From: Chthoniobacterales bacterium
GTDB taxonomy: Bacteria; Verrucomicrobiota; Verrucomicrobiia; Chthoniobacterales; JACTMZ01
NCBI GenBank assembly: GCA_041736875.1
Contig: JBGSSV010000111.1
Coordinates: 31 to 64,030 of the forward strand
DNA: 64,000 bases
Reading direction: 5' to 3'
Part shown: positions 1 to 64,000 of the stretch, piece by piece
Layout of the letters: every line of letters begins with the position of its first letter
How positions within the stretch are numbered: the first letter of the stretch is position 1
Notes under the pieces: model-generated
What the model was told of the DNA's origin: nothing
Database searches by the model: none
Seen by the model: only the letters and a program-made list of their open reading frames with translations
Made by a program: the position numbers and the translations under genes

Positions 1-586
1 GGGCGAACTTTACCGCGGGATCGAGGCGGCGGGGCGGCAGTTCGGGTTTCACGTGGTCGGTGGCGAGCTGGCCCGCACGGAGGGGCCGGCGGTGATCAAC
101 GTGGCCCTGACCGGCGACGTTTCCGCCCGGCATCTGGTCCGGCGAAGCGGGGGGCAGCCCGGGGACGTCCTTTTCGTCACCGGCTTGCTCGGAGGCTCGC
201 TGGCCTCCGGCTGGCATTTGCGCTTCCGCCCGCGGCTGCCGGAGGCCCGGTGGCTGACGGCCAATTTTCGCCTGCGGGCGATGATGGATCTGAGTGACGG
301 CTTGGCGGCGGACCTGCCACGATTGGCGGCGGCCAGCCGGACCGGATTCTGTCTTGATGCGGCGTCTGTGCCGCGGCGTCCCGGAGCCTCGCTCGCTCAG
401 GCCTTGGGCGAGGGCGAGGATTTCGAGCTGCTTTTTGCCCTGGCTCCGCGCGAGGCCGTGCGGCTCGAGGCAGCGTGGAAGAAGAAACTCCCCCGGGTGC
501 GCCTCACCCGGGTCGGTGCACTTGCTCCGCCGGGCGTGGCCGAGGGCTTGCGGCGCACCCGCGGTTTCGATCATTTTTCGGCATGA
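1..586 (+). CDS. thiL: thiamine-monophosphate kinase, C-terminal part (5' end outside window)
   Basis: ORF 53..586 is open to the window edge. It reads GDVLFVTGLLGGS...MMDLSDGLAADLPRLA...GEDFELLFA, the AIR-synthase-like C-terminal half typical of ThiL. Its stop overlaps the next ATG (ATGA at 583-586). Confidence 0.8.
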   Translation, partial: GELYRGIEAAGRQFGFHVVGGELARTEGPAVINVALTGDVSARHLVRRSGGQPGDVLFVTGLLGGSLASGWHLRFRPRLPEARWLTANFRLRAMMDLSDGLAADLPRLAAASRTGFCLDAASVPRRPGASLAQALGEGEDFELLFALAPREAVRLEAAWKKKLPRVRLTRVGALAPPGVAEGLRRTRGFDHFSA

Positions 587-1185
587 ACCCGGAGGCCTTC
601 ATCTTCGACATCGGCAACGTCCTGCTGCGATTCGACTACAACCGCGCTTTCCGTGCTGTGGAGGCCGCGGGCGGACCTGCGCCCGACCGCGCCGCGATCG
701 ACGCGCTCGGCCATCGCTACGAGCGCGGGCAGATCGAGTCCGGGGCGTTTCTCGGGCAATTGGGAGCCATCATCAACCATGTCCTGCCGGACGCGGACCT
801 GGCCCGTGCCTGGCAGGACATCTTCGAGCCCATTCAGGCGGTCTGGGACGTCGTGGAAAAACTGCACGGACGGTATCCGCTCTACCTCCTCTCCAACACC
901 AACGCCCTGCAGCACGACCATATCGTGGAGCGCTACGCGATTTTGGGAAAATTTTCCGACGGCGTGTATTCCTACCAAGCTGGCTGCATGAAGCCCGAGC
1001 CGGAGATTTTTGCCCGCGCCGTCGCGCGATTCGGAGTGCGTCCGGAGACCACGGTCTATGTCGATGACGTCACGGTTCACATCGAAGCCGGGCGCCGCGC
1101 CGGCCTGCACGCCGTGCAGTATGACCCCGCGGCACACGGGGAGTTTGTCGCCACCTTGCAGCAACTCGGCGTGACCGGCGTCTGA
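583..1185 (+). CDS. HAD-superfamily hydrolase
   Basis: The internal ATG (M37 of ORF 475..1185) overlaps the thiL stop. Motifs seen: MNPEAFIFDIGNVLL (motif I-like), LLSNTN (motif II) and VYVDDV (motif IV). Confidence 0.7.
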   Translation: MNPEAFIFDIGNVLLRFDYNRAFRAVEAAGGPAPDRAAIDALGHRYERGQIESGAFLGQLGAIINHVLPDADLARAWQDIFEPIQAVWDVVEKLHGRYPLYLLSNTNALQHDHIVERYAILGKFSDGVYSYQAGCMKPEPEIFARAVARFGVRPETTVYVDDVTVHIEAGRRAGLHAVQYDPAAHGEFVATLQQLGVTGV

Positions 1186-1207
1186 GCCTCCGGCCCGCCG
1201 CGCGGGT

Positions 1208-3039
1208 TCAGGGCTGCAGAGGAAGCAGCCAGGGAACGAGCACGACGCTGACGATCATGACCACAATCGAGAAGGGCACGCCGATGCGGACGAAATCCCC
1301 GAAGCTGTAATTGCCGGGCCCGACGACCAAGGTGTTCACCGGTGACGAAATGGGCGTCATGAATGCGGTGGACGCGGCCAGTGCCACGATCATGGCGAAG
1401 GGATACGGCGACGCGCCCAAGTCCCCGGCAATGGCCAGCGCGACCGGGGCCATCAGCACGGCGGTGGCCGTGTTCGAGATGAACAGCCCGAGCAGCGCCG
1501 TGACGGCGAAGAGGCAGGCGAGGATGGCGTAGTCGCCCGACCCGCTGGTGATGGCCATGAGGCCATCCGCGGCCAGTTCCACGCCGCCGGTCTTTTGCAG
1601 CGCGATCGAGAAGGGCAGCATGCCGACGATGAGGATCAGGCTCTTCAAATGAATCGACCGGTAGGCGCTGTCTAGGTCGATGCAGCGCAGGGCCCCGAGG
1701 AGAAGTCCGGCGATCAGCGCCGCCTGCACGTTGGGAACGATGCCGGTGACCATGAGCACAACCATGAGCAGGAGGCAGCCCACCGCCTGGAGGGTTTTGC
1801 CCGGAGCTGGCAGCACTTCGGCCCGCTCCGCTGGCAGGTTGAGCACGACCAGGTCGGACCGGTCGGACTGAAGGCGGGTGATAGCTTTCCATGCGCCGAT
1901 AACCAAGAGTGTGTCGCCCACCTTCAGGGGTTTGGTCAGGTGTCCCTCCTCGATGGCTTTCTGGCCGCGGCGCAGGCCGAGCACCGTCAGTTGGTATCGG
2001 CTGCGAAACCCTGCTTCGAGCACCGTCTTGCCGATCAGATCCGAGTCCGCCGCGATCATCACCTCGGCCATGCCGATTTCCTGGGAGCGGTCGCTGAAGT
2101 AGGCGCCGGTGATCGGCAGGACTTCGAGGGCCTGACGGGCACAGGCGCGATCAATGTCTATGTTGGAGGCAAAGATGTCCACGAGGAGAACATCCTCCGG
2201 CTGCAATTCGGATTGACCCGTGGGTGCGAAGACGGTCGTCGAAAACCGGCCTTTCCGCTCGATGCCGATCACGTTGATGCCGGACGATTCCCTCAGACTG
2301 ATCGCCGCCAGGGTCCGTCCGACCAGTGGAGACTCCGGGGTGACGCGCACCCGGAATTCGCGGTCGGCCAGCTGGTATTTTTCGATCCAGTCAAGAATGC
2401 TGACCTGGCGGGAATCCAGGCCAACGTTCGCCTGCTTCGATCCCAGCCAGCGCCGGGCCACGAGCATGTAAAGAATGCCGAGGATCAGGATCGGCAGCCC
2501 GAACGGTGTGAAGCTGAAAAAAGCGAATCCCTCGTAGCCGGAGCGGACGAGTTCGCCGTTGACCACGAGGTTCGGCGCCGTCGCCACCAGGGTCATCATC
2601 CCGCTGATCAAGGCGGCGAAGGAAATGGGCATCATTAACTGGCTGGCCGCCACCCCGGTGCTCTGCGAGATGCGCAAGGCCACGGGAATGAAGATCGCGA
2701 CCACCCCGGTTGAACTCATGAAGGCGCCCAGCGTGGTGACCACGGTCATGAGCAGGCTGGTCAGCCGGATCTGGCTCTGACCGGCGGTCTGGATGAGCCA
2801 GTCTCCCAAGCGTTGCGCGACGCCGGTGCGAACCAGGCTTTCGCCGACGACAAACAGGGCGCCGAGGAGGATGATGGTCGGATCGCTGAACCCGGCCAAG
2901 GCCTCGCCCATCGTGATGATGCCGGTGAAGGGTAGCACCGTGAGCATGATCAGCGCCACGGCATCCATGCGGGGTCGGTTCATCGCAAACATCACGATGG
3001 CCGCGACGAGTAGTCCGAGGACGATGGCGAGTTCGCTGT

Positions 3040-3043
<4 letters not shown>
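1208..3043 (-). CDS. SLC13/DASS-type anion permease with two central TrkA-C (RCK_C) domains
   Basis: 611-aa ORF with hydrophobic helix bundles at both ends. These flank two RCK_C-like inserts (VRVTPESPLVGRTLAAISLRESSGINVIGIERKG; EVMIAADSDLIGKTVLEAGFRSRYQLTVLGLRRG). The TTG start at 3043 overlaps the upstream stop (TTGA). Confidence 0.75.
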
Positions 3044-6235
<3,192 letters not shown>

Positions 6236-6274
6236 TCCACCCCTGCGAGTCATGTTCCTCCGCGGGGCTGCCCC

Positions 6275-6427
6275 ATGAAAATCCTGCTCGTCGAGGATGA
6301 TCCGGGGATTGCGGACGCGCTGGAGTATTCGCTCAAGGCGGCCGGGCATGAGGTCGTCCGGACGGCGCAGGGAAAAGCCGCGGTGGCGCTGGCCGCGGCG
6401 GCCGGGCCGATTCGGTTATCCTGCTGA
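6275..6427 (+). pseudogene. truncated response-regulator receiver domain (N-terminal ~45 aa only)
   Basis: ATG 6275 opens MKILLVEDDPGIADALEYSLKAAGHEVVRTAQGKAAVALAAAAGP, then IRLSC and TGA at 6425-6427. The frame ends before the phospho-acceptor region of a receiver domain. Confidence 0.6.
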
Positions 6428-6699
6428 GTCACAATCCCGACTACGCCGAGCTTATGCGCGATGACCGAGTCGGCCTCGTGCTCAGCGGCCACACCCACGG
6501 GGGTCAGTGCGTTTTCCCCCTTCTAGGCGCGCCGGTTATTCCCTCGCGTTACGGCCAGAAATACGCGTCGGGTCTTTGCCGCGCGCCCGTGGCCAAAGTC
6601 TTCGTCACCACCGGCGTTGGCCACAGTGCCCCGCCCGTCCGCATCAACTGCCCGGCCGAAGTCGCCCTGCTCACACTGACCCGATGGGCCGAGGGCTGA
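6409..6699 (+). pseudogene. C-terminal remnant of a calcineurin-like metallophosphoesterase
   Basis: The frame of ORF 6454..6699, extended upstream, reads DSVILLSHNPDYAELMRDDRVGLVLSGHTHGGQCVFP...VFVTTGVGHSAPPVRINCPAEVALLTL. The GHTHGG motif is present, but the N-terminal metal-binding motifs and a plausible start are absent. Confidence 0.6.
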
Positions 6700-6786
6700 G
6701 GCCTCGCGGTGTTGATCAGATTTCCTCGTGGTTCCACCGGAGCGCCCATTAACCTTCCGGCGGCTCCTCCTCACGCCCGCCAACTG

Positions 6787-8052
6787 ATGTCCTCCCCGTC
6801 CGCGCCTCCGCGCCATCGCCGTCGCTCCATGGTCACCCTGGCTGTCTCGCGGGCGATTGACGACTCCGAGTCCGGATTGATGAACAATCTTTTCCCGGTC
6901 ATTCGCGCCTCACTCGACCTCACGCTGGCCCAACTTGGCCTGCTCTCCGCCATTCCGCGGTTCGCCCGCATGATTTTCGGCCCGGTCTGGTCGATGATGG
7001 CCGACCGCTGGGGCCGCAAAAGCGTGCTCGTTTTTGCCACCGGTGGCTGGGGCGTCTGGACCGGTCTCGTCGGCCTGGCGCAAAACTTCGAACAACTGCT
7101 CATCCTCTACGCCATCGGCGCGATCGGCACGGTGGCCGGCGAACCCATCGCCAACGGTCTCATTGCCGATCATTACCAGAGCAAGGAACGAGGCAAGGCC
7201 TACGGCTGGCTGCGCAGTCTCTCCTCCTTCGGTTCGCTCGCCCTCACCCCGCTCATCGCCTTCTTCGCCCGCGATCCCGAGGGCTGGCGCTATGGTCTCT
7301 ACACCATGGGTGCCTTCAGCGTGCTCAGCGGCGTGGCCATTTTTTTCTGGGTTGATCAGCCGGTCAAAACCGGAACCGCCGTCCGCGACGCCCCCAACTT
7401 CAACTGGCATGACGTCGTGGCGCTCTGGCGTATCCCCACTTTTCGGCTCCTCGCGGGCAGCGTCATCTTTATCACCAGCATCGTCATGATGTCCTTCATG
7501 GTGACGTTCTTTGTCGAGGTGCGCGGCTGGACCACGTCCGACGCCAACTACCTGCAGGGTGCCTTCACCGCCGGCTGGATGCTCAGCTCGCTCTTGGGCG
7601 GCTTTCTTGGCGACTGGTTCGAGCGACGCCTCGGCGGCCGCGGCCGCATCATTCTCATGCAACTCTACTTGGCAGCATTTTCCGTTGCCAGCCTGATGGT
7701 GTTCCAATTCGACTGGGGCCGCGGACTGTTTCCGTTTGTCATCCTGTTTCTCTTTGGTCTCCTCGGTTCCATCGGCTTCTCGGGTGTCGTGCTTCCCGTG
7801 GTTTCCCACGTCGTGCCGGCCGTCGCGCGGGCCACCGCTTTCGCCCTGCTCTTCTCCTTTCTCCAAGGCATGTTCGCCGGCCTGCTCTCGCTTGCTGCCG
7901 GGCGGCTGGCCGATCACATCGGTTTGCAAAGCCTCATGCTCTGGATGGTGAGCGTGCCCTACGCCATCAACGCGGTCTATTGGGCATCCCTCCTGCGCAC
8001 CTACCCCCGTGACCGCGCTGCTCTCGATGGCCTCGAGGTCCGGGGGCCCTGA
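6787..8052 (+). CDS. MFS transporter
   Basis: Polytopic hydrophobic profile with the MFS loop motif GPVWSMMADRWGRKSVL. The start is uncertain (ATG 6787 or 6829 within ORF 6709..8052). Confidence 0.75.
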   Translation: MSSPSAPPRHRRRSMVTLAVSRAIDDSESGLMNNLFPVIRASLDLTLAQLGLLSAIPRFARMIFGPVWSMMADRWGRKSVLVFATGGWGVWTGLVGLAQNFEQLLILYAIGAIGTVAGEPIANGLIADHYQSKERGKAYGWLRSLSSFGSLALTPLIAFFARDPEGWRYGLYTMGAFSVLSGVAIFFWVDQPVKTGTAVRDAPNFNWHDVVALWRIPTFRLLAGSVIFITSIVMMSFMVTFFVEVRGWTTSDANYLQGAFTAGWMLSSLLGGFLGDWFERRLGGRGRIILMQLYLAAFSVASLMVFQFDWGRGLFPFVILFLFGLLGSIGFSGVVLPVVSHVVPAVARATAFALLFSFLQGMFAGLLSLAAGRLADHIGLQSLMLWMVSVPYAINAVYWASLLRTYPRDRAALDGLEVRGP

Positions 8053-8158
8053 ACCGGCTCGCGTCCCGCCCGCCGGCCTGCCTGTATTGACTGTTTCTCC
8101 GCAAATGGGGTGGTGTTGGTTGCGGGCTTGCGGTCGGGTGGACTGATGAGGATGCTTC

Positions 8159-9172
8159 GTGTTTATGGGTGCGGTTGAAGCAGTGGTCAGGCCGGAATGC
8201 GCGGATGCGGATTACGCGCAGTTTGCCGAGCGCAACCTGGACAAGATGTCGTGGTTGTATCCGCTGGTGAACAACAAGCTGGGTGCGCTGCTGTGTTTGC
8301 AGTTGCGGCACGAGCATTTGTTTTTCATGAAGGACGGACGCGTGGTGGACGAGATTGGCTACGGGGAGAACGGGAAGCGCTTTCATGAGCGTGACATGGG
8401 CAAGGTGATGCAGACGCCCGAGGAGATCACGGCGCAGGGCTACTGGTTTGTCGCGCCGCGTTACAATGCATTGGCGGCTTACGAGGCCCTCGGGCAGGTG
8501 CAGGATGGAGCTTACTACTCGGTCTTCAGCAACCAATGCCAGGACTGGGCCAACCGGGTGCGGGCCAAGTCAGCAGAGATTGAAAAGGCGGAGAACCTCG
8601 TGCCGCCGCCGGGTCGGGAGGCGTATGCTCCGCTCTACAAAGAGGTGGCGCCCACCGTTCCGGCGGCGTGGTATTTCGGCATGATCGCGGTGGTCGTCGG
8701 CGTGCTCGGGTTGGGCGCGCCCATGGCGACCGGATACCATTACCTCCGCTTCGTGGCCCTGCTGCTCGTGGCCATCGGGATCTCGGACATCGTCTACGCC
8801 TTCTCCTCGCACGCTTGGCGCACGTTTCTTTCCACCGTGTTCTTCGGTCTGCTTTCCATCGCCGGCGGCGCGCTTATCTGGACCAACGATCACTTTCTCC
8901 TCGTTCGGAGCAATGGCGTGCTCGCGCTGGTTCTCGCCGCGGTCGGCCTGGCGCGCATTGGCGTGGCTATTTCCAGTCGGCCGTTCATCGCGTGGCTCGG
9001 CACCTTCCTGACCGGGATTTTCCTCCTCCTTACGGCCTGGGTGGCGTGGGGGCATAAGGACGGCTCCGCCGCGGGGTGGTTGCTCGGCGCGTCACTCTCG
9101 TTCTCCTTCATCGCCGCCGGCGCTTCCACCATCTGGCTCAACTGGCGATTGAGCAGGGAGCGTGGAGCGTAG
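8159..9172 (+). CDS. membrane protein: N-terminal His/Cys (LRAT/NlpC-like?) domain fused to HdeD/DUF308-like helices
   Basis: GTG 8159 or ATG 8165. The soluble N-terminus contains LRHEHLFFMKDGRVVDEIGYG and YYSVFSNQCQDWANRV. About 6 hydrophobic helices follow (GISDIVYAF, LSIAGGALIW). The function call is tentative. Confidence 0.5.
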   Translation: MFMGAVEAVVRPECADADYAQFAERNLDKMSWLYPLVNNKLGALLCLQLRHEHLFFMKDGRVVDEIGYGENGKRFHERDMGKVMQTPEEITAQGYWFVAPRYNALAAYEALGQVQDGAYYSVFSNQCQDWANRVRAKSAEIEKAENLVPPPGREAYAPLYKEVAPTVPAAWYFGMIAVVVGVLGLGAPMATGYHYLRFVALLLVAIGISDIVYAFSSHAWRTFLSTVFFGLLSIAGGALIWTNDHFLLVRSNGVLALVLAAVGLARIGVAISSRPFIAWLGTFLTGIFLLLTAWVAWGHKDGSAAGWLLGASLSFSFIAAGASTIWLNWRLSRERGA

Positions 9173-9195
9173 CACGGGGGAGAGAAAAGGCGGGG

Positions 9196-9669
9196 TCAGA
9201 GGGGTTCCCAATCGGCAAACGTCGCGGCCTGCCCGACGTAGTTTTCCGTTTCGTCGAGGAGATTGAAGACGGTGGCCCGCAGGATGCGAAAACGCCGGCC
9301 CTTCCGGCTGATGCGAATGCCGGCGTAATTCGCGATGAACCCGTGGCCCGCGACTTCCTCGAGCAGTCGTTTGCGCTCGTCGCGGTGCACTGGTTCGGCG
9401 CTGGCGCTCGAGGGTTGCCCGACCAGTCCATCCCACGATGTCTCGAAGAGGGTGAGGGCGGACTGGTTGGCGTAGCAAAAAACATGGTCGGTGCCCGACG
9501 GGCCGAGGGCGGCAAGGACGACAAAGGGGGCAGCGAACAGGTCTTCCACCGCGCGTGACGGGTCGCCCGGCGGAATGAGATCGCGGCCGAGCCAGCGGCG
9601 GTAGTTTTCGAGGATCAGGCAAGTTGGACGCACCAAAGCCTTGTGCGGGACCGGAAGAGGAATACTCAT
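9196..9669 (-). CDS. MEKHLA domain protein
   Basis: Reads HVFCYANQSALTLFETSWDGLVGQPSSASAEPVHRDERKRLLEEV...GFIANYAGIRISRKGRRFRILRATVFNLLDE...GQAATFADW, which matches the MEKHLA pattern. Its ATG overlaps the bioC stop (ATGA at 9666-9669). Confidence 0.65.
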   Translation of the reverse strand: MSIPLPVPHKALVRPTCLILENYRRWLGRDLIPPGDPSRAVEDLFAAPFVVLAALGPSGTDHVFCYANQSALTLFETSWDGLVGQPSSASAEPVHRDERKRLLEEVAGHGFIANYAGIRISRKGRRFRILRATVFNLLDETENYVGQAATFADWEPL

Positions 9670-10391
9670 GAGCGTGTTGCCTCGACACGGAGGAAAACGA
9701 AGGGCGTCTCCAGGCCGTCCGCATCGGCATGAAGTTTGTCATGGCTTCGCATCGCACCGCGCAAGGCGCCAGGGGCGAACCGCCGGGGCACGACGGCACC
9801 AACGTTGTGGATGTCGCGCAGCATCGAGGCGGTGTTCGCATGGCGAAGCCGGAACGTCCTGATTTCGTGCCGCCCGACCTGCCATCCGCCGGAGGCGAGC
9901 AGGCTGAGCCATTCGCCCGTGTCGCGCCAGGCAAAAGGCGCGGCGGCGGGGCAGGCGGCGAAAAAATCTTCCATCGTCCCGCGGACAAACCATCCGGCCA
10001 TCAGCCGGGCGCCCGGGGCCGAGGCTGCATGCCATCGTGCGAAGGTCGCGAGCGGATCGGGCAGCCATTGGACGAGGCTGCTGCTGAAAATCCAGCGCCA
10101 CGCAGGTCCGGTCGGTGGCGCGTCGGCGTCGGCGACCAACCAGCGGACCTGCGGAAACGCGCGGCTTCCCCGCTCGACCATTTTCGGCGAACGGTCGGTC
10201 GCAACCAATTGTTCTGCGCGGTCCGCCAGATACCGGGTGAAAAGCCCGGTGCCCGCACCGAGTTCGAGGGCCGGACCGTCGATGCGCTCCGGCAGCCAGT
10301 CGGCGAGCCACGCCGCAGCCTCCGCTTGCACCCGCGCATGGGTGTTGTAAATCCCGGCGCGCCGGTCGAAGTCAGGCAGGGGGGAAGTCAT
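9666..10391 (-). CDS. bioC: SAM-dependent methyltransferase, BioC-like (malonyl-ACP O-methyltransferase)
   Basis: Reads FDRRAGIYNTHARVQAEAAAWLADWL...ALELGAGTGLFTRYL...LVATDRSPKMV (SAM motif I and a BioC-like N-terminus). The ATG directly follows the upstream stop (TGAATG). Confidence 0.65.
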   Translation of the reverse strand: MTSPLPDFDRRAGIYNTHARVQAEAAAWLADWLPERIDGPALELGAGTGLFTRYLADRAEQLVATDRSPKMVERGSRAFPQVRWLVADADAPPTGPAWRWIFSSSLVQWLPDPLATFARWHAASAPGARLMAGWFVRGTMEDFFAACPAAAPFAWRDTGEWLSLLASGGWQVGRHEIRTFRLRHANTASMLRDIHNVGAVVPRRFAPGALRGAMRSHDKLHADADGLETPFVFLRVEATRS

Positions 10392-11039
10392 TCACCCCGC
10401 ATCCTGCTGCAACGCGGCCGCAGCGGCGAGCAAACGGTCAAGGTCGTGGGCGGCTTCGATCACCACCAGCGAGGGCAGGACTGACTGCAAGGCGGCGGGG
10501 TCGAGCAGCGGGTCATTTCGTCCAGCCACCGCCAAGCTGCCGGGCGGCAGGAGCAGAGGAAGGGTCGCTGGTGCGAGTATCTGTTCAAGGCCCCAGACGA
10601 GGGCAGCCGCATCGGGAGCCGGCTCGTTCTGCCGCGGAGCCCGGCCGATCAGGCGGTGAAAATCTGCCACGGCGCCTGCCGGGTCGCGTTTGAGTTGCCG
10701 CAGTTGCTGGCGGATCCGTGTGGTGGCCATCGCCCCGCCGAGGCCGCTCTCCTTCTTCAGATCCACAAACGGCGCGAGGAGGAGGCGCGGACGCGGATCA
10801 TCCGTGGTCAGCAGAAGACTGGCGCCGAACGAAAACCCGCCGAGCATGGCGGCCTTTGCCTCGTGGGCACAGGCCAGTGCATCCGGACCGGAATCGACCG
10901 CCTCGTGTTGCCAGTCAGGGAAGGCCCGCTCGGCGGCCTCCAGCATGACTGCTGCGGGGATGGACCAACCGGAAATCCAGAAGATGACGCGGTCGGTCAC
11001 GCGGGCCCCGCCGCTAGTATCCGTAGTAGCCCCAACCAC
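10392..11039 (-). CDS. small alpha/beta hydrolase, putative pimeloyl-ACP methyl ester esterase (BioH/BioG-like)
   Basis: About 215 aa. Contains VIFWISGWS and the GxSxG elbow GGFSFGASLLL, and sits immediately upstream of bioC. The start is uncertain (11039, or GTG at about 11000), because 11039 overlaps the upstream lipoprotein gene. Confidence 0.45.
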   Translation of the reverse strand: MVGATTDTSGGARVTDRVIFWISGWSIPAAVMLEAAERAFPDWQHEAVDSGPDALACAHEAKAAMLGGFSFGASLLLTTDDPRPRLLLAPFVDLKKESGLGGAMATTRIRQQLRQLKRDPAGAVADFHRLIGRAPRQNEPAPDAAALVWGLEQILAPATLPLLLPPGSLAVAGRNDPLLDPAALQSVLPSLVVIEAAHDLDRLLAAAAALQQDAG

Positions 11040-11391
11040 CCCAACCGCCGGGCATCGTTTCCATCTGCGCGGCCATCATGTTCTGGTCGGAGATCTGCTG
11101 CTGGGTCACGAGGGTCGAGTAGCGTGAGTAGGCCGCCTGATCGCCGATGTAGGCGAAGTTGCCTTCGGGATCGGCATAGACATACCAGACTTTCTCGCCG
11201 CGGATCTCGCGCTGGATCGTGTAGGGCTTGAGGGTCGCGAGGGTTTCCTGGCGTTTGGGCGTGTTGGCCGGGATGACCTTGAAGCCTGCAGCGGAGAGCA
11301 GTTGCTCATTGTTTTTGCGATCGGCTTTTTCGATGGCGGCGCATCCGGTGAGGAGGGCGGCCACGAGGGCGAGGGGCAGAAGAGTTTTCAT
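11014..11391 (-). CDS. lipoprotein
   Basis: MKTLLPLALVAALLTGC is a signal peptide plus lipobox. The C-terminal tail PGGWGGWGYYGY is Gly/aromatic. ATG at 11391 (M13 of ORF 11014..11427). Confidence 0.6.
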   Translation of the reverse strand: MKTLLPLALVAALLTGCAAIEKADRKNNEQLLSAAGFKVIPANTPKRQETLATLKPYTIQREIRGEKVWYVYADPEGNFAYIGDQAAYSRYSTLVTQQQISDQNMMAAQMETMPGGWGGWGYYGY

Positions 11392-11496
11392 CGAGGGAAG
11401 GTTGACTTGGTCGGCCCGTCCCGCCAAGCGGAATTTCCGGCGGCCATTTCGTGGTTTCCTCGGCGCTGAAACTCTGTTTTTTTAAGCCTTCAGCCC

Positions 11497-13130
<1,634 letters not shown>

Positions 13131-13134
<4 letters not shown>

Positions 13135-13529
13135 AACCTTCCGCCCTGCGTCTACCCGTCCTCGCTCTTGCGGTGGTCGGTCTCGTCCTTGTGCTGGCCG
13201 GTTGCGACACGCCGGCCAAAACCGCACAGACTCTGGCCAATGACATCGTGGCTTACTCCGCCGACCCGCAACCCGAGACGGCGGTGCGGATCGAAGCTGA
13301 TTTCGCCCGCCTCGACGCACAGATCGAAAAGCTGCGCGCCGGGGGCCAGGAGGTGGAAGCTGGCGCATGGCAGCAGGAGCGCGACGCTTTGAAGCTTCGC
13401 TTTGCCGCCGCGCGCATGGCTGGCAACCTGCAGGGGGTGAAGAAGGCGGCGGAGGATCTGGGCAAGTCCTTCCGCCAGGCCGGTGAAGCTTTCGGCGAAG
13501 CCTTCAAGGACAAGCCCCCCGCCGAGTAA
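13131..13529 (+). CDS. lipoprotein (helical, unknown function)
   Basis: GTG at 13131 overlaps the pgi stop (GTGA). [25 protein letters not shown] carries a lipobox. The remainder is Ala/Glu/Lys-rich. Confidence 0.55.
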
Positions 13530-13617
13530 GGCGCGGTCCGGCGCAGGGCCGTTCATTTTCGTCTCCGTATTTGTCGCGGACTGCTTCATGCTCTTGACCC
13601 CCCAGTTTGGGGTTTTC

Positions 13618-14682
13618 ATGATTCTCGACCCCTCCAGCGTGACAGCCGAACAGCGGACCCAGGCTGCCCAACTTCTGGCCCAGTGGCCCATCTTCCGTGG
13701 TCTGCCCGGCGCGCTTTGTGAGGAGATCGTCGCCGAGTCGGAGTTTCGCTTCCACCGTGGCGGTGAGCATATCCATCCCGAGCATGACGTTGTCGGCATG
13801 GTTGTCTCCGGTCACCTCTTCCTTTGCCGCAGCGGCCTCGACGCCATGTCCGGCATTCTGCTCAACATCGGCCCCGGGCTCTCGCTCGGATTGTCCTGGG
13901 TTCTCTCCGGGTCCGACCACCTGCCCAATGTCACGCTCCACGCGGGCACCGATGCCCTGCTGCTGCGCATCTCGGGCGCCAGTCTGCGGACGCGATTTTT
14001 CGAGGATCTGGGCTTTTGGCGCCGGGCCCTTGTTCAGGTGACCATGGGTTTCGAGCGGGCCATCGATCATCTCTCCCTGCGGACGGCGGAAGTGCTCACG
14101 GCCGGCGAGGACACCGTGTCGGTCCTCATGCGATCGCTCGACCTGCGCGATCAGGAGACGGAGGCGCACTGCCGGAGGGTGCAAACCCTGAGCCTTCTCA
14201 TCGCCCGCACGATGGGAGTGGCGAAGGCCACGCAGCGGGAGATCGAGCTGGGCGCACTCGTCCATGACATCGGCAAGATCGGCGTGCCCGACAGCATTCT
14301 GCGCAAAGCGGGCAACCTCTCCCCCGACGACTGGGCCGTCATGCGCACCCACCCGGCCCTCGGATTGCAAATTGTCGGTGGTATCGCCTACCTCGAGCAG
14401 GCGACGGCCATCGTCGGGTATCATCATGAACGCTGGGATGGCTGCGGCTATCCGCAGGGTGTAGCTGGCGAGCATATTCCGCTGGCGGCCCGCATCTTCG
14501 CCGTGGCCGATGTCTACGATGCGCTGACCACGGCGCGAATTTACAAAAAAGCGTGGACGGCGGAGGAAGCCCGGGACGAAATTCTGCGCGAGTCGGGTCA
14601 ACGCTTTGATCCCAACGTCTGCGCCGCCTTCACATCCTGCTTTGATGAGGTCCGGCAGATTCCGGCCATTCCGCGCTTTTGA
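13618..14682 (+). CDS. HD-GYP domain phosphodiesterase with N-terminal cNMP-binding-like barrel
   Basis: Reads HDIGKIGVPDSIL...HHERWDGCGYPQG. The N-terminus reads WPIFRGLPGALCEEIVAESEFRFHRGGEHI. ATG 13618 (M46 of ORF 13483..14682). Confidence 0.85.
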   Translation: MILDPSSVTAEQRTQAAQLLAQWPIFRGLPGALCEEIVAESEFRFHRGGEHIHPEHDVVGMVVSGHLFLCRSGLDAMSGILLNIGPGLSLGLSWVLSGSDHLPNVTLHAGTDALLLRISGASLRTRFFEDLGFWRRALVQVTMGFERAIDHLSLRTAEVLTAGEDTVSVLMRSLDLRDQETEAHCRRVQTLSLLIARTMGVAKATQREIELGALVHDIGKIGVPDSILRKAGNLSPDDWAVMRTHPALGLQIVGGIAYLEQATAIVGYHHERWDGCGYPQGVAGEHIPLAARIFAVADVYDALTTARIYKKAWTAEEARDEILRESGQRFDPNVCAAFTSCFDEVRQIPAIPRF

Positions 14683-14699
14683 GGAGCGCTCGCGTCGGG

Positions 14700-15599
14700 A
14701 TGAGAGCAACCCGCGCACTTGCCTGGTTTCTGGCCGGCGTGCTCCTGGCGCTGTGGGTCGGTCAATCCCGGGCGGCAGACCATCAGCACGGTCCCACCGG
14801 CACGTATACCGAATGGCATTGGCCGGAGCCGCCGCCTGACGGGGGCTACGAAGGTTTCGAGCATCGGCTGGTCATTGAGCGTGAGCCGCCGGGGGACGTC
14901 GGATATTTCTGGTCGCATCAAGTCGAATTGCAGGATGGCGACACGGCGTATTTCGGCCTGCAGACCCTCGGGAGACGGCCCGATGGCAGCGAGGGGAAGG
15001 TGGCGATCTTCTCGATTTGGAAAGCTCTCGCTGCCCGCGGCCCCGGCGTCGCCCAGCCGTTCTCCGGGGAAGGGGAGGGATATCAAACCTTGATCCCCTA
15101 CGATTGGAAGCCGGGGCAGGGGTATCGCCTGCGCATGTTTTGGAGCGGGGAGAACCGCCGCGGAACGGAATGGTCGGCCACCGTCTGCGATGAAACCACG
15201 GGCGAAGTCTCGCTCATCGGGACCATCACGGTGCCGAAGAAATGGGGAGGCTTGGGGGCGTGGTCGGTCATGTGGTCCGAGCGCTACACCGGGCCCGAAG
15301 TTCGGACTTGTGATGATGTCGGCTATTCCCGCGTGACCTTCACGGCACCCACGGCGGATGGCGGCAGCGTCAGGCCCGACCGCCACCATAGTTACGTCAC
15401 CGCCCCCGCGAATTGCCCTAGCTCCCGGGTGATCGAGCAGGGCGGCCGCTTCCGTCAGGAGATGGGTATCCCCGAGCAGACGTGCAGAAGGCCGCGGTCG
15501 GCGGTTCAGGGGGTTGGTGTGATCGTGGCAAATGGAGAGCGGCCGAAACCGGACTCATCGGGTTTGGTCGTCGGAATGGTCTGGGTGAACCAAGTGTGA
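14700..15599 (+). CDS. secreted protein, DUF3472-like
   Basis: Signal peptide MRATRALAWFLAGVLLALWVGQSRA. Contains YFGLQTLGRRPDG...VAIFSIWKA...FSGEGEGYQ...YDWKPGQGYRLRMFW. The last ~31 codons overlap the convergent gene, so the true 3' end is questionable. Confidence 0.5.
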   Translation: MRATRALAWFLAGVLLALWVGQSRAADHQHGPTGTYTEWHWPEPPPDGGYEGFEHRLVIEREPPGDVGYFWSHQVELQDGDTAYFGLQTLGRRPDGSEGKVAIFSIWKALAARGPGVAQPFSGEGEGYQTLIPYDWKPGQGYRLRMFWSGENRRGTEWSATVCDETTGEVSLIGTITVPKKWGGLGAWSVMWSERYTGPEVRTCDDVGYSRVTFTAPTADGGSVRPDRHHSYVTAPANCPSSRVIEQGGRFRQEMGIPEQTCRRPRSAVQGVGVIVANGERPKPDSSGLVVGMVWVNQV

Positions 15600-17437
15600 G
15601 CGTAGGAATGGGCGTCCAAGAGACTGCCCCCCGGCGGCGGCGTGATGTATTTGAGATGGATGCCCTCCGGTGGAGATTCCTCAGTCAGTCCAACGACAAA
15701 AGGCGAGGTGATGTAAAAATCCATGCTGCTGCAAGCCTTCGGCACGTCCACGGTCAGTTCCTGATCCGGCGCCGGCGTGTCCAAAATGGTCACGTGCATG
15801 TTGGCCGGCGCCATATTCATCATTTTCAAACGCAACGCCGCACGAGACACCACAAATCCTCCCGCGCTATGTCCGATCAAGTGCAGGGGCTTGGCCGGAT
15901 CGATCTGCTTATCCCAGATCATCTGAGCGATCCGGAAGGCCAAGAGATCCCCGACCTCCCTGGCCTGACTCGGAATGCCCGCCAGATCCGCGAGAAACTT
16001 TCCCACCTCATTCCCCGGATCAATCCCGTGCATCCTTCCGGGCATCGCCGCGGCGGACCAGTCCACCAGGCCGATGTTCGGCGCCGCAGAGCCCAGTCGT
16101 TCCAGCAGAACCTTGCGCATCTCCCGCATCCAGGGACTGTCAAGGCCCTCCCCGGTCTGGATCGCACCGTCATGCAAACCGTGGGCGATGATGATCGTCC
16201 CATTCGGAACGAGGTCCGGGTCTGGTATCCAGGGACCGCCTGTTTCATCCACCAGCGCCCCTTGCGCCTGCAGCTTGCTCCGTGCCTCGGGATCACTCGG
16301 GGCACTGAAAGAAAGCCAACCCAGCGTCCCGGCCGAAGCTGCGATGACAAAAGGCAGGCGCCCCAGCAACACCCGCCCCAAAAAGATCAAACCCACCCCG
16401 CCTAGCGCCAACGCCTCGCTCGTCACATTTGGACCTCCACCCACGGCCCGATGCTTGTGGCTCGCCTTGGCCTTGTCTTCGCGCACCTGATAGAATTGCT
16501 CGGCCGTTTCAGCTTCAAAATACCAGTCCACCACCTCACCCAAGAGTTGGTCCTCCGTCGCAGACACGATCGGCAGCGCTTCCTCGGGCGTCACCTTGGC
16601 CAGCAACTCGCTCCGCGCGTTTTCCAGCATCGAGATCTGCCTCGCGAAGCGCGCCGTGCGTCGGTTGAGCTCCTGCATATAGCGCAGCGATTGAAGCAGC
16701 ACGATGCCCAGCGGCAGCACAACTCCCGCGACACCGAGGAAAGCCTCGATCCGATAATCCCCCAGCATCCGCATCCATTGCGGCGCCCGACTGCTCATGG
16801 TCAGGATCACCCCGGCTGCCCCGAGGGCCAGCATCACATCCATCAGCACCGTGGCCCATTTCGTGAAATGCTTCCGGCTCTCTTCCGCGCTCTGCTTCGC
16901 CTTTCGGTAATAGGCCAACTGATCATCCAACCGATTCTTGATCCAAGTTTCCCTCCACTGCGGCCAGGCTTGTTCGTGGGCTTCATCGTGCGTTTCAATG
17001 ATGGGCTTCAGGTCAGGGATCGCCGCCAACACCCGGCGCGCGGGCAGCACGGGAAAGATCGCCGCCGTCATCTGACTTCGCGCCACCTCGGCGACCAAAC
17101 GCGCCCGTGCCCAGGTCCGCTGCATCCCCCGCCAGCGCATCCACCACAAAGCCCCGATCAAGCACAGCACGGCCGCCAGCGTCCCAAGGGCCGCCGCCGC
17201 AGGCGGCAAGCCCAGAGATCGCCGAATGAGCCAAAGGGTGGGCATCATCACCGCCAGCGCTTGAATCAGAGTCATCCAGCGCGACCATGAGCGCGCCATC
17301 GGTGCCGCCCTGAGGGCCAGCCCATCCATACGTTGCTGGATCACATCAAGGGAATCCCCCGCCGTGACCCCGGCGGCTGATTTCAGATCGGCCAGCCAAC
17401 CTGGCGCCGACGTTTCGGGGGTGGCTTTAGCTTCCAT
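15506..17437 (-). CDS. SLATT-like (DUF4231-type) transmembrane module fused to a lipase-type alpha/beta hydrolase
   Basis: Reads RLDDQLAYYRKAKQSAEESRKHFTKWATVLMDVMLALGAAGVIL...IEAFLGVAGVVLPLGIVLLQSLRYMQELNRRTARFARQISMLE: a helix, two TM helices, then a helix, as in SLATT/DUF4231. The C-terminus reads IIIAHGLHDG...LHLIGHSAGGFV (GxSxG elbow). Confidence 0.6.
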   Translation of the reverse strand: MEAKATPETSAPGWLADLKSAAGVTAGDSLDVIQQRMDGLALRAAPMARSWSRWMTLIQALAVMMPTLWLIRRSLGLPPAAAALGTLAAVLCLIGALWWMRWRGMQRTWARARLVAEVARSQMTAAIFPVLPARRVLAAIPDLKPIIETHDEAHEQAWPQWRETWIKNRLDDQLAYYRKAKQSAEESRKHFTKWATVLMDVMLALGAAGVILTMSSRAPQWMRMLGDYRIEAFLGVAGVVLPLGIVLLQSLRYMQELNRRTARFARQISMLENARSELLAKVTPEEALPIVSATEDQLLGEVVDWYFEAETAEQFYQVREDKAKASHKHRAVGGGPNVTSEALALGGVGLIFLGRVLLGRLPFVIAASAGTLGWLSFSAPSDPEARSKLQAQGALVDETGGPWIPDPDLVPNGTIIIAHGLHDGAIQTGEGLDSPWMREMRKVLLERLGSAAPNIGLVDWSAAAMPGRMHGIDPGNEVGKFLADLAGIPSQAREVGDLLAFRIAQMIWDKQIDPAKPLHLIGHSAGGFVVSRAALRLKMMNMAPANMHVTILDTPAPDQELTVDVPKACSSMDFYITSPFVVGLTEESPPEGIHLKYITPPPGGSLLDAHSYAHTWFTQTIPTTKPDESGFGRSPFATITPTP

Positions 17438-17650
17438 GATCGAATGAGATTGAGTGCGAGGCGCTGAGATTGACGCTGACCACTAGGCTGTCCGTCAGCA
17501 ACCGGCAACAGCCAAACGTCGTGCATTCAGGAACCCCCGTTGGTCACGGGCCACGGGGATCACTCACTTGAAGGGTGCCGGCACAAATGGCCGCCTTTGC
17601 CCCTCGTCCGCGACTTTGCGGTGCCGCGGGTTTCTGTCTTGGCCTCGGGA

Positions 17651-17773
17651 CTAGCAGCCCTCCGGCTCGTTGGCGTAGCTTTGCTGATACCCGCCGCCAG
17701 TGGTCTCGCAACCGGTGAGGCAGCAGATGGAAAGGATACCGACAACGACGAGGATGCTTTTGATGATGGTCAT
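17651..17773 (-). CDS. 40-aa micro-lipoprotein
   Basis: MTIIKSILVVVGILSICCLTGC|ETTGGGYQQSYANEPEGC is a signal peptide plus LTGC lipobox. ATG is M82 of ORF 17651..18016. It is short, so it remains hypothetical. Confidence 0.35.
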   Translation of the reverse strand: MTIIKSILVVVGILSICCLTGCETTGGGYQQSYANEPEGC

Positions 17774-17891
17774 GGCGTCGAGACCAATAGCCGCGGTAAC
17801 CGGTCTTTGACTAGCCAAATAGGTTCCAATTTTTTCTGCGCTCCGCCGGGACCCTGCGGTGGAGAGAACTCGGCTCGGGGTAACACAGAGG

Positions 17892-19577
17892 TCAGGCCAG
17901 GAAGTCGCCCACATGCAGGACCACGGAGCGGTCGTAGTCTTTGGTTGGCTCGTCGAGGAGGTCGTAGGCGACGAGGTTCGGGTGCTGTTTGGCGGCGTCG
18001 TTCCGCTGGGGGGCAAAGGTCCAATCGGTCATCCAATAGTAGGCCGCCCACCGTTTGTGTTCCATGCGCGAGAGACGCTCGACTTGCACGGGGCTGAGGC
18101 TGTCCCACTGGGCCTTCGTGATCGTCCCCGGATCCCACCCGGCGGCGCGAACTTTGAAGGGAATGTGATCCGCTTGGGAGCGGCTGGCCCCTTTTTGCTC
18201 CTCGCTCAAGTCCTCCCACGGGCGGAATGTGGCTTTGCCCTCGAGGTTCCGGGCGAGAGCTTCATTCCCGGCGGCGCGGGCCTCGGCGATTTGCGCATGG
18301 GTCTCGCGGATCCATTTTTCGTGAATCGTTCGCGCCGTCCGGTCGAGCGACTCGCCGATGACCGCTTCGTAGCCGCAGACATCTCCCGGCTGCGGGAGAA
18401 AACCGATGCAGTCCTTGAGCCGGCGATGGCGGGCGACCATCGAGCGAAGCGGTGAGTCGGACGGGGCAGTGATGAGGATCCGCAAGTTTGAGCGATCCGA
18501 TGTCTGCTCGAGGAGTTCTAGCGTGCGGGAGTAACCGCTGTTTCCTTCAGCCAGAGCAGGGAAGATGTTGAAACGGCCCGGGGTGGAAGCCAGAAGATCC
18601 GTCACTTGGCGGGAGAAGTGCTCCTCGTCCACCAGGTCCACCGCGTCGAGGTCCATGCACTGGGTGATGCCGGGGAACTGTCTCATGAGCATGGCCAAAT
18701 CGCGCGAAGCACTGGGGCCGACGAGGTGGAGGTGGACTCGCCGATCATCGGTGAAATGCCCGAGCAAGGCGTATTCAAAAGCCAGGGCCCGCCCGAGACT
18801 GCAGAGACCGGGCAGCACAACATGGACTTCGCCTTCGTCGGACTCGGGGGCAAAGTCGCGGATGGTTTGCCGCGCGATGTTGCGCGCCTCGCTGAAAACC
18901 CTTACCGGGCCTCCGCTGGTCGCCGGGGCGTCCTGCGCCCGGTGCCGCCAATACAAATCGCACAGCGAAGCCCTGTTGCCGTGGGCGTGCACCGAGGGCA
19001 CTCCGAGTTCCACGGCGGCCATGCTGATGATCAAGTTGTGCTCGTCGTCCGAGGTGGTCACAGCCACCTGCGCGGCTTTGGCGGCGCCGGCTTGGGCCAG
19101 CACACTCGCTTTCGTGGCGTCGCCGCAGACGACCAGAAAACCTTCGGCCTCGAGAACTTCGGCCCGGTCGGGGTCGCTTTCGATCAGCACAACCTGCCGC
19201 CCGCGTTCTTCCAAGTCCTTGGCAAGCACGGTTCCCTTGCGGCCAGCCCCGCAGATTACGGTGTGCCCGGTCAGGCGGCGGGCGCGAAAGTGGTTCCACT
19301 GACGTTGGAACAAGGCCACGCCCACGCGGAAAATGGCACCGAGCATGGTGAGCGGGGCCAACCATCTCGCCACCTCCAAGGTCCACGGCAGAGGGGCTTC
19401 AGCCGTGGTATTCCATGGAAAATAGTTCCAATAGAAGAGCTGGACCGCCCGATAGGCTGCGACCGGAAGTCCTCCCGCGTCGTTGAAGGATAAAAAGCCC
19501 CACGTGCCGAGCACGAGGGAGACCACGGCGGAAACGAGGAGGATGGCTCCGAAGTGGCTGCGAATCCTCCACCACAT
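17892..19577 (-). CDS. 2-TM protein with TrkA-N/RCK NAD-binding domain and two C-terminal RyR-type repeats
   Basis: N-terminal helices are present but there is no K+ selectivity filter (AAYRAVQLFYWNY...). The Rossmann region reads VICGAGRKGTVLAKDLEERGRQVVLIESD. RyR-like repeats: IHEKWIRE...FRPWEDLSEEQKGASRSQADHI and MEHKRWAAYYWMTDWTFAPQRNDAAKQHPNLVAYDLLDEPTKDYDRSVV. Confidence 0.65.
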   Translation of the reverse strand: MWWRIRSHFGAILLVSAVVSLVLGTWGFLSFNDAGGLPVAAYRAVQLFYWNYFPWNTTAEAPLPWTLEVARWLAPLTMLGAIFRVGVALFQRQWNHFRARRLTGHTVICGAGRKGTVLAKDLEERGRQVVLIESDPDRAEVLEAEGFLVVCGDATKASVLAQAGAAKAAQVAVTTSDDEHNLIISMAAVELGVPSVHAHGNRASLCDLYWRHRAQDAPATSGGPVRVFSEARNIARQTIRDFAPESDEGEVHVVLPGLCSLGRALAFEYALLGHFTDDRRVHLHLVGPSASRDLAMLMRQFPGITQCMDLDAVDLVDEEHFSRQVTDLLASTPGRFNIFPALAEGNSGYSRTLELLEQTSDRSNLRILITAPSDSPLRSMVARHRRLKDCIGFLPQPGDVCGYEAVIGESLDRTARTIHEKWIRETHAQIAEARAAGNEALARNLEGKATFRPWEDLSEEQKGASRSQADHIPFKVRAAGWDPGTITKAQWDSLSPVQVERLSRMEHKRWAAYYWMTDWTFAPQRNDAAKQHPNLVAYDLLDEPTKDYDRSVVLHVGDFLA

Positions 19578-19582
19578 GCCGG

Positions 19583-22333
19583 TTACTCCGACCTTTTGAA
19601 GAGGTCGGCCGTTTCCGCCGCCTCCTCCGCGACACGTTTGGCGGCCGCGGCAAAGCCGGGGTCAGCCGGATCCACGACGTCCTCCGTCTCATCCTCGGTG
19701 CGGATCCATCCGACCAATTGATCGTTCATGAAATTGAAAATATTCGTCACCTTACCGGTCTTCTTCTCCGTGGCCTGGCCCTCGCGCACCTGGAAAACCG
19801 AACGGAGGCTTCCCTTGGGGGTCCAATAATAAAAGGTGAATGTGCCGTCGGCCTCGCCCGTGGAGTCCACCAGCATGACGCGCATCAGGCTTTTCCCATC
19901 GAACCACCCGAGAGCATAATGTTCGCGGGAGCCGCCGTGTTCGGGAAGCTCCCGCCGGGCCTCCTGCCAGGCGCCGTCATCGGACTTGGCCTTCCAATCC
20001 TCACGCAGCGTCGCAAAGCTCTCCGCTTCCAAAACAACTTCCGCCAGCTTGGGCAGGAGGGCTTCGATGCTCGCGCGTTTGGCATCGTCCTCGGGCATGG
20101 CTTCCGCGGCAATCTCCGCCGCGGTGCGGGCATAAGCCACAGCCTCCGCCGCGCGGTTGTCGGCCCACAGATTGAGGGCTAGGGCTTGGTTGGCCGCCGC
20201 CAGCTCCGCCTTCGCCCCGGGTTGCTCGGTTTCCAGCAGGGTGATGTTCCGGCGCTGGAGCGCCTCGGCCTCCTTTCGGTCATCGAGGGCCCCATAAATG
20301 CCGGCCAGCAGGCCGCGGGCTTCGATCGTTTGAAGGTCACCCGCGCCGAGTTTGGCCTCCCGGATCTTGAGGCAGCGGTCGGCCAGGCCCCGGGCCGTTT
20401 CGTTGTCGTCGGCGAGGAGAAGCCGACTGGCCTCGATGAAGAGATTCACCGCATAGCCGGTATCATCCGCTCCCACCGCCTTCCCCTGTTCTTCCAAACG
20501 TCTAAGCACAAGCTTCTTGGCTCCCTCGGTATCGCCTCTCGCCTCCAGCAGTTCGCCGAGTCTTTCGAAGCTGTCGAGCGTGTCAGGCTGGGCCGCGCCG
20601 ATGGTGCGGATGCGGGTCTCGAGGACTTTCCGGGTGAGGATTTCGGCCTCGTCCAGATTCTCCGGCGACTTACTCCGGGTCAGCAGTCCGGCCAGGATCG
20701 TGGCCTGGGCCAAGGTGGGCGGCGCATCCGGGCCGACCGCGCGCTCCGAGGAGGCGAACGCCCGGCGCGCCAGAGCGATCGCCCCCGGATAGTCGTCCTG
20801 ATCCTCCCGCACGAAGGCCAGCATGATCACCGGATTCAAAGTCTCCTCGTGATCCGGTCCGAGCGATTTTTCGCGGGCGGCCAACACCTTGCGGTAAACT
20901 TCCTCCGCCTGGGGGAATTTTTTCTGGGAGTTGAGCGCATAAGCCAGATCCAGCATGGCGGACAGCGTCTCCGGGGCCTCCGGGCCGGATTTTTTTTCGT
21001 TGGCCTCCACCACGCCGCGGAAAAGTTTGAGCGATTCCTCTTGTTCGGCTTCCTCACCACTTATGAGGCTGCGGGCCAGCGCGAGCGTTGCCTCCAAGGT
21101 GGCCGGATCATCCGGTCCGAGTTCGCTCTCCTGCACTTCGAGGACGGAACGGTTCAGCTCGCGGCCCTCCTCGGGGGGAACAACCTTCGCGAGACTGGTC
21201 ATGAGGGCGAGCGTGGCCGGGTTCTTCGGGCCAAGCGCGGCATTGCCTTTGGCCCAATCCACGGCCTCGGAGAGTATTCTCCTGGGTTCCGTGCTCATCA
21301 CATCGCGGTCATACATGGCCATGGCCAGCGCGTTGGTGGCGGCGGCCCAAGCGGCCGGATCCTCCGTGCGGTCGAGCAGGGTGAGGCGCTCGGCTTGGGC
21401 GGTGATGGCCTCGTTGACCAGACCCGCAGCCAGTTGAGCCTCGGCCAAACGCTGGAGGGCGTCGGCGAGGTTGCGCTTCCCGCCGGCCCCTGTGCTGGCC
21501 CGCGCCGCAGCCACGGCCTGCTCGGCTTGGACGATGGCCTCCCGCACGGTGTTGCGGACTTCTTCGACGGATTGGTTGCTGGCCTGCGCCACATTTTGCT
21601 CCGCCTGCAGGGCGATTTGCTGCATGTCGCCTGCTCCGGCCTTGCGCAAGCGGGCCTGCTCGGCGAGCAGTTGTTCAATCAAGGCTCCCTGACGCGCGAG
21701 TTGATCGTTGGTCGCGGCAATGACCTTGGCTTGCTCGCCCTGGCGGCCGAGCAGGAAAATTCCGCCGCCGATGGCAATAACCGCCGCGGCCACGGCGACG
21801 ATGAGCGTGAGGCGCCGACGCCCGCGTTCCTTGGCCAGTTCCTCGCGCAGGTTCTCGACCGAGAGCTGGAGCTCGCGCGTGCGGGTCGAAAGTTCCTCGG
21901 GTGTGGCAAATTCGTAGAAAAGCTCGTCGCGTTGCAGGAGGCGGGCGCGGTGGTCGAGTTGGAGTTGCTGCTTGTCCTCCGGCTCGGGATCGTGCTTGTC
22001 GAAAGGGAAATCCTTGCCGCAAAGAAAGACATAGCACGGGAGCTTCAACTCCATCGCGATCTCGTATTCCATCTGCGTGAAACTCCGGCGGTCCGGCCCC
22101 GGGATCACCGGCTGAGGCTCGGCCCCGTAATAGAAGCCCGCGAGATGCACGACGGCGTCGCACGTCAGGATTTTCGTCCGCAGCATGTCGCGCACGGATT
22201 TGTAGTCGGGCGGGAAATCGTCCTGCACGATCGGCAGGCACTCCATCCGCCTGAGCCCCTCGGAAACCAGCCCCCGGGCGGTGCGAAGGTCGCGACTCGT
22301 GGCGCTGACGAAAATGCGTGGGACGGGTTGCAT
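19583..22333 (-). CDS. DUF4062 (TIR/N-deoxyribosyltransferase-like) - TM - coiled coil - TPR protein with unknown C-terminal domain
   Basis: Reads MQPVPRIFVSATSRDLRTARGLVSEGLRRMECLPIVQDDF...CDAVVHLAGFYYGAEP...SFTQMEYEIAMELKLPCYVFLC, which matches the DUF4062 pattern. TM helix is LTLIVAVAAAVIAIGGGIFLLG. There are many TPR_12-like units (LGPDHEETL, LGPDDPATL, SGPEAPETL, VGPDAPPTL). ATG 22333; the ORF-track start at 22369 is TTG. Confidence 0.65.
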   Translation of the reverse strand: MQPVPRIFVSATSRDLRTARGLVSEGLRRMECLPIVQDDFPPDYKSVRDMLRTKILTCDAVVHLAGFYYGAEPQPVIPGPDRRSFTQMEYEIAMELKLPCYVFLCGKDFPFDKHDPEPEDKQQLQLDHRARLLQRDELFYEFATPEELSTRTRELQLSVENLREELAKERGRRRLTLIVAVAAAVIAIGGGIFLLGRQGEQAKVIAATNDQLARQGALIEQLLAEQARLRKAGAGDMQQIALQAEQNVAQASNQSVEEVRNTVREAIVQAEQAVAAARASTGAGGKRNLADALQRLAEAQLAAGLVNEAITAQAERLTLLDRTEDPAAWAAATNALAMAMYDRDVMSTEPRRILSEAVDWAKGNAALGPKNPATLALMTSLAKVVPPEEGRELNRSVLEVQESELGPDDPATLEATLALARSLISGEEAEQEESLKLFRGVVEANEKKSGPEAPETLSAMLDLAYALNSQKKFPQAEEVYRKVLAAREKSLGPDHEETLNPVIMLAFVREDQDDYPGAIALARRAFASSERAVGPDAPPTLAQATILAGLLTRSKSPENLDEAEILTRKVLETRIRTIGAAQPDTLDSFERLGELLEARGDTEGAKKLVLRRLEEQGKAVGADDTGYAVNLFIEASRLLLADDNETARGLADRCLKIREAKLGAGDLQTIEARGLLAGIYGALDDRKEAEALQRRNITLLETEQPGAKAELAAANQALALNLWADNRAAEAVAYARTAAEIAAEAMPEDDAKRASIEALLPKLAEVVLEAESFATLREDWKAKSDDGAWQEARRELPEHGGSREHYALGWFDGKSLMRVMLVDSTGEADGTFTFYYWTPKGSLRSVFQVREGQATEKKTGKVTNIFNFMNDQLVGWIRTEDETEDVVDPADPGFAAAAKRVAEEAAETADLFKRSE

Positions 22334-22374
22334 GGGCGGAAATCCTAACGGAGCCCGGCTGGCTGGCAAGCTGG

Positions 22375-23298
22375 TTAGCGGGTCCCTCTGGGTGCCGGGG
22401 ACGGGGCTGGAGCGCTCTCCGGCTTTCCGACCAGCATCCGGCCGACAAACGTCCCGCCGAAGCCCTCCATCTTCGTGCGCACGTCGGTCATGGTCAGGGT
22501 TGTTTCATCGAGCAGGCCGTTAACTTTTTTCAGACTGGTATCGAGTTTGAGATTCACGTTGGTCACGGTTTTGGTCAGCTCGTCGGTGAGACCTTGGAGC
22601 CGGTCCAGGCTGACGTTGAGCGAGGTGAGGGCCTCGTCGATTTTGCCGTCCTCGCCGACTTGGAGTTTCAGGCTGGTGGTCACGCCTTCGACATTTTGCA
22701 GGGAAGCGGCGGCGGATGGAACAGCCTCTGCGAGTTCCTGCATGACCGACTTGGTGCGGCCTTTTTGCGGTTCGGTGAATTGACGGATCGTGGCGTCGAT
22801 CTGGTTTCCGAGCTTCACGTATTGCTCCATGATCGCGTTCATGTCGTTCTTGGGCTGCTCCTTCTGCAGCACGAGGGTGGGGGGCTGGCCGGCCTTGGGC
22901 TTGACCGCGGTGATGGCGTCCGGGGCGGATGAAAGGTCGAGGGTGATCGAACTCGGGGCGAGGGCCGACTGGACCACGCCCGCTTTGACGATTCCGATCG
23001 GGGCGAAGCGCCACTGGGCGAACGTGTCTTTAACGCCGGCGACGAGATGGAACTGCGCCTGGCCATCGGGCCCGAGCGAAGGCGTGACCTTGCGCACATT
23101 TCCGATCACGGCCCCGGCGCAACGGAGCTCCGAGCGGGGACCGAGACCCAGTAGGTCGTTCGAAGTAAAATGAATCTCCGAGGACTGACTCCAGACTCCC
23201 AGGCTGTCTTTGGTGATTTGAATGCCGATCCATGCACCCGCGATGGTCAACACGCAGAGCAGGACGACGATGGTTTGGATTTCGAGTTTCTTTTTCAA
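22375..23298 (-). CDS. mlaD: MlaD/MCE-family periplasmic component
   Basis: N-terminal TM helix IQTIVVLLCVLTIAGAWIGI. MCE-like segment SEIHFTSNDLLGLGPRSELRCAGAVIGNVRKVTPS...AQFHLVAGVKD. Long helical tail. The TTG start overlaps the mlaF stop (TTGA). Confidence 0.7.
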   Translation of the reverse strand: MKKKLEIQTIVVLLCVLTIAGAWIGIQITKDSLGVWSQSSEIHFTSNDLLGLGPRSELRCAGAVIGNVRKVTPSLGPDGQAQFHLVAGVKDTFAQWRFAPIGIVKAGVVQSALAPSSITLDLSSAPDAITAVKPKAGQPPTLVLQKEQPKNDMNAIMEQYVKLGNQIDATIRQFTEPQKGRTKSVMQELAEAVPSAAASLQNVEGVTTSLKLQVGEDGKIDEALTSLNVSLDRLQGLTDELTKTVTNVNLKLDTSLKKVNGLLDETTLTMTDVRTKMEGFGGTFVGRMLVGKPESAPAPSPAPRGTR

Positions 23299-23987
23299 TG
23301 GTTTCGGGTGGTGAAGGCTTGAAGGTGCTCATTTTGGGCCGCGTCCTCGCTGCGCACCAGCGTGTGTTCCGTGCCGTGGAGAAGGAGAATATGCGTGGCG
23401 ATGCGCCGGGCGAAGTCCAGATCCTGCGTGGCCACAACAATCCCGGTCAGGACCCCGGTTCGGACGAGGGTGACCAGAAGTTCCTCCACCAGAGCCTTCT
23501 TCGCGGGCGCCAAGGCGGCCACGGGCTCGTCGGCGATCAGGAGCCGGGTCCGGCCGGAGAGGGCCCGGGCCAGGGAGACGCAACGCTTGTCACCTTCGCT
23601 CAACTGATGGACCTCCTCGTTTTCGAGGTGTCCGCAGCCGACCAAGCGCATGCGCAGCCGGACCTTTTCCTGCAACTCTCCATCCAGGTCCAACCCGTGG
23701 ACGAGGAAAGGCAGGGCGATGTTCTCGAAGACGGTCATGTTGCGGATCAAGCCGGGGTGCTGAAAGACGACGCCCACCTCGGCCAGGGCGAGGTTCAGCT
23801 CGCGTCCGGCCACGTGCACCGAGCCCGGTGGGACCCGCAGGTGTCCGCTCAGGTGCGCGAGCAGGAGACTTTTGCCGGAGCCGTTGTCGCCGAGCACGGC
23901 CAGAATTTCGCCGGGCTGGACTTGAAAGGCCAGAGGCTCCCCGCCGAGGGAGAGACCTTGGACCGAGAGCGGCGGTGCCGTCTTCAT
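23295..23987 (-). CDS. mlaF: ABC transporter ATP-binding protein, MlaF-like with atypical motifs
   Basis: Walker A GDNGSGKS and Walker B LLIADEP are present. The signature is LSEGD (not LSGGQ), the D-loop is AALA, and the H-loop position reads VVATQD (Gln, not His). The ATG overlaps the mlaE stop (ATGA). Confidence 0.8.
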   Translation of the reverse strand: MKTAPPLSVQGLSLGGEPLAFQVQPGEILAVLGDNGSGKSLLLAHLSGHLRVPPGSVHVAGRELNLALAEVGVVFQHPGLIRNMTVFENIALPFLVHGLDLDGELQEKVRLRMRLVGCGHLENEEVHQLSEGDKRCVSLARALSGRTRLLIADEPVAALAPAKKALVEELLVTLVRTGVLTGIVVATQDLDFARRIATHILLLHGTEHTLVRSEDAAQNEHLQAFTTRNH

Positions 23988-24769
23988 TCAAGACTGAAGG
24001 CTGCGGTGAGCAGGCTGAGCAGGAGGTTGACGATCGTGGAGGAAAACACCGCGGTGGCCACCGCTGACGTGGTGATCTTGCCGACAAAGCCGCTCTCCGC
24101 CTTGGCCCCCATGAAGCCGAAAAAACCGGCGATGATCGACATGGCCGTCGCGGTGATGGCCAGTTTGGTCACGGTGAGCAACAAGGCTCCCGAGGTCACG
24201 CTCGAGGCGTAGGCCGAAATGAATTCCGTGAAACTCGTCCCGACCGCGATCCATGAAACCAGCCAAGCCCCGAGGCAGGCGGCATACACGCCGATGACCG
24301 CCAGCGAGGGGGCTGTAATGATGAGCGCGATGGCCCGCGGGGCGAAGATCATGTCCGCCGGATTCAAGCCCACTGCCTCCAGCGCATCGACTTCCTGCGA
24401 CACCCTCATGCTCGCGATGTCCGAGGTCAGCCCGACCACACCCTTCAGGACCACGAGATTGGCGATGGCGAAGGGGATGACAAATTGGATGAAGGCGCCG
24501 CCGAGATGCGGCAGCACCAAAGTTTGAAAGGCCTCCGGGCTGCCGGCATTGCCGATCACGCCATAGGCCGCCGCGAGGCCGTAGATGAAGGTCGTCAGGG
24601 CCGACGCTCCCGCCGTGCCTCCGAGGAAACCCAGCACCTGCCGCACCGTTTCGCGATCCACGACGGTGGTGCGCCCCGTCAGGACCCGCGGAATCACGCG
24701 CAAGCCGACGATCAGGATGGCTCCGAGCAGGCTCGTGATCGAATAGCGGGTTGTCCGCTCAAACGTCAT
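23984..24769 (-). CDS. mlaE: MlaE/YrbE-family ABC permease
   Basis: About 261 aa from ATG 24769 (M90 of ORF 23984..25036; alternative M82 at 24793). Polytopic, with LTSDIASMRVSQEVDALEAVGLNPADMIFAPRAIALII. Confidence 0.75.
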   Translation of the reverse strand: MTFERTTRYSITSLLGAILIVGLRVIPRVLTGRTTVVDRETVRQVLGFLGGTAGASALTTFIYGLAAAYGVIGNAGSPEAFQTLVLPHLGGAFIQFVIPFAIANLVVLKGVVGLTSDIASMRVSQEVDALEAVGLNPADMIFAPRAIALIITAPSLAVIGVYAACLGAWLVSWIAVGTSFTEFISAYASSVTSGALLLTVTKLAITATAMSIIAGFFGFMGAKAESGFVGKITTSAVATAVFSSTIVNLLLSLLTAAFSLE

Positions 24770-24806
24770 TGCTGTTGTCGCTTTGGCAGCCATACATTGG
24801 CGGCAG
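24770..24806. promoter_or_regulatory. very short divergent intergenic region between the mla-led operon and the DUF4071/SLOG operon
   Basis: mlaE ATG is at 24769. Rightward start candidates are TTG 24783, ATG 24807 and ATG 24831. No promoter boxes were recognised. The regulatory role is inferred only from divergent geometry. Confidence 0.3.
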
Positions 24807-26666
24807 ATGACGCACGGAACCGCCGCCACTATGCAAGTCAAATCGGATCGAGCCTGCGACAGCATTGACGCCGTCGCCGTGGCCGTGGACGCCCTGCGGG
24901 GGCGCCTGCAGAGCGGGGAAAAAATACCGCCGCGCGAACTGCGCGGAATCTGGGGTGAGCGCCTCCGCCCGTTCTGGCGGCTGAAGATCGACATGTATCG
25001 CGCCTTGTCCCGCCGGTTGCTCGAGCAAGGCGACAACTACCTGGCGAGCGAAGTAGCCGACGAGGGCGGGCAATTCTTCGGTGACGATGTGGCGTTGATT
25101 TTGACCCGCGCCCTGGCGACGGCGCGGAGCGGGGCGCCGCAGAGTGCACAGGCCTTTCTGCGGCAGAAGGAGGAGTTGCTGGACGAGGCCGACGAGGCCA
25201 AAAGTTTGCTGGCCCGCACCTTCAAGGATCTTTGGAAATCCTCGCGCGAGGAGCATTACCTGCAGGAGTCGTTCGACCTCTATCACCTCGACTACACGAC
25301 GACCAGGGGCGACCGGACCTTTCCGGGTGTGAACGCTGCCAGCATGGCGCTGTTTCTCGGTCGCCGCGACCTTGCCGGGCGCATCGCCGGGGAGGTGCTG
25401 GCCCTCTTGCGCGCCAAAGCCGACACCGCGAACTACTGGGATGAAGTCACCATCGCGGAGTGCCTGCTCGTCGCCGGCGAGATCGAGGCGGCCCGCTCGG
25501 CTTATGCCGGAGCGGCCAGCCGCGATCACGTCGCCCACGCCCACCTCGCGACCACCCGCGGCCAGGCCCGGCTCCTGCTCAGGCAACTTGAACGCGGCGA
25601 ATCCGAGTTCGATCCGTGTTTCCCGCTGCCCGGCGTCATTGCCTTCACGGGACACCGCATCGATGGGCCAGACCGGGCTGCGCCCCGGTTGCCCCACGAT
25701 ATGACCCCGGCCATCAAAGAGCGCATTCGCGAGGCCATCGCGAAATCCGGAGCCGGCTTCGGTTACGCGGCCGCGGCCAATGGCTCGGACATTCTCTTCC
25801 TCGAATGCATGCAGGAGGCCGGCCTCGAGACCTACATCCACCTTCCCCTGCCCGAGGAGGACTTCATCCGTGAGAGCGTTCTGAATCCCGCATTTCCCGA
25901 GTGGTTGGAGCGCTTTCGAAAAGTCACCGCCCACGCCACCGAATACACTTGCGCGACGCACGCCGGCCACGAGGCGCTTGATTTCGACTACGGCAACCGC
26001 CTCATGCTCGGCGCGGCGAGCCAGCGCGCACGCCAACTGGGCTCCGAACTGCATTTTCTCACCGTTTGGGATGGTGTCCCCGCAGCGCTCGGGAGCGGGG
26101 GCACGGCGGATTACGTCCGCGTGGCCCGAGAATTCGGCTGCGCGGTCGAGATCATCGACATCCCCGGGCCGCGGCCCGGGCAGCCGGAGGAGCAAACCGC
26201 GCCCGCGGCGGGCCAGGGCCAACTCCTCTCCATCCTCACGATTTTCCTCCGGCCCGACGAGAAGTCCGAGGCCAGGCTGGCCGACTTGGCCAGTGACGCC
26301 ATTCACAGCGAGGTCTCCGACACCCGTGTGCGCATCTTCTTCCGAAACCAAGCAGCCGCAGCGATGGCTGCTTGCGGGATCCGCCGACATCTGGCCGACG
26401 TCCTCACGGGCGCGTTGGGATTGCACGCCGGACCCGCCCGTCTCTCTACGCACCCCCTGACGGGCAAACAGATCGTGCGCGGCGCCCATGTTACCGTCTC
26501 CGATGAGCTGGCCGCCCTCACTCCTGCCGGTCTCATCTACGCCTCATCCGCCTTCGCCGCGCTGCTCGGTTTGGAGAGTTCCGGCGATGCCCGGAGCGAG
26601 TTCCTTGGTTATCGCGCGTTGACCAGCGGCGGTCGGCGGGAGCCTGTCTTTCAAATCCTCGGCTGA
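24807..26666 (+). CDS. DUF4071 (TRAF-binding-domain-like) - SLOG/YpsA-like Rossmann - degenerate class III cyclase-homology protein
   Basis: DUF4071 pattern: LLARTFKDLWKSS...FPGVNAASMALFLG...NYWDEVTIAECLLVAGEIEAA. SLOG/YpsA-like region: VIAFTGHRIDGP...IKERIREAIAKSGAGFGYAAAANGSDILFLECMQEAGLETYIHLPLP. CHD-like tail: ILTIFLRPDEKSE...RIFFRNQAAAAMA...LGLHAGPARL, which lacks both metal-binding Asp. The start is uncertain (24783, 24807 or 24831). Confidence 0.6.
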   Translation: MTHGTAATMQVKSDRACDSIDAVAVAVDALRGRLQSGEKIPPRELRGIWGERLRPFWRLKIDMYRALSRRLLEQGDNYLASEVADEGGQFFGDDVALILTRALATARSGAPQSAQAFLRQKEELLDEADEAKSLLARTFKDLWKSSREEHYLQESFDLYHLDYTTTRGDRTFPGVNAASMALFLGRRDLAGRIAGEVLALLRAKADTANYWDEVTIAECLLVAGEIEAARSAYAGAASRDHVAHAHLATTRGQARLLLRQLERGESEFDPCFPLPGVIAFTGHRIDGPDRAAPRLPHDMTPAIKERIREAIAKSGAGFGYAAAANGSDILFLECMQEAGLETYIHLPLPEEDFIRESVLNPAFPEWLERFRKVTAHATEYTCATHAGHEALDFDYGNRLMLGAASQRARQLGSELHFLTVWDGVPAALGSGGTADYVRVAREFGCAVEIIDIPGPRPGQPEEQTAPAAGQGQLLSILTIFLRPDEKSEARLADLASDAIHSEVSDTRVRIFFRNQAAAAMAACGIRRHLADVLTGALGLHAGPARLSTHPLTGKQIVRGAHVTVSDELAALTPAGLIYASSAFAALLGLESSGDARSEFLGYRALTSGGRREPVFQILG

Positions 26667-26857
26667 CCGTTTGAGTGTCAGGAGCGGCCGGGGTCGGACG
26701 CTCTTTCCGCCGTGCCCGCCCGAGATCGGTCCGCCAAAAACAGGGGGGCATCGCACCGCGGGCAAGACGCAGAAATCCCCTTTTTGGCTCGTCTCGTCGG
26801 GGTGACTCTGCGCTACTGGCCGCCTTCGGCCTGCCGAATTCCCGGCCAACTCTGTTG

Positions 26858-29800
26858 ATGAACATGCCCGCCATCGAAGGAGTCAGCGCGCAGCGGTTGG
26901 AGGATTTCCACCGGCGGCATCGGAATGCGCTCGTCGTCATTGTCTTCACCGACATGGTGGGCTCGACGGATCTGAAGCAGCGTCTGGGTGACGAGGCCGC
27001 GGTTCGGCTGATTGCCGAGCATCATGCGCTGCTGCGGGAAGTCCTGGCCGGGGAACGCGACGGGGAGGAGATTAGCACGAACGGGGATTCGTTTCTCCTC
27101 GCGCTGTCGCGCCCGTCCAGCGCCGTGCGTTTCGCCCTGCGGGCCCAGGCGAGGATGCGGGAATTTTCCCGGCGCTGCGGGGAAACCATCCGCGATCGTA
27201 TGGCCATCCACGTGGGCGAGGTTCTCGTCGAGGAAGGGTCATCCGACCTGCAAGGCATCCAGGTCGACACCTGTGCGAGGGTCATGTCCCTCGGGGGCGG
27301 CGATCAGATCTTGCTCACGCGCTTTGCCTTCGACAACGCGAGGCAGGCCTTGCGCGCGGGGGAGTTCGAGAATCTGGCGGAACTGCGCTGGCTCAGCCAC
27401 GGTCACTACTCGCTCCAGGGCTTGGAGGAGCCAGTGGAAATTTGCGAGGTCGGCGAGGAGGGTTTGGCGGTGCTGCAGGCTCCGCCGGACAGCGCCAAGG
27501 CACGGCGGGCCTTCCAGCCGGGGGACGAGCCGGTTCTCGGATGGCGTCCGGCGGTCGCTCAGGCTGTGCCGGGCACGGGCTGGATTCTCAAGGAAAAGTT
27601 GGGCGAGGGCGGCTTCGGGGAAGTTTGGTTGGCGCGGCACGCCAAGTTGGGAAAACAACAGGTCTTCAAGTTTTGCTTCCGCGCCGACCGTGCGCGGTCG
27701 CTCAAGCGCGAACTCACGCTCTTCCGCATCCTGCAGGAGCGGGCCGGCCATCACCCGAACATCGTCGGGATCAACGACGTCTATCTCGACGAGCCGCCGT
27801 TCTACCTCGGGATGGATTACGTGGATGGGGCCGATCTGACCGTATGGTGCGAGCAGCGCGGAGGAGCCTTGGCGGTTCCCCTTGAGACGCGGTTGGATCT
27901 CATCGCGCAGATCGCCGATGCGCTGCAGGCTGCCCATGACGCTGGGATTATCCACCGGGATGTGAAGCCCTCGAACATCCTCGTGGAGGAAAAAGCCGGG
28001 GCCCGGCCGCATGCGCGCTTGACCGACTTTGGCATCGGTCAGGTGACTTCGGACGACACGCTCAGCGGGGTCACCCGGCTGGGATTCACCATGACGATGA
28101 TGTCAACCGAGCCGACCGGGGCGGGCGGAACGCAGATTTACATGGCACCCGAGCTGCTGGCCGGGCGTCCCGCCTCGATCCGTTCCGACATCTACTCCCT
28201 GGGTGTGATCCTCTACCAATTGGTCATCGGCGATCTCCACCAACCCTTGACCACGGATTGGCGGACGCGGGTCCCAGATCCGTTGTTGCAGGAGGATCTG
28301 GCGCGTTGTTTTGCAGGCGATCCGGAGGAGCGCTTCGCCGGGGCGGCCCAGTTGGCCGAGGCCTTGCGGGCCATCGAGACCCGCCGGACCGAAGCTGAAG
28401 CCCGGGCACGGGAGCAGGCGGAACGTGAGCGGGCCGCCTACCGTCGAGGGTTGCTTCGCGCCACTGCGGCTGCCGTGGCGGTCATTCTGCTTGTGGCCGG
28501 TCTGGCCTTCTTGGCCCGCCGCGAAGGCATGCGGGCCGAGGCGAATTACCGGTCCGCGCAGAAGGTGGTCGATGACCTCATGTTGCTGACCAAGGGCATG
28601 GCAGGTGAGCAGGCCTCGCCGGCCGACTCACGGCTCATGCCGCAGGAATTGGCCGACTCGGCGGTGCAAAACTACCGCGACTTTCTCGCGCAGCGGCCGG
28701 ATGACGCCGCCCTGCGACTCAATCTCGCCAAAGTCTGCCGCAGCCGTGCGCTCATTTATGCCGCGAACGCGGGCGGCGACGATGAGCAGCGCCGGATCGC
28801 GCGGGAGTCGATGGACGAAAGCTTGGAGATCCTTAGGTCGCTGCTGGCGGCTGCCCCGCAAGACCCTGCGGTGCGCGAGGAACTGGCCAACGCCCTCGGC
28901 GGTGTGGCCTTGGATGGTCGCAACAATTTGGGGCGCGACGAGGAGGAGCGTGGACAGGCGGCGGCCGAGGCCTTGCAGGTGCGACGGGAGCTCGCGGCGG
29001 GTGCGCGCGATTCGTTCGCCATCCAACTGGCCCTGGCCGACTTGTTGCGGGACATTTCCCAGGCCGCCCCGGAGGGCGAGAGCGTCTCCCTCGTGACGGA
29101 AGAGGTCGTGACCCGCGGGAAGGCCTTGACCGTCAGCCCCGAGTCCCGGAGGTTCGAGGCGCTCATCGCTCTGAGCCTCGCGCGGGAAAGGCTCGCCGAC
29201 CTCTCGACCGAACCGGATCGGGCCCGGCACCTTCGCGAAGCATTCGAGGCTGTCGCCGATTCGCGGGAGCCGGATCACCACCGGCTGCCGTTGGTCCTCC
29301 GGCGGCTCGACCTCGCCACTCTCATCGCCTGGGAGGAGCGGCTGGCCGGCCGCGTGCCGGCCGCGGCCGAGTGGGCGGATCGGATCGAGCAGGAGTTGGC
29401 ACGATTGGCCGGGTGCGAAATTGATGCCGCCGGCCTGGCGGAGGCGCGCCGGAGCGAGGCGGAGGGACTCATCGAGCTGGCCCAGAGCAAGGCGCGGTTG
29501 CCTCCGCAGGAGGCCCTCGGTTTGCTGGCTCGTGCGATCAAGATCGAGGAAGGACTGGGCGGGTCCCAGAGCAACAGCTTCGACCCGGAAAGCTTGGATG
29601 CAGCTTGGGATGCGTGGATTCGTTTGGCGGTGGCTGCCGGCACTCCGGAGCGCGCGCTTGAGGCAGCCCGCTCCGCCTGCACCTTCTGGGGCGCCGTTTG
29701 GGGGGAGGATCCCTCGCGTGTCGCCGCCTCGTGGTTCCGCCTGGCCAACCTGCAGTCTGAACTGGGACGCCAGGAGGCCGCCGGGGAATCCCTGGCCGAG

Positions 29801-31120
29801 GCGCAGCGCCTGCAAGAACAGATCGTCCGCCGATCGGCCGAAGAACTCAACGCCTTGGCGCTGCTCCTCGCCTCGGCCGCCGATCCCCGGTTGGGCGTTC
29901 CAGGATCGGCCGCCGCGGCGGGGCAGGCGGTCTCGGTGCTGCGCGAGATGAAGCGGGCCGGAGTCGGCTTGGAGGAGGATTACCGGGGGGAAATCGAGGC
30001 GGCCTTCGCCGGGCCGGCGTTCTCCGGTCGGGCGGAAGTCGCGGCGTTGCTCGCCGACGTGGCGGGACAGCCCACTCCTGCACCGGCGGCCGCAAATATC
30101 GTCGACGTGACCGACACCGGCACGCTCCGGCGGACGCTCAGGAAAGATTCGTTCATGCTCGTCAAGGGTGTCATCGCTTCGGCCAGGTGGACGGGCACGC
30201 GCCGGACGCTGCGCCTTCAATTTGAAGGGGTCAAACCCGACGAATTTTCGGCGTCGATCCCGGCGGACTTGCAGTTGGGTTTGGAGGCGAAGCTGGGGGG
30301 GAGCCTCGAGGAAGTTCTGCCGGGGCTGGGGGTGGAACTTGGCGGCCATATCTACGGATACGATGGGCCTCCGGTGCTCGTGGTCGGGTCCATCGACAAT
30401 TTCAAGCCCACGCATCGTGCGGAAGCGGTGCCGAAAGTGGAGGAACTCCGAGTCCTTCCGGCCACGGATATCCCTGCGCTTCGCGCCGCCATGGGCACCG
30501 AGGTGTCCGTCGAGGGGGACGTGGCCGATGTGATCCTCATGCGTTCGGGGCTGGCGACAACGATCCAACTCGACTCGGGGGGCGGTGAGACGCTGTTGGC
30601 CGTGGTTTTTGCCAGCGGTGCTCCCGCGATCGAGTCGAAGCTCGCTGGCCCCCTTCGTGAGCAACTCCTCGGTAAACGCATCCGCCTCAGGGGAACTCTG
30701 GAACCCTACGGCGGACGCAACCCGGCTTGGGCCGGGTTTCCGCAGATCGCCCTCGAGGACCCGGCCCAGCTGGAGCGGCTGAGCGACGCCGCGCTTCCGA
30801 ACCCTGCCGATGCGGAGGTCTTCCTGCGCAGGTCCGGCGCGCACGCGACCGTCGTGGCGACGGTTGGAGAGATGTCCCGCAGTCCCAGTGCCAAGGTGCT
30901 CAACATCCGCTTCAGCGAGGCGGGGCCGGACGGCTTGCGCGCCGCGGTCTTCCCCAGCAACGAGTCGGCCATCGCGAGCAAACTCGGCGGGAGCCTGGAG
31001 ACCATCCTTCCCGGTCGTCGGGTCCGGATCTCCGGAAAGGTCAGCACCTATGAAGGTCAGCCGCAGATCATTCTCTCCAACCCCTGGCAGATCGATCTGG
31101 CTGAAGCCGACGGCGGATAA
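26858..31120 (+). CDS. class III cyclase domain - Ser/Thr protein kinase - TM - helical-repeat region - three OB-like C-terminal modules
   Basis: CHD: VVIVFTDMVGSTDLK...ISTNGDSFLLAL...MAIHVGEVLVEE...GIQVDTCARVMS. Kinase: LGEGGFGEVWLARH...VFKF...IIHRDVKPSNILV...LTDFGIG...YMAPE. TM: AAVAVILLVAGLAFLA. About 850 aa lie distal to the TM. ATG 26858 (M62 of ORF 26675..31120). Confidence 0.8.
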   Translation: MNMPAIEGVSAQRLEDFHRRHRNALVVIVFTDMVGSTDLKQRLGDEAAVRLIAEHHALLREVLAGERDGEEISTNGDSFLLALSRPSSAVRFALRAQARMREFSRRCGETIRDRMAIHVGEVLVEEGSSDLQGIQVDTCARVMSLGGGDQILLTRFAFDNARQALRAGEFENLAELRWLSHGHYSLQGLEEPVEICEVGEEGLAVLQAPPDSAKARRAFQPGDEPVLGWRPAVAQAVPGTGWILKEKLGEGGFGEVWLARHAKLGKQQVFKFCFRADRARSLKRELTLFRILQERAGHHPNIVGINDVYLDEPPFYLGMDYVDGADLTVWCEQRGGALAVPLETRLDLIAQIADALQAAHDAGIIHRDVKPSNILVEEKAGARPHARLTDFGIGQVTSDDTLSGVTRLGFTMTMMSTEPTGAGGTQIYMAPELLAGRPASIRSDIYSLGVILYQLVIGDLHQPLTTDWRTRVPDPLLQEDLARCFAGDPEERFAGAAQLAEALRAIETRRTEAEARAREQAERERAAYRRGLLRATAAAVAVILLVAGLAFLARREGMRAEANYRSAQKVVDDLMLLTKGMAGEQASPADSRLMPQELADSAVQNYRDFLAQRPDDAALRLNLAKVCRSRALIYAANAGGDDEQRRIARESMDESLEILRSLLAAAPQDPAVREELANALGGVALDGRNNLGRDEEERGQAAAEALQVRRELAAGARDSFAIQLALADLLRDISQAAPEGESVSLVTEEVVTRGKALTVSPESRRFEALIALSLARERLADLSTEPDRARHLREAFEAVADSREPDHHRLPLVLRRLDLATLIAWEERLAGRVPAAAEWADRIEQELARLAGCEIDAAGLAEARRSEAEGLIELAQSKARLPPQEALGLLARAIKIEEGLGGSQSNSFDPESLDAAWDAWIRLAVAAGTPERALEAARSACTFWGAVWGEDPSRVAASWFRLANLQSELGRQEAAGESLAEAQRLQEQIVRRSAEELNALALLLASAADPRLGVPGSAAAAGQAVSVLREMKRAGVGLEEDYRGEIEAAFAGPAFSGRAEVAALLADVAGQPTPAPAAANIVDVTDTGTLRRTLRKDSFMLVKGVIASARWTGTRRTLRLQFEGVKPDEFSASIPADLQLGLEAKLGGSLEEVLPGLGVELGGHIYGYDGPPVLVVGSIDNFKPTHRAEAVPKVEELRVLPATDIPALRAAMGTEVSVEGDVADVILMRSGLATTIQLDSGGGETLLAVVFASGAPAIESKLAGPLREQLLGKRIRLRGTLEPYGGRNPAWAGFPQIALEDPAQLERLSDAALPNPADAEVFLRRSGAHATVVATVGEMSRSPSAKVLNIRFSEAGPDGLRAAVFPSNESAIASKLGGSLETILPGRRVRISGKVSTYEGQPQIILSNPWQIDLAEADGG

Positions 31121-31132
31121 CAACTGCCTCGG

Positions 31133-31191
31133 TTACTCGGTTTTGCGGCCCTGATCCGGTGTGCCGATGAAGACATTGCTGCCGGCGGGGA
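31133..31191 (-). pseudogene. relic of an SPFH-gene 3' end (last ~19 codons with own TAA)
   Basis: The minus strand reads ..LPAGSNVFIGTPDQGRKTE*. The intact SPFH gene ends ..VPAGSNVFIGTPEKSGAR*. Homology does not continue upstream of the PAGSNVFIGTP block. Confidence 0.5.
31155..31191. repeat. 37-bp direct repeat, copy 1
   Basis: tccggtgtgccgatgaagacAttgctgccggcgggga. Matches 32533..32569 at 36 of 37 positions. Confidence 0.9.
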
Positions 31192-31248
31192 GGGACTGCT
31201 CGGCCCAAGGTCTTGGGGGTTCGCAGTGCAGGACCTACATCCAACGGG

Positions 31249-32256
31249 TTAGCCGTTGATGCTGCCCATTCCCCATTCGTCGTAGCGATCGCCTTTGACG
31301 CGATCGGCCAGCGCATCCAGGGCCGCTCGTTGAGTCGCGGACAGTTTCACCTCGTAAGCACCGAGATTTGACTTCAGGTTTTCTCGTTTCGTCGTTCCCA
31401 CAAGTGCCATCGTGTTTTGACTGCGACCGATGACCCAGGCAAGGGAGACCTGCGCGGGTGTGCATGCTGCGGCACAGGCCACCGCTTCAATCTCCCCAGC
31501 GAGCATCACGTTGGTGGCGTAGGCTTCACCTTGGAAACGAGGTGTGGTCAACCGCCAGTCACCGTCGGTCAGTGTGTCCGTTTTGAATCGTCCCGTCAGC
31601 AGACCGCGGCCAAGCGGAGAGTAGGCCACCAGCGAGGCTCCAACTTCAAGGCAGGCTGGAATGACCTCCCCTTCGACATCCCGGCTGAAGATCGAGTATT
31701 CCGATTGCACTGCCGAAATCGGATGAATTTGAGCCGCACGCCGGATCGTATCGCCGGAGGCCTCGGACAAACCGAGGGCGCGCACCTTGCCCTCACTCAC
31801 CAGTTCTGCCATCGCGCCCACCGTTTCCTCAATCGGCGTTTCCGGATCGACGCGATGAAGGTAGTAAAGATCGATAACATCGCAGCGCAGGCGTTGCAGC
31901 GAACCTTCGACAGCGCGGCGGCAGTTCGTGCGCGAGCCATCCAGACCGGTGAACTCGCCGGTTTTGAAATCCCGTGTGGGCCCGAATTTCGTGGCGATGA
32001 AGACACGGTCACGGCGGTCTGCGAACGCCTTGCCCAGCAGGGTCTCATTGGCGCCGCCAATTCCATACATTTCGGCGGTATCGAAGTGCTGGACGCCCAG
32101 GTCGATCGCCTCGTGCAGCAACCTGATTGCTGCGCCCTGCTCCATGGGTGGCCCGTAAAACTCGGAAAGGCTCATGCAGCCAAGACCTATGGCTGGCAGC
32201 TCCCGCTCCGTATTGCCCAGTAAGATTTTTTGCGGTGGGGTTTTGATGGCTTTCAT
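31249..32256 (-). CDS. aldo/keto reductase
   Basis: Reads ELPAIGLGCMSLSEFYG, DTAEMYG, LYYLHRVDP and SPLGRGLLTG. ATG 32256 (M10 of ORF 31249..32283). Confidence 0.85.
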   Translation of the reverse strand: MKAIKTPPQKILLGNTERELPAIGLGCMSLSEFYGPPMEQGAAIRLLHEAIDLGVQHFDTAEMYGIGGANETLLGKAFADRRDRVFIATKFGPTRDFKTGEFTGLDGSRTNCRRAVEGSLQRLRCDVIDLYYLHRVDPETPIEETVGAMAELVSEGKVRALGLSEASGDTIRRAAQIHPISAVQSEYSIFSRDVEGEVIPACLEVGASLVAYSPLGRGLLTGRFKTDTLTDGDWRLTTPRFQGEAYATNVMLAGEIEAVACAAACTPAQVSLAWVIGRSQNTMALVGTTKRENLKSNLGAYEVKLSATQRAALDALADRVKGDRYDEWGMGSING

Positions 32257-32513
32257 CTTCACGCCCGAGCTTGGACGGAACAAGCAACAAAGGGATGGGA
32301 TAAGTTGACTCCACTGCCGGGCTTGGCGATTTCCTCGGAAGCAATGCGCTTCCGCGCTTTCGCCTCCTACCGCATCAGGAATCCTCGCTCGCCTGCTCCG
32401 GCAGGCCGGGAGCGCGAGAAGCGGATTTGGTGGCCGAGCACTGGGTCGGCATGGTTTGGGAAATCCATGAACTTTGCCGATTCCTGAGCGCGAGGCGGCG
32501 CGGGTTGTCCAGC

Positions 32514-33407
32514 TTACCTTGCCCCGCTTTTTTCCGGTGTGCCGATGAAGACGTTGCTGCCGGCGGGGACGATGACGCGGTCGGCACCTTTGATGTTCTG
32601 CATGCCGAGGTATTGGATGTATTCCGGCGAGAGGACGGCTTTGATCGAGTTGATCGCCTTCGCTTCCTCCTCCGCCTGCGCGGCAACCCTGGCGCCGGCG
32701 GCCTCGCCCTCGGCCCGGTCGATCTCGATGTTTTTCTGGGCAATCTGCAGCTGGATGGCGCGTTGCTCGAGTTCCTGATTACTGGCCACTTTTTTGGAAA
32801 TGGCTTCGATCACGTTGGCCGGCGGTTGGGCGTTGCCCATGACCACATCGAGCACCTCGAACGGCGTGTCGGCCAGGCGCTGGACGACCTGCTCCTTGAT
32901 CGCGTCGGAAATTTTGGTCAGCTCGGCGTTGACGTCGAGGCCGTCGTAGTTCGCGATGATCGTGCGGGTCTCGGTGCGAAAGGGTTCTTTGATGTATTGA
33001 TCGTAGGCTTCCTTGGCCACGTCATCCGGCGATGCCGCCGAATCCCATCCGCCGAAGGATTCGAGGAACCGCCGGATTTCCTGCGGGTCGCTCTTGAGCC
33101 GCCAGACGATGTGGCTGTTGGCGTCGAGCGAGAGTTTGTCCTTGGCCAGAGCGGAGGCCTGACCCGAAAAGGTTTCTGGATAGGTATAAGGGGTGACCGA
33201 GACAAGCTGGCCGGCCAGGCGCCAACGCCATCCGGTCGAGGCCGGGCCGATGAGCACCTCCTTGAAGGTGCTCTTGCCGAAAATCGGCACGCTGTAAATG
33301 TAGCCCGCGTAGCCGGCGGGGACGCGGAAGTTGCCCATGTTCGGGGCCACGAAGGTGAGAGCGATGATCCCGAGGACCACGGGGGCGATAATTTTGGCGA
33401 GGCTCAT
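32514..33407 (-). CDS. SPFH/band-7 (prohibitin/HflC-like) membrane protein
   Basis: N-terminal anchor IIAPVVLGIIALTFV. The SPFH body is followed by a coiled coil, QELEQRAIQLQIAQKNIEIDRAEGEAAGARVAAQAEEEAKA. ATG 33407 (M15 of ORF 32514..33449). Confidence 0.75.
   Translation of the reverse strand: MSLAKIIAPVVLGIIALTFVAPNMGNFRVPAGYAGYIYSVPIFGKSTFKEVLIGPASTGWRWRLAGQLVSVTPYTYPETFSGQASALAKDKLSLDANSHIVWRLKSDPQEIRRFLESFGGWDSAASPDDVAKEAYDQYIKEPFRTETRTIIANYDGLDVNAELTKISDAIKEQVVQRLADTPFEVLDVVMGNAQPPANVIEAISKKVASNQELEQRAIQLQIAQKNIEIDRAEGEAAGARVAAQAEEEAKAINSIKAVLSPEYIQYLGMQNIKGADRVIVPAGSNVFIGTPEKSGAR
32533..32569. repeat. 37-bp direct repeat, copy 2 (inside the 3' end of the SPFH gene)
   Basis: tccggtgtgccgatgaagacGttgctgccggcgggga. 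Confidence 0.9.
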
Positions 33408-33496
33408 AAGCTTGGCAGATCCGGATGACGAGGTTTGGTTGAAGGCCACGGGCTGAGTCTGCCACGTCCGGAACGCCGGGGGAAGGGCTGGCTATG

Positions 33497-33931
33497 TTAC
33501 GGGGTCTTTTTCTCCGTTCGCCCGGGGGAAGCGGGAAGCACCTTGATCTGCCGGATCCGCGAGACCTTGATCTGCGTCTTTTTCTTGTAGCTCTCCAGCA
33601 TGCCCGTCACGCGCAAGGTCCGGCCGATGTAGGTCTCGAGGGGTTTGAGCTTGGGGTAAACGGCCGGAACCACGGCCGCGACAAAGCCCCGCTTCTCGAC
33701 CGCGGAAAAGTCGAGGAACCGCAGACCGTCGTTCGTCCCCGCGCCGGCAGAGACCACCGTGCCCTCGACCACGACCTGCTGGCCGACATGAGCTTTGAGC
33801 CCCGTTGCGTCGGTCGCGCTGATCAACGGGAGCACCACTTTTTCCGGGGCCGCGTGGACCGGCCCGGTGAGGAAGGCCAAAACCGCGAAAGCCATCGCGG
33901 TGCAAACAAGCCTGACGGTCGGGAATCTCAT
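33497..33931 (-). CDS. secreted single OB-like module protein (paralogous to the kinase C-terminal repeats)
   Basis: Signal peptide MRFPTVRLVCTAMAFAVLAFLTGPVHA. Then HVGQQVVVEGTVVSAG..GLRFLDFS...GFVAAVVPAVYPKL...IGRTLRVTGMLESYKKKTQIKV. ATG 33931 (M14 of ORF 33497..33970). Confidence 0.55.
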   Translation of the reverse strand: MRFPTVRLVCTAMAFAVLAFLTGPVHAAPEKVVLPLISATDATGLKAHVGQQVVVEGTVVSAGAGTNDGLRFLDFSAVEKRGFVAAVVPAVYPKLKPLETYIGRTLRVTGMLESYKKKTQIKVSRIRQIKVLPASPGRTEKKTP

Positions 33932-34090
33932 GGTGCGGGGAGAATGGGCAAGAACGCTCCGATTCCGCAAGCCGGGAATCGGGCCAAAGCCGGGGTCGGC
34001 GCCGTGCCGGATTTCTTGGTCCGGTTGGTGGCCTCCTGATTGCGTGTTTTATTCCATTGCCATGTTGAACTCAGACCTGCATGGTCCGCC

Positions 34091-35581
<1,491 letters not shown>

Positions 35582-35613
35582 TGATTGCCTGAGCGAGCCC
35601 GTGGCCTGAGCGG

Positions 35614-36749
35614 CTACAGGTCCTCGTCCTCGTCGGCCGCGCCCTTTTTGTAGGTCAGGCCGCGGAGTTTGCCGTGGATGAACTCGTCGAGGTCGCCGTC
35701 CATCACGCCTTGGACATTGCTGGTTTGCACGCCGGTGCGGAGGTCTTTGACCATCTGGTAGGGCTGGAAAACGTAGGAGCGGATCTGGTTGCCCCAGGCG
35801 ATGTCGCCTTTTTCCCCGTATTGCCGCTCAACCTCGGCGCGCTTCTTGTCCTGCTCGACCTGATAAAGTTTGGCCTTGAGCAGTTTCATCGCGAGGTTGC
35901 GGTTCTTGAGCTGGCTGCGTTCGGCCTGGCAGGCGACGACAATGCCGGAGGGCATGTGCGTGATGCGCACGGCGGTTTCGACCTTGTTGACGTTCTGTCC
36001 GCCCTTGCCGCCGCTGCGGTAGGTGTCGATGCGCAGGTCGCGCTCCTCGACTTCCACCGGTGCGTCCTCCGGGATCTCCGGGGTGACGTCCACGCTGGCG
36101 AATGAGGTGTGGCGGCGTTTGTTGCTGTCGAAGGGCGAAATGCGCACGAGGCGGTGGACGCCGCGTTCGGTCTGGAGGTAGCCGTAGGAGTGTTCGCCGG
36201 TCACGCGCAGGGTGGCCCATTTGAGGCCGGTTTCCTCGCCGGGTTGGATGTCGAGGATTTCGGAGGTGAGACCGTGGCGTTCGATCCAGCGCTGATACAT
36301 GCGCATGAGCATGTCGGCCCAATCGCAGGCCTCGGTGCCGCCGGCGCCGGAGTGGATGGTCAGGTAGGCGGGATTGCGGTCGAACTCGCCGCCGAGGAGG
36401 CATTGGATTTCGAAGTCATCGAGGGCTGTTTCGAGGTCACGGCATTCCTTGACCACCTCGCCCTCGGCCTGGGTGCGAGGGGCGCCCTCCGGTTCGGCCT
36501 CGGCCAGTTCCCGCAGGATGGCGAGGTCGTTGATGCGTGTTTCCAATCCGCGGAACGGCTCAATGATACCGCGCAGTCGCGAGACGCGCTCCACGTCGGC
36601 CTGAGCCTGTTCCTTGCGATCCCAGAAACCGGGTTCGGCCATGCGGCCCTCGACCGCGGTCAACTCGCCGGTGACTCGGTCGTAGTCAAAGAAACCTCCG
36701 CAACTGCGTCAGACGTGACGCCAGCCCGGAGGTGTCGAGGCTCTCGAAA

Positions 36750-36763
<14 letters not shown>
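35614..36763 (-). CDS. prfB: peptide chain release factor 2, two reading frames joined by programmed +1 frameshift
   Basis: Frame 0 runs from GTG 36763: VSNPDFESLDTSGLASRLTQLRRFL, then TGA at 36688-36686. Frame +1 runs from GAC 36687: DYDRVTGELTAVEGRMAEPGFWD...SGGKGGQNVNKVETAV (GGQ motif), to the stop at 35614. Confidence 0.9.
36685..36699 (-). promoter_or_regulatory. RF2 autoregulatory +1 frameshift site (GGAGG-N3-CTT TGA C)
   Basis: The minus strand reads GGAGGTTTCTTTGAC. This is an internal SD-like GGAGG three nt upstream of the CUU-UGA-C slippery/stop context. Confidence 0.85.
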
Positions 36764-40313
<3,550 letters not shown>

Positions 40314-40399
40314 ATGACATAGCGAGATTATCGGCTCGCGCACCCTGCGGCGATGGAAAATTTGCCTCCGGCGGCGGACCCGCTATTTTGCCCTCCTCG

Positions 40400-41074
40400 A
40401 TGACCCAAGCCGCGCCCACGCCGTCCGCCCCCTCGTCGCACGAGGGAATTCCGTCCGCGACGCTCTTGAGCGATGAGTTGGAGAGCCTCCTGGTGCTGGC
40501 TGATAGCAAGCCCTTGAAGCTGCGGACGGTGGTCGAGCACCTGCATTTCCGCGGGCTGCCCGCGCTGATCGTGCTGCTCTGCGTGCCGTTCCTTTTTCCC
40601 GTTTCCGTCCCGGGTCTGTCCATGCCGTTCGGCTTGGCCATCGCTCTCTGCGGTTTGCGCCTCGGGCTCGGACACAAGTTGTGGATGCCGGATTTCCTCC
40701 TGCGCCGGGAAATTCCCGCCGAAGTGCTGGCCAAGCTGGTCGGCGGGGCGGCGCGTTTTTATCGCCGGATCGAGAAATTGGTGCGGCCCCGCATGCACTT
40801 TCTCCAACGCTGGCCGGGGATGCTCAATCTCCTCGGCTTCATGATCATGATCGGCGGTGTGTTGCTCAGCCTGCCGATTCCGCCGCCGTTTCCGCTGACC
40901 AACACCATCCCGGGGCTGGCCATCATCTTCATGGCCCTGGGCCTGATGGAGCGCGACGGGGTCTGCATCCTCATCGGCTATGGCTTCGCCCTGCTGGGCT
41001 TTTGCTACATCGGCCTGATCTTCTTCCTCGGCGCGGCCGGAGTGCAGCAGCTGTGGGGTTGGTGCTTCGGGTAA
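40400..41074 (+). CDS. ExoD-family exopolysaccharide synthesis membrane protein
   Basis: Reads LPALIVLLCVPFLFPVSVPGLSMPFGLAIALCGLRL...PLTNTIPGLAIIFMALGLMERDGV. ATG 40400; the ORF-track start at 40388 is TTG. Confidence 0.75.
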   Translation: MTQAAPTPSAPSSHEGIPSATLLSDELESLLVLADSKPLKLRTVVEHLHFRGLPALIVLLCVPFLFPVSVPGLSMPFGLAIALCGLRLGLGHKLWMPDFLLRREIPAEVLAKLVGGAARFYRRIEKLVRPRMHFLQRWPGMLNLLGFMIMIGGVLLSLPIPPPFPLTNTIPGLAIIFMALGLMERDGVCILIGYGFALLGFCYIGLIFFLGAAGVQQLWGWCFG

Positions 41075-41207
41075 GGGGTAAACTGCCGTTATTTGCAGTG
41101 TGAATATTTTCTTTGGAATCTTTATTGCCTTACTCAACTAAGATTCTAAAACGTCGCGGAATCCTCGCACGGATCAGCAAAAGAAACCCACAACAGAAAG
41201 GAATATC
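41075..41207 (+). promoter_or_regulatory. locally AT-rich intergenic region upstream of the porin/sulfate-uptake genes (candidate promoter/leader)
   Basis: tgaatattttctttggaatctttattgccttactcaactaagattctaaaac stands out against the GC-rich background. An AAGGA SD-like element lies about 8 nt before ATG 41208. No confident -35/-10 assignment. Confidence 0.3.
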
Positions 41208-42608
41208 ATGATCCAACAAGTAAACATTAGGTCGGTGCGCGGACATTCATCAGCCCGTGTCCAAGTCTCCATTCTTCCCCTCGCGGCGGCGGTCCTTGCC
41301 TCCGCACCGGCGGAGGTCAAGGCCGGACCGCCTGCCGCACCCAGTGCGGTGTCGGGTGCGGGGGAGGCTGGCAGCGAGGATGCTGTCTTGGCCAAATGGT
41401 GGAATGACCGGAAAATCACGGGCGATTGGCTCGGGGCTCGTCCGGTGGTCGAGGATCACGGGCTGACCCTCGGCGGCACATGGCGCGGAATTTTCTATGG
41501 ATTGCTGGCCAGCGAGACAGGCGCCCGTGGCGTCTTTACCCAGGAGTTGGTCTTCAACGGCAAACTCGACTTGGCCAAGCTGTCAGGATTTGAGGGACTG
41601 CAAGGTCTTTCCGCGTTCGGCGAAGCGCGCTGGCGGGAGCCGGGTTACGAGGCGAATCCGAACAACTTCGTCAAGGGGGCGTCGTTCTTCAATCCGTCCC
41701 GTTTCGCCGGCGGCGTCGGCTGGCGTCTCGGAACATTCGGCCTGGCCTACACCACGCCGGAGCTTTTCGGCGTCGAGGACTTGCTCACGCTCCACGGCGG
41801 ATGGCTGCGGCCGCAGCGCGAGTTTCTGGAAAACCAGTGGGGCAATCTTTTCGCGAACAACGCGATGGCACCCTCGGAGGGACTGGGCGCGAACATCCCG
41901 TTCGGTGCGAGCTTCTCCACGTGGGGCGGCACGCTCGAGTTGAACCCGAACGACTGGTCTTACGCTAAGGCTGGGTTGTTCATGTCCTACCCCGAGGCCA
42001 CGTCGTCAAATAACAACGGCCTCATGTTCGAGGGCTACGCGCCTGATCCGGCGGAGAATGGGCTGTTCCTCATGGGTGAAAGCGGTGTCACTCCGGAAAT
42101 CGGCTCGGCCCGCTTGCCCGGCCGCTACGTGTTCGGCGCCTACTACTACGAAGAGGACAACGCCACATTCGGGCGGAGTAAGTATGGGTTTTACTGGCAG
42201 GGTGAGCAGATGCTCCTTCGCGAGGCCTCGGCCTCTGGCACCAGACTCACCGACCAAGGGCTCCACTTCTTCAGCCTCTTTGTCTTTGCTCCCGACGGAT
42301 GGAACAATCGCTATCCCTTCTACTTCCACTCCGGCCTCGTCTACGAGGGACTCATCCCCGGGCGCGACCGCGACCAACTCATGGCTGCGGTGGCCCTCGG
42401 GCAGCACAGCCTCAAGACCCAGCAGGCGGCGATCGATAATGGCAAGCCCGTGCCGGAAGTCACCACGTTCTTCGAAGTCGGCTACCGCATCAAGGTCAGC
42501 GGCTGGTCCTACCTTCAACCTTTCTTCCAATACGAATCACGACCCGACGGCACCGAGGCCGTGGCCAACGCCGCCATCCTAGGCTTCCTCGTCGGCGTGG
42601 ATTTCTGA
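41208..42608 (+). CDS. OprB-family carbohydrate-selective porin
   Basis: Has a signal peptide. Reads [35 protein letters not shown] and has the aromatic C-terminal end [10 protein letters not shown]. Confidence 0.8.
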
Positions 42609-42636
42609 GCAAAACCTTTCCGAACCAACAACCATC

Positions 42637-43632
42637 ATGAAAAACCACCTCCACCTTGCACTGACCACCGCGGCGCTGCTCGCGGTCACGGCCTCCCTCG
42701 CGCCCGCGGCGAACCTCCTCAACGTCTCCTATGATCCCACCCGGGAGTTCTACACGGAGTTCAACCAGGCCTTTGCCCGTCATTGGAAGGAAAAGACCGG
42801 ACAGGATGTCTCCTTCAACCAGTCCCACGGCGGATCCTCGAAGCAAGCCCGCGCGGTGATCGACGGCCTCGAGGCCGATATCGTGACGCTCGCACTCGCG
42901 GCGGACGTCAACGCCATCGCCAAGGCGGGGCTCCTCCCTGCGGACTGGCAGCAACGCCTGCCGGCCAACAGTGCGCCGTATCAATCGACGCTCGCCTTCC
43001 TCGTGCGCAAGGGGAATCCCAAGAACATCAAGGACTGGGACGACCTCGTGCGACCCGGCGTGGAGGTCATCACCCCTAACCCGAAGACGTCCGGCGTAGC
43101 CCGCTGGAACTTTCTCGCGGCCTGGGGCTGGGCGCTCGACCACTTCAAGGGCGACGAGGCGGCGACGCAGGATTTTATCAAGAAACTCTACGCGAACGTG
43201 CCCGTGCTCGACGCCGGGGCGCGCGGCGCGTCCACCACGTTCACCGAGCGTCAGATCGGCGACGTGCTCATCAACTGGGAGAACGAGCTGCTGCTCGCGG
43301 TTAAAGAGCAGGGCGATGCATACGAGATCGTGACGCCGTCGTTGAGCATCCTGGCCGAACCGACGGTGGCCGTCGTTGACACCAACGTGGACAAGAAGAA
43401 AACCCGCGAGGTGGCGACGGCCTATCTCGAATATCTCTACTCCGACGAAGGGCAAAACCTTGCGGGCAAACATTTCTACCGTCCGAGCAATCCGGAGGTG
43501 CTGGCCAAATTCAAGGCGCAGTATCCCGATCTCAAGCTTTTCACCATCGACGAGGTTTTCGGCGGATGGGATCCGGCCACGAAGAAGTTCTTCGAGGACG
43601 GAGCCATCTTCGACCAGATCTACCTGCAGTAA
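42637..43632 (+). CDS. cysP: sulfate/thiosulfate ABC transporter substrate-binding protein
   Basis: Has a signal peptide. Reads [13 protein letters not shown]...[31 protein letters not shown], followed by cysTWA. Confidence 0.9.
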
Positions 43633-43650
43633 ACCCAGCCGCGGCGACGA

Positions 43651-44496
43651 ATGAGCGAGATCATGACAAAGAAGCGGCGCCGGGCCCGGCGGCACGTGCT
43701 GCCGGGTTTCGGCCTGAGCATGGGCATCACCGTGACCTACCTCACGCTGCTCGTGCTCATCCCGCTCTCCGCCATTTTCATTCGTTCCTCCGGGATGGGG
43801 TGGGGGGAATTCTGGGCGGCTGTGACCGGCCGCCAAGTGGTGGCGTCCTACAAGATTACCTTCGGCATCTCCTTCCTCGCGGCCACGGCCAACGCATTCT
43901 TCGGCTTCATCGTCGCGTGGATCCTCACGCGTTACCGGTTTCCCGGGCGGCGTTTTTTCGATGCGCTCGTGGACCTGCCTTTCGCCCTGCCCACCGCGGT
44001 GGCGGGCATCGCCCTGACCTCGCTCTACGCACGCAACGGCTGGCTCGGGCAGTTCTTTCATCCCCTCGGCATCGAAACGGCGTATTCGCAGGTCGGCATT
44101 TTCATCGCCCTGACTTTCATCGGTCTCCCCTTTGTTGTCCGCACGTTGCAGCCGGTCCTGGAGGATCTCGACACCGAGGTTGAGGAGGCAGGGGCGTCGC
44201 TCGGAGCCGGCCGGGCGCGGGTGTTTGGGCAGATCATTTTCCCGGCGCTCCTCCCGGCCATTCTCACCGGCTTCGCCCTCGCCTTCGCCCGGGCCATCGG
44301 GGAATACGGCTCGATCATCTTCATCTCCGGCAACATTCCACTGCGCACCGAGATCACCCCGCTGGTCATCGTCAAGTTCCTCGAGAACTACCAGATCGCG
44401 CAGGCCACCGCGGTCGCTTCGGTCATGCTGGTGGCCAGCTTCCTCTTGCTCTTCGTCATCAACCTCCTCCAGCGCTGGGCGGAGAAACAATCCTGA
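43651..44496 (+). CDS. cysT: sulfate ABC transporter permease
   Basis: Polytopic with an EAA-like loop, EEAGASLGAGRARVFGQIIFP. Confidence 0.9.
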   Translation: MSEIMTKKRRRARRHVLPGFGLSMGITVTYLTLLVLIPLSAIFIRSSGMGWGEFWAAVTGRQVVASYKITFGISFLAATANAFFGFIVAWILTRYRFPGRRFFDALVDLPFALPTAVAGIALTSLYARNGWLGQFFHPLGIETAYSQVGIFIALTFIGLPFVVRTLQPVLEDLDTEVEEAGASLGAGRARVFGQIIFPALLPAILTGFALAFARAIGEYGSIIFISGNIPLRTEITPLVIVKFLENYQIAQATAVASVMLVASFLLLFVINLLQRWAEKQS

Positions 44497-44499
44497 CCC

Positions 44500-45375
44500 A
44501 TGGCCGCCATCGTCTCCCGCACCCGCTCCTTCGTTCCGCCCAAGTCCTTCCGGACCATCACGGAATCCGTCCCGGTGCGCTGGCTCCTCATCTCCGTCGG
44601 CGTGGCCTTCCTCATCCTCTTCCTGCTCATCCCGCTGGTCGCCGTCTTCTACGAGGCGTTCAAAAAGGGCGCACAGCTCTACTTCGCGACGTTTTCCGAT
44701 CCTTACGCGATTGATGCCATCAAGCTGACCCTCACCGTGGCGGCCATCTCCGTGCCGCTCAATTTGCTGTTCGGACTAGCCGCAGCCTGGGCCATCACGA
44801 AGTTCGCCTTCCGGGGCAAGAGCCTTCTGGTCACCGTGCTCGATCTTCCCTTCGCGGTCTCGCCCGTCATCGCCGGCCTTGTTTTCGTGCTGATCTTCAG
44901 CACCACGCACGGCTGGCTGGCCGGGCCGCTCAAAGCGTGGGATCTCAAAGTCATCTTCGCCTTGCCCGGCATCGCACTGGCCACGACGTTCATCACGCTG
45001 CCGTTCATCGCGCGCGAACTCATCCCGGTCATGCAGGCGCAAGGGCGCGACGAGGAGTTCGCTGCGCTCACCCTCGGAGCCGGGGGCTGGCGGACTTTTT
45101 TTCATGTGACCCTGCCGAACGTGAAGTGGGGGCTCTTCTACGGCATCGTGCTCTGCAACGCCCGCGCCATGGGCGAATTCGGCGCGGTTGCGGTGGTCTC
45201 CGGCAACATCAAGGGCCAGACCAGCACGATGCCGCTCTACATCGAGACACTCTACATGGAATACCAGACGGTCAGCGCTTTCTCACTCGCCACCATCCTC
45301 AGCATCCTGGCCCTCGTCACTCTCCTGCTGAAAAACCTCATCGAATGGCGCTCGGCCAAAGCCCGGCACCATTGA
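44500..45375 (+). CDS. cysW: sulfate ABC transporter permease
   Basis: Polytopic. Reads [23 protein letters not shown]. Confidence 0.9.
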
Positions 45376-45388
45376 TCCTCGCACGACC

Positions 45389-46471
45389 ATGAGCATCCAA
45401 GCCCGCAACATCTGCAAAACCTTCGGCGACTACCACGCCCTCGCCAACGTCACTCTCGAGGTGCCCGACGGCAAACTCGTCTCCCTCCTCGGGCCGTCCG
45501 GCTCGGGCAAAACCACCTTGCTCCGCATCATGGCGGGGCTGGAATACCCCGACCCGGGCAAGGATTCCCGCGTCCTTTTCCACGGCGAGGACGTGACCGA
45601 TATCGCGCCCGGACGGCGCGGCGTGGGATTTGTTTTCCAGCACTACGCGCTCTTCCGCCACATGACGGTGGAGAAGAATATTTCCTTCGGCTTGCGGGCT
45701 TTGCCCCGCGCGCAGCGCCCGACGGCGGAGGCAATCCGCGAGCGGGTCAACCGTCTGCTCGAACTCGTCCAGCTCGACGGATTGAATAAGCGCCTGCCTT
45801 CCGAACTGTCCGGGGGCCAGCGTCAGCGCGTGGCCCTGGCCCGCGCGCTGGCCGTGGAGCCTAAGGTTCTCCTCCTTGACGAGCCCTTTGGTGCCCTCGA
45901 CGCCAAGGTGCGCAAAGACCTGCGCCGCTGGCTGCGCACGTTCCAGGAGGAAATCAAAATCACCACCGTCTTCGTCACGCACGACCAAGAGGAGGCGCTC
46001 GAATTGGCCGACGAGGTCGTGGTCATGAACAACGCGCGCATCGAGCAGGTCGGCTCGCCGCAGCAAGTTTACGACCGCCCTTCGTCGCCCTTCGTCATTG
46101 AGTTCCTTGGTAATGTGAATCGTTTTCGCGCCGGCCTGACCGCGCCCGCCGACGACAGCAAGGGCGTGCTCTACGTGCGTCCCCACGACGTGGAAATCGA
46201 AGCCCCCGGGGCCAGTGAGCACGAATATGCGATGAAATCGAAAGTGCTGCACATCTTCTCGGCCGGCAACTACGGCCGCGTTGCCCTCGAGCGACTCGGA
46301 ACCCACGAGCAGTTTGAGGCCGAAGTCTCGCGCGAGCGCCTGCGCCAGCTCCACCTCCAACCCGGCGACCTCGTCACCGTGGTCTTCCGCCACGTGCGGC
46401 TCTTTGATCATGGACGCTACACGGAGGGCGAAGTGCGCCACGGTCGCTTGGTCGCTTATGACATCGCATGA
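45389..46471 (+). CDS. cysA: sulfate ABC transporter ATP-binding protein
   Basis: Reads [24 protein letters not shown] and [11 protein letters not shown], followed by a C-terminal regulatory (TOBE-like) extension. Confidence 0.9.
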
Positions 46472-46487
46472 AGCCCGCGAAAGAATT

Positions 46488-46567
46488 TGGTTTGCCGCGC
46501 GTGCGTCCGGAGCAGATCCGTTCCGTGCGAGGATCGCGGGAATGACTCGGCGCCGCGCGGCAAACCA
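46488..46567. repeat. 14-bp perfect inverted repeat with 52-nt spacer between cysA and the M14 gene
   Basis: tggtttgccgcgcg (46488-46501) pairs with cgcgcggcaaacca (46554-46567). An inner 5-bp stem pairs gatcc with ggatc. Confidence 0.85.
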
Positions 46568-46588
46568 CCATCTTCCAGCCCATAGAGC

Positions 46589-47386
46589 ATGTCAAAGACC
46601 GTGGCCAGAGGAGCCCCCGGGCGTTGCTGTGAGCAAATGCTCCGGCCGTTTTGGGAGGCGGTCGAGACCGGGGTGTTGGAGTCCGGCAGTCTGGGTGGGT
46701 TTTTGGCGGGGGCGCAGGGGTTCGAGTTGCACCGCTTCACTTTGCGAGGGGCCCCGGATGGCAACACCACCGTGCGGCTCGGCCTGTTCGCCACGATCCA
46801 CGGCGACGAACCGCAGGGGGCGGGGGCCTTGCTGGAGTTGGCCAGACTCGCGCGGCGTGAGCCCGATCTGTTTCGAGGTTATGAGGTGCAGCTTTACCCG
46901 CTGTGCAATCCGACCGGCTACGAGGACGGGACTCGCCATTCGCGGCGCGGCGAGGATTTGAATCGGCATTTCTGGCGGGGTTCGGACGAGCCGGAGGTGG
47001 CGCTCCTCGAGCGTGAAATCGTGGCCCGGAAATTTCATGGTATTGTCTCATTGCACGCCGACGACACTAGCGACGGCCTCTATGGATTTGTGCGCGGGGC
47101 GACGATTAGCCGCGAGCTTCTCGCCCCGGCCTTGTTCGCCGCGGAGCAGTATCTTCCCGTCAATCGCGCTCCGGTCATCGACGGCTTCCGTGCGCATGGC
47201 GGCATCATCGACGAAGGCTACGATGGCATCCTGTCAGGAGGCCGGATGGAACCGCGGCCCTTCGAGATTGTCTTCGAGACGCCCGCCCACCAGCCGGTTG
47301 AAGCCCAGGTCTCGGCGGCGACGGAGGCGCTCACGGTCATCATTCGGCGTTACCGCGCGATGCTTTCACTCGCCAGCGGGATTTAG
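46589..47386 (+). CDS. M14-type zinc carboxypeptidase / succinylglutamate desuccinylase-aspartoacylase family protein
   Basis: Reads LGLFATIHGDEPQGAGALLEL...LYPLCNPTGYEDGTRHSRRGEDLNRHFW. Confidence 0.7.
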   Translation: MSKTVARGAPGRCCEQMLRPFWEAVETGVLESGSLGGFLAGAQGFELHRFTLRGAPDGNTTVRLGLFATIHGDEPQGAGALLELARLARREPDLFRGYEVQLYPLCNPTGYEDGTRHSRRGEDLNRHFWRGSDEPEVALLEREIVARKFHGIVSLHADDTSDGLYGFVRGATISRELLAPALFAAEQYLPVNRAPVIDGFRAHGGIIDEGYDGILSGGRMEPRPFEIVFETPAHQPVEAQVSAATEALTVIIRRYRAMLSLASGI

Positions 47387-47400
47387 CGCCCGGGGCCAGT

Positions 47401-48486
47401 TCAGGGCTTCGGCTGGGCGGATTGCTCCGGTGTGACGGGATCGCCCTCCTGCAACAGGGCGTTGGGGCTGATCACGATTTGATCGTCCGCCGTGACGCCG
47501 TCGAGGACCTCGATGGTGTTGCCGAGATTGCGTCCGGGGCTGACCGGGACAAACTCCACCCGGCCCTCGCGGACGCGGGCGACCTGCGGGCGTCCGTTGC
47601 GCGTGAGCAAGGCGTTGCCGGGGAGACGGAAGACGCGACCGCTGGCGGCGGTGTCGATTTCGGCCGTGCCGGTGAGGCCGGCCGGGAGGAGACGTTCGGG
47701 ATTGGGTAGGAGCAACTCGATGCGCATGGTGCCGGTGGCGGTGTCGAGCACGCGGGAGGAGCGCACGACCTGGGCGGGAAAATCGCGCCCGGGGAGTTCG
47801 CTGAAAGTCAGGCGCGCCTTTTGTCCGGCGGCGATGCGCAGGGCGGCCTCCGGCGGGGCAAAGACCTCGACGAGCAATTCATCCAGTCGGACCAAGTGGA
47901 AAAGCGCCTCCCCGCCGCGCGGCTGGTCGGCCTGCACATGGTCTCCGCGCTCGATGCGCCGTTCGGCCACGATGCCCTCGAAGGGGGCGCGGATGGTTTG
48001 AAAGCTGATCAACTCCTCGAGCCGGGCCAACTCGGCCTGCACGGCTTGCAGTTCGCCCTGGGCCGCCTCGGCGTCAGCCTCGCTTTGATCGAGGGCCTCG
48101 GCAGCGATGACACGATTGCGCGACATGTTTCGCGCGCGATCGAGCGTCGCCACGGCGAGGCGCACCCGGGCCTCGGCCTGACGGATTTTGGCCCGTGCCT
48201 GGTCCGCGCTCCGACGGACCTCCGGCGCCTCGATGACTGCGAGCACATCGCCTTGTTTCACCACGTCCCCGATGTCGGCCTTGCGCTCCCCGACCACGCC
48301 GGTGGCCCGCGAGTAGATGCTGGCCTGCTGCGAGGGGAGGGTGCGTCCGGGGAGCCGGATGATGGCAGTCCCGTCGGTCGGAACCGGGCGGACCACGGCG
48401 ACGGTGGGGGCCGGTTTTTCGTCGGCCGCCGCCACGGTCGCCGCGTGCGTCAGCATGATGAGGATGAGGATCGACAGTGTTTTCAT
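47401..48486 (-). CDS. RND efflux periplasmic adaptor (HlyD/MFP family)
   Basis: ATG 48486 (M149 of ORF 47401..48930) overlaps the pump stop (ATGA). Signal peptide MKTLSILILIMLTHAATVAAA. Coiled coil EADAEAAQGELQAVQAELARLEE. Confidence 0.85.
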   Translation of the reverse strand: MKTLSILILIMLTHAATVAAADEKPAPTVAVVRPVPTDGTAIIRLPGRTLPSQQASIYSRATGVVGERKADIGDVVKQGDVLAVIEAPEVRRSADQARAKIRQAEARVRLAVATLDRARNMSRNRVIAAEALDQSEADAEAAQGELQAVQAELARLEELISFQTIRAPFEGIVAERRIERGDHVQADQPRGGEALFHLVRLDELLVEVFAPPEAALRIAAGQKARLTFSELPGRDFPAQVVRSSRVLDTATGTMRIELLLPNPERLLPAGLTGTAEIDTAASGRVFRLPGNALLTRNGRPQVARVREGRVEFVPVSPGRNLGNTIEVLDGVTADDQIVISPNALLQEGDPVTPEQSAQPKP

Positions 48487-51400
48487 GCGCGAGTGTTCGG
48501 TGAAGCGGGTCGGGTCCGGTGCGCCATGGTGAGGGCAAAGGCGAACGGAACAAGCAGAAGAGAGGCCACCGTGCCAAAAAGAAGCCCGCCCACCACCGCG
48601 CGGCCGAGCGGAGCATTCTGCTCGCCGCCCTCGCCCCAGCCCAGGGCCATGGGCAGGACGCCGAGGATCATGGTCAGCGCGGTCATGAACACGGGACGCA
48701 ACCGCGTGCCGGCCGCCTCCAGCGCGGCGGCCGCAGCCTCCCGACCTTCTACCCAGAGGTCGCGGGCGAAACTGGTCACGAGCACGCTGTTGGCCGTGCT
48801 GACCCCCACAACCATGATGAGGCCCATCAGCGCGGGCACGCTCAGCGAGGTGCCCGTGGCCCACAGCCCGGCAAAGGCTCCGGCGATGGCGAGCGGCAGG
48901 CCGGTGATGGCAACGAAGGGCAGCGACCACGACTGGAAGTTGACGACCATGACGAGGAAAATCAGCACGGCGGAGAGGGCCAGCCCGCTGAAGAGTTCAC
49001 GGTAAGCCGAGTTCATCAGGCGCGCCTGGCCGGCCAACTCGATGCGGTTGCCGGGCTTCTGCTCCTTGCGCAGCGCGTCGAGCATGGGGTCGAGGCGGTC
49101 GAGGACTGAGCCGATGTCGGTGTCCTGCACATTGGCCAGCACGGTGATCTTTGGCAGGAGGGTCGAGCGTGAGACCGACGCGGGCACGCGCCTTTCCGAG
49201 ATCTTGGCCATCGCGCCGAGCAGCACGGGCGGGCCGCCACCGGCGGCGGTGACAGGCAGTGCCATCAATTGGTCCACGCGGGTCAAGTCGCCCGGCGGCA
49301 CTTGCACCTGGACTTCGTAGGAGGCGCCGATGACTGGGTCGGCCCAGAATCCGGGGCTGACCGATCCGCCGGAACCCAGCGCGGCGAGCAGCGCGGAGAC
49401 CGCATCCTGCGGCGTGACTCCGAGTTTGGCGGCGCGCACGCGGTCGATTTCGAGGAAGTATTCGGGCTGGTCGAGGATTTCGCGCAACGTCACATCCACC
49501 GCGCCGGGCACGGTGCGGAGTTCCTCCATCAAGCGCCGGGCCAGAGCCAGATTCCCGGGCACGTCGCGTCCGATGAGGTTGACCTCGAAAGCAGTCGGGG
49601 CACCGCCGGAAAGCGTGAGGCTGGTCGCGTCGGCCGGACGGAAAAAATACCGGGCTTCGGGAAACTTGGTGTCCATCATGCCGCGCAGGTTTTTCATGAT
49701 CCCGGCGACCGGACTCGCCCCGGGGGCGAGCTGGATCCAGACCTCGCCGTCGCCGGGGCCGGAGGCGGTGCTTTCGACCCACGCGAGATTGACCGCGGCG
49801 GGCAGGCCGATGTTCTCGACCACGAAGAGGAGTTCCTCCGGCGGAATGACCGCACGGATTTCGCGCTGGAGCGCGGCGAAGCGCTCGGCCGTTTCCTCCA
49901 AGCGGAGACCGGGTGGCAGCCGGACAAAAAGGCGGATGAGCCCCGCATCGGTCACGGGGAAAAATTCGCGCCCGAGGGACCGGCTGGCCAGCAGGCCTCC
50001 ACCGAGGACCGCGAGGGCCAGCAGGGGCAGGAGCCAGCGACGTTGGAGAAAGAGCGCGAGCAACTTCTGCTGCCGGCGCCCCGCGGAATTCAAGGTCGAC
50101 TCAAGGGCGAGATGGCAGCGCCAGACCGCGCCGGGATTGCGTCCGGCCGATCGCTCCACGGCCGCCAATTCCCCCGGCAGCATCAACGAGGCCAGCGTCG
50201 GCACGAGCGTCCGCGAGAGCAGGTAGCTCGCGATCATAGCGAAAATGACGGCCAGAGCCAGCGGCTTGAAGACGTCAGCCGCCGTGCCGGTGAGCAGAAA
50301 CACCGGAAGAAAAACGATGCAGATGCCCGTGGTCGAAACGAACTCGGGGAAAGCGACCTGCTGGGCACCGTCGAGGATGGCCTGGCGCACGCCCTTGCCC
50401 AGACCGATCTGGCGCTTGATGTTTTCGATCTCGACGAGGGCGTTGTCCACGAGGATGCCGATGGCGAGGGCGAGGCCGCCGAGCGACATGAGGTTGAAGG
50501 TCGAGCCGGTCAGGTAGAGGCCGATGACCGAGCAGAGCAGGGCGAGCGGAATGGAGGTCAGGACGATGAACGTCGAGCGCCAACTGCCGAGGAAAAGCAG
50601 CACGGTGAAGGCGACGAGCGCTCCGACGAGAAGGATCTCCTTGAGCACCGTGTCGATGGCGGCGCGGACAAAGACGGATTGGTCGAAAATCGGTTCGATC
50701 GTCAGACCGGGCGGCGCCGAGGCCCGGATGGAGGGAAGACGGGCGAGGATTCCGCTGATGATGTCGAGGGTGGAGGCGGATCCGAGTTTCAGCACCGAGA
50801 CAATGACGGCGTTGCTGCCGTTGAGCCGCGCGATGTTGGTCGAGACGGCGTCACCGTCGCGCACATTGGCCACGTCGCGCAGCAGGACAACCCGGCCATC
50901 CACCGTCTTGACCGGGAGGTCGAGGAACTCCTCGACCTTGGCCGGGCTGGCATTGACCGAGACCGGAAGGTCGCGGTCGCCCTCGCGGATGGACCCCGAT
51001 GGCAGGGTCAGATTCTGCGCGGCCAGAGCCTTCCCCACATCGGAGGCTGAGAGCCCCGCCGCATTGAGGGCCACGGGATCAAGGTCGACCATGATCTGCC
51101 GTCCGGCCCCGCCGTAGGGCAAAGACAGGCGGATGCCCGGGATGCTCTGGACCTGCGCCCGCAAAGACAGGCGGGCCCAGTCGAACAACTCGGCCCCGCT
51201 CAGGCGGTCGGACGAGATGACAAGCTGGAGGATCGGCACGCTCGAAGGGCTGGTGCGGACAATGAGCGGCGGCTGGGTGCCCTGGGGCATGCGGCGCAAA
51301 ATGGTCTGCGAGACCGAGGTGACCTGGGCGAGAGCCAGTTCGGGATTCACGTAGGGTTGGAAGCGCAGCTTGACCAGCCCGATGCCGTTGAGCGTTTCCG

Positions 51401-51647
51401 AGCGCACATCGACGAGATCGTCCACGTTGTTGAGCGTGACGATCTCGGCGAACGAGACGATCTTCGCGGCCATCTCGCGCGCGTTCAGTCCGCCGTAGGT
51501 CCAAACTTGGAGCAACTCGGGACTGTCCACCCGCGGCATGATGTCGGTCGACATGTTGCGCGCCGCCAGCACGCCGAACAAAAAGATCCCGATGGCCAGA
51601 ACGGCGACCGAGTATTTGTAGCGAAGGGCGAAGAGAACGATCCACAT
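48483..51647 (-). CDS. RND efflux permease (AcrB/CzcA superfamily)
   Basis: 1054 aa with 12-TM RND architecture: MWIVLFALRYKYSVAVLAIGIFLFG plus two large periplasmic loops. Confidence 0.9.
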   Translation of the reverse strand: MWIVLFALRYKYSVAVLAIGIFLFGVLAARNMSTDIMPRVDSPELLQVWTYGGLNAREMAAKIVSFAEIVTLNNVDDLVDVRSETLNGIGLVKLRFQPYVNPELALAQVTSVSQTILRRMPQGTQPPLIVRTSPSSVPILQLVISSDRLSGAELFDWARLSLRAQVQSIPGIRLSLPYGGAGRQIMVDLDPVALNAAGLSASDVGKALAAQNLTLPSGSIREGDRDLPVSVNASPAKVEEFLDLPVKTVDGRVVLLRDVANVRDGDAVSTNIARLNGSNAVIVSVLKLGSASTLDIISGILARLPSIRASAPPGLTIEPIFDQSVFVRAAIDTVLKEILLVGALVAFTVLLFLGSWRSTFIVLTSIPLALLCSVIGLYLTGSTFNLMSLGGLALAIGILVDNALVEIENIKRQIGLGKGVRQAILDGAQQVAFPEFVSTTGICIVFLPVFLLTGTAADVFKPLALAVIFAMIASYLLSRTLVPTLASLMLPGELAAVERSAGRNPGAVWRCHLALESTLNSAGRRQQKLLALFLQRRWLLPLLALAVLGGGLLASRSLGREFFPVTDAGLIRLFVRLPPGLRLEETAERFAALQREIRAVIPPEELLFVVENIGLPAAVNLAWVESTASGPGDGEVWIQLAPGASPVAGIMKNLRGMMDTKFPEARYFFRPADATSLTLSGGAPTAFEVNLIGRDVPGNLALARRLMEELRTVPGAVDVTLREILDQPEYFLEIDRVRAAKLGVTPQDAVSALLAALGSGGSVSPGFWADPVIGASYEVQVQVPPGDLTRVDQLMALPVTAAGGGPPVLLGAMAKISERRVPASVSRSTLLPKITVLANVQDTDIGSVLDRLDPMLDALRKEQKPGNRIELAGQARLMNSAYRELFSGLALSAVLIFLVMVVNFQSWSLPFVAITGLPLAIAGAFAGLWATGTSLSVPALMGLIMVVGVSTANSVLVTSFARDLWVEGREAAAAALEAAGTRLRPVFMTALTMILGVLPMALGWGEGGEQNAPLGRAVVGGLLFGTVASLLLVPFAFALTMAHRTRPASPNTRA

Positions 51648-51762
51648 GGCCGGGGTGATTCTCGTCTGTTACGTCCGCCGCCGCAAGAATGGGTCAATAT
51701 CTGCTTGGCGTGATGCACCGGGCATCCTTAGTTTGGGAGCTGGCTTTGCGGGCCATGTCGTC

Positions 51763-52896
51763 ATGACGCTTTGTTTCCCCCAAGAAACGCACCCCGGTGA
51801 GAGCAGGGTGGCGGCTACGCCGGCCACGGTCACGAAGCTGGTCAAGCTCGGCGCGACGGTCGCGGTCGAGGCAGGGGCCGGCCGCGCGGCCGGTTTTTCC
51901 GATGAGGCCTATGCATCCGCCGGAGCTCGCGTGGTGGACGACCGTGCTGAGTTGGTCGGCTTGGCTGATGCCTTGTTGCGGGTGCGGCACAGCTCGGTGG
52001 AGGAACTTGATGGGCTGCGCCGCGGAGCGCTGCATGTGAGTTTTCTCGATCCCTTCGCCGAGAAGAAGCTGCTGGGCGAAATGGCCTCGCGCGGGATTTC
52101 CACCATCAGCATGGAAATGATTCCGCGCACGACCCGGGCGCAAAAAATGGATGCGCTGACCTCGCAGGCCAACTTGGGTGGCTACGTCGCGGTCATGCTC
52201 GGGGCCACGCGGCTGCACAAAGTTCTGCCCATGATGTCGACCGCGGCGGGCACGCTGCTGGCCGGCAAGGTGTTTGTCATCGGCGCGGGCGTGGCGGGTT
52301 TGCAGGCCATTGCCACCGCGCGGCGTCTGGGGGCGCGGGTCGAGGCCTTTGACACGCGTCCGGTCGTGGCCGAGCAGGTCCGCTCGCTCGGGGCCAAGTT
52401 TGTCGAGATTGATCTGGGCGGCGAAACCGGTCAGACCGAGCAGGGCTATGCGAAAGAGCTGACCCCGGAGCAGTTGGCCCGGCAGCGCGAAGGAATGAAG
52501 GCCTGCTGCGCCGCCTCCGATCTGGTCATCACCACGGCGCAGGTCTTCGGTCGCCCGGCGCCCCGCATTCTCACGCGTGACATGGTGGCGGCCATGAAGC
52601 CGGGTTCGGTCATCGTCGACATGGCGGTCGAGTCGGGTGGCAACGTCGAAGGATCCGTCGTCGGGCAGACCGTCGTGGTCGATGGCGTGACCGTGGTCGG
52701 TGAGACCAACCTCCCCGGCCGCGTGGCCCAGCATGCCAGCCAAGTTTACGCCATGAATGTCTTCGGGTTGCTCGAGGAATTCTGGTCGAAGGAAACCAAG
52801 ACCCTCCAACTTGATCCGGCGGATGACATCCTGGCCAAGTGCCTCCTGACCCATGCGGGCGAGGTCCGTGATGAACGTTTCCGCCTGAACCCATGA
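51763..52896 (+). CDS. pntAA: NAD(P) transhydrogenase alpha subunit, part 1
   Basis: Reads ETHPGESRVAATPATVTKLVKLGATVAVEAGAG and VFVIGAGVAGLQAIATARRLGARV. ATG 51763 (M40). Confidence 0.9.
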   Translation: MTLCFPQETHPGESRVAATPATVTKLVKLGATVAVEAGAGRAAGFSDEAYASAGARVVDDRAELVGLADALLRVRHSSVEELDGLRRGALHVSFLDPFAEKKLLGEMASRGISTISMEMIPRTTRAQKMDALTSQANLGGYVAVMLGATRLHKVLPMMSTAAGTLLAGKVFVIGAGVAGLQAIATARRLGARVEAFDTRPVVAEQVRSLGAKFVEIDLGGETGQTEQGYAKELTPEQLARQREGMKACCAASDLVITTAQVFGRPAPRILTRDMVAAMKPGSVIVDMAVESGGNVEGSVVGQTVVVDGVTVVGETNLPGRVAQHASQVYAMNVFGLLEEFWSKETKTLQLDPADDILAKCLLTHAGEVRDERFRLNP

Positions 52897-52900
52897 TCCC

Positions 52901-53251
52901 ATGAATCCGCTCCTCGCCGCCGCCGCGACGCAAACCTCCGCGGCCAATCTCTACATCCCACTGATCTTCGTCTTCATCCTCGCGACCTTCATCGGCCTGG
53001 ACGTCATCCGCAATGTCTCGCGCTTGCTCCACACGCCGTTGATGTCGCTGACCAACGCGATCTCCGCCGTGGTCATCGTCGGGGCGATCCTCGTGGCCGG
53101 TCCGGAGGTGAACGATGAGCATCCGCTCTGGATCACCATCCTCGGCCTCGTGGCCATCTGCGCAGCCTCGGTCAACATTGTCAGCGGGTTCCTCATCACC
53201 AACCGCATGCTCAAGATGTTCAAGACGCGCGAACCGGAGAAGAAACCATGA
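52901..53251 (+). CDS. pntAB: NAD(P) transhydrogenase alpha subunit, part 2 (membrane)
   Basis: 116 aa with 3-4 TM helices. Reads LHTPLMSLTNAISAVVIVGA. Confidence 0.85.
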   Translation: MNPLLAAAATQTSAANLYIPLIFVFILATFIGLDVIRNVSRLLHTPLMSLTNAISAVVIVGAILVAGPEVNDEHPLWITILGLVAICAASVNIVSGFLITNRMLKMFKTREPEKKP

Positions 53252-54660
53252 CGCCCGAGGCGCGCGATCTCCTGGTCCAGATCTTGTATCTGGTGGCCAG
53301 CGTCCTCTTCATCTTTTCGCTCAAATGGATGAATTCGCCGCAGAGCGCGCGGCGCGGGGTTATGGCGGGCGTCTGGGCCATGGCGCTCGGGGTTGGGGGC
53401 ACGCTGGCCAATCCGGCGGTGGCCGTTTCCAGCCTTCCGTGGATCGCCCTCGCCGTGATGGTCGGAGGGCTCATCGGCTTCCCGCTTTCGAAGGTCCCGC
53501 TCACGGCGGTGCCGCAGCGAACCGCGCTCTCGCATGCCTTCGGCGGTTTGGCCGCGGGGTTGGTCGGCACGGCGAAATATTATCTCTGGTTGCATGAAGG
53601 CGGCGCGATGCTGACCGGCTTTCGCGTCTTTGCCATTTCGGCCGAAGTGATCCTCGGGTTCCTGACCTTCACCGGAAGCCTGATGGCGGCAGGCAAGTTG
53701 CAGGAAATCCTCCCCGGGCGCCCCATCACCTACCGTGGGCAGTTGGTCGTCAATTTTCTCACCTTGGGCGGGGCCATCGCCTGCGCGGTGGCGCTCATCA
53801 TCAATCCGCAACTGTCCTTCCTCTTCCCGATCCTCGTTGTTCTTTCGCTGGCCTTCGGCGTCATGCTCATCATCCCGATCGGCGGGGCTGACATGCCGAC
53901 AGTCATCGCCCTGCTCAATTCCTACGCGGGCCTCTCCGCCGTCGCCATGGGCTTCGTCCTCGACAACCGTTTGCTCATCATCGCCGGTGCGCTCGACGGA
54001 TCCTCCGGCCTGATTCTCTCCATCATCATGTGCAAGGCGATGAACCGGAGCTTCAGCAACGTGCTCTTCGGCGCCTTCGGCAGCGTGCAGGAGTCGGGCG
54101 TGGAGGGGGAAGGCAAGGCGGTCAAGAGCGCCACGCCCGCCGAGGCGGCCGAGTTGATGGAGCAGGCGGACACCGTGGTCATTGTCCCCGGCTACGGCAT
54201 GGCCGTGGCGCAGGCCCAGCACCGCGTGCGGGAGCTTTACGACCAACTGACCAAGCGCGGCATCACGGTCAAGTTCGCCATCCATCCGGTGGCCGGCCGC
54301 ATGCCCGGGCACATGAACGTGCTCCTGGCCGAGGCGGACATTCCCTACGACGACCTGATCGAGATGGAGGAGATCAACTCGGACATGTCGCAGGTGGATG
54401 TCGTTCTCGTCCTCGGGGCCAACGACGTGGTCAATCCCGCGGCCAAGAACAACCCGAAGTCGCCGATCCATGGCATGCCGATCATCGAGGCCGACCGCGC
54501 CCGCACCGTGTTGGCGGTCAAGCGCTCGATGAAGCCCGGATTCGCCGGCATCGACAACGAACTTTACACGATGGACAAGACGCTCATGGTCTTCGGCGAC
54601 GCCAAAGCGGTGGTCGGCGACATGGCCAAGGCCCTGGCCGGGGACTCAGGGGGTCACTGA
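53248..54660 (+). CDS. pntB: NAD(P) transhydrogenase beta subunit
   Basis: Membrane N-terminal half. The dIII domain reads VVIVPGYGMAVAQAQH...HPVAGRMPGHMNVLLAEA...GANDVVNP. Confidence 0.9.
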   Translation: MTPEARDLLVQILYLVASVLFIFSLKWMNSPQSARRGVMAGVWAMALGVGGTLANPAVAVSSLPWIALAVMVGGLIGFPLSKVPLTAVPQRTALSHAFGGLAAGLVGTAKYYLWLHEGGAMLTGFRVFAISAEVILGFLTFTGSLMAAGKLQEILPGRPITYRGQLVVNFLTLGGAIACAVALIINPQLSFLFPILVVLSLAFGVMLIIPIGGADMPTVIALLNSYAGLSAVAMGFVLDNRLLIIAGALDGSSGLILSIIMCKAMNRSFSNVLFGAFGSVQESGVEGEGKAVKSATPAEAAELMEQADTVVIVPGYGMAVAQAQHRVRELYDQLTKRGITVKFAIHPVAGRMPGHMNVLLAEADIPYDDLIEMEEINSDMSQVDVVLVLGANDVVNPAAKNNPKSPIHGMPIIEADRARTVLAVKRSMKPGFAGIDNELYTMDKTLMVFGDAKAVVGDMAKALAGDSGGH

Positions 54661-55139
54661 ACCGCGGCCGGAGCGAGGGCGTAGGGCAGGGGGCTGCCGC
54701 ACGAGCGCATCTTTGCCATGGTGCTGCGGACGGTGTCAGCCAGCGTGTGGCGGTCGAGGATGTTGGCGATGGAGTTTCGGACCTCGAGCATGAGCGTGCG
54801 GAGCCCGCAGGTCGCCTCGTCCGGACAGGAGCATTTTTCGTATTGGCTCTGGCTGACGCAGCGGATCGGCGCCAGCGGGCCGTCGATCAGGCGCACAACT
54901 TGGCCGATGGAAATGCTGTCCATCGGCATGCTGAGGAAGTATCCGCCATATTTGCCGCGTTTCGTGCCGATGTAGCCGGCTTGGCGGAGTTGCATGAGGA
55001 TCTGGTCGAGAAACCCCTTGGGCAGATTTTCGCGGGCGACGATTTCCTGGGCGCGGAGCAAGGGCCGGCCGAGTTCCTGCGCGATGCCGAGATCGATGAG
55101 CGCGCGCAGGGCGTATTCGCCGCGTTTGGAGACCTTCAT
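54654..55139 (-). CDS. Rrf2-family transcriptional regulator (Cys-containing, IscR/NsrR-like)
   Basis: Reads [18 protein letters not shown]...[26 protein letters not shown] and has the Cys cluster [21 protein letters not shown] 55139 (M59). There is a 7-nt convergent overlap with pntB. Confidence 0.85.
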
Positions 55140-55159
55140 GGGAGGAAATAATAAAGCCT

Positions 55160-55198
55160 GCCCCGTGGCGGGCAAGCCCCGCCGCATTGCCACGGGGC
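55160..55198. repeat. 10-bp perfect inverted repeat in the rrf2-argG divergent region
   Basis: gccccgtggc (55160-55169) pairs with gccacggggc (55189-55198), separated by a 19-nt spacer. Confidence 0.85.
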
Positions 55199-55210
55199 GG
55201 CGGGCACGGT

Positions 55211-56500
55211 ATGAGAACATCCGTGAAAATTGTCTGCGCTTATTCGGGCGGCCTCGACACCTCGGTGCTGCTGCAATGGTTGAAGGAAACCTACGGGGCC
55301 GAAGTGGTCGCATTCTGCGCCAACATCGGCCAGGAGGAAGAACTGGACGGCCTCGAGGCCAAGGCGCTGGGCACCGGCGCGGCCAAATGCTTCGTTGACG
55401 ACCTGCAGGAGGAGTTCGCGCGGGATTTCATCTTCCCCATGTTCCGCGCCGGCGCGCTTTACGAGGGGCAGTATTTTCTCGGCACGAGCATCGCGCGTCC
55501 GCTCATCGCCAAGCGCATGGTCGAGATCGCGCGGGCTGAAGGTGCTGCCGCCGTGGCGCACGGCGCGACCGGCAAGGGCAATGACCAGGTGCGCTTCGAG
55601 TTGGCCGCGGCCGCGCTCGCCCCGGAATTGGAGGTCATCGCCCCGTGGCGGCAGGAGCGTTTCCGCGAAAAATTCCCCGGCCGGGCCGAAATGATCGCCT
55701 ACGCCGAGGCCCACGACATCCCCGTGCCAGTCACGGCGAAAAAGTCCTATTCGATGGACCGCAATCTCCTGCACATCAGCTACGAGAGCGGCATCCTCGA
55801 GGACCCGTGGTTCGACGCGAGCGACGAGGAGAACAAGGACATGTTCCGCCTCAGCGTCTCGCCGGAGGACGCGCCGGATGAAGCCGAGCATGTCGAGCTG
55901 CGTTTCGAGCGCGGCGATTGCACCGGCATCGCCTGCCGCGGGCTCGGGGAAATGCTGGCCGCCATGGGCTACGACGGTTCCCAAGACCAGCAGTTGAGCC
56001 CGTTCTGGGTCATGAAGGTGCTGAACAAGCTCGGTGGCAAACACGGCATTGGCCGCGTGGACATGGTCGAGAACCGCTTCGTCGGGATGAAAAGCCGCGG
56101 GGTTTACGAGACGCCGGGCGGGGCCATTCTGCACTTCGCCCACCGGCAGATGGAATCGCTCACGATGGACCGCGAGGTCATGCATCTGCGCGATTCGCTT
56201 ATTCCGCGCTACAGCACGCTGGTTTACAACGGATTCTGGTTCGCCCCAGAGCGTGAATCCCTCCAGGCTCTCGTCGAGGAAACGCAAAAGAATGTGACCG
56301 GCGAGGTGCGGGTTAAACTTTACAAGGGTAACGTCATCGCCGCCGGACGCCGCAGTCCCGTCAGTCTCTACAATCCGCACATCGCCACGATGGAGGCCGA
56401 CCCGACGCAGGCCTACAATCAGTCGGATGCCACCGGTTTCATCCGCTTGAACGCCCTGCGCCTCAAGGTGGCGGCGGCCGTCGGCGGCGGGCTCAAGTAA
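55211..56500 (+). CDS. argG: argininosuccinate synthase
   Basis: Reads [17 protein letters not shown] and [16 protein letters not shown] 55211 (M9). Confidence 0.95.
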
Positions 56501-57017
56501 AGTTCGCCAGGAGCAGCAGGAGCCCCACGGTCAGCCCGATAGCGACCAAAACGAAGGCGAAAACGACCCAGGAACCACGATACCCACCGCCGGGGGGCTT
56601 GGGTGGTTTGGATGGCTTGGATGGACGGCCGGCTGGGGATTTTTTGCGCGTCGCCCGCGATGGCTCGGTTTGCGCCGGCAAAGGTTCCGGATTCGATTCC
56701 TGCCTGACGCCCGAGGGATGCGGCACCTCGGGTCGGTGCGACATTTCGCCGGCCAAGGCCGAAAATTCGGAGAGCGGACTCCATTCATCGCGGCCTTCAA
56801 ACCAGAAAATCGTGGCCGGCTCGTAAAACGAGGCACGCAAACCGGCCATGACCTCCTCAACCGTGGCCGGCCCGTAAACCTCGCCGCCCCACGAGAGGTA
56901 AATCTTCGGCACGCCCGGTCGCCCTCGCGCCGGATTGCCGTCGGCCTTGGGCAGGAGGAAATCCGGCGGACGTAAAGTGGTCGCGGTCGGCGGCGGGCTG
57001 GCGGTTTCCTCATTCAT
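56493..57017 (-). CDS. GYF_2-like domain protein with Pro/Lys-rich linker and C-terminal TM anchor
   Basis: Reads [47 protein letters not shown] and [24 protein letters not shown] 57017 (M74). Confidence 0.5.
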
Positions 57018-57033
57018 GATCAAGGTCGGCGGC

Positions 57034-57555
57034 TCAGGAGGTCGGCTTGGCGCGAGGCGGGGTCGGGCGCAGGCGGCTGATGTCGTAGCCTTGTGCGGCC
57101 AAGCGGGCCCGGATGGGGCCGAGGATGGCGGGGTCGAGTTGCGGCTTGCGGGCGAGGATCCACAGGTATTTTCGGTCAGGGTGGCCGACCGCGGCCCATT
57201 GGTAGTCGCGGTCAAGGTCGAGTATCCAATAATCACCCTCGAGGGGCCAGAAGAAGCGCACTTTGAGCTTGGCGTTGTTGCTTCCCGGCACGGGTCGCGC
57301 GGTGCCCTCGATCGACGCCATGCGGCCGTTGCGTTCGCAGGAGTTGAGCACGCGAATGCTGCCGTCCGCCCGCGGTTCGTAGAGCGCGCGAGTGCCTGTG
57401 CAGCCGCGCTGGAAGAAGGCGGGAAAGGCCTCGATCTCGTGCCACTCCCCGGCGTAACGCGAGAGATCGACCGTGGCGACCGTGGTGGGCGGCGGCAAAG
57501 TGGCGCAGCCGGTCAGGAAAGCCGCGCCGATGGGGAGAAAACGAAAGAGCCGCAT
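57034..57555 (-). CDS. blc: bacterial lipocalin (Blc-type outer-membrane lipoprotein)
   Basis: MRLFRFLPIGAAFLTGC carries a lipobox. Reads VDLSRYAGEWHEIEAFPAFFQRGC and DYWILDLDRDYQWAAVGHPDRKYLWILAR. Confidence 0.8.
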   Translation of the reverse strand: MRLFRFLPIGAAFLTGCATLPPPTTVATVDLSRYAGEWHEIEAFPAFFQRGCTGTRALYEPRADGSIRVLNSCERNGRMASIEGTARPVPGSNNAKLKVRFFWPLEGDYWILDLDRDYQWAAVGHPDRKYLWILARKPQLDPAILGPIRARLAAQGYDISRLRPTPPRAKPTS

Positions 57556-57607
57556 CAACCCAACATGCCCGACAGGCTTTGCCCTTGGCCAGTGGAAAGC
57601 CCGCGGC

Positions 57608-59899
57608 TCACTCGGGTGGGTGATTGATTTTCCATCGGAGATAGAGCACGCACCCGAGCAGGGCGAGCAGGAAGCCGAGTAGCCATTGGTTCCACGGGAA
57701 AGGTGGCGACGGCTTGGTCTCGACGGCAAACACGCCGGTCGGTGGATGGTTGGTCGCCTCGCCGGAGGGAACCAAGCGCCAATAGGTGCGGCTCCCGGCC
57801 AGGAGGTCCTCAATTTGCGCGCGGATCAAATCAAGTTCGCGCTCACCGGACTTGACCTGAGCCTGGCCGAGGACCTTGGTTCCTTCGCTCACGTGCGCAA
57901 TCGGCGCAAAGCTGGGCTGGCGGGCCGGCCCGGCGCTCGGGCCGAGCGGAATGGTCATGGCCCCGCGTTCGAGGCGGTAGGCTTTGACCGCGCTGTTCTG
58001 CGGAACGCCAATGATAAGCGAGGCCCCGTGCTGCCCGGCGTTGATCACGGACGCAACGATTTCGGTCGTGGGCGTCGCTTCGACCGGTTCCGTGGTGGAA
58101 GGCTCCGGAGGCTCGGCCTCCCGAGGATCGGGCTCGGTCGCGGTTGCAACGGTGAGTGCTTCCCCGCTCAGGATGAAATCACCGCTGACGTTTTCGTGTC
58201 CGGCCCCGCCGTCCGGCACGGCGACCATCCGCCAGACCGCGGCTGCATCGCCCTCGGCCAGATCGGCGCCTCCGCGTGGTTCCTCCGCCGGTTGCATCCC
58301 GGACACCTCCTCGCGTTTGATCGGCGTGGTGAGGAGATCTTTGATTGCTTTCGGCCACGCGAGCAGCGACGCGATGAAGCCCGGCGGGGGCGGATAGTTT
58401 TCCCACTCCCCCATGGCCTCGTTCTTTCGCTGCAAAATGTAGCTGCTCCATCCGGTCCGCTCGGTCCACTCCAGCCGCGTGGCGCCGTTGGTGCGGACCA
58501 GCGTGATTTCCGCATTCAAGCCGAGCGGTCGCGGGGGCGGAGTCGGAGCTGGCAGACTGGGCGCAATCACCGGGCGATTGGTCGTGGTCACCGCTGCGGG
58601 CGCAGACTCCGCTGCAGCGGTCGCACGGATTGGCACGGTGATTTGCGTGCCGTTGAAGTCGATGAGAAGGTCCGCCGGCAGATCGGCCGGTCCGCTCTCG
58701 TCCTTCCTCAAACGGAGCTTCAGGCCGATGGTCTTGGTCTCGCCCGGCTCCACGTCGAAGGCTTCCGCTTTTTCCGCCGAGCGGATCATCGGGCCGGGGC
58801 GCAGGCGCAGATGCCCGGCGGCGCCGCCGTCGTTGCGCACCGAAAGCTCGGCGTCATAGTTGAAGCCGGGCTTGACCTCCCCGAAGTCCGGGGCGGCGAC
58901 GATCTCGAGTCGCGGCGGCACCGGCGGGGCCGAAAACGTCCGGGTGTTCGTGTTGTTCGGTGTGCTGAAGACAACCGGAAAGGCCGGCACTTCGCCCTTG
59001 GTTTGCGCCGGGATCGAAAACTCCACGGGCACGGATTCGCCCGGTGGAATGTTCACCTCGCCGGGCGCCTCGACCGGCGAGCCGGGGGGCAGGACGATGC
59101 GAACGAGATTGTTGGTCGCCGCGCGGTTGGCCACGCGCATCGACAGGCGCCGGGTGTCGTCCGGCTGCACGGCCAGCACCGGCGCATCGAGGGTGATTTC
59201 GATCGGCGCGATGGCGCGGCCGCGAAACTCCACGACCGACGGATCCTGCGGGGAGAGCGAAACCCGGTGGAGGAAGTCCCCCGTCGTCGACGGCGCGAAG
59301 GAGATGGCGAAGTCGGCGCTGCGGGCGCGGCGGAGGCGGAAAGAACCGTCGGTCTCGACCACAAACGGTTCGGGCACCTTGATGTCGCCCTCAAGCATGC
59401 CGCCGCCGAGGTTGGCCACCTGGAGCGACTGGATGGGCGTTTCCCCCAGAACGACCTCGCCGAAATCCACCACCCTCGGCGCCGCGAGAACGGGGGGCGC
59501 ATCCACGATCTTGATTGTGATCGTGGCCCGCCCGGTCCCGCCGCTGCCGGCCTTGACCGTGTAGACGAAGCTGTCGCTCAGCGAATCTTCATCATCCCCG
59601 TGCGTGTAACGCACGGTGGCGCGGCCCCGGGATTCGAGCGAGATCCCGCCCAGCTTCCCCCAGCGGGGTGAGCGTCCGATGCTGAATTGCAGATCGCGCA
59701 AGGCCCGGTCGGAGCCCGTGAGTGGAATGGTCACGCTGCCCCCGCGCGCCACTTCGACCGTGAGAGGTTTGCCCTGCGGCGGTGGACGAAGCTGCGCCAG
59801 GGCTTCCGGAAGGCCCAACCCGAGGGCCAGCAGGGCGAGACCAGTCGGCAGAAAGCTCGCGCGTATCTTCATCAGCTGGGCCAGCAGACCAAATGGCAT
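57608..59899 (-). CDS. large secreted/anchored protein with Ig-like (ASH/choice-of-anchor-D-like) domains
   Basis: Has a signal peptide. Reads VVDFGEVVLGETPIQSLQVANLGGGMLEGDIKVPEPFVV...FAISFAPSTTGDF. C-terminal TM helix WLLGFLLALLGCVLYL. Alternative start at ATG 59872. Confidence 0.55.
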   Translation of the reverse strand: MPFGLLAQLMKIRASFLPTGLALLALGLGLPEALAQLRPPPQGKPLTVEVARGGSVTIPLTGSDRALRDLQFSIGRSPRWGKLGGISLESRGRATVRYTHGDDEDSLSDSFVYTVKAGSGGTGRATITIKIVDAPPVLAAPRVVDFGEVVLGETPIQSLQVANLGGGMLEGDIKVPEPFVVETDGSFRLRRARSADFAISFAPSTTGDFLHRVSLSPQDPSVVEFRGRAIAPIEITLDAPVLAVQPDDTRRLSMRVANRAATNNLVRIVLPPGSPVEAPGEVNIPPGESVPVEFSIPAQTKGEVPAFPVVFSTPNNTNTRTFSAPPVPPRLEIVAAPDFGEVKPGFNYDAELSVRNDGGAAGHLRLRPGPMIRSAEKAEAFDVEPGETKTIGLKLRLRKDESGPADLPADLLIDFNGTQITVPIRATAAAESAPAAVTTTNRPVIAPSLPAPTPPPRPLGLNAEITLVRTNGATRLEWTERTGWSSYILQRKNEAMGEWENYPPPPGFIASLLAWPKAIKDLLTTPIKREEVSGMQPAEEPRGGADLAEGDAAAVWRMVAVPDGGAGHENVSGDFILSGEALTVATATEPDPREAEPPEPSTTEPVEATPTTEIVASVINAGQHGASLIIGVPQNSAVKAYRLERGAMTIPLGPSAGPARQPSFAPIAHVSEGTKVLGQAQVKSGERELDLIRAQIEDLLAGSRTYWRLVPSGEATNHPPTGVFAVETKPSPPFPWNQWLLGFLLALLGCVLYLRWKINHPPE

Positions 59900-59946
59900 T
59901 GAAAATGGCGAGTGGAACCCTAACTTGAAGTCTGGTTGTCACCGCT

Positions 59947-60516
59947 ATGCTCCGCCTGCTTTTCCTCTGCCTCCTCGTGACGGCGCTGCCGGCGCTGGCC
60001 GAGGAGGCTGCGCCGAAAAACCCGGCCGAGCTTCTCGCCGTCCAAGACCCTCCTAAAGTCGTGCCTCGCGTGCTCGACCTGGCCACGCCCGACAACACCC
60101 GGCTCGTTATCTCCCTCGGCCGTCAGCGCGCGGTGCTCTTCGTCGGGGACGAGGCGGCCATCGACACGCCGGTTTCCACCGGCAAACGTCGCGCGCCCAC
60201 ACCGCCGGGCCAGTTCGCCGTGGCCGAAAAGATCATCGAGCAGTCCTCCAGCCGCCACGGCGAGTTCGTCGACGCGGCCGGCACCATCGTGCGTTCGGGA
60301 GTTAGCACGCGGATCGACGCCGCGCCGAGCGGAACGACATTTCGCCCGGTCCCCGTCCGCTATTTCCTGCGCTTGAACGCTGAGGGCATGGCCATCCATG
60401 CCGGCCGTCTGCCGGGCTATCCGGCGGCCGACACTGCCGTGCGGTTGCCCGCGGATATCGCGCCGTTGATCTACCAGCGGGTCAAGCCGGGCACGCTCGT
60501 GCTCATCGAGGAATAG
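59947..60516 (+). CDS. YkuD (L,D-transpeptidase) fold protein lacking the catalytic Cys
   Basis: Has a signal peptide. Reads LVISLGRQRAVLFVGDEAAIDTPVSTGKRRAPTPPGQF and MAIHAGRLPGYPAADTAVRLPADIAPLIYQRVKPGTLVLI. The canonical SHGC(I/V)R motif is replaced by ADTAVR. Confidence 0.7.
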   Translation: MLRLLFLCLLVTALPALAEEAAPKNPAELLAVQDPPKVVPRVLDLATPDNTRLVISLGRQRAVLFVGDEAAIDTPVSTGKRRAPTPPGQFAVAEKIIEQSSSRHGEFVDAAGTIVRSGVSTRIDAAPSGTTFRPVPVRYFLRLNAEGMAIHAGRLPGYPAADTAVRLPADIAPLIYQRVKPGTLVLIEE

Positions 60517-60538
60517 AGCCGCCCCGGTCCGCGCCGGG

Positions 60539-61948
60539 TCACATTTCCTCGAGCGATTTGCCCTTGGTCTCGCGGACGAGCAGAAGGACGAAGACGATCG
60601 AGGCGGCGGCGAAGAACGTGTAAAGTCCGTAGGCTCCGCCCAGTCCGAAGGCGCCGAGCAGGAGCGGGAAGGTCATGGTGATCGCGAAGTTGGCCATCCA
60701 TTGCACGAACCCGCTGATCGAGAGCGCGGCCCCGCGGAACTGGTTGGAGAACATCTCGCCCAGCATGACCCACATGACCGGGCCCCAGGAGACGCCGAAG
60801 CAGAAGATGTAGGCGTTGGCGGCCAGGAGGGCGATCGGTCCCTGGCGGTCACCCAACTGAAGACGCCCCGACGGGTCGAGCCCGGCCGTGGCGAACAGCA
60901 CCGCGAGCACCCCGAGGGTCAGGGCCATGCCGACGGAACCGAAGATCAGCAACGGTTTGCGCCCGATGCGGTCGACGAAGGCCATGGCCACGAAGGTTGA
61001 GCCGATGTTGACGGCGCCGCTGATCACGTTGATGAGCAGGGCATCCGCCTCGGAGAATCCCGCCGCCTGCCAGAGCACCGCGCCGTAGTAGAAGACAACG
61101 TTGATGCCGACGAGTTGCTGGAAGGCCGCCAGGCCGATGCCGACCCAAAGAATCGGGCGGATCCGGTGCGTGGTTTTGTCATAGAGGTCGCTCATGCGGG
61201 GCTTGTCCCCGGAGCGAAGGGTTTGCCGGATCTCGGCCACCTTTTCCGCCGCGTCCTCCGGATGCCCCAGCCGGGCCAGTACGCGCGTCGCGGCGTCGTC
61301 CCGTCCGGCCGCCACGAGATAGCGCGGCGACTCGGGGATGAAGATCAGGGCGAAAAGAAAAATGAGCGACGGCACCAGCTCGGCCCAGAACATCCATTGC
61401 CACGCCTGAAAGCCGAACCAGAACTCCTGCGAGGCGCCGCCAGCCGCCCGCGCGATCAGGTAGTTGCTGAGGAAAGCCATGAACAGGCCCAGCACGATGG
61501 CCAGTTGTTGCAGCGAAGCCAGCCGTCCGCGCAGGGCGGCGGGGGCGACCTCGCTGATGTAGGCCGGACACAGCACGCTGGCCGCGCCCACGGCGAATCC
61601 GCCCAGCAGGCGGTAGAAGATGAACTCCCCCGAGCTGTGCGCGATTCCCGAGCCCCATGCGCTGAGGGTGAAGAGGACGGCGGTGATGAGCATGACGACC
61701 CGCCGCCCGAGCTTGTCGGCCAGCGTGCCCGCGGCGAAGGCCCCGGCCGCGCAGCCCAGCAGCATCGAGGCGACGTTGAAGCCCGACCCGAGGTTCGAGG
61801 CGTTGAACGACTTCTGCAGTGCCTCGACCGTGCCGTTGATCACGCCGCTGTCGAAGCCGAAGAGGAACCCGCCGATGGCGGCCACGGCGGAGATGAGAAT
61901 GATGTGCCCGAGGTGGGTGGACGAATCCTGATGGGGGGGGGTGTTCAT
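60539..61948 (-). CDS. MFS sugar porter
   Basis: Reads GGFLFGFDSGVINGTV, PESPRYL and a 12-TM profile. ATG 61948 (M56). Confidence 0.85.
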   Translation of the reverse strand: MNTPPHQDSSTHLGHIILISAVAAIGGFLFGFDSGVINGTVEALQKSFNASNLGSGFNVASMLLGCAAGAFAAGTLADKLGRRVVMLITAVLFTLSAWGSGIAHSSGEFIFYRLLGGFAVGAASVLCPAYISEVAPAALRGRLASLQQLAIVLGLFMAFLSNYLIARAAGGASQEFWFGFQAWQWMFWAELVPSLIFLFALIFIPESPRYLVAAGRDDAATRVLARLGHPEDAAEKVAEIRQTLRSGDKPRMSDLYDKTTHRIRPILWVGIGLAAFQQLVGINVVFYYGAVLWQAAGFSEADALLINVISGAVNIGSTFVAMAFVDRIGRKPLLIFGSVGMALTLGVLAVLFATAGLDPSGRLQLGDRQGPIALLAANAYIFCFGVSWGPVMWVMLGEMFSNQFRGAALSISGFVQWMANFAITMTFPLLLGAFGLGGAYGLYTFFAAASIVFVLLLVRETKGKSLEEM

Positions 61949-61958
61949 AAAGTGGGAA

Positions 61959-63272
61959 CTAGATCCAAGTGTCGTCCGGGACGATCGCGTTTTTCGGAAT
62001 GATGACGATGCCATCGCGGACAAAGTAATTCTCTCCGTCGTGGTTGGCCGGTTTGCCTTCCGGGCTGATGACCACGCGCTCGCCGATGCGGGCGTTTTTA
62101 TCCACGATCGCATCCTTGATCGTCGTGTTGCGTCCGATGCCGATCGGCGGGACGCCGGCCGGGGCTGTCTGGTCGGAGTCGTAATGGTCGGCGCCCATCA
62201 TGACCACGTTGTGCAGCACAGCTCCGGTCTCGATGATGCTGCGGATGCCGACCACGCAGCGCTCGAGGGTGGCCTCGGTGATGATGCAACCATCGGAGAC
62301 GACCGCGCGCTTCATCGTGGCGCTGTTGATTTTGCTCGCCGGGAGGAAGCGCGGCCGGGCGTAGACCGTGGCCCCGGCGCGGTAGAAGCTGAAGGGCGGC
62401 TCGATCTCGGCCAGAGCCAGATTGGCTTCGAAGAACGAGCGGATCGTTCCGATGTCCTCCCAGTAGCCTTGGAAAACGTGCGCCTGCACGCGGCTGTGTT
62501 CGATCGCCGTGGGAATGATGTGCTTGCCGAAATCCTCGAAGTCGTTGTCGAGGCAGCGCACGAGCACGTCGCGGTCGAAGAGGTAGATGCCCATCGAGGC
62601 CTGATAGCGCTCGAGTTCGGTGGCAAGGCCGAGTTCGCCCAGCACGGATCCGGGAATGCGCAGGCTGGCCAGCACCTTGGGCTCCTTCGGCTTTTCGACG
62701 AAGCGGGTGATGCGGCGCTGCGCATCGGTCTGCATGATGCCGAAGCCCTCCGCGTCGTGCCGGCTGACCGGCAGCGTGGCGATGGTCAGATCCGCCCCCG
62801 AAGCGGTGTGCGCGGCCATCAGCTCGCGATAGTCCATCTGGTAAAGCTGGTCGCCGCTGAGGATGAGAAAATGCTGCCAGGGCCGCTCGAGGAAATAGCG
62901 CAGGTTCTGCCGCACTGCGTCCGCTGTTCCCTGATACCAGCCCGAGCCGGTCGGGGTTTGCTGCGCCGCGAGGATCTCCACGAAGCTGCCCGGGCTGAAG
63001 ATGTCGAACTTGTAGGTCGCGCTGATGTGCTGGTGCAGCGAGGCGCTGTTGAACTGCGTCAGCACGTAAATGCCTCGCATCCCCGCGTTGAGGCAGTTGC
63101 TGATCGGGATGTCGACCAGCCGGTATTTTCCCCCGAGCGGCACCGCGGGCTTGGAGCGGTCCTGGGTCAACGGGAACAGCCGCTTGCCCGCGCCGCCTCC
63201 CATGATGATGCCCAGAGTCTGGGTCAGATCCGCGCTGGCTTGGGCGATGGCAGGGAGAGGCATGGTGACCAT
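61959..63272 (-). CDS. glgC: glucose-1-phosphate adenylyltransferase
   Basis: Reads LGIIMGGGAGKRLFPLTQDRSKPAVPLGGKYRLVDIPISNCLNAG, followed by a C-terminal left-handed beta-helix. ATG 63272 (or 63263). Confidence 0.9.
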   Translation of the reverse strand: MVTMPLPAIAQASADLTQTLGIIMGGGAGKRLFPLTQDRSKPAVPLGGKYRLVDIPISNCLNAGMRGIYVLTQFNSASLHQHISATYKFDIFSPGSFVEILAAQQTPTGSGWYQGTADAVRQNLRYFLERPWQHFLILSGDQLYQMDYRELMAAHTASGADLTIATLPVSRHDAEGFGIMQTDAQRRITRFVEKPKEPKVLASLRIPGSVLGELGLATELERYQASMGIYLFDRDVLVRCLDNDFEDFGKHIIPTAIEHSRVQAHVFQGYWEDIGTIRSFFEANLALAEIEPPFSFYRAGATVYARPRFLPASKINSATMKRAVVSDGCIITEATLERCVVGIRSIIETGAVLHNVVMMGADHYDSDQTAPAGVPPIGIGRNTTIKDAIVDKNARIGERVVISPEGKPANHDGENYFVRDGIVIIPKNAIVPDDTWI

Positions 63273-63383
63273 TGAGGTCGCGCAAACGCGCAGTGATGTC
63301 ACGGCCATTTTTCGCCCCGTCGCGTTGGCGGGCGAAGAGGGGTTGCCAGCCTGCCCGCCAGCGGGCATGCTGCCTCCCCATTT

Positions 63384-64000
63384 ATGTGCGGCATTGTTGG
63401 ATACATCGGCCCGGCGGACGCAGTTCCCATTCTCCTTGATGGCTTGCGCCGCCTCGAATACCGCGGCTACGACTCGGCCGGCGTGGCCTTGGGCAACAAC
63501 GGGGCGCTGGAAGTGCGCAAGTCGGTCGGGCGGATTCAAAATCTGGCCGACCTGCTTGTCCGGGATCCGGCGCGCGGCAACCGCGGGATCAGCCACACGC
63601 GCTGGGCCACCCACGGGGCCGTGACCGGCGAGAACGCCCACCCGCACACCGATCAGAGCGGCAAGATCGTCCTCGTCCACAACGGCGTGATCGAGAACTA
63701 CCAGACCCTGCGCGAGGAGATGCAGCGGGAGGGTCACGTTTTTCTCTCCCAGACCGACACCGAGGTGCTGGCGCACCTCATCGGCAAGCATGCCTCGGGG
63801 ATGGGGGAGCCCTCGGCTGACCTCCTGGTCGAGGCGGTGCGCCGCGCCCTGCGCGAGGTGCAGGGAACCTACGGCATCGCCCTCATGCACCGGGATGTGC
63901 CCGACCTCCTGATCGGGGCGCGTCGCGGCAGCCCGCTCGTGCTCGGGGTCGGGCGGGGGGAGAATTTTCTCGCCAGCGATGTGGCGGCCATTGTCAACCA
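63384..64000 (+). CDS. glmS: glutamine--fructose-6-phosphate aminotransferase, N-terminal part (runs off window)
   Basis: My own translation from ATG 63384: MCGIVGYIGPADAVPILLDGLRRLEYRGYDSAGVAL...HTRWATHG...VHNGVIENY. This is a class-II glutamine amidotransferase with an N-terminal Cys. It is absent from the ORF track because there is no stop inside the window. Confidence 0.9.
   Translation, partial: MCGIVGYIGPADAVPILLDGLRRLEYRGYDSAGVALGNNGALEVRKSVGRIQNLADLLVRDPARGNRGISHTRWATHGAVTGENAHPHTDQSGKIVLVHNGVIENYQTLREEMQREGHVFLSQTDTEVLAHLIGKHASGMGEPSADLLVEAVRRALREVQGTYGIALMHRDVPDLLIGARRGSPLVLGVGRGENFLASDVAAIVN

What the first reader, a model, noticed from the sequence alone, without database searches (positions are those of the whole stretch)
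15506..31120. Candidate undescribed system: back-to-back operons combining SLOG, SLATT-like, TIR-like DUF4062, RyR, cyclase and kinase modules around an Mla transporter
Seen, leftward unit: mlaE-mlaF-mlaD joined by 4-nt overlaps. Then 41 nt to the DUF4062-TM-TPR gene, 5 nt to the 2TM-RCK-RyR gene, 118 nt to a 40-aa lipoprotein, and 213 nt to the SLATT-like/alpha-beta-hydrolase gene.

Seen, rightward unit: it starts at most about 60 nt from the mlaE ATG. It encodes the DUF4071-SLOG-like-degenerate-cyclase protein, then after 191 nt the cyclase-STK-TM-helical-3xOB protein. Both giant proteins share a layout of cytoplasmic signalling domain, single TM helix (positive residues on the N-terminal side), then a large helical-repeat ectodomain.

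Established (family level):
- SLATT domains were named for their association with SLOG and SMODS modules in nucleotide-centred conflict systems (Burroughs, Aravind and co-workers).
- SLOG domains sense nucleotide-derived signals, for example ThsA in Thoeris.
- TIR-type and N-deoxyribosyltransferase-like domains generate or process such signals.
- Class III cyclases make cNMPs.
- By my recollection DUF4062 belongs to the TIR/N-deoxyribosyltransferase-like assemblage.

Inference: these genes form one envelope-linked nucleotide second-messenger system. Sensors would be the periplasmic TPR/OB ectodomains and Mla. Signal producers would be the cyclase and DUF4062 domains. The receiver would be SLOG. 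Effectors would be the SLATT-lipase and the RCK-RyR membrane protein. I cannot match this composition to any named defence or signalling system. No integrase, tRNA or flanking repeat marks it as mobile.
Basis: partly seen in the sequence, partly recalled or inferred. Interest (0 to 1): 0.85.

Follow-up and report, generated by a model that had tools for sequence, protein, structure and literature searches.

The report
Membrane-anchored NAD-signalling gene cassette
A soil Verrucomicrobium carries a conserved cassette that joins a membrane-anchored TIR-like NADase to three proteins whose domains bind ADP-ribose-type nucleotides and to a divergent Mla-like lipid transporter. It looks like an undescribed, envelope-linked relative of the Thoeris antiviral signalling systems.

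Summary
In detail: all gene coordinates, spacings and almost all domain calls were reproduced.

- **Conserved unit.** In 13 of 13 related Chthoniobacterales lineages, mlaE-mlaF-mlaD-like genes sit back to back with the TPR-S/SLOG/dead-cyclase gene.
- **Usual partners.** DUF4062-TM-TPR is present in 10 of 13 lineages, and a TIR gene replaces it in 2. RCK-RyR is present in 8 of 13.
- **SLATT-hydrolase gene.** It is present only in the closest strains. Elsewhere in Verrucomicrobia its family lies next to TPR-S, TIR/DUF4062 or RyR genes, so it belongs to the same network.
- **Cyclase-kinase gene.** The 1420-aa gene is a strain-specific 5.85-kb insertion and is not part of the system.

Papers from 2025-26 tie the domains together:
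- DUF4062 ('NIR') is a TIR-like NADase.
- RyR domains bind or cleave cyclic ADP-ribose (cADPR) signals.
- SLOG, SLATT and TPR-containing proteins are Thoeris effectors.

Best reading: a Thoeris-like NAD-derived signalling system with a receptor-like sensor-enzyme that has an outside-facing repeat domain, and with membrane effectors. The role of the Mla-like module is unexplained. I rate it a new variant of a known kind. Nothing has been tested experimentally.

The parts
15506..17437 (-). 643-aa polytopic membrane protein with a SLATT_1-like region (about residues 166-305) and a C-terminal alpha/beta-hydrolase (GHSAG nucleophile elbow). It is an accessory member of the cassette.
   Evidence: Pfam: Thioesterase 1.6e-5 and SLATT_1 0.0074 over the full model. 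Family level: SLATT_1 in 10 of 24 members (best 4e-6) and hydrolase in 21 of 24. Four hydrophobic segments. Present in L085 and L091 only among type-C loci. Elsewhere the family sits next to TPR-S, TIR/DUF4062, RyR or nSTAND1 genes.
17651..17773 (-). 40-aa predicted lipoprotein (MTIIKSILVVVGILSICCLTGC...).
   Evidence: ORF and lipobox read directly. A 40-aa gene is called at the same place in the 91%-identical relative. Function unknown.
17892..19577 (-). 561-aa protein with 2 TM helices, an RCK/KTN Rossmann domain (GAGRKG) and a C-terminal RyR (Repeat12-type) domain. No K+ selectivity motif is present.
   Evidence: TrkA_N 7e-24 and RyR 2e-14. PDB RyR1 R12 1.4e-18 and B. thetaiotaomicron 3nrt 2e-8. 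TM segments. His, Trp(+3), His(+25) and Asp(+42) have the spacing of the RyDEP ligand residues H75, W78, H100 and D117. Present in 8 of 13 type-C lineages.
19583..22333 (-). 916-aa protein: N-terminal DUF4062/NIR TIR-like domain (cytoplasmic), a single TM helix (residues 177-195), then about 700 aa of TPR repeats and a C-terminal beta-rich domain (predicted extracytoplasmic).
   Evidence: DUF4062 1.7e-12 and TPR_12 5e-27. KpSwz structure 10wc 2.9e-5. The catalytic Glu is conserved as E89, after correcting for the E97A mutant in the PDB entry. TM. Of the best 150 representatives, 122 share the SxTQxE motif, and 113 of the 136 that are at least 260 aa have a TM helix at residues 120-260.
22375..23298 (-). 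307-aa MlaD-like protein: N-terminal TM anchor, a beta-rich region, then a long coiled coil.
   Evidence: No Pfam MlaD hit. TIGR04430 E 0.003 at residues 12-72. PDB MCE proteins E about 0.5 at the same residues. Its position after mlaE-mlaF is conserved.
23295..23987 (-). 230-aa MlaF-like ABC ATPase with non-canonical motifs (signature LSEGD, D-loop Ala, H-loop His to Gln).
   Evidence: ABC_tran 6e-28. The alignment with three orthologues and with E. coli MlaF (sequence recalled from memory) shows the substitutions are conserved.
23984..24769 (-). 261-aa MlaE-like permease (5 hydrophobic segments).
   Evidence: Pfam MlaE 3.5e-26. NCBIfam MlaE models score far below their cut-offs (64.6 against 212 bits). 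Start codon read.
24770..24806 (.). Very short divergent intergenic region (37 nt, or 61 nt with the next ATG) between mlaE and the TPR-S gene.
   Evidence: Sequence read directly. The back-to-back arrangement is kept in all 13 lineages. No promoter was mapped.
24807..26666 (+). About 620-aa soluble protein: TPR-S/DUF4071-type helical repeat, a SLOG-fold domain (about residues 280-460) and a catalytically dead class III cyclase-homology domain.
   Evidence: TPR-S 1.2e-10. AlphaFold2 model pLDDT 89.8. The isolated middle domain matches YpsA 2nx2 at 6e-7, then DprA, ShosA, TM1055 and LOG. The C-terminal domain matches CHD 3mr7 at 9e-12, but the FADxxGFS and WGD Asp residues and the RAAR Arg are lost in this clade.

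Best explanation
The cassette is a membrane-centred signalling system that uses an NAD+-derived nucleotide, built on the same logic as Thoeris (a TIR enzyme plus ligand-gated effectors).

Proposed steps (all inferred):
1. The DUF4062-TM-TPR protein acts as a receptor-enzyme. Its large TPR region, predicted to face the periplasm, senses an envelope-side cue such as phage attack or envelope damage.
2. This activates the cytoplasmic TIR-like DUF4062/NIR domain, probably by oligomerisation.
3. That domain cleaves NAD+ to ADP-ribose or a derivative.
4. The product is read by the TPR-S/SLOG protein and by the RyR domain of the 2TM-RCK-RyR protein. The RCK Rossmann domain could also read NAD(H).
5. 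Output is at the membrane, through the RCK-RyR protein and, in strains that have it, the SLATT-hydrolase. Both are read as ligand-gated membrane-disrupting or ion-conducting effectors.
6. The always co-inherited Mla-like ABC/MCE complex, whose ATPase has a degenerate H-loop, is either the envelope sensor or a lipid-trafficking effector controlled by the TPR-S/SLOG/pseudo-cyclase protein.

Shown here: domain identities, conserved catalytic and ligand-binding residues, membrane topology predictions, and conserved or shuffled gene linkage.
Inferred: every biochemical step, the trigger, and a defence role.
For: (1) Linkage. MlaEFD-like genes and the TPR-S/SLOG gene are divergent neighbours in 13 of 13 lineages whose flanking genes differ. 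DUF4062-TM-TPR occurs in 10, TIR in 2 and RCK-RyR in 8. The MlaD-like subfamily (about 40 clusters) lies on the same contigs as the TPR-S orthologues.

(2) The same partnership recurs in other forms.
- Of 80 species-level loci that encode TPR-S/SLOG/cyclase relatives, 40 have DUF4062 or TIR within 10 kb, 32 have a fused or adjacent RyR domain, and 16 have an nSTAND1 NTPase.
- The SLATT-hydrolase family lies next to TPR-S, TIR-TM-TPR, DUF4062, RCK-RyR, an RyR-4TM protein, or nSTAND1.

(3) Domain tests.
- The SLOG fold is confirmed.
- DUF4062 matches KpSwz and keeps the catalytic Glu, E89.
- The RyR domain keeps the H/W/H/D ligand residues.
- The RCK domain has GxGxxG.

(4) Established biochemistry of the families.
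- DUF4062/NIR hydrolyses NAD+ to ADPR (bioRxiv 10.64898/2026.05.01.722283; 10.64898/2026.09.04.749371).
- RyR-domain proteins bind or cleave 2'/3'cADPR (PMC13232231).
- SLOG binds 3'cADPR in ThsA. The SLATT protein ThsH and the TPR-containing ThsI are cADPR-dependent Thoeris effectors (bioRxiv 10.64898/2025.12.03.692087).

(5) Accessory behaviour.
- Components are gained, lost or swapped between close relatives.
- An AIPR abortive-infection gene is inserted into the cassette in one relative.
- The orthologue family is small (34 clusters above 50% identity).
Against: - There are no experimental data of any kind.
- NIR domains have so far been shown only to make linear ADPR and to deplete NAD+, not to signal.
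- The cyclase domain fused to SLOG is dead in this clade, so the output of that protein is unknown.
- The window's flanks are housekeeping genes (RF-1, enolase, GreA-like). GC content is uniform, and there is no integrase or tRNA, so this is not an obvious defence island.
- PADLOC finds nothing.
- A periplasmic location for KLC/NPHP3-type TPRs is unusual, and the topology rests on a hydrophobicity scan plus the positive-inside rule.
- MlaD identity is unproven, and no known defence system uses an Mla-type transporter.
- The SLATT-hydrolase is absent from 10 of 13 type-C lineages.
- Operon structure is unverified (118- and 213-nt gaps).
Confidence: 0.55

Rival explanations
1. A stand-alone NIR defence protein plus unrelated neighbours. 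DUF4062-TM-TPR would be a single-protein sensor-effector, like Vulcan or Swarozyc, that simply depletes NAD+. The SLOG, RyR, SLATT and Mla genes would be separate functions that happen to lie nearby.
For: All NIR systems characterised so far act by NAD+ depletion and need no receiver. Sensor repeats fused to NIR are the usual single-gene architecture. Gene content next to the cassette varies.
Against: Across three phyla and several gene orders, TIR/DUF4062 genes recur with proteins that carry known ADPR/cADPR-binding domains (SLOG, RyR, TPR-S, SLATT). RyR is fused directly to the TPR-S/SLOG/cyclase protein in many lineages. The DUF4062 and RCK-RyR genes are 5 nt apart.
Confidence: 0.2
2. A housekeeping envelope-lipid homeostasis module. 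This would be a specialised Mla-type lipid transporter of Chthoniobacterales, with activity tuned to cellular NAD(H)/ADPR status by the TPR-S/SLOG, RCK-RyR and DUF4062 proteins. No role in conflict with phages is implied.
For: The Mla-like genes are the invariant partner of the TPR-S gene (13 of 13). The start codons are 37-61 nt apart, which suggests co-regulation. The locus sits among core genes. The enzymatic domains show regulatory-type degeneration: a dead cyclase and an ATPase whose H-loop His is replaced by Gln.
Against: The Mla-like proteins are highly divergent and form a very small family. About 40 clusters were found, with no broader MlaD relatives retrieved, which is unlike a housekeeping pathway. 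Only 6 close orthologue loci appeared in a one-genome-per-species scan, although that scan was truncated. The partner domains are the hallmark families of immune systems, and nSTAND1/TIR contexts dominate elsewhere.
Confidence: 0.2
3. Chance juxtaposition: these are independent genes with no functional relation.
For: Intergenic gaps of 118 and 213 nt. No transcript data. The cyclase-STK gene does prove to be an unrelated insertion.
Against: The core order is conserved in 13 lineages that have unrelated flanks. The same domain families also recombine in other orders and as fusions.
Confidence: 0.05

Closest known systems
Thoeris type VII (TIR + SLATT effector ThsH, signal cADPR) and type VIII (TIR + ThsI with a TPR domain predicted by Aravind's group to sense TIR products); bioRxiv 10.64898/2025.12.03.692087
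   Same: A TIR-superfamily enzyme lies next to a SLATT membrane protein and next to a protein with a sensor-type TPR. The logic is an NAD+-derived signal plus a ligand-gated effector.
   Different: The enzyme is DUF4062/NIR, not a canonical TIR. It is anchored by a TM helix to a large, presumably extracytoplasmic, TPR region. The SLATT domain is fused to an alpha/beta hydrolase. The TPR-S protein carries SLOG and a dead cyclase rather than a CMP-hydrolase-type domain. There are several candidate receivers plus an ABC/MCE module, instead of a two-gene operon.
Thoeris type I (ThsB TIR + ThsA SIR2-SLOG)
   Same: A SLOG-fold domain is partnered with a TIR-type NAD+-cleaving enzyme.
   Different: The SLOG domain here is fused to TPR-S and a pseudo-cyclase, not to SIR2. 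It matches no Pfam SLOG family, and its closest structure is YpsA.
NIR/DUF4062 defence systems: Swarozyc, Vulcan, Vesta, Evangelion, Avs2-NIR (2026 preprints)
   Same: An N-terminal DUF4062 domain with a conserved catalytic Glu is followed by a repeat or auxiliary sensor region in one polypeptide.
   Different: Those proteins are soluble and deplete NAD+. The main texts of those preprints contain no mention of a TM helix, SLOG or RyR. Here a single TM helix separates enzyme and repeats, within a clade with an SxTQxE motif: 113 of the 136 top representatives that are at least 260 aa have a TM helix in that position.
Phage RyDEP RyR-domain proteins (PMC13232231)
   Same: The same Pfam family (PF02026), with the ligand-contacting His/Trp/His/Asp residues conserved.
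   Different: Here the protein is host-encoded and fused to 2 TM helices and an RCK domain (or, in relatives, to the TPR-S/SLOG/cyclase protein or to 4 TM helices). That suggests a receptor or effector role rather than an anti-defence sponge or glycosidase.
Mla (MlaFEDCB) outer-membrane lipid-asymmetry ABC system / MCE transporters
   Same: MlaE-family permease, ABC ATPase and a TM-anchored third gene, in the E-F-D order with 4-nt overlaps.
   Different: No MlaC or MlaB gene lies in the cassette. The MlaD-like protein matches no MlaD/MCE profile significantly. The ATPase has LSEGD and His-to-Gln H-loop substitutions. The family is restricted to the lineages that carry the TPR-S orthologue.

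Membership tests
Thoeris-type TIR signalling defence systems | A TIR-domain protein that converts NAD+ into a signalling nucleotide | tested here: inconclusive
   A TIR-like DUF4062 domain is present with its catalytic Glu. It is not a canonical TIR, and product formation cannot be tested here. Two sister lineages have a canonical TIR gene instead.
Thoeris-type TIR signalling defence systems | An adjacent effector with a domain that binds the ADPR-derived signal (SLOG, Macro, SLATT and others) | tested here: met
   SLOG fold, RyR domain and SLATT_1-like domain, all encoded in the cassette.
Thoeris-type TIR signalling defence systems | Protection against phage that depends on the TIR catalytic Glu | not testable with these tools
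   Needs phage challenge experiments.
NIR/DUF4062 NADase family | Match to PF13271 and to a solved NIR structure | tested here: met
   Pfam 1.7e-12. KpSwz 10wc 2.9e-5 with the single sequence and 6.5e-43 with a profile. The profile included the KpSwz fragment itself, so the second value is inflated.
NIR/DUF4062 NADase family | Conserved catalytic glutamate (KpSwz E97) | tested here: met
   The PDB chain is the E97A mutant. Numbering was checked against R18 and D71. The aligned residue is E89 in SFTQMEY. My first reading, Gln at this site, was wrong and was corrected.
NIR/DUF4062 NADase family | Enrichment in defence islands | tested here: inconclusive
   The window's flanks are housekeeping genes. 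One orthologous locus has an AIPR gene inserted. Relatives in other phyla sit with nSTAND1/TIR genes.
SLOG superfamily | Rossmannoid SLOG fold with glycine-rich nucleotide loops | tested here: met
   Domain model pLDDT 90.4. Foldseek top hits are YpsA 6e-7, DprA, ShosA, TM1055, LOG and Moco-carrier protein. Motifs GxxGxD and GGT are conserved. No Pfam SLOG family matched.
SLATT (PF18181 SLATT_1) membrane effectors | Profile match over the 2TM-plus-helices module | tested here: inconclusive
   The window protein scores E 0.0074, below the gathering score but over the full model length. NCBIfam gives 7e-4. Ten of 24 family members match, best 4.3e-6. No structure was predicted.
Class III nucleotide cyclases | Cyclase-homology fold | tested here: met
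   Family-profile match to PDB 3mr7 at 9e-12. Foldseek matches Cya2, Rv1900c and CyaB.
Class III nucleotide cyclases | Two metal-binding Asp residues and the transition-state Asn/Arg | tested here: not met
   In the alignment, the first Asp motif is deleted, the second Asp is Thr, and the Arg is lost in the window clade. All are present in 30%-identical relatives. The 627-aa protein is therefore a pseudo-cyclase.
Mla/MCE ABC transporters | MlaE-family permease and ABC ATPase | tested here: met
   PF02405 3.5e-26 and PF00005 6e-28, but both are far below NCBIfam equivalog cut-offs. The ATPase H-loop and signature motif are non-canonical.
Mla/MCE ABC transporters | MCE-domain substrate-binding subunit (MlaD) | tested here: inconclusive
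   No PF02470 hit. TIGR04430 E 0.003, and PDB MlaD/MCE E about 0.5 over residues 12-72 only. No structure model was made.
RyR (Repeat12) ADPR-signal-binding domains | PF02026 match with the ligand residues His, Trp, His and Asp | tested here: met
   Pfam 1.9e-14. PDB RyR1 R12 1.4e-18. EHKRW...KQHP...KDYD has the same spacing as RyDEP H75, W78, H100 and D117. The spacing was read by eye, because no RyDEP sequence was available to align.
RCK/KTN-gated K+ channels | K+ selectivity filter in the TM domain | tested here: not met
   The two TM helices (residues 5-23 and 72-90) have no TVGYG-like motif. The RCK domain itself is clear (TrkA_N 7e-24).

The most novel reading that the evidence does not exclude
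The cassette would be a bacterial transmembrane innate-immune pathway with Toll-like-receptor topology: an outside-facing repeat sensor, one TM helix and a cytoplasmic TIR-like enzyme. The enzyme's ADP-ribose-type product would gate a host RyR-domain membrane protein. That would be a prokaryotic counterpart of cADPR-to-ryanodine-receptor signalling. A degenerate Mla-like lipid transporter would be recruited as an envelope sensor or effector. It would also be the first NIR domain that signals rather than depleting NAD+.
Probability: 0.18. Interest if true: 0.9.

Novelty: new variant of a known kind. Interest (0 to 1): 0.66.

Why it matters
If this reading is right, four consequences follow.
1. 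NIR/DUF4062 domains, described only in 2026 as NAD+-depleting effectors, would gain a signalling role. One of those preprints only speculated about this.
2. Cellular, non-phage bacterial RyR domains would gain a function as receivers of TIR-type signals. That bears on the long-debated link between cADPR and ryanodine receptors.
3. It would reveal a large clade of membrane-anchored TIR-like receptor-enzymes that could sense threats outside the cytoplasm. Among the best 150 representatives (one per 50%-identity cluster), 113 of the 136 that are at least 260 aa have the TM helix.
4. It would connect a lipid ABC/MCE transporter to nucleotide immune signalling, for which I know of no precedent.

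All of these points are directly testable with a handful of recombinant domains and one heterologous expression construct.

Tried and rejected
1. I first concluded that the DUF4062 catalytic Glu is replaced by Gln. This was wrong. The PDB KpSwz sequence is the E97A mutant, and after re-registering the numbering the catalytic residue is E89 and is conserved.
2. Foldseek with the full-length TPR-S protein was dominated by OGT-type TPR-plus-Rossmann hits and cyclases, and said nothing about SLOG. Modelling the domain alone resolved this.
3. PADLOC gave only generic kinase and ABC hits.
4. The MlaD-like profile against the PDB gave coiled-coil noise and only marginal MCE hits.
5. I could not obtain the papers that define SLOG/SLATT and TPR-S (Burroughs et al. 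2015 NAR; Burroughs and Aravind 2020 J Bacteriol). 'TPR-S' is absent from the two Kaur et al. eLife papers. The claim that TPR-S was predicted as a TIR-signal sensor rests on the citation in the Sorek-lab preprint.
6. One literature search for 'SLATT' returned only slatted-floor papers.
7. A self-BLAST of the kinase protein's C-terminus found no repeats, so '3xOB' is unverified.
8. A context look-up for a distant DUF4062-TM representative hit a 4-kb contig with no neighbours.
9. The promoter and terminator scans were near background and were not used.

Full report
**What is in the sequence**

The closest relatives place the organism in Verrucomicrobiota, Chthoniobacterales/Terrimicrobiaceae.

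Profile searches reproduce the domain calls:
- TrkA_N and RyR in the 561-aa 2TM protein.
- DUF4062 and TPR_12/TPR_10 in the 916-aa protein.
- MlaE and ABC_tran.
- TPR-S (PF20308) in the 627-aa protein.
- Guanylate_cyc and Pkinase in the 1420-aa protein.
- A Thioesterase/alpha-beta-hydrolase match plus a sub-threshold, full-length SLATT_1 match (E 0.007) in the 643-aa protein.

The third transporter gene has no Pfam MlaD hit. It gives only marginal similarity to MlaD/MCE over residues 12-72. PADLOC recognises no system, only generic kinase and ABC similarities. Single TM helices follow the DUF4062 domain (residues 177-195) and the kinase.

**Domain-level tests**

*The 627-aa protein.*
- It was modelled with 67 homologues and reached pLDDT 89.8.
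- Its middle domain, modelled alone (pLDDT 90.4), matches SLOG-superfamily structures best: YpsA 2nx2 (E 6e-7), then DprA, ShosA, TM1055, LOG and Moco-carrier protein.
- Its C-terminal domain is a class III cyclase-homology domain at the family-profile level (3mr7, 9e-12).
- In this clade that domain has lost the first metal-Asp motif, the second Asp and the transition-state Arg. Relatives at 30% identity keep all of them. It is therefore a pseudo-cyclase.
- More distant relatives carry DUF4071/PF13281 and PF00211 annotations, and the family profile weakly matches the ASK1 TPR region.

*The DUF4062 domain.*
- It matches the solved KpSwz NIR structure.
- I first read the catalytic Glu as replaced by Gln. 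The deposited KpSwz chain is in fact the E97A mutant.
- With numbering anchored on R18 and D71, residue 97 aligns with E89 of the window protein (SFTQMEY). This Glu is kept in all related Verrucomicrobial proteins.

*The RyR domain.*
- It matches RyR1/RyR3 Repeat12 and the B. thetaiotaomicron protein.
- It keeps His, Trp(+3), His(+25) and Asp(+42), the spacing of the RyDEP ligand and catalytic residues.

*SLATT_1.* The match is found in 10 of 24 members of the 643-aa protein's family, best E 4e-6.

**Which genes belong together**

I compared 13 distinct related lineages: the window, L085/86, L091, L087, L005, L003/4, L009, L007/L169, L168, L010, C. flavus L001/2/6, L008 and L167.

| Component | Lineages with it (of 13) |
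|---|---|
| mlaE-mlaF-mlaD-like block, divergent from the TPR-S/SLOG gene | 13 |
| DUF4062-TM-TPR gene after mlaD | 10 |
| Canonical TIR gene nearby instead of DUF4062 | 2 |
| RCK-RyR | 8 |
| SLATT-hydrolase and the 40-aa lipoprotein | 3 (the closest strains only) |

- The flanking genes differ between lineages.
- The MlaD-like subfamily has only about 40 clusters, all at least 43% identical. The Mla-like module is therefore coextensive with the TPR-S orthologue and is unlikely to be a generic housekeeping Mla.
- Its ATPase carries conserved LSEGD, D-loop Ala and H-loop Gln substitutions.

The 1420-aa cyclase-kinase gene is not part of the unit. A 90%-identical relative is collinear up to the TPR-S stop codon and again from the Band_7 gene. 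The window has 5,851 nt between those points, carrying the cyclase-kinase and an aldo-keto reductase, where the relative has 338 nt. No other orthologous locus has the gene.

**The wider network**

A one-genome-per-species scan found over 500 loci that encode TPR-S/SLOG/cyclase relatives. Of the best 80:
- 40 have a DUF4062 or TIR gene within 10 kb.
- 32 have an RyR domain, usually fused to the N-terminus of the TPR-S/SLOG/cyclase protein.
- 16 have an nSTAND1 NTPase.

Two recurrent layouts stand out:
- In Acidobacteriota and one Gemmatimonadales MAG: nSTAND1-TPR, then a TIR+DUF4062 protein, divergent from RyR-TPR-S-SLOG-cyclase.
- In a Verrucomicrobial paralogue group: DUF4062-TM-X, divergent from ECF sigma, GAF, S8 peptidase, CobW and TPR-S-SLOG-cyclase.

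An independent anchor gives the same picture. The SLATT-hydrolase family lies directly next to:
- TPR-S and TIR-TM-TPR (L089).
- DUF4062 (L088, L105).
- RCK-RyR (L090).
- An RyR-4TM protein (L096).
- TIR-TM-WD40 (L104).
- nSTAND1 (L092, L093).

The SLATT-hydrolase is thus a genuine, though optional, member of the same network.

A full-library HMMER search with the first 200 residues of the DUF4062 protein found 3,222 representatives. Among the best 150:
- 122 share the SxTQxE motif.
- 113 of the 136 that are at least 260 aa have a TM helix at residues 120-260.

This indicates a large clade of membrane-anchored NIR proteins with variable C-terminal regions.

**What is known about these families**
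- DUF4062 was shown in 2026 to be a TIR-like NADase ('NIR') that makes ADPR and nicotinamide in Swarozyc, Avs2-NIR, Vulcan, Vesta and Evangelion. The main texts of those preprints contain no mention of TM-anchored forms, SLOG or RyR partners. One speculates that some NIR domains may signal.
- RyR-domain proteins of phages bind or hydrolyse 2'/3'cADPR.
- SLOG binds 3'cADPR in ThsA.
- Thoeris type VII uses a SLATT effector and type VIII uses a TPR-containing effector. Both respond to cADPR.

**Interpretation**

Every cytoplasmic domain in the conserved set either makes or binds NAD+-derived nucleotides. The genes are linked across lineages by conserved order, by shuffled neighbourhoods and by fusion. 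I therefore read the cassette as a Thoeris-like NAD-derived signalling system.

Its sensor-enzyme is a receptor-like membrane protein, and its outputs are membrane proteins. An unexplained but obligatory Mla-like ABC/MCE module accompanies them.

Two rivals remain plausible (about 0.2 each):
- A stand-alone NAD+-depleting NIR protein with unrelated neighbours.
- A housekeeping lipid-homeostasis module regulated by NAD status.

Chance juxtaposition is contradicted for the core genes.

**Verdict**

This is a new variant of a known kind. No biochemical step, trigger or phenotype has been shown.

Noticed in passing
window 26667-32517: A 5,851-nt segment carries the 1420-aa cyclase-Ser/Thr-kinase-TM protein (26858-31120, +) and an aldo-keto reductase-like ORF (31249-32283, -). 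Relative to a 90%-identical relative, which has 338 nt here, it is an insertion. It begins exactly after the TPR-S stop codon. No flanking repeats were looked for.
   Followed up: partly
window 23295-23987 and orthologues (L001, L003, L087): The MlaF-like ATPase has a conserved non-canonical signature (LSEGD), a D-loop Ala and an H-loop His-to-Gln change. These suggest ATP binding with little hydrolysis.
   Followed up: partly
L009 5383-7314: An AIPR (abortive-infection) family gene is inserted between the DUF4062-TPR and mlaD-like genes of an orthologous cassette.
   Followed up: no
L018, L019, L026, L052, L057, L059, L070, L082, L084 (about 5000-12000 in each): A recurrent three-gene layout in Acidobacteriota and one Gemmatimonadales MAG: nSTAND1-TPR NTPase (about 900-1500 aa), a 500-aa TIR_2+DUF4062 protein, and a divergent RyR-TPR-S-SLOG-cyclase protein whose cyclase motifs are intact. 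It looks like a separate candidate defence system.
   Followed up: partly
L017, L036, L064, L067, L068, L074 (about 4000-12000 in each): A Verrucomicrobial paralogue neighbourhood. Where present, a DUF4062-TM protein (about 600 aa) is divergent from ECF sigma, GAF, subtilase, CobW-like GTPase and TPR-S-SLOG-cyclase. A 1,080-aa TPR protein and a CHASE2-cyclase often lie downstream.
   Followed up: partly
L096 11956-13443; L089 10000-12447; L104 4712-7951: Next to SLATT-hydrolase homologues lie an RyR domain fused to four TM helices, a TIR-TM-TPR protein and a TIR-TM-WD40 protein. The last two share the 'cytoplasmic TIR, TM, repeat ectodomain' topology of the window's DUF4062 protein.
   Followed up: partly
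window 19583-20050 (C-terminal about 150 aa of the DUF4062-TM-TPR protein): A beta-rich C-terminal domain follows the TPRs and has no family match. L010 keeps it at lower identity.
   Followed up: no
L167 8719-9183: In one orthologous locus the ABC ATPase gene is called as only 154 aa, and no DUF4062 or TIR gene is annotated within 10 kb. This may be a decaying copy of the cassette or an assembly error.
   Followed up: no

Follow-up and report, generated by a model that had tools for sequence, protein, structure and literature searches.

A SLATT-type four-helix module joined to a phospholipase-A1-like lipase: a putative membrane effector of a Thoeris-like signalling system in Chthoniobacterales

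What would a single membrane protein that joins a SLATT-like transmembrane (TM) module to a lipase-type α/β hydrolase do for its host, and which signal would govern it? The question is raised by a gene in a 64,000-nucleotide stretch of Chthoniobacterales DNA (the window), where ORF calling and translation delineate a single 643-aa ORF with an ATG start that spans exactly the coordinates given in a preliminary description of the locus, to which we add that the gene lies on the minus strand (Table 1). With a GC3 of 0.74 the ORF is as expected of a genuine gene at the window's GC content of 64%, and every string quoted in that description was located in the translation: RLDDQLAYYRKAK starts at residue 169, while RWRGMQRTWARARLVAEVARSQM occupies residues 101-123, IIIAHGLHDG residues 414-423, LHLIGHSAGGFV residues 518-529 and HVTILDTP residues 548-555. 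Analysis of the 66 homologue clusters found and of an AlphaFold2 model (mean pLDDT 78) reveals a rare inner-membrane protein that unites a pore-former-type (SLATT) four-helix module with a phospholipase-A1 (PLA1)-like lipase.

Table 1. Features of the target gene and of its partner genes in the window (residues are those of the target protein).
Feature	Residues	Position in window	Strand	Basis
Whole target gene, 4TM(SLATT)-hairpin-lipase protein, 643 aa		15506..17437	-	ORF, translation, homologue clusters, AlphaFold2
Cytoplasmic N-terminal leader	1-48	17294..17437	-	conserved W14, A41, A45, P46
First TM pair, within conserved 4TM module	49-103	17129..17293	-	model, hydropathy, alignment
Motif WWxRWRGMQRTWARARLVAEVAR, Arg/Trp-rich cytoplasmic juxtamembrane helix	W98-R120	17078..17146	-	family conservation
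SLATT_1 domain	166-305	16523..16942	-	Pfam SLATT_1, family matches, hhalign
Third hydrophobic helical hairpin	338-381	16295..16426	-	model helices, hydropathy, constant length
Pancreatic-lipase/PLA1-like α/β hydrolase domain	395-643	15509..16255	-	model, Foldseek, conservation
Codon of predicted nucleophile	Ser524	15866..15868	-	GHSAGG motif, alignment
GsuK-like 2TM channel, two RCK/TrkA_N-type domains, C-terminal RyR Repeat12		17892..19577	-	Pfam, model, Foldseek
DUF4062 (TIR-like)-TM-coiled coil-TPR protein		19583-22369 (assigned part 19583..22333)	-	Pfam DUF4062 1.8e-12, TPR_12
TPR-S + SLOG-like + degenerate cyclase-like protein		24783-26666	+	Pfam TPR-S 1.2e-10

The SLATT-like character proposed for the second TM pair proved sound at the level of the family. 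On the target itself Pfam SLATT_1 aligns almost end to end (profile positions 2-122 of 122) with a sub-threshold score (16.8 bits, cut-off 26.3; E 0.0074), and NCBIfam SLATT_1 gives E 7e-4; the region runs from an amphipathic helix with QLAYYRKAK through TM3 and TM4 to an Arg-rich post-TM helix. SLATT_1 is matched in 16 of 44 homologues (best E 4.3e-6), three homologues carry a precomputed PF18181 match, and target residues 34-306 are colinear with the whole 4TM module of SLOG-4TM proteins (268 columns; hhalign 98.2%, E 3e-14), one of which, encoded next to a family member, clears Pfam SLATT_1 (7e-12). Thus, the assignment of the second TM pair to SLATT_1, sub-threshold for the target alone, is supported by these family-level profile comparisons. 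The preceding TM pair (helices 49-75 and 79-103 in the model, in agreement with family hydropathy) is likewise real and belongs to a conserved 4TM unit, as shown by its alignment with the first pair of SLOG-4TM proteins; its NCBIfam SLATT_3 match is weak (E 0.03). Its portrayal as a second, degenerate SLATT copy is not supported in the sense of an internal duplication, since the two TM pairs of the target lack profile similarity (hhalign probability 0.1%). The most conserved motif of the family, with W98, R101, W109, R113, E117 and R120 invariant, follows from the first pair into the cytoplasm and has an equivalent in SLOG-4TM proteins (YR.LAE.LR); it may form a site for a ligand or for lipid headgroups. 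From the 4TM module, a long helical linker in the cytoplasm leads to a further hydrophobic hairpin.

The esterase/lipase core that had been noted at the C-terminus is modelled with pLDDT >90 across most of residues 400-643, and its best Foldseek matches, phospholipase A1 (4qnn, E 3e-6) and pancreatic lipase (1eth, E 1.9e-4), suggest that venom PLA1 and pancreatic lipase are its closest relatives. The VDW, R.VG, LIGHS.G and LD motifs are colinear with those of 4qnn, and the nearly invariant G522-H523-S524-A525-G526-G527 aligns with GHSLG, the motif around the nucleophile in PLA1 and PLRP2. Together with an HG oxyanion motif at residues 419-420, a catalytic triad is predicted from Ser524, Asp553 (in ILDTP) and His610, each conserved in at least 90% of the family. 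Sequence profiles give Thioesterase or Abhydrolase matches in 37 of 44 members and Pfam Lipase matches in seven of 44 (best E 1.4e-4).

While the 4TM-plus-lipase architecture of the preliminary description stands, it had overlooked the hairpin between the two, which AlphaFold2 models as antiparallel helices (338-359 and 361-381) joined at a GRxP turn where, by hydropathy/charge analysis, the charge resides. Its length is 44-45 aa in each family member that spans the segment, a constancy assessed with 20 length-outlier members tabulated. The hairpin is predicted to tether the lipase to the membrane, and the lipase domain of the target is probably cytoplasmic. If residues 338-381 instead crossed the membrane once, or if the C-terminus otherwise lay outside, the lipase would be periplasmic and the protein a lysis-type effector directed at the outer leaflet of the inner membrane or at the outer membrane, with the system and its trigger unchanged. 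We regard this topology as improbable, though worth weighing, as the pancreatic-lipase/PLA1 family is typically extracellular, beyond the family the domain is most closely related to large Verrucomicrobiota proteins of the secreted or surface kind (with Laminin_G, RCC1, TSP3 or Ig-like domains), several of them with signal peptides, and model confidence in the hairpin is just 56-73. Against it stand the two antiparallel helices of the model, the fixed length in all spanning members and the nature of the sequence, a hydrophobic stretch of ~35 residues centred on two conserved Arg and a Pro (GRxxxxGRLP), as is typical of a hairpin and unlike a single span. Cys content is equal in the family and the secreted relatives and is thus uninformative on the membrane side.

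The family is rare (a set of 1.84 billion proteins yields ~35 full-length representatives at the 50% identity level) and patchily distributed over Verrucomicrobiota, from most of which it is missing, and several genera of Gammaproteobacteria, a spread as expected for transferable defence genes. Some members carry an N-terminal SLOG fusion, full or reduced, just ahead of the leader: P0029 combines SLOG, 4TM, hairpin and lipase in a single chain, with a 364-aa N-terminal SLOG (local HMM 1.9e-8), and ~12 members bear a reduced SLOG-like N-domain of ~125 aa (hhalign 94%). These fusions provide evidence for nucleotide sensing; the target itself is devoid of a sensor domain of its own, and fused SLOG is absent from the window lineage.

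Gene neighbourhoods point in the same direction. The families richest among 61 immediate neighbours of the homologues are TIR_2 (9), ThsB_TIR (5), RyR, TPR-S and SLATT_1 (4 each), MAP3K_TRAF_bd and Guanylate_cyc (3 each). Within 10 kb, a TIR or TIR-like DUF4062 gene is found in 16 of 24 non-redundant lineages, a SLOG gene in 12, a TrkA_N-RyR gene in six and any of these in 18, compared to zero in 27 control loci (396 kb in total, mostly from the same phylum), in counts made with local HMMs that were iterated on the family loci themselves and so favour the family over the controls. TIR genes directly adjoin the effector gene in several distant lineages (gaps of -6 to 59 nt), the order TPR-S/SLOG, effector, TIR-TPR recurs at 46-47% identity, and SLOG-4TM proteins are encoded beside target homologues in ~11 loci. 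In about a quarter of the lineages (~6/24) the effector gene is surrounded by housekeeping genes and no partner was detected within 10 kb, several of these contigs being short. PADLOC v2 has no match for the effector or its partners. CBASS was considered as upstream machinery and rejected, as the neighbours are TIR and SLOG genes of Thoeris-like type and SMODS cyclase/CD-NTase is not among the 25 commonest neighbour families.

In the window, the target gene indeed lies downstream of, and on the same strand as, the DUF4062 and RyR genes, from which a 454-nt gap separates it, and a SLOG-like gene, placed at about 7 kb in the preliminary description, lies 7.3 kb away on the opposite strand. The RyR protein (Pfam TrkA_N 7e-24, RyR 2e-14; model pLDDT 87) resembles GsuK (4gx0/4gx2, E 2e-8), MthK and RyR3 R12 by Foldseek; its C-terminus matches Repeat12 of RyR1/RyR3 by sequence (E 5e-18 to 1e-11) and retains the H/W/H/D ligand motifs. 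Such a channel adjoins target homologues in six of 24 lineages, including tight two-gene pairs. The DUF4062 domain aligns with TIR (hhalign 93%, E 3e-7), with a Glu occupying the site of the conserved TIR Glu, and precedes one TM helix that has RGRRR just before it; in other loci TIR_2/ThsB_TIR proteins take its place, and the protein is a probable signal generator. For the TPR-S/SLOG-like gene, a start at M17 (24831) is inferred from a 611-aa orthologue. Its product has GHR...GxD...WDG..GGT motifs and is homologous to the TPR-S proteins of loci L004/L007 (E 1e-42 to 1e-46), which also match Guanylate_cyc; its SLOG assignment reflects weak matches (DprA, E 0.016; YAcAr, E 0.01), and in other genomes the gene directly adjoins target homologues.

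Taken with the SLATT family evidence, these TIR and SLOG neighbourhoods support the membrane-targeting immune effector first suggested for this gene, and we consider it moderately probable that the target serves a Thoeris-like, TIR-based conflict system with nucleotide signalling as its membrane-destroying effector. Rather unlikely, in our estimate, is a two-gene membrane module of effector and RyR channel that operates independently of TIR signalling, with TIR and SLOG genes as mere defence-island neighbours; its cue would be NAD(H), ADP-ribose or another adenine nucleotide of stress or metabolism, and its role toxin-like or membrane-remodelling. Tight effector-channel pairs do occur with no TIR or SLOG within 8-10 kb (L009, L010, L012, L080-L082; spacing 10 nt in L080), and in L009, L010, L012 and L080 the channel gene is the sole companion; GsuK-type RCK domains bind NAD+ and ADP (PDB titles 4gx1, 4gx2), and effector and channel each also occur alone. 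However, for phage and bacterial-clade RyR domains the RyDEP study demonstrated no ligands other than TIR products (PMC13232231), and independence from TIR signalling is also hard to square with the immediately adjacent TIR genes and with the SLOG domains fused to P0029 and, in reduced form, to ~12 members.

The lipase-like domain could also be non-enzymatic in vivo, serving a regulatory, ligand-binding or partner-binding role while SLATT alone kills. Plant EDS1/PAD4/SAG101 lipase-like proteins relay TIR-derived signals to pore-forming helper NLRs, a parallel combination of TIR enzyme, lipase-like protein and membrane pore, and EDS1 retains a dispensable triad; moreover, SLATT or 4TM modules alone suffice as type VII Thoeris effectors. 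We nevertheless hold this to be very improbable, as the fold is of the pancreatic-lipase type as opposed to the class-3 lipase type of EDS1, and triad, HG and GHSAGG each stay at least 90% conserved while the family diverges to ~32% identity, which argues for selection on catalysis. Scarcely tenable, and largely refuted by the neighbourhood data, is a housekeeping esterase/lipase of envelope lipid metabolism linked to the upstream same-strand Mla-like ABC transporter: MlaE, ABC ATPase and weak MlaD-like genes (22375-25036) run in the same direction as the DUF4062, RyR and effector genes, and the first five genes of the run lie no more than 5 nt apart, but the effector has Mla genes for company in just the window and a 95%-identical relative (L001) and in none of the other loci, its homologues do not occur in lipid-metabolism contexts, and the rare, patchy family shows the reverse of a housekeeping distribution.

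For the TIR-governed effector, a plausible course of events can be outlined. A membrane-anchored TIR-like protein (DUF4062-TM-TPR in the window, TIR_2-TPR in other genomes) would sense infection or envelope damage and convert NAD+ into a cyclic-ADP-ribose-type signal. This signal may be read by a SLOG domain (fused in some relatives, in a separate TPR-S/SLOG gene in the window), by the RyR Repeat12 domain that the neighbouring GsuK-like channel protein carries, or by the 4TM module itself through its invariant, Arg/Trp-rich face in the cytoplasm, as proposed for ThsH of type VII Thoeris. Upon activation, 4TM modules would oligomerise in the inner membrane and release or position the tethered lipase, which would hydrolyse phospholipids, most likely of the cytoplasmic leaflet, rendering depolarisation irreversible and aborting the infection.

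Among known systems, type VII Thoeris pairs TIR with SLATT and signals through canonical cADPR, types VIII and X being defined by TPR-bearing effectors and by ion channels, respectively (Yirmiya et al., bioRxiv 10.64898/2025.12.03.692087). For ThsH, the SLATT effector of type VII, oligomerisation upon binding of cADPR to positively charged cytoplasmic pockets has been proposed (bioRxiv 10.64898/2025.12.03.692087). Like ThsH, to which we liken it through the shared Pfam family and the ThsH description, the target is a SLATT-type membrane protein encoded beside a TIR gene, and its invariant juxtamembrane motif is reminiscent of those pockets; unlike ThsH, which is described without an enzymatic domain, it adds a first TM pair, the hairpin and a 250-aa lipase. 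"SLOG and 4TM" and "SLOG Patatin" number among the predicted types of effector, and neither of the two "SLOG and 4TM" systems assayed in E. coli conferred defence (bioRxiv 10.64898/2025.12.03.692087). The "SLOG and 4TM" proteins share the whole colinear 4TM module with the target and the SLOG-4TM order with P0029, but they have the SLOG sensor that the target in the window lineage lacks, and they stop right after SLATT_1, at a conserved D-W, where the target continues into linker, hairpin and lipase. In CBASS, an immune nucleotide signal unleashes the patatin phospholipase CapV, which destroys the cell membrane. The role proposed for the target follows the same logic of a nucleotide-activated phospholipase, whereas CapV and the "SLOG Patatin" proteins are soluble and of patatin fold and the target lipase is a membrane-integral pancreatic-lipase/PLA1-type α/β hydrolase fused to a pore-former-type module. 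The pancreatic lipase/vespid PLA1 family (PF00151), which provides its best structural matches, is marginally similar in sequence and consists of secreted members, while the target lipase is attached to a membrane anchor of six helices, and its catalytic Asp follows Ser by 29 residues (24 in pancreatic lipase). 2'/3'cADPR is bound or cleaved by proteins with RyR domains (PMC13232231), and the partner channel, which matches animal RyR Repeat12, retains the His/Trp/His/Asp residues with which RyDEP binds ADPR-type ligands. RyDEPs are small soluble phage counter-defence proteins, whereas the partner RyR domain belongs to the host, forms part of a GsuK-like channel protein and lies in a locus that also has a TIR-like gene; a putative role in sensing or terminating the signal is supported. 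The target is thus best read as a SLATT effector of TIR signalling, in a new variant that carries a lipase.

The target gene has a GC3 of 0.74, marking it as a real gene (window GC 63-67%), and all strings quoted in the preliminary description, which had proposed a SLATT-like two-transmembrane (2TM) module fused to a lipase, are present in its minus-strand translation. Rfam, promoter and terminator scans around the gene gave nothing above background. Searching 5.8 billion proteins returned 66 clusters, few of them named to organism and all of these from Verrucomicrobiota. The family is rare, numbering about 35 full-length representatives (50% identity) among 1.84 billion proteins. A scan of species-representative genomes unearthed 42 full-length loci, with Shewanella, Alteromonas, Glaciecola, Pseudidiomarina and Rhodanobacteraceae as gammaproteobacterial carriers. 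No match to the target was obtained by tblastn in plasmid and phage collections, and thus there is no sign of carriage on known mobile elements. PADLOC v2 likewise had no match for the target or its partners and no model for any component of the system. At its 3' end the target is overlapped over 94 nt by the longest ORF of a DUF3472 gene, itself adjoined by an HD_5 gene; this overlap is probably a start-codon artefact, since the orthologue beside a 95%-identical relative of the target (locus L001) is called shorter (265 aa) and without overlap.

Features of the window around the target gene and segments of the target protein (residue numbers refer to the target)
Feature	Position	Strand	Description
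HD_5 gene	13483-14682		HD-GYP-type
DUF3472 gene	14679-15599	+	convergent with target
Target	15506-17437	-	single ORF, 643 aa, ATG start
TM helices 1-2	residues 49-75, 79-103		AlphaFold2 model
Cytoplasmic helical region	between TM2 and SLATT_1 unit		AlphaFold2 model
SLATT_1 unit	residues 160-185 (amphipathic helix), 191-214 and 228-255 (TM), 261-280 (post-TM helix)		AlphaFold2 model
Long helix after SLATT_1 unit	reaching residue 327		AlphaFold2 model
Third hydrophobic hairpin	residues 338-359, 361-381		AlphaFold2 model; missed in the preliminary description
Alpha/beta hydrolase	residues ~390-643		AlphaFold2 model
TrkA_N-RyR gene	17892-19577	-	561 aa, just upstream of target; GsuK-like 2TM channel
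DUF4062-TPR gene	19583-22369	-	928 aa, TIR-like
Mla-like ABC set	22375-25036	-	MlaE, ABC ATPase, 307-aa protein; gaps no larger than 5 nt; precedes DUF4062 gene
TPR-S gene	24783-26666, probable start 24831	+	divergent; TPR-S, SLOG-like Rossmannoid, C-terminal class III cyclase-like
Cyclase-kinase gene	26675-31120	+	1481 aa, directly after TPR-S gene

SLATT domains were reportedly defined by Burroughs et al. in 2015. The SLATT module suspected at first sight holds at the level of the family, as SLATT_1 is matched by 16 of the 44 homologues in our alignment (best E 4.3e-6) and a precomputed PF18181 match is carried by three homologues, whereas the target sequence alone stays below the Pfam cut-off: the full SLATT_1 profile (PF18181) aligns with residues 166-305 at E 0.0074 (16.8 bits versus 26.3), and NCBIfam SLATT_1 (NF033634) gives E 7e-4 (cut-off 41 bits). 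The SLATT_1 layout is present, with two TM helices, an amphipathic helix before them and a conserved cytoplasmic helix after them, and the family hydropathy cores (200-212 and 234-247) are followed by an Arg-rich segment. Several target homologues are encoded beside SLOG-4TM proteins (a SLOG sensor joined to a four-TM module), one of which passes Pfam SLATT_1 (7e-12, 45.9 bits), and residues 34-306 of the target family align by hhalign with the entire module of these proteins over 268 colinear columns (98.2%, E 3e-14). This colinear profile alignment reveals a conserved 4TM module, homologous to SLOG-linked SLATT modules, with SLATT_1 as its second half. Across the whole protein, conservation peaks in an Arg/Trp-rich helix immediately after TM2, in which W98, R101, W109, R113, E117 and R120 are invariant, and segment lengths in the membrane part are near-constant among 20 tabulated length-outlier members. 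The first TM pair matches NCBIfam SLATT_3 weakly (E 0.03). An earlier suggestion that this pair is a second, degenerate SLATT copy was not sustained, as the two TM pairs have no detectable mutual similarity (hhalign probability 0.1%), so that an internal duplication is not supported and only a topological analogy is left. Foldseek searches with the target model retrieved no solved structure of a SLATT protein.

The C-terminal esterase/lipase core also proposed from the sequence was borne out by a confident alpha/beta-hydrolase model (AlphaFold2; mean pLDDT 78 for the target, exceeding 90 across the greater part of the hydrolase) with a conserved catalytic triad: S524 (in GHSAGG), D553 (in ILDTP), H610 and the HG oxyanion dipeptide at 419-420 are each at least 90% conserved. 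The best PDB match by Foldseek is hornet phospholipase A1 (PLA1; 4qnn, E 3e-6, TM-score on target 0.51), followed by pancreatic lipase (1eth, E 1.9e-4); at sequence level the similarity to 4qnn is weak, yet the VDW, R.VG, LIGHS.G and LD motifs align colinearly, and the signature of pancreatic lipases and PLA1, Ser in GxSxG with Asp in an LD motif some 25-30 residues later, is present. Among the 44 aligned members, seven match Pfam Lipase (PF00151) at E < 0.01 (best 1.4e-4) and 37 the Thioesterase profile, the target itself matching only the generic Thioesterase and Abhydrolase_6 families around GHSAGG. A search of solved structures with the whole-family profile likewise returned only generic thioesterase/lipase matches at the nucleophile elbow.

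Some family members carry a sensor of their own. A full SLOG domain precedes the same 4TM-hairpin-lipase body in the 1026-aa representative P0029 (local HMM 1.9e-8), and about 12 members have a reduced SLOG-like N-domain of about 125 aa (hhalign 94%, E 1e-7); SLOG-bearing variants include the protein representatives P0049-P0064 and the loci L017-L024. The target has neither form and no recognised sensor domain. This series, with SLOG fused, reduced, or absent and accompanied by a separate SLOG or RyR partner, could offer a way to study the splitting and recombination of sensors and effectors.

Gene order in the window confirmed that the target lies downstream of the DUF4062 and RyR genes on the same strand: the Mla-like set, DUF4062-TPR and TrkA_N-RyR follow one another and are separated from the target by a 454-nt gap, with a TIR-like gene two genes upstream. 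Contexts of homologues at 41-76% identity show several arrangements: effector followed by a DUF4062 gene; TPR-S/SLOG/cyclase, effector and TIR_2-TPR; and SLOG-4TM, effector and TIR_2. The commonest Pfam families among 61 immediate neighbours are TIR_2 (9), ThsB_TIR (5), RyR, TPR-S and SLATT_1 (4 each), then MAP3K_TRAF_bd, TrkA_N and Guanylate_cyc (3 each). We then counted partners by searching stop-to-stop ORFs with local HMMs in 24 lineages (70% identity) and in 27 control loci (396 kb) that have the lipase domain alone, most of them belonging to the same phylum. TIR or DUF4062 was found within 10 kb in 16 lineages, SLOG in 12, TrkA_N-RyR in 6 and any of these in 18, versus none of the controls in each case, counts to be read with the caveat that iteration of the HMMs used the family loci themselves. 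The association with TIR-like, SLOG-like and RyR-domain genes is non-random, and TIR_2 or ThsB_TIR genes are directly adjacent at L014, L015, L019, L030, L035 and L037-L039. It is not universal: in about a quarter of the lineages, several on short contigs, the gene stands alone among unrelated housekeeping genes. SMODS/CD-NTase was absent from the 25 commonest Pfam families of the 61 neighbours and from the homologue contexts listed; a CBASS effector was rejected, there being no CD-NTase (SMODS) operon partner and no PADLOC CBASS match. Related loci, namely L005 (identical to L019; 3253-8055 and 15326-19903), L006 (6925-8856) and L016 (10-2970), contain, in addition, nSTAND1-WD40 NTPases, further TIR genes and a patatin protein of 916 aa, indicating that the effector often resides within larger conflict-system islands.

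In the window partner, DUF4062 matches a TIR profile (hhalign 93%, E 3e-7), the first Glu of its QMEYEIA motif aligns with the conserved TIR Glu, and the TIR-like partner keeps this putative catalytic position. Nearly all TIR/DUF4062 partners (TIR genes at L014-L042) have a strong TM helix 30-60 residues past the TIR domain, a single one preceded by RGRRR in the window protein and two in the TIR partners of L014, L015 and L030. For the window protein this suggests a Toll-like-receptor-style topology, with the TIR-like domain cytoplasmic and the coiled coil and TPR part, some 720 aa, possibly outside. The TPR-S protein shows full-length homology to TPR-S proteins adjoining other effectors (E 1e-42 to 1e-46). 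Its SLOG-like region has GHR...GxD...WDG..GGT motifs, and the best external matches of the region's profile, DprA (E 0.016) and the YAcAr SLOG family (E 0.01), are weak but point one way, towards a SLOG-like domain. The cyclase-like domain of this copy looks degenerate, while in the L004 and L007 orthologues, which match Guanylate_cyc, the cyclase motif FSDIVGFS is preserved; the protein could be a signal relay or amplifier. The next gene encodes Guanylate_cyc, a Ser/Thr protein kinase and TPR-like repeats, its kinase matching the PADLOC kinase models mad6, PD-T4-6 and MkoA, which may be generic similarity. The TrkA_N-RyR model (pLDDT 87) combines a 2TM pore-like domain with two domains of the RCK type and two RyR repeats, and is matched by Foldseek to full-length GsuK (E 2e-8), TrkA, MthK and RyR3 Repeat12, the C-terminus also matching RyR1/RyR3 Repeat12 by sequence (E 5e-18 to 1e-11). 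The His/Trp/His/Asp motif residues of the RyR domain are invariant or nearly so, and the channel lacks a TVGYG filter, with LFYWNYFPW in its place.

The reading that we favour, if with some reservation, is that the TIR-like protein would make an ADPR-derived signal, that a SLOG domain, the RyR domain or the cytoplasmic face of the 4TM module would read it, and that activation would couple SLATT-type oligomerisation with phospholipid hydrolysis, killing the infected cell; membrane permeabilisation on activation is the SLATT-type function predicted for the target. On which side of the membrane the lipase acts depends on the third hydrophobic stretch. The Arg-rich segments after TM2 and TM4 and the cytoplasmic-type SLOG at the N-terminus of relatives place both ends of the 4TM module inside, and a hairpin at 338-381 would keep the lipase on the cytoplasmic side. 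We consider this probable in the light of the model. The same system with a periplasm-facing lipase is unlikely: its closest lipase-domain relatives are indeed secreted multidomain Verrucomicrobial proteins, but the third stretch is modelled as a hairpin with conserved Arg354, Arg360 and Pro362 at its centre, and measures 44-45 aa in every tabulated length-outlier that spans it. Cys content, taken as a cue to compartment, is no different between the family and the secreted relatives. These relatives are secreted or surface proteins of 700-1450 aa (loci L051-L077; for example L051:7862-11653 and, in Chthoniobacter flavus Ellin428, L077:5114-9484) with Laminin_G, RCC1, Ig-like and bacterial TSP3 repeats, and suggest that an extracellular enzyme family of this phylum was the source of the immune effector's lipase.

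Effector and TrkA_N-RyR can also be found closely paired, with 10 nt between them and no TIR gene in the surrounding 8 kb, as a TIR-independent effector-channel module would have it; given the SLOG fusions and the TIR genes directly adjacent in several distant lineages, we regard such a module as distinctly improbable. A non-catalytic, EDS1-like role is very hard to envisage for a lipase with so conserved a triad. A housekeeping, Mla-linked role is rejected as scarcely credible, because the Mla genes are lineage-specific neighbours, found beside the effector only in the window and at L001, and reflect either a coincidence of the insertion site or a lineage-specific addition. The third member of the Mla-like set has a weak MlaD match and an N-terminal TM helix.

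Within the favoured reading of a TIR-driven SLATT-lipase, the channel invites a more tentative proposal, namely that one membrane-bound complex might unite a TIR-like enzyme anchored in the membrane, a GsuK-like cation channel with RyR Repeat12 as its gate control and the SLATT-lipase executioner, as a bacterial pathway from TIR through a cyclic-ADP-ribose-type signal to a RyR-domain ion channel. The available portion of Lopez Rivera et al. (PMC13232231) describes phage RyR-domain proteins (RyDEP) that bind or cleave 2'/3'cADPR via His, Trp, His and Asp residues common to animal RyR Repeat12, reopening in 2026 the old animal-physiology question of direct cADPR action on this repeat, and makes no mention of a RyR-domain channel that is encoded by the host within a TIR-type locus. 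A bacterial channel beside a TIR-like gene would be a simple system in which to ask whether cADPR-type molecules act directly on RyR Repeat12, and the locus as a whole could make this testable in bacteria. If the proposal were true, TIR-made ADPR signals would have in RyR Repeat12 an ancestral receptor. The SLATT-lipase would then be the first immune effector in which a single polypeptide both forms pores and hydrolyses phospholipids, and the system would be the prokaryotic equivalent of TIR, lipase-like protein and pore in plants. Bacterial nucleotide immunity is known to end in SLATT proteins or in phospholipases, each a protein of its own; one chain anchoring a lipase beside a module of the pore-former type would be a new and moderately surprising effector design, which could explain the irreversibility of the membrane damage.

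Among known systems, TIR with SLATT constitutes type VII Thoeris, signalling through canonical cADPR, and the predicted binding sites of the signal on its SLATT effector ThsH are pockets of positive charge between protomers (Yirmiya et al., bioRxiv 10.64898/2025.12.03.692087). Other Thoeris effectors in that preprint are a CMP-hydrolase with TPR (type VIII, for whose TPR domain Burroughs & Aravind 2020 is cited), an ion channel (type X) and a HIT hydrolase (type XI), and 'SLOG and 4TM' and 'SLOG Patatin' are predicted effector types whose tested examples were negative in E. coli. Our literature search, which did not extend to Burroughs et al. 2015 and Burroughs & Aravind 2020, found no description of a SLATT-lipase fusion. 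Of the SLOG or SMODS association typical of SLATT_1 families, the target family shows that with SLOG, by fusion and by neighbourhood, and no SMODS was seen among its neighbours; with Thoeris it commonly shares a nearby TIR-type gene. Candidates for the domain that would bind the TIR product are SLOG, fused in relatives and encoded separately in the window, the RyR Repeat12 of the neighbour and the Arg/Trp motif of the 4TM module. Compared to known SLATT effectors of TIR and SLOG signalling, what is new here is the covalent, membrane-tethered PLA1-like lipase, along with the lack of a sensor in the form found in the window lineage and the partnership with a RyR-domain channel of the host.

Follow-up and report, generated by a model that had tools for sequence, protein, structure and literature searches.

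A stretch of 64,000 nucleotides from a Chthoniobacterales bacterium (contig JBGSSV010000111.1; the window in what follows) carries three linked genes which we read, at a probability of roughly 0.55, as a module of the Thoeris or abortive-infection type working through an NAD+-derived nucleotide signal. Gene 1 encodes a DUF4062-TPR protein with one membrane helix, gene 2 a channel-like protein with RCK and RyR domains, and gene 3 a protein with SLATT-like and alpha/beta-hydrolase regions. The observations behind this reading are the domain identities, the conserved key residues, the fold similarities and the linkage of the genes across lineages. The same gene combination is present in unrelated bacteria, which suggests a system in which the membrane responds to a signal derived from NAD+. 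No published description of a DUF4062-TPR/RCK-RyR system was found in the literature, in line with the earlier note on this DNA, which knew of none.

The open reading frames were re-read, and the positions given before for genes 1 and 2, as well as their separation by 5 nt ('ccggc'), are correct (Table 1). The earlier note treated these two genes as the whole unit and overlooked gene 3; the functional unit probably comprises three genes. The lipoprotein-like reading frame of 40 aa between genes 2 and 3 is an uncertain member of the unit; its conservation, at 69%, is confined to the close relatives L015 and L022. The promoter match lies in the 41-nt gap between an Mla-like operon and gene 1. 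Other neighbours in the window are genes for PGI, an HD domain protein, a TPR-S protein and a cyclase-kinase. PADLOC gave zero hits, and neither defence genes nor mobile elements could be recognised near the pair in Chthoniobacterales-type loci. The pair is found there in conserved synteny with the Mla-like transporter and TPR-S genes, so that much of the recurrence within the order could be due to vertical inheritance. This setting differs from that of typical defence islands.

Table 1. Positions of the genes and features discussed in the text, numbered along the window
Feature	Position	Strand	Basis or remark
Promoter match, sigma-70-like, TTGCCA-16-TAGGAT	22342..22369	minus	consensus match only
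Gene 1	22333..19583	minus	ORF, ATG 22333, TAA 19585-19583, 916 aa
DUF4062/NIR TIR-like domain, aa 1-155	21869..22333	minus	Pfam PF13271 and AF2 fold
Predicted catalytic Glu E89 of gene 1	codon 22067-22069	minus	alignment to KpSwz E97A
Single TM helix of gene 1, aa 173-198	21740..21817	minus	hydropathy peak 2.77; KERGRRR just before
Coiled coil and TPR array, aa ~199-760	20054..21739	minus	predicted sensor part, predicted extracytoplasmic
C-terminal domain of gene 1, aa ~790-916	19586..19966	minus	conserved among some orthologues
Gene 2	19577..17892	minus	ORF from ATG 19577, 561 aa
Channel-like membrane domain of gene 2	19275..19565	minus	AF2 model, Foldseek, conserved residues
RCK1/KTN Rossmann domain	18894..19262	minus	TrkA_N aa 107-206, E 7e-24
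RCK2-like second Rossmann domain, aa 251-393	18399..18827	minus	AF2, alternating beta-alpha
RyR Repeat12-type domain, aa 397-559	17901..18389	minus	Pfam RyR, two stretches
Lipoprotein-like ORF, 40 aa, MTIIKSILVVVGILSICCLTGC..., between genes 2 and 3	17651..17773	minus	read from sequence
Gene 3	17437..15506	minus	643 aa, translation and TM segments
SLATT-like 2TM region of gene 3, aa 166-305	nt 16523-16942	minus	subthreshold SLATT_1
Alpha/beta-hydrolase domain of gene 3, aa ~405-640, GHSAGG	nt 15518-16225	minus	profile matches

The DUF4062 domain that had been recognised before at the N-terminus of gene 1 was recovered by profile search, PF13271 matching aa 6-93 over its complete length (profile positions 1-82; E 1.7e-12) with 47.8 bits, well over the cutoff of 24.7. 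The sequence also matches the solved DUF4062 structure of KpSwz (10wc, E 2.9e-5). A five-stranded parallel sheet with five helices was taken as the mark of a TIR-like domain, and the AF2 model of the N-terminus (pLDDT 80) has this fold, its strands at 6-10, 33-35, 60-65, 100-105 and 139-142 alternating with helices. Foldseek matches of the model were weak (E 6e-4 to 1e-2) and included RPS4 TIR, SARM1, TIR-STING, SPARTA, nucleoside deoxyribosyltransferase (NDT) and CMP N-glycosidase. DUF4062, also named NIR, is a TIR-like NADase domain which converts NAD+ to ADPR and nicotinamide in the defence systems Swarozyc, Avs2, Vulcan, Vesta and Evangelion, with the catalytic glutamates E97 in KpSwz, E108 in PsAvs2, E98 in Vulcan and E103 in VstA (10.64898/2026.05.01.722283, 10.64898/2026.09.04.749371, 10.64898/2026.06.25.731849). 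This experimentally shown activity of other DUF4062 proteins speaks for the TIR-like output proposed before. The predicted counterpart in gene 1 is E89, as the ungapped register of RRSFTQMEYEIA with KpSwz 'LSFTEK(A97)FDYAV', in which 'SFTQMEYEIA' stands against 'SFTEK(A)FDYA', sets it on the mutated E97A position; the HMMER alignment has a 2-residue gap, and the equivalence is that of the ungapped reading. E89 is invariant in alignment A5 and in nine orthologues.

Across orthologues the DUF4062 domain is 91-100% identical in amino acids. Its third codon positions are 45-63% identical in seven non-close orthologues and in L031, and 84% identical in the ~90%-identical relative L015. Column identity in the TPR part is 42-62%. 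These values point to very strong purifying selection on the NADase domain with divergence of the TPR part, which is what a catalytic module fused with a sensor would be expected to show.

The single membrane helix of gene 1, reported before together with the KERGRRR that precedes it, was found as a hydrophobic helix inside one long predicted helix (aa 155-229, AF2). The TPR array was likewise recovered by HMM, with TPR_12 in four stretches (E 5e-27), TPR_10 also matching, and an FxSxx_TPR region at aa 388-740. The last ~130 aa had zero family matches in the HMM profile searches and, as described earlier, form an unassigned domain. This domain is kept at 37-54% identity in L001, L006, L007, L012 and L016 and is absent from the orthologues of 744-751 aa in L008, L009 and L019. 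Counting K and R in the 15-aa flanks of the helix gives four on the N side and one on the C side, and by the positive-inside rule the DUF4062 domain would be cytoplasmic, as proposed; the periplasmic position of the TPR array stays a prediction. The proposal of a receptor-like, membrane-spanning protein with a cytoplasmic TIR-like output gains from the fact that at three further loci the TIR partners of RCK-RyR have the same layout, in which a NADase domain is followed by one TM helix and then by a large domain resembling a sensor. In the Arcobacter version the TPRs and the NADase lie together on one side of the membrane segment.

Gene 1 shares with the DUF4062/NIR systems the N-terminal domain with its catalytic glutamate, to which a sensor or auxiliary region of variable kind is attached. 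Vulcan, a single protein of NIR and helical repeats, has the make-up of gene 1 minus the TM helix, and the helical stalk that follows the domain in KpSwz is comparable to the long stalk helix of the gene 1 model. In those systems, however, the domain is a terminal NAD+-depleting effector for which no TM segment is mentioned, whereas gene 1 is membrane-anchored, has its repeats beyond the TM helix and shares an operon with an RyR channel-like protein. Neither a TM segment nor RyR or TrkA partners are mentioned in the three preprints cited above. TPR appears in one of the three, only as an abbreviation in Avs/STAND figure legends.

Gene 2 had been described as pore-less, and this description is not supported. 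Its AF2 model (pLDDT 87, pTM 0.80) has the topology of a K+ channel, with TM1 at aa 5-32 (2-30 in the model), a short helix in the pore position (37-46), a conserved aromatic loop (47-64) and TM2 (65-101) before the RCK domain (106-228). Both N-terminal helices seen before are TM helices. Only the filter is replaced: there is no GYG anywhere in the sequence, as had been noted for TVGYG, and a loop FYWNYFPW...LPW (in full FYWNYFPWNTTAEAPLPW) takes its place, with the invariant pattern FYW[NGD]Y[FS]PW across orthologues. Invariant residues of the membrane domain are Y42, R43, F48, W50, Y52, W55, P64 and W65. The best Foldseek match of the model is GsuK (E 7e-8, ~500 columns), and full-length MthK, TrkA and the Repeat12 domain of RyR3 are also matched. 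No Pfam ion-channel family matches gene 2 at E<=0.1, and because of this and of the missing TVGYG gene 2 is not filed as a K+ channel. As the filter is absent and the loop was modelled at a pLDDT of only ~59, ion conduction by gene 2 is to be taken as putative.

The GxGxxG RCK/TrkA-N domain of the earlier description is confirmed by the TrkA_N match. The reading of gene 2 as a nucleotide-binding membrane protein paired with gene 1 is supported. The dinucleotide motif G110-x-G112-x-x-G115 and E133 are conserved, and RCK1 superimposes on the KTN-NAD+ structure 1lss with a TM score of 0.88 and an rmsd of 2.2 A. The middle region, poorly assigned before (aa 251-393), forms a second Rossmann-like domain, RCK-like in the AF2 model. 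GsuK and TrkA, which both have RCK domains in tandem, can be aligned with the model along ~380-500 columns. GsuK and MthK (PDB 4gx0, 4gx1, 4gx2, 4gx5, 6oly) resemble gene 2 in the 2TM pore topology followed by RCK and in the kept GxGxxG, and GsuK also in the RCK tandem; the GsuK structures carry NAD and ADP. They differ from gene 2 in that the latter is without TVGYG, has the aromatic loop and ends in an additional C-terminal RyR domain.

The two RyR repeats proposed for gene 2 passed the profile search, both being matched by Pfam RyR (PF02026, E 1.9e-14), whose cutoff of 27.4 bits is exceeded with 54.1 bits. The matches to DUF4062, TPR and TrkA_N likewise exceed their Pfam cutoffs. Crystal structures of the Repeat12 domain of RyR1 and RyR3 also match in two stretches (E 5e-18 to 1e-11). 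Repeat 2 contains H507, W510, H532 and D549, whose spacing of 3/22/17 equals that of H75/W78/H100/D117 in RyDEP and of H129/W132/H154/D171 in RyR Tad. These four residues are invariant in 23 orthologues (alignment A2), and the motif is also present in proteins of Arcobacter, Priestia, Fulvitalea and Methylobacterium and in distant RCK-RyR proteins. Repeat 1 keeps H419/W422 and H471 at a different spacing. Bacterial RyR-domain proteins had been called functionally uncharacterised; this is outdated, as phage RyR-domain proteins bind or cleave 2'cADPR, 3'cADPR and cADPR, linear ADPR being held in the pocket, and RyDEP is a glycosidase that uses H75 and D117 (PMC13232231; 10.64898/2026.06.04.730250). 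The RyR domain is therefore no less likely than the RCK domain to be the ligand sensor. RyDEP and RyR Tad agree with gene 2 in the Pfam RyR/Repeat12 fold and in the H-x-x-W...H...D residues, but both are viral anti-defence proteins, small and soluble, that act as a glycosidase or as a sponge. The domain of gene 2 is encoded by the host, occurs in tandem and is attached to a 2TM-RCK-RCK scaffold, an arrangement suggestive of a sensor. No fused TIR or DUF4062 domain was present among 57 diverse RyR-domain proteins.

Gene 3 encodes a multi-TM protein in which the GHSAGG nucleophile elbow is invariant. Thioesterase, Abhydrolase_6 and PGAP1 match all seven orthologues, near or below their cutoffs. 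SLATT_1 aligns with gene 3 of the window over profile positions 2-122 of 122, and was found at E<=0.1 in three of the seven orthologues, always below threshold (best E 6e-4). As the score in the window is 16.8 bits against a cutoff of 26.3, membership in the SLATT family is not claimed, only a resemblance. RCK-RyR is directly preceded by an orthologue of gene 3 in L004, L011, L013, L014 and L023, and a further orthologue lies upstream of DUF4062 in L031 (65-76% identity); in L030 and L037 a patatin accompanies RCK-RyR instead. Gene 3 or an analogous lipase thus travels with RCK-RyR.

The pairing of genes 1 and 2, for which the earlier note had asked whether it recurs, was found again in nine other Verrucomicrobial loci. 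Orthologues of gene 1 are directly upstream of RCK-RyR in L001, L006-L009, L015, L016 and L019. The spacing is 2-10 nt where the junction was read directly (L001, L006, L007, L008, L015, L016), and in L009 and L019 gene 1 ends ~10 nt ahead of the RCK-RyR match. RCK-RyR identity in the paired Verrucomicrobial loci is 50-90%. In one MAG, where the genomic surroundings are different, gene 3 comes first, followed by gene 1 and then gene 2. In L010 an RCK-RyR orthologue (48% identical) is followed, 12 nt further on, by a TIR_2-TM-WD40 protein, which by its domains is a like-for-like replacement of the DUF4062 protein. TIR-TM proteins are also the neighbours of more distant RCK-RyR homologues (24-27% identical), once in a Caulobacteraceae MAG (L029) and once in a contig of 72% GC (L037), the latter also having an extra RyR gene. 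Moreover, TrkA_N, RyR and DUF4062-TPR-TM genes follow one another on the Arcobacter plasmid CP146529, surrounded by type I restriction-modification, integrase, recombinase and transposase genes. Within the fetched flanks a NADase-type neighbour was missing in five orthologous loci, and five more have gene 3 only.

Thoeris is one of the closest known designs, with a TIR-type NAD+-processing enzyme tightly linked to a membrane effector. Type X combines TIR with the ion-channel effector ThsK, its signal not being known, and type VII combines TIR with a SLATT effector and canonical cADPR (10.64898/2025.12.03.692087). The SLATT-like protein of the window adds to the likeness; the comparison with ThsK is one of descriptions. 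The differences are that the enzyme of the window belongs to DUF4062, a family separate from TIR, the TIR_2/ThsB_TIR partners being those of L010, L029 and L037, and that the enzymes here are large, TM-containing and receptor-like whereas ThsB is small and cytoplasmic. RyR and TrkA are not mentioned in the Thoeris paper (10.64898/2025.12.03.692087), nor is RyR among the effector sensor domains described there.

What these data let us infer is the topology, which ligand is used, in what order the events take place, that ions are conducted, and whether the module serves immunity or physiological signalling. Gene 1 would be a receptor-like protein of the inner membrane, its NADase in the cytoplasm and its coiled coil and TPR sensor in the periplasm, joined by one long helix. 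A triggered sensor would cause the NADase to oligomerise or to lose autoinhibition, and NAD+ would be cleaved to ADP-ribose, possibly to a cyclic isomer. Gene 2 could read this change by binding ADPR or cADPR in the RyR pocket H507/W510/H532/D549, to which the Rossmann site of RCK1, binding NAD+ or ADP, may contribute, and might respond by opening or remodelling a membrane pore. Gene 3, with its SLATT-like 2TM region and lipase-like alpha/beta hydrolase, would be a second membrane-directed effector.

In animals, RyR is a cation channel regulated by cADPR and TRPM2 one gated by ADPR; we know of no proof that cADPR binds directly to animal RyR. The common points are the product of a TIR-type or other NADase acting on a cation channel and, with RyR, the Repeat12 domain, but there is no relationship between the pore domains (2TM of the RCK type in gene 2, 6TM in RyR) and the resemblance is one of domain and linkage only. 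That the module is a bacterial counterpart of two animal designs, the topology of Toll-like receptors (repeats as a sensor outside the cytoplasm, one TM helix, a TIR-like enzyme inside) and the axis from cADPR or ADPR to RyR, in which a channel is gated directly by the NADase product through Repeat12, is a tentative and rather doubtful idea. If it is true, the RyR Repeat12 domain arose as a ligand sensor of membrane effectors gated by NAD+-derived messengers, and the system senses extracellular events such as phage adsorption or envelope attack, not cytoplasmic phage proteins.

All characterised DUF4062 systems use the domain as an NAD+-depleting effector, so that no ligand-gated effector downstream is required to account for gene 1. 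The NADase could itself be the effector, gene 1 sensing by way of its TPRs and killing through NAD+ depletion as in Swarozyc, Vulcan and Avs2-NIR, and RCK-RyR its regulator or brake, the RyR domain sequestering or hydrolysing ADPR-type products, or the RCK domain reporting the NAD+ level in order to set a threshold, avoid self-intoxication or reset the system. The depletion of NAD+ to ADPR in those systems, for which a second messenger is not reported, agrees with this, and so do Vulcan, which works as a single protein, the conservation in gene 2 of H507 and D549, equivalents of the RyDEP dyad, and the accessory ligand-removing enzymes of Vesta and Metis, which are tightly linked yet dispensable for defence. 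A brake, however, does not need a conserved channel-like 2TM domain or tandem RCK domains, and RCK-RyR is without a NADase neighbour in ~10 orthologous loci and is also found with lipase-type genes alone; we regard this explanation as unlikely. An incidental adjacency, gene 2 being a cation channel or transport regulator under adenine-nucleotide control and gene 1 an independent single-protein NADase system, would fit the flanking synteny shared by most Verrucomicrobiota recurrences and the several gene 2 orthologues that stand alone. It is nevertheless highly improbable, as NADase-type neighbours occur in at least five separate contexts (Verrucomicrobiota with two partner types and a rearranged three-gene order, the Caulobacteraceae MAG, the high-GC contig and the plasmid of Arcobacter, a member of Campylobacterota), the spacers of 2-12 nt are conserved despite protein divergence of up to 50%, and the chance per locus is ~3e-4 by a rough inference, not a computation, from ~0.3 such genes per ~4000-gene genome.

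The module could also serve a housekeeping function, with the mechanism set out above but in envelope or lipid-stress signalling instead of immunity, the TPR sensor in the periplasm reporting the stress and the NAD+/ADPR-sensitive channel-like protein and the membrane lipase tuning ion flux and lipids. The gene order beside MlaE/MlaF/MlaD-like genes is stable in Chthoniobacterales- and Terrimicrobiaceae-type loci, the NADase domain is extremely conserved, unlike fast-evolving defence genes, mobile elements and known defence genes are not found close by in the window, and RCK-RyR is repeatedly near lipid-active enzymes (alpha/beta hydrolase, patatin, a PLD-like protein). Even so we give this explanation little credence. 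The Arcobacter version is on a plasmid amid restriction and mobility genes, and patchy presence together with the exchange of DUF4062 for TIR and of TPR for WD40 among close relatives is typical of conflict systems. Moreover, 20% of DUF4062 genes are near defence genes against 3.9% expected (10.64898/2026.05.01.722283, 10.64898/2026.09.04.749371, 10.64898/2026.06.25.731849). Operons of TIR with SLATT and of TIR with an ion channel, too, are validated Thoeris types (10.64898/2025.12.03.692087), a further point against a housekeeping role.

The two genes of the pair are separated by the 5-nt spacer ccggc, with reading frame bounds as claimed in the earlier note, and every domain named there (DUF4062, TPR, TrkA_N and RyR) was borne out by profile searches. 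In gene 1, which encodes a DUF4062-TM-TPR protein, DUF4062 was found at aa 6-93 (E 1.7e-12, over the Pfam cutoff) together with TPR_12 and TPR_10. In gene 2, encoding a 2TM-RCK-RCK-RyR protein (RCK-RyR), TrkA_N covers aa 107-206 (E 7e-24), and two stretches match RyR (E 1.9e-14). By hydropathy gene 2 has two transmembrane (TM) helices and gene 1 a single one, at aa 173-198 behind KERGRRR. The closest relatives all belong to the Verrucomicrobiota, being metagenome-assembled genomes (MAGs) titled Terrimicrobiaceae, Chthoniobacter or Chthoniobacterales, and Verrucomicrobiaceae.

Coordinates of the genes in the window (nt) and of the segments of the gene 2 product (aa)
Feature	Position	Strand	Remarks
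HD_5 (HD-GYP-type) domain protein	13483-14682	+	just past gene 3, opposite strand
DUF3472 protein	14679-15599	+	just past gene 3, opposite strand
Gene 3	17437..15506	-	643 aa, downstream of gene 2 past a 454-nt gap
40-aa ORF	17651-17773	-	lipoprotein-type signal peptide and lipobox (…ICCLTGC), inside the 454-nt gap
Gene 2	19577 (ATG)..17892	-	561 aa
Gene 1	22333 (ATG)..19585-19583 (TAA)	-	916 aa
MlaE-like permease, ABC ATPase, 307-aa single-TM protein	22375-25036	-	upstream of gene 1, same strand
TPR-S ("Tetratricopeptide Repeats-Sensor") protein	24783-26666	+	conflict-system sensor family; divergent from the Mla-like operon
1481-aa protein	26675-31120	+	guanylate-cyclase and Ser/Thr-kinase domains; next after the TPR-S gene
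Gene 2, TM1	aa 2-30		AF2 model
Gene 2, short helix at K+-channel pore-helix position	aa 37-46		AF2 model
Gene 2, loop	aa 47-64		AF2 model
Gene 2, TM2	aa 65-101		AF2 model
Gene 2, RCK1	aa 106-228		AF2 model
Gene 2, second Rossmann-like domain	aa 251-393		AF2 model
Gene 2, RyR domain	aa 397-559		AF2 model

Loci were fetched through RCK-RyR homologues and then compared with the window genes; the locus search with alignment A2 (the closer set) gave 9 genome and 13 metagenome loci, every one Verrucomicrobial in type. Members of the RCK-RyR orthogroup (46-90% identity) lie in 21 informative loci, and the pair recurs among them. A DUF4062-TM-TPR orthologue lies directly upstream of RCK-RyR in nine (the window, L015, L001, L006, L007, L008, L019, L009 and L016), with spacers of 2-10 nt in the six directly read junctions (L001, L006, L007, L008, L015 and L016). 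As these nine loci have common flanking Mla/TPR-S synteny, they could by themselves reflect vertical inheritance. In the MAG JAEUHM01 gene 3, DUF4062-TPR and RCK-RyR stand in a row across two contig ends (L031 and L012), with different flanking genes and no Mla or TPR-S upstream. At L010 a TIR_2-TM-WD40 protein (TIR_2 E 3.7e-11, ThsB_TIR E 1.7e-6, WD40 propellers and a single TM helix, aa 256-282) is encoded 12 nt downstream of RCK-RyR, a like-for-like swap in which enzyme domain and repeat sensor are both exchanged. Five loci (L004/5, L011, L013, L014 and L023) have only a gene 3 orthologue, 9-15 nt upstream of RCK-RyR, and the other five (L002/3/18, L021, L017, L020 and L024) have no NADase-type neighbour within the fetched flanks.

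Outside this orthogroup, a divergent TIR_2 gene adjoins a 790-aa RCK-RyR in a Caulobacteraceae MAG (L029), a TIR_2 protein and a patatin face an RyR gene and an RCK-RyR gene on a 72%-GC contig (L037), and a patatin lies beside a distant RCK-RyR at L030. On the Arcobacter plasmid CP146529 three consecutive genes encode TrkA_N (324 aa), RyR (166 aa, bearing the H/W/H/D motif discussed below) and DUF4062-TPR-TM (728 aa) proteins, flanked by type I restriction enzyme, integrase, recombinase and transposase genes. The TM-anchored enzyme partners (gene 1, L010, L029 and L037) have a common layout in 4/4 cases, namely an N-terminal NADase-type domain, an Arg/Lys-rich stretch, a single TM helix at about aa 170-280 and a large C-terminal domain. 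Lys plus Arg counts on the N and C sides of the helix are 4/1, 4/3, 2/0 and 5/3, respectively, the N side being richer in all. When the RyR region was compared by phmmer with a representative library, 3,898 matches (about 3,900 sequence clusters) were obtained, and in most of the top-ranking ones the domain is fused to RCK. A Pfam scan of 57 atypical-length proteins among them revealed no TIR-RyR or DUF4062-RyR fusion and thus no Rosetta-stone support, and a search with the RyR-domain profile (alignment A4) returned ten tiny proteins only.

DUF4062, renamed NIR, has been shown in three 2026 preprints (10.64898/2026.05.01.722283, 10.64898/2026.09.04.749371, 10.64898/2026.06.25.731849) to be a TIR-like NADase acting in anti-phage defence as part of Swarozyc, Avs2-NIR, Vulcan (NIR and HEAT repeats in a single protein), Vesta and Evangelion, with an activity that hinges on a single glutamate (KpSwz E97, PsAvs2 E108, Vulcan E98, VstA E103). 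The gene 1 N-terminus matches the solved DUF4062 structure of the Swarozyc protein KpSwz (PDB 10wc and related entries) with E 2.9e-5. The ungapped pairing "SFTQMEYEIA" / "SFTEK-A-FDYA" places E89, which is invariant in relatives, where the deposited protein carries its E97A mutation, a register that is our own reading, HMMER's printed alignment carrying a 2-residue gap there. The AF2 model of aa 1-230 (pLDDT 80) has five parallel strands alternating with five helices, followed by a long helix (aa 155-229) with the TM segment within it. Its Foldseek neighbours, from a library older than the KpSwz entries, include TIR domains, nucleoside deoxyribosyltransferase and CMP N-glycosidase with weak E-values, and the search was noisy, with GTPase and flavodoxin-like folds among these matches, probably due to the long stalk helix.

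Nine orthologues share 91-100% identity over the first 160 aa of gene 1, with third codon positions of the NADase domain only 45-63% identical in L031 and the seven non-close orthologues (84% in L015, a relative of about 90% identity). Recent transfer as the cause of this conservation was considered and rejected on account of these third positions. The coiled-coil/TPR part is 42-62% identical and RCK-RyR 50-62%. This pattern amounts to strong purifying selection of the enzyme module and to relaxed or diversifying evolution of the presumed sensor. A protein-collection search with the first 231 aa returned just six short or partial proteins and no full-length orthologues.

The AF2 model of gene 2 (27-sequence alignment, pLDDT 87, pTM 0.80) finds its best PDB match in the multi-ligand channel GsuK (E 7e-8, about 500 aligned columns), the matched structures including "bound to NAD" and "bound to ADP" entries. 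It also matches TrkA (tandem RCK domains), MthK (full-length channel) and human RyR3 (Repeat12 domain). The description of this protein as pore-less does not hold against the K+-channel-like helix-loop topology of the model and its GsuK and MthK matches, although the TVGYG filter is indeed absent, ALYRSVQLFYWNYFPW standing at the pore-helix/filter position with an invariant aromatic motif in its place. On the model, the protein is channel-like with putative conduction. Because of the replaced filter it was not filed as a K+ channel, and a filing of gene 2 as a plain Kch/TrkA-type K+ protein, the label given to a homologue by one source, was rejected on the same ground.

RCK1 keeps G110-x-G112-x-x-G115 and E133. 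Bacterial RyR-domain proteins had been regarded as functionally uncharacterised, a statement overtaken by two 2026 preprints (PMC13232231; 10.64898/2026.06.04.730250) on phage RyR Repeat12 (Pfam PF02026) proteins, which bind 2'cADPR, 3'cADPR and cADPR; one of them, RyDEP, turns the cyclic forms into ADPR by cleavage. Their ligand is held by His-x-x-Trp, a His at +22 and an Asp at +17 further (RyDEP H75/W78/H100/D117; RyR Tad H129/W132/H154/D171). Gene 2 has H507, W510, H532 and D549 with exactly this 3/22/17 spacing, all invariant in 23 orthologues.

The pair had been put forward as a two-gene unit, but the unit probably comprises three genes: gene 3, which had been left out, recurrently adjoins RCK-RyR. 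Its product contains GHSAGG, which is invariant, as well as four hydrophobic segments, and alpha/beta-hydrolase profiles match its orthologues weakly (7/7). SLATT_1 matches are below threshold in 3/7 (best E 6e-4), the one in the window spanning the full profile length. Gene 3 is 65-76% identical across loci whose RCK-RyR is merely 47-48% identical, and it stays adjacent to RCK-RyR yet switches side between loci, which speaks for a functional link. Among the effectors established or predicted for TIR-signalling systems are SLATT proteins and phospholipases: type VII Thoeris joins a TIR to a SLATT protein and works through cADPR, and some of the effectors predicted for Thoeris are phospholipases (10.64898/2025.12.03.692087).

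The most economical explanation, proposed from sequence, models and gene linkage, is that genes 1-3 form a Thoeris-like module. A membrane receptor-like NADase (gene 1) would make ADPR or a cyclic isomer, or lower NAD+, and the channel-like RCK-RCK-RyR protein would sense this change via its Repeat12 pocket, possibly also via RCK1. The output would be at the membrane, with the SLATT-like lipase (gene 3) as co-effector. Coincidental adjacency of genes 1 and 2 is unlikely given the cross-phylum recurrences and the partner swaps. We think it improbable that the NADase is the sole effector, with gene 2 removing its ligand or acting as a brake. Envelope or ion physiology, and not immunity, could also be what this chemistry serves; stable chromosomal synteny next to Mla genes and a lack of defence genes nearby speak for such a use, which we regard as less likely.

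The earlier note knew of no description of the pairing, and this agrees with our searches. RyR, TrkA and transmembrane segments are nowhere mentioned in the three DUF4062 preprints, nor are RyR, TrkA and DUF4062 in the systematic Thoeris survey (10.64898/2025.12.03.692087); the RyR preprints are about phage proteins and leave host TrkA_N-RyR proteins aside, and searches of the available literature for the DUF4062/RCK-RyR combination gave no further description. PADLOC (2023) and NCBIfam gave zero system-level matches for genes 1-3 or the Arcobacter genes. The nearest named system is Thoeris type X (TIR and the ion-channel effector ThsK, signal unknown), compared with gene 2 by its description; a plasmid search with the type X TIR sequence from the survey's supplement returned type II (TIR+Macro) operons only. 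We rate the system as an undescribed variant among the NAD+-derived nucleotide conflict or signalling systems.

If the Thoeris-like reading is true, bacterial RyR-domain proteins would gain a host-side function, the domain having been characterised hitherto in phage anti-defence proteins only, and a membrane-spanning receptor-like class, implying sensing across the membrane, would join the TIR/NIR NADase systems. Phage RyR-domain sponges and glycosidases would be predicted to have been captured from, or to compete with, host RyR-domain effectors. Whether Repeat12 couples ADPR/cADPR binding to opening is unsettled for animal ryanodine receptors, and the two or three genes would offer a simple bacterial test of such coupling to channel opening.

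Other RyR-domain genes were also observed. A 952-aa P-loop/AAA-like and RyR protein is encoded directly after a distant RCK-RyR gene (L028:9926-12784, +). Methylobacterium plasmid pA has, close to a SIR2-family gene of very large size, a gene for a similar protein of 910 aa, MoxR-like+RyR (L035:3565-6297). On a Priestia aryabhattai plasmid (L036:1590-9799) an operon starts with a "Pycsar system effector family protein", includes an adenylate/guanylate-cyclase gene and closes with a 94-aa RyR gene, with a 743-aa TIR-domain gene 1.3 kb off on the other strand; here too a host RyR gene stands in a nucleotide-signalling defence context. P0037 (686 aa; L039:3242-5302, +) has no Pfam match but shows similarity to the C-terminal quarter of gene 2 (E 4e-12) and contains H-x-x-W motifs; its gene is flanked by those for Abi_2 and HD_4. 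P0032, a predicted 309-aa protein on a 1088-nt ENA contig, has TPR_12-type repeats joined straight to an RyR part 67% identical to an RCK-RyR orthologue, the 2TM and RCK regions being skipped; either a natural TPR-RyR fusion or an artefact of assembly or deletion may lie behind it, and it was given no weight.

The small unassigned C-terminal domain of gene 1 is missing in three orthologues (L008, L009 and L019), and a second copy (40% identity) in another gene just past the TPR-S gene (L016:2178-2549, -) marks it as a mobile module. A 571-aa PLD-like gene (PLDc_2 x2) is convergent with RCK-RyR at L024 (8519-10234, -), about 130 nt away, and also occurs at L017 and L020, all loci without a NADase partner. 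It adds a further lipid-active enzyme kind to the alpha/beta hydrolase and patatin (twice) adjoining RCK-RyR and could be a cardiolipin-synthase-type housekeeping gene.

Other loci showed no link between the module and the HD_5 and DUF3472 genes. The 40-aa lipoprotein-like ORF is 69% conserved, in the closest relatives L015 and L022 only. The Mla-like synteny beside gene 1 is kept in Chthoniobacterales-type loci, the 307-aa protein having only a weak MlaD match (E 0.047); the gap between this operon and gene 1 is 41 nt with a promoter-like match inside, and co-transcription with gene 1 is possible. The TPR-S gene is also near RCK-RyR where the DUF4062 gene is absent (L017, L020 and L024), and for this reason might share the functional neighbourhood of RCK-RyR.

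Follow-up and report, generated by a model that had tools for sequence, protein, structure and literature searches.

The window analysed here, a stretch of 64,000 nucleotides, encodes what sequence analysis and structure modelling identify as a genuine bacterial signalling protein with three domains: a helical sensor, a YpsA-type nucleotide-binding domain and a dead nucleotide cyclase. Its clade differs from the rest of the family both in the state of the cyclase domain and in genomic context. We tentatively read the protein as a pseudo-cyclase nucleotide sensor or adaptor that probably acts with the adjacent Mla-type operon, a proposal with a putative ligand and a putative partner to which we give a little less than an even chance.

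Gene and domain architecture

The homology search returned 92 homologues of the target, from 91% down to 25% identity and mostly full length, so the gene is real. Its reading frame offers two starts (Table 1). Five related loci keep both the ATG at position 24807 and an N-terminal MTHGT/MTYGT peptide. This start, which is that of the initial annotation, is therefore supported, and all peptide strings quoted in the annotation are found in the translation. The AlphaFold2 model of the whole protein (pLDDT 90.8, pTM 0.89) contains a helical solenoid (residues 20–261), an alpha/beta domain (276–450) and an alpha+beta domain (472–618). The three-part architecture proposed earlier was backed by independent tests of each domain. 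O-GlcNAc transferases (TPR plus Rossmann) dominated the fold search with the whole model, a generic two-domain resemblance (RMSD ∼18 Å, TM ∼0.25), and this ambiguity was resolved by modelling the middle domain alone.

Table 1. Features of the target gene and its neighbours, in window coordinates
Feature	Position	Strand	Basis or remark
Target ORF	24783 (TTG) or 24807 (ATG) to 26666	+	ORF listing
Whole target gene: TPR-S, YpsA-like SLOG and predicted inactive cyclase-homology protein, 619 aa	24807..26666	+	Stop codon 26664-26666
Helical TPR-S / ASK1-type (MAP3K_TRAF_bd-like) solenoid, residues ∼20-261	24864..25589	+	Pfam PF20308, conserved columns
YpsA-like SLOG (Rossmann-like) domain, residues ∼270-455	25614..26171	+	Fold search, hhalign, invariant columns
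Shortened class III cyclase-homology domain, residues ∼470-619	26214..26663	+	Fold matches, family profile, alignment
MlaE-type ABC permease, divergent	23984..24793	-	Pfam PF02405, E 1e-26
MlaF-type ABC ATPase, overlaps MlaE stop codon	23295..23987	-	Pfam ABC_tran, E 6e-28; conserved alongside MlaE
MlaD-like membrane-anchored third gene, weak assignment	22375..23298	-	Sub-threshold MlaD match, E 0.047, residues 40-79
DUF4062 (TIR-like) and TPR protein, 928 aa	19583..22369	-	Pfam DUF4062 E 1.8e-12, plus TPR_12
TrkA_N and RyR-domain protein, two N-terminal hydrophobic helices	17892..19577	-	Pfam TrkA_N E 7e-24, RyR E 2e-14
CHD-Ser/Thr kinase gene	26675..31120		8 bp downstream of target

Pfam TPR-S (PF20308) scores 42.3 bits on residues 93–180 of the target (cut-off 27.6; E 1.2e-10), and the same model matches nearly all of the homologues, with few exceptions. 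In the family alignment, residues R137, K140, D141, Y159, N176, A177, A178, Y210, W211, T215 and E218 of this region are near-invariant. The label DUF4071, originally given to it, was only approximately right: relatives at 30% identity match PF13281 (MAP3K_TRAF_bd, formerly DUF4071) with E values of 1e-9 to 1e-11 over the same stretch as TPR-S, whereas the target itself matches TPR-S and gave no match to PF13281 at E ≤ 1. The family profile also reached ASK1 (5ulm; E 8.8e-4) over profile positions 103–212.

For the middle domain, direct sequence searches gave no match, either with phmmer on the whole protein or with a domain profile against PDB sequences. A Pfam scan of 24 family members at E ≤ 10 likewise gave none for this domain, and the Pfam YpsA model misses the target. 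SLOG membership was therefore tested by fold and by profile–profile comparison. Modelled alone, the domain reached a pLDDT of 92.2, and its best fold match in the PDB was Bacillus subtilis YpsA (2nx2; E 3.4e-7, TM 0.62/0.68), followed by DprA from three species, ShosA, a Moco carrier protein, TM1055 and LOG, the E values ranging from 3.4e-7 to 5e-3. In hhalign, the alignment of the SLOG domain (A2) matched that of the YoqJ/YpsA family (19 members, all PF06908) with a probability of 96% and an E value of 4.6e-9 over 161 columns, with the motifs in register; when the domain profile was paired with SPbeta YoqJ alone, the match fell short of significance (probability 0.13%, E 0.45). The earlier assignment of the middle segment to SLOG, and to its YpsA type, is thus upheld by the templates retrieved, YpsA coming first, and by the profile match.

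The SLOG motifs of the target are FTGHR (280–284), GxD (G326-S-D328), E333, LPLP (346–349), W366, R369, G402, WDG (421–423) and GGT (431–433). G326-S-D328 is invariant in 87/87 aligned family members and aligns with the GxD of YoqJ/YpsA; the GxD/E motif of YpsA is a predicted substrate-binding signature (PMC6459960).

Fold matches of the C-terminal domain were class III cyclases (Cya2, CyaB, Rv1900c and Ma1120; E ∼1e-5, target TM 0.57–0.68), and the family profile matched PDB cyclases with E values down to 1.4e-11, whereas PF00211 gave no match to the target sequence alone. Domains of soluble guanylyl cyclase (sGC) and adenylyl cyclase (AC) are also among the fold and profile matches. The retrieval of cyclase templates by both routes agrees with the cyclase homology first noticed by eye. 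Neither metal-binding Asp is present in the target, nor is the transition-state Arg (or the Asn/Ser), and Pro, Thr and Glu occupy the aligned Asp/Asp/Arg positions; the motifs GLHxGP, IYASxAFAALLGL and EFLGxR are kept. Comparison with 78 relatives that keep Asp/Asp/Arg confirmed the loss of both Asp and of the Arg that the initial annotation had described. One position had to be moved: in the alignment to active relatives the second metal site falls on the ‘DT' in SEVSDTRVRIFF, which shortly precedes the FFRNQA where it had been placed. Because both Asp and the Arg are gone, the target should be unable to make a cyclic nucleotide (cNMP), and its cyclase domain is classed, from these residues, as catalytically dead.

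A clade that has lost the catalytic residues

The TPR-S/YpsA/cyclase family comprises at least 515 loci in GTDB species, and the SLOG-domain profile matches 6,539 cluster representatives; we know of no experimentally defined ligand or role for the family. The Asp/Asp/Arg catalytic set is kept in all 78 complete distant loci (LFADxxGFS, NTWGD, HV[SN]xAARIE). By contrast, all three residues are absent from each of the 12 query-clade locus records with DNA there (44–100% identity), and the deeper clade members P0038–P0040 likewise lack them. The dead clade is made up of Verrucomicrobia (Chthoniobacterales/Terrimicrobiaceae and deeper relatives) at 37–91% identity to the target, and one of its members, CfE428DRAFT_1118, is present in the cultured Chthoniobacter flavus Ellin428. 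Chthoniobacterales genomes also hold active-type family members. A metagenome scan for further close relatives yielded only three loci, two of them new. Among the active relatives, annotations such as ‘TRAFs-binding domain-containing protein' and ‘class 3 adenylate cyclase/TPR' occur. On this sequence evidence, the target descends from active cyclases.

Constraint is distributed differently in the two clades. Mean pairwise identities of the TPR-S, SLOG and cyclase domains are 0.55, 0.58 and 0.71 in the active clade, versus 0.63, 0.61 and 0.45 in the dead clade, so that the cyclase domain passes from the most conserved part of the protein to the least conserved. In the dead clade, constraint on the sensor modules persists, and the former output domain, the cyclase, is relaxed but retained. 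Invariant residues common to both clades are found in SLOG (G282, H283, G326, D328, E333, W366, R369, G432 and T433) and, as polar residues, in TPR-S (R137, K140, D141, N176, Y210, W211, T215 and E218).

Conserved adjacency to an Mla-type operon

The dead clade lies head-to-head with an operon of MlaE, MlaF and MlaD-like genes, behind which DUF4062-TPR and TrkA_N-RyR genes often lie. MlaE-MlaF are divergently adjacent in 13 of the 14 distinct clade loci (37–91% identity), with the other flanking genes varying; upstream of one clade member, on the P0038 contig, Mla genes are absent. Next to active-clade loci, MlaE was found in 0/78 cases. The start codons of MlaE and the target are 13 bp apart, an arrangement conserved in five loci, and the identity of MlaE declines across loci in parallel with that of the target. 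When the divergent intergenic regions were aligned, the start codons were conserved; outside the closest relatives, no common operator was obvious. Orthologues of the MlaD-like gene come after MlaF in related loci.

The DUF4062-TPR gene shares the strand of the MlaD-like gene, starts 5 bp past it and lies upstream also in L003, L011, L013, L015, L016, L095 and L096; the TrkA_N-RyR gene in turn starts 5 bp past the DUF4062-TPR gene and was found in L011, L013, L016, L095, L096 and the P0039 contig. The RyR domain, fused N-terminally in active-cyclase relatives, is thus provided in trans in the cluster of the target. Active-cyclase relatives have TIR/DUF4062 and nSTAND1 genes as neighbours, and TIR or DUF4062 genes recur beside both clades. 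On the other side of the target, the CHD-Ser/Thr kinase was considered as a conserved partner and rejected, because no other clade locus has it, not even L096 at 90% identity.

The adjacency of the dead-cyclase clade to the Mla operon is a new observation and suggests that an old sensor may have taken on a different role. It could stem from co-regulation or from inherited synteny within one phylum, and no ABC-transporter-binding domain was recognised in the target.

Models of PADLOC-DB v2 gave no match for the target, the active relative P0052, the DUF4062-TPR protein or the TrkA_N-RyR protein, which leaves a role in a conflict system unsupported. TPR-centred assemblies were reportedly described by Burroughs and Aravind in 2020. 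The association of DUF4071 with TIR/SLOG-type modules, stated in the initial annotation, agrees with the TIR/DUF4062 neighbours seen here and with a preprint in which a TPR sensor-type domain is recurrently encoded with TIR, YpsA or LSDAT (SLOG) domains (bioRxiv 10.1101/2023.05.26.542521).

Proposed function and alternative explanations

We propose that the target arose from a widespread family of nucleotide cyclases under signal control, arranged as (RyR)-TPR-S-YpsA-like SLOG-class III cyclase. Along a single lineage of Verrucomicrobia, the cyclase lost Asp/Asp/Arg while two putative ligand-binding modules were kept under strong constraint, with apparently conserved pockets in TPR-S and in the YpsA-type SLOG domain (FTGHR, GxD and GGT). 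The SLOG module, the TPR-S module or both may bind a nucleotide-derived ligand, for which an NAD-derived product would be the most likely candidate because of the analogy with YpsA-clade SLOG domains and the recurrent TIR/DUF4062 neighbours. The signal would then be relayed by protein–protein contacts or oligomerisation, with no second messenger, and the retained cyclase-fold domain would act as a dimerisation or interaction module. Degenerate domains of pseudo-heterodimeric class III cyclases retain their fold for pairing or regulation. The likeliest partners would be the products of the divergent operon, MlaE-MlaF-MlaD-like, often together with DUF4062-TPR and TrkA_N-RyR.

A bolder version of this proposal, which we regard as a long shot, is that Verrucomicrobia converted a sensor that once drove cNMP synthesis into a regulator without catalysis. 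Through it, a nucleotide signal, TIR-like (DUF4062) or NAD-derived, would act on an Mla-type lipid ABC transporter, the regulator serving as a ligand-gated accessory subunit where Proteobacteria have MlaB. If true, such an MlaB-like regulator would tie nucleotide signalling to outer-membrane lipid homeostasis.

Several other explanations have to be weighed against the pseudo-cyclase reading. Class III cyclases are dimers with shared active sites, and since these sites span the dimer interface, heterodimers of a dead and a competent chain would be inactive. The dead domain might therefore be a dominant-negative or regulatory partner of a competent cyclase, either the downstream CHD-kinase or an active TPR-S-SLOG-CHD paralogue. 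The retained fold, the conserved patch (GLHxGP, IYASxAFAALLGL), the position of the CHD-containing kinase only 8 bp downstream and the active-type members of Chthoniobacterales genomes would all suit such pairing; we nevertheless find it improbable, given that the kinase is confined to this one clade locus and that conservation within the protein is lowest in the cyclase domain. We would put no higher the idea that the Mla genes are adjacent through inherited synteny alone, with no bearing on function, and that the target signals on its own through TPR-S/SLOG in an unrelated role while its cyclase decays. All linkage-bearing loci with an assignable taxon are indeed Verrucomicrobia, the member on the P0038 contig lacks the linkage, and active relatives are often free-standing (for example L008 and L009). 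However, the pairing persists at 37–44% protein identity, where every other neighbour has been reshuffled, the 13-bp spacing recurs in five loci, and the cyclase domain is full length with conserved motifs across the clade, a pattern unlike that of a decaying remnant.

The target might also still be an enzyme through its SLOG domain, performing LOG-type N-glycosidic cleavage or turnover of an NAD/ADPR signal, with TPR-S as regulator and the dead cyclase as a structural remnant; this we consider unlikely, if less so than the heterodimer or bare synteny. There are true enzymes among SLOG members, LOG structures are among the fold matches, and the invariant H283, D328, E333, R369 and T433 suit a catalytic or a binding site. 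Against this, the LOG motif is PGGxGTxxE, which the SGGTAD of the target matches only in part, and the LOG fold matches are much weaker (E ∼3e-3). SLOG domains have been described both as sensors and as nucleotide-processing enzymes (PMC6459960; PMC9503650), but the closest to the target by fold and profile are YpsA and YoqJ, and PMC6459960 reports no catalytic activity for these. The original description of the protein as a nucleotide-sensing adaptor, not an enzyme, therefore stands for the cyclase domain, which is predicted to be dead; it goes too far for SLOG, where the invariant His, Asp, Glu, Arg and Thr are equally compatible with catalysis, and ‘adaptor' would be the wrong word if this domain were an enzyme like LOG-type members.

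The dead-cyclase clade is of interest as a natural separation-of-function variant, in which sensing persists without the former output and alongside a new genomic partner that is tightly conserved. With a clade member in the cultured C. flavus Ellin428, the ligands of TPR-S and SLOG, pseudo-cyclase signalling by contacts and nucleotide control of Mla-type transport become testable. A bacterial TPR-S ligand, once defined, would also be informative for human ASK1, which has the TPR-S fold too and whose TPR-S region has reportedly been proposed to sense a small molecule.

Comparison with known systems

The nearest counterparts of the target are the active TPR-S/YpsA-SLOG/class III cyclase fusions, such as XM38_047160 of Halomicronema hongdechloris, which have the same domain order and are collinear over at least 90% of the length at ∼30% identity. 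They share with the target the invariant SLOG and TPR-S residues and the recurrent TIR/DUF4062 neighbours. They differ in keeping Asp/Asp/Arg, mostly with an N-terminal RyR domain, whereas the query clade has a shortened, predicted dead cyclase and no RyR; and they are never beside MlaE, which the query clade adjoins head-to-head.

YpsA and SPbeta YoqJ (PF06908) have FTGHR, GxD, (L/I)P(F/L) and (W/Y)DG...GGT in common with the target, but they are single-domain proteins of ∼180–225 aa, whereas the copy in the target sits between the TPR-S and cyclase-fold domains. In Firmicutes, YpsA has been linked to GpsB, cell division and oxidative stress (PMC6459960).

The C1/C2 domains of mammalian AC and the alpha/beta subunits of sGC resemble the target in that a class III fold is left after loss of catalytic residues. 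The halves of those enzymes hold complementary catalytic subsets and form one working site; the target has lost both subsets, so that no composite active site can include its domain.

The likeness to the central regulatory TPR region of ASK1/MAP3K5 (PF13281; 5ulm) is a remote profile match, and that region is coupled to a kinase, whereas the one in the target is coupled to SLOG and cyclase domains. TIR-TPR two-gene systems of the BcTir/BcTpr type resemble the target in having a TPR sensor-type domain encoded with TIR; in both clades of the present family, TIR or DUF4062 genes are found nearby. They differ in that the target family has no known anti-phage activity and no match to the PADLOC-DB v2 defence models and in that, unlike the BcTir/BcTpr pair, the TIR-like gene near the target encodes a DUF4062-TPR protein downstream of a transporter operon.

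Domain architecture of the target protein

The target is a three-domain protein of 619 aa (TPR-S, YpsA-family SLOG and cyclase fold), encoded on chromosomal DNA with a GC content of ∼65%. The start proposed in the initial annotation (24807) is supported because five related loci share both the ATG and the N-terminal peptide MTHGT/MTYGT, and every peptide string quoted there was found in the translation. A search of 5.8 billion proteins returned 92 homologues. P0001–P0040, of ∼600 aa, are 37–91% identical to the target, with Terrimicrobiaceae, Chthoniobacter and Verrucomicrobia as named sources; P0041–P0091, with ∼30% identity, are spread over Acidobacteriota, Cyanobacteria, Verrucomicrobia and other phyla. 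These affiliations point to a Terrimicrobiaceae/Chthoniobacterales genome as the most probable source of the window. The structure of the whole target was modelled with a pLDDT of 90.8 and a pTM of 0.89.

Coordinates of the target and other genes in the window
Feature	Coordinates	Strand	Remarks
HD_5/HD-domain protein	13483..14682	+	399 aa, E 4e-40
TrkA_N-RyR	19577..17892	-	561 aa, two TM
DUF4062(TIR-like)-TPR	22369..19583	-	928 aa
MlaD-like	23298..22375	-	weak, E 0.047
MlaF	23987..23295	-	
MlaE	24793..23984	-	
Target ORF	24783 (TTG) or 24807 (ATG) to 26666	+	
CHD-kinase	26675..31120	+	1481 aa; N-terminal class III cyclase, Ser/Thr kinase, TPR-like repeats
Collagen triple-helix repeats, phage tail collar domain	34040..35581	+	513 aa
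GreA/GreB N- and C-terminal domains	38436..40343	-	635-aa ORF; domains confined to last ∼160 residues

The sole significant Pfam match on the target was TPR-S (PF20308; residues 93–180, 42.3 bits, cut-off 27.6). A DUF4071-like N terminus had been proposed, and this is right as remote homology, since 30%-identical relatives match PF13281 (MAP3K_TRAF_bd, formerly DUF4071; profile positions 171–367) on the same stretch as TPR-S and the family profile reaches human ASK1/MAP3K5 (5ulm, E 8.8e-4; 8qgy, E 3.1e-3). The precise family, however, is TPR-S, and PF13281 was not reached by the target itself in the Pfam scan. The motifs singled out by the initial annotation (KD, G[IV]NAA and YW..T..E) are near-invariant in 87 aligned sequences.

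No direct sequence link between the middle domain and a known family was detected by phmmer, by comparing the domain profile with PDB sequences or by Pfam scans of 24 family members at E ≤ 10. The isolated domain (residues 262–458) gave a structure model with a pLDDT of 92.2, whose top PDB fold match was Bacillus subtilis YpsA (2nx2; E 3.4e-7, TM 0.62/0.68, 194 columns), followed by DprA from two species, ShosA, the Moco carrier protein, TM1055 and LOG enzymes. All the fold matches listed are members of the SLOG superfamily, as anticipated for this segment. An independent sequence test was provided by YoqJ, the YpsA paralogue of prophage SPbeta (Pfam YpsA, E 6e-22), whose family was collected (19 aligned members) and compared profile to profile with the middle domain. 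The match had a probability of 96% (E 4.6e-9, 161 columns), with the motifs FTGHR/FTGHR, GxD/GxD, LP(L/F) and WDG...GGT/YDG...GGT in register. In the YpsA clade, GxD/E is predicted to be the signature of substrate binding (PMC6459960); in the target it corresponds to G326 and D328, both invariant in the 87 aligned sequences. The middle domain is thus a YpsA-family SLOG domain. A search of 1.84 billion proteins with its profile retrieved 6,539 cluster representatives at E ≤ 1e-3, of which 1,436 reached E ≤ 1e-30; the family is large and is no novelty by itself.

Loss of catalytic residues in the cyclase domain

The assignment of the C-terminal segment to class III cyclases was borne out by fold matches of the full model to Cya2 (2w01), CyaB (3r5g), Rv1900c (1ybt) and Ma1120 (5d0g), with E values of ∼1e-5 to 2e-4 and target TM of 0.57–0.68, and by matches of the family profile to PDB cyclase sequences, with E down to 1.4e-11. 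PF00211 is present in the majority of distant homologues, and the distant clade shows the aligned motifs LFADxxGFSKL, NTWGDGLYFVF, RIGLHAGPV and G.HV[SN]RAARIEP. In this alignment the target has Pro, Thr and Glu at both Asp and the Arg positions, and has ∼35 residues fewer in the stretch that connects the first strand with the GD strand. The reported loss of both Asp stands, but the equivalent of GD is the 'DT' just upstream of 'FFRNQA', not 'FFRNQA' itself.

The family was then surveyed with one genome per GTDB species. From at least 515 loci encoding relatives, the best 80 were retained. In an alignment to a model of the cyclase domain derived from active members, Asp/Asp/Arg is kept in all 78 complete distant loci and is entirely absent from 12 of 12 locus records of the target clade (44–100% identity) and from its deeper members P0038–P0040. 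The target clade (the dead clade) descends from catalytically competent cyclases and has completely lost the catalytic residues while retaining the fold: its cyclase domain is full-length, with GLHxGP, IYASxAFAALLGL and EFLGxR conserved. Mean pairwise identities for TPR-S, SLOG and cyclase domains are 0.63, 0.61 and 0.45 in the dead clade versus 0.55, 0.58 and 0.71 in the active clade, so that the former output domain has passed from the most to the least constrained part.

Three homologues outside the target clade (P0089, P0087 and P0081) also lack a PF00211 match. Asp/Asp/Arg is visibly absent from P0089 in the alignment, and the cyclase may therefore have been inactivated more than once. 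Most 'active' members, such as those of loci L006, L007 and L009 (HVSRAARIE), carry Ser where the canonical transition-state residue is Asn; cyanobacterial members have the Asn (HVNHAARIE).

Linkage to an Mla-type operon

The minus-strand genes from MlaE to TrkA_N-RyR overlap or are separated by gaps of at most 5 bp (5 bp before both DUF4062-TPR and TrkA_N-RyR), and this arrangement on one strand suggests a single five-gene operon. The start codons of MlaE and the target are 13 bp apart (24793..24807), so each promoter must lie within the other gene; five loci, namely the window, L003, L011, L013 and L015, share this spacing. Divergent MlaE–MlaF adjoins the target in 13 of 14 distinct dead-clade loci: the window, Chthoniobacter flavus L001 (59% identity), L003 (72%), L005 (44%), the P0039 contig (38%), L011, L013, L014, L015, L016, L091 (37%), L095 and L096. 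The P0038 contig is the sole exception. MlaE identity tracks target identity downward, from 91% to 39%. Behind the Mla genes, eight loci have DUF4062-TPR; TrkA_N-RyR is present in seven, with the same run of both in L011, L013, L016, L095 and L096.

MlaE adjacency was found in 0 of the 78 active-cyclase loci, so the conserved head-to-head linkage is specific to the dead clade. Neighbours of the active cyclases include a TIR/DUF4062 and nSTAND1 pair (∼14 of 78 loci), a TIR gene (∼8) or a DUF4062 gene (∼9); in L006, the end of a TIR-AAA_35 gene overlaps the start of the target homologue. The remaining loci among the 78 lack TIR, DUF4062 or nSTAND1 neighbours of these kinds. Most active relatives carry a fused N-terminal RyR domain, whereas in the dead clade RyR is on a separate clustered gene, a 'Rosetta-stone' link that argues for a functional connection.

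In L005 (3426-7928), MlaF and the MlaD-like gene are separated by an inserted fatty-acid hydroxylase and acyltransferase, an arrangement that fits a lipid-related transporter role; immediately beyond are a SIR2-TIR protein and an nSTAND1-WD40 protein.

On its other flank the target has different genes in almost every dead-clade locus. C. flavus and L014 carry TIR there, the P0039 contig has a PLD-domain gene and other loci have hypothetical proteins; in the window the position is taken by CHD-kinase, which begins 8 bp past the target stop codon. CHD-kinase keeps Asp/Asp/Arg in its cyclase motifs (FTDMVGST, NGDSF and VDTCARV), with Asp for the canonical Asn, and resembles TOMM and peptide-modification kinase/cyclase fusions (sub-threshold NCBIfam matches). 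No other locus has CHD-kinase downstream of the target, not even L096, which is 90% identical. The HD_5/HD-domain protein, ∼10 kb from the cluster, belongs to a domain type with cyclic-nucleotide phosphodiesterases among its members. The GreA/GreB ORF has either a long N-terminal extension or an over-extended call.

Discussion

Both putative ligand-binding modules of the target are strongly constrained, and the protein would sense a nucleotide-derived ligand. YpsA-clade SLOG domains have been linked to NAD/ADPR and cADPR sensing (PMC6459960, PMC9503650) and TIR/DUF4062 genes recur nearby, which would make an NAD-derived product of TIR-like enzymes the leading candidate. The target may act through protein contacts on the products of the adjacent operon; as a functional reading this is plausible.

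Under a different explanation the SLOG domain would itself be catalytic. The dead cyclase domain could also poison active cyclase partners through heterodimers; CHD-kinase offers such a cyclase next door, but this explanation is weakened because it is not a conserved neighbour. As for the Mla adjacency, it might be inherited synteny. Defence-system models gave no match.

A description of the inactive-cyclase, Mla-linked clade was not found in the searchable literature, whose coverage leaves out two key comparative-genomics papers. Its components have precedents. TPR-S is an existing Pfam family; YpsA-family contexts that include adenylyl/guanylyl cyclases are drawn in Brzozowski et al. 2019; and TPR-centred assemblies with TIR, YpsA and LSDAT are credited to Burroughs and Aravind 2020 in a citing preprint.
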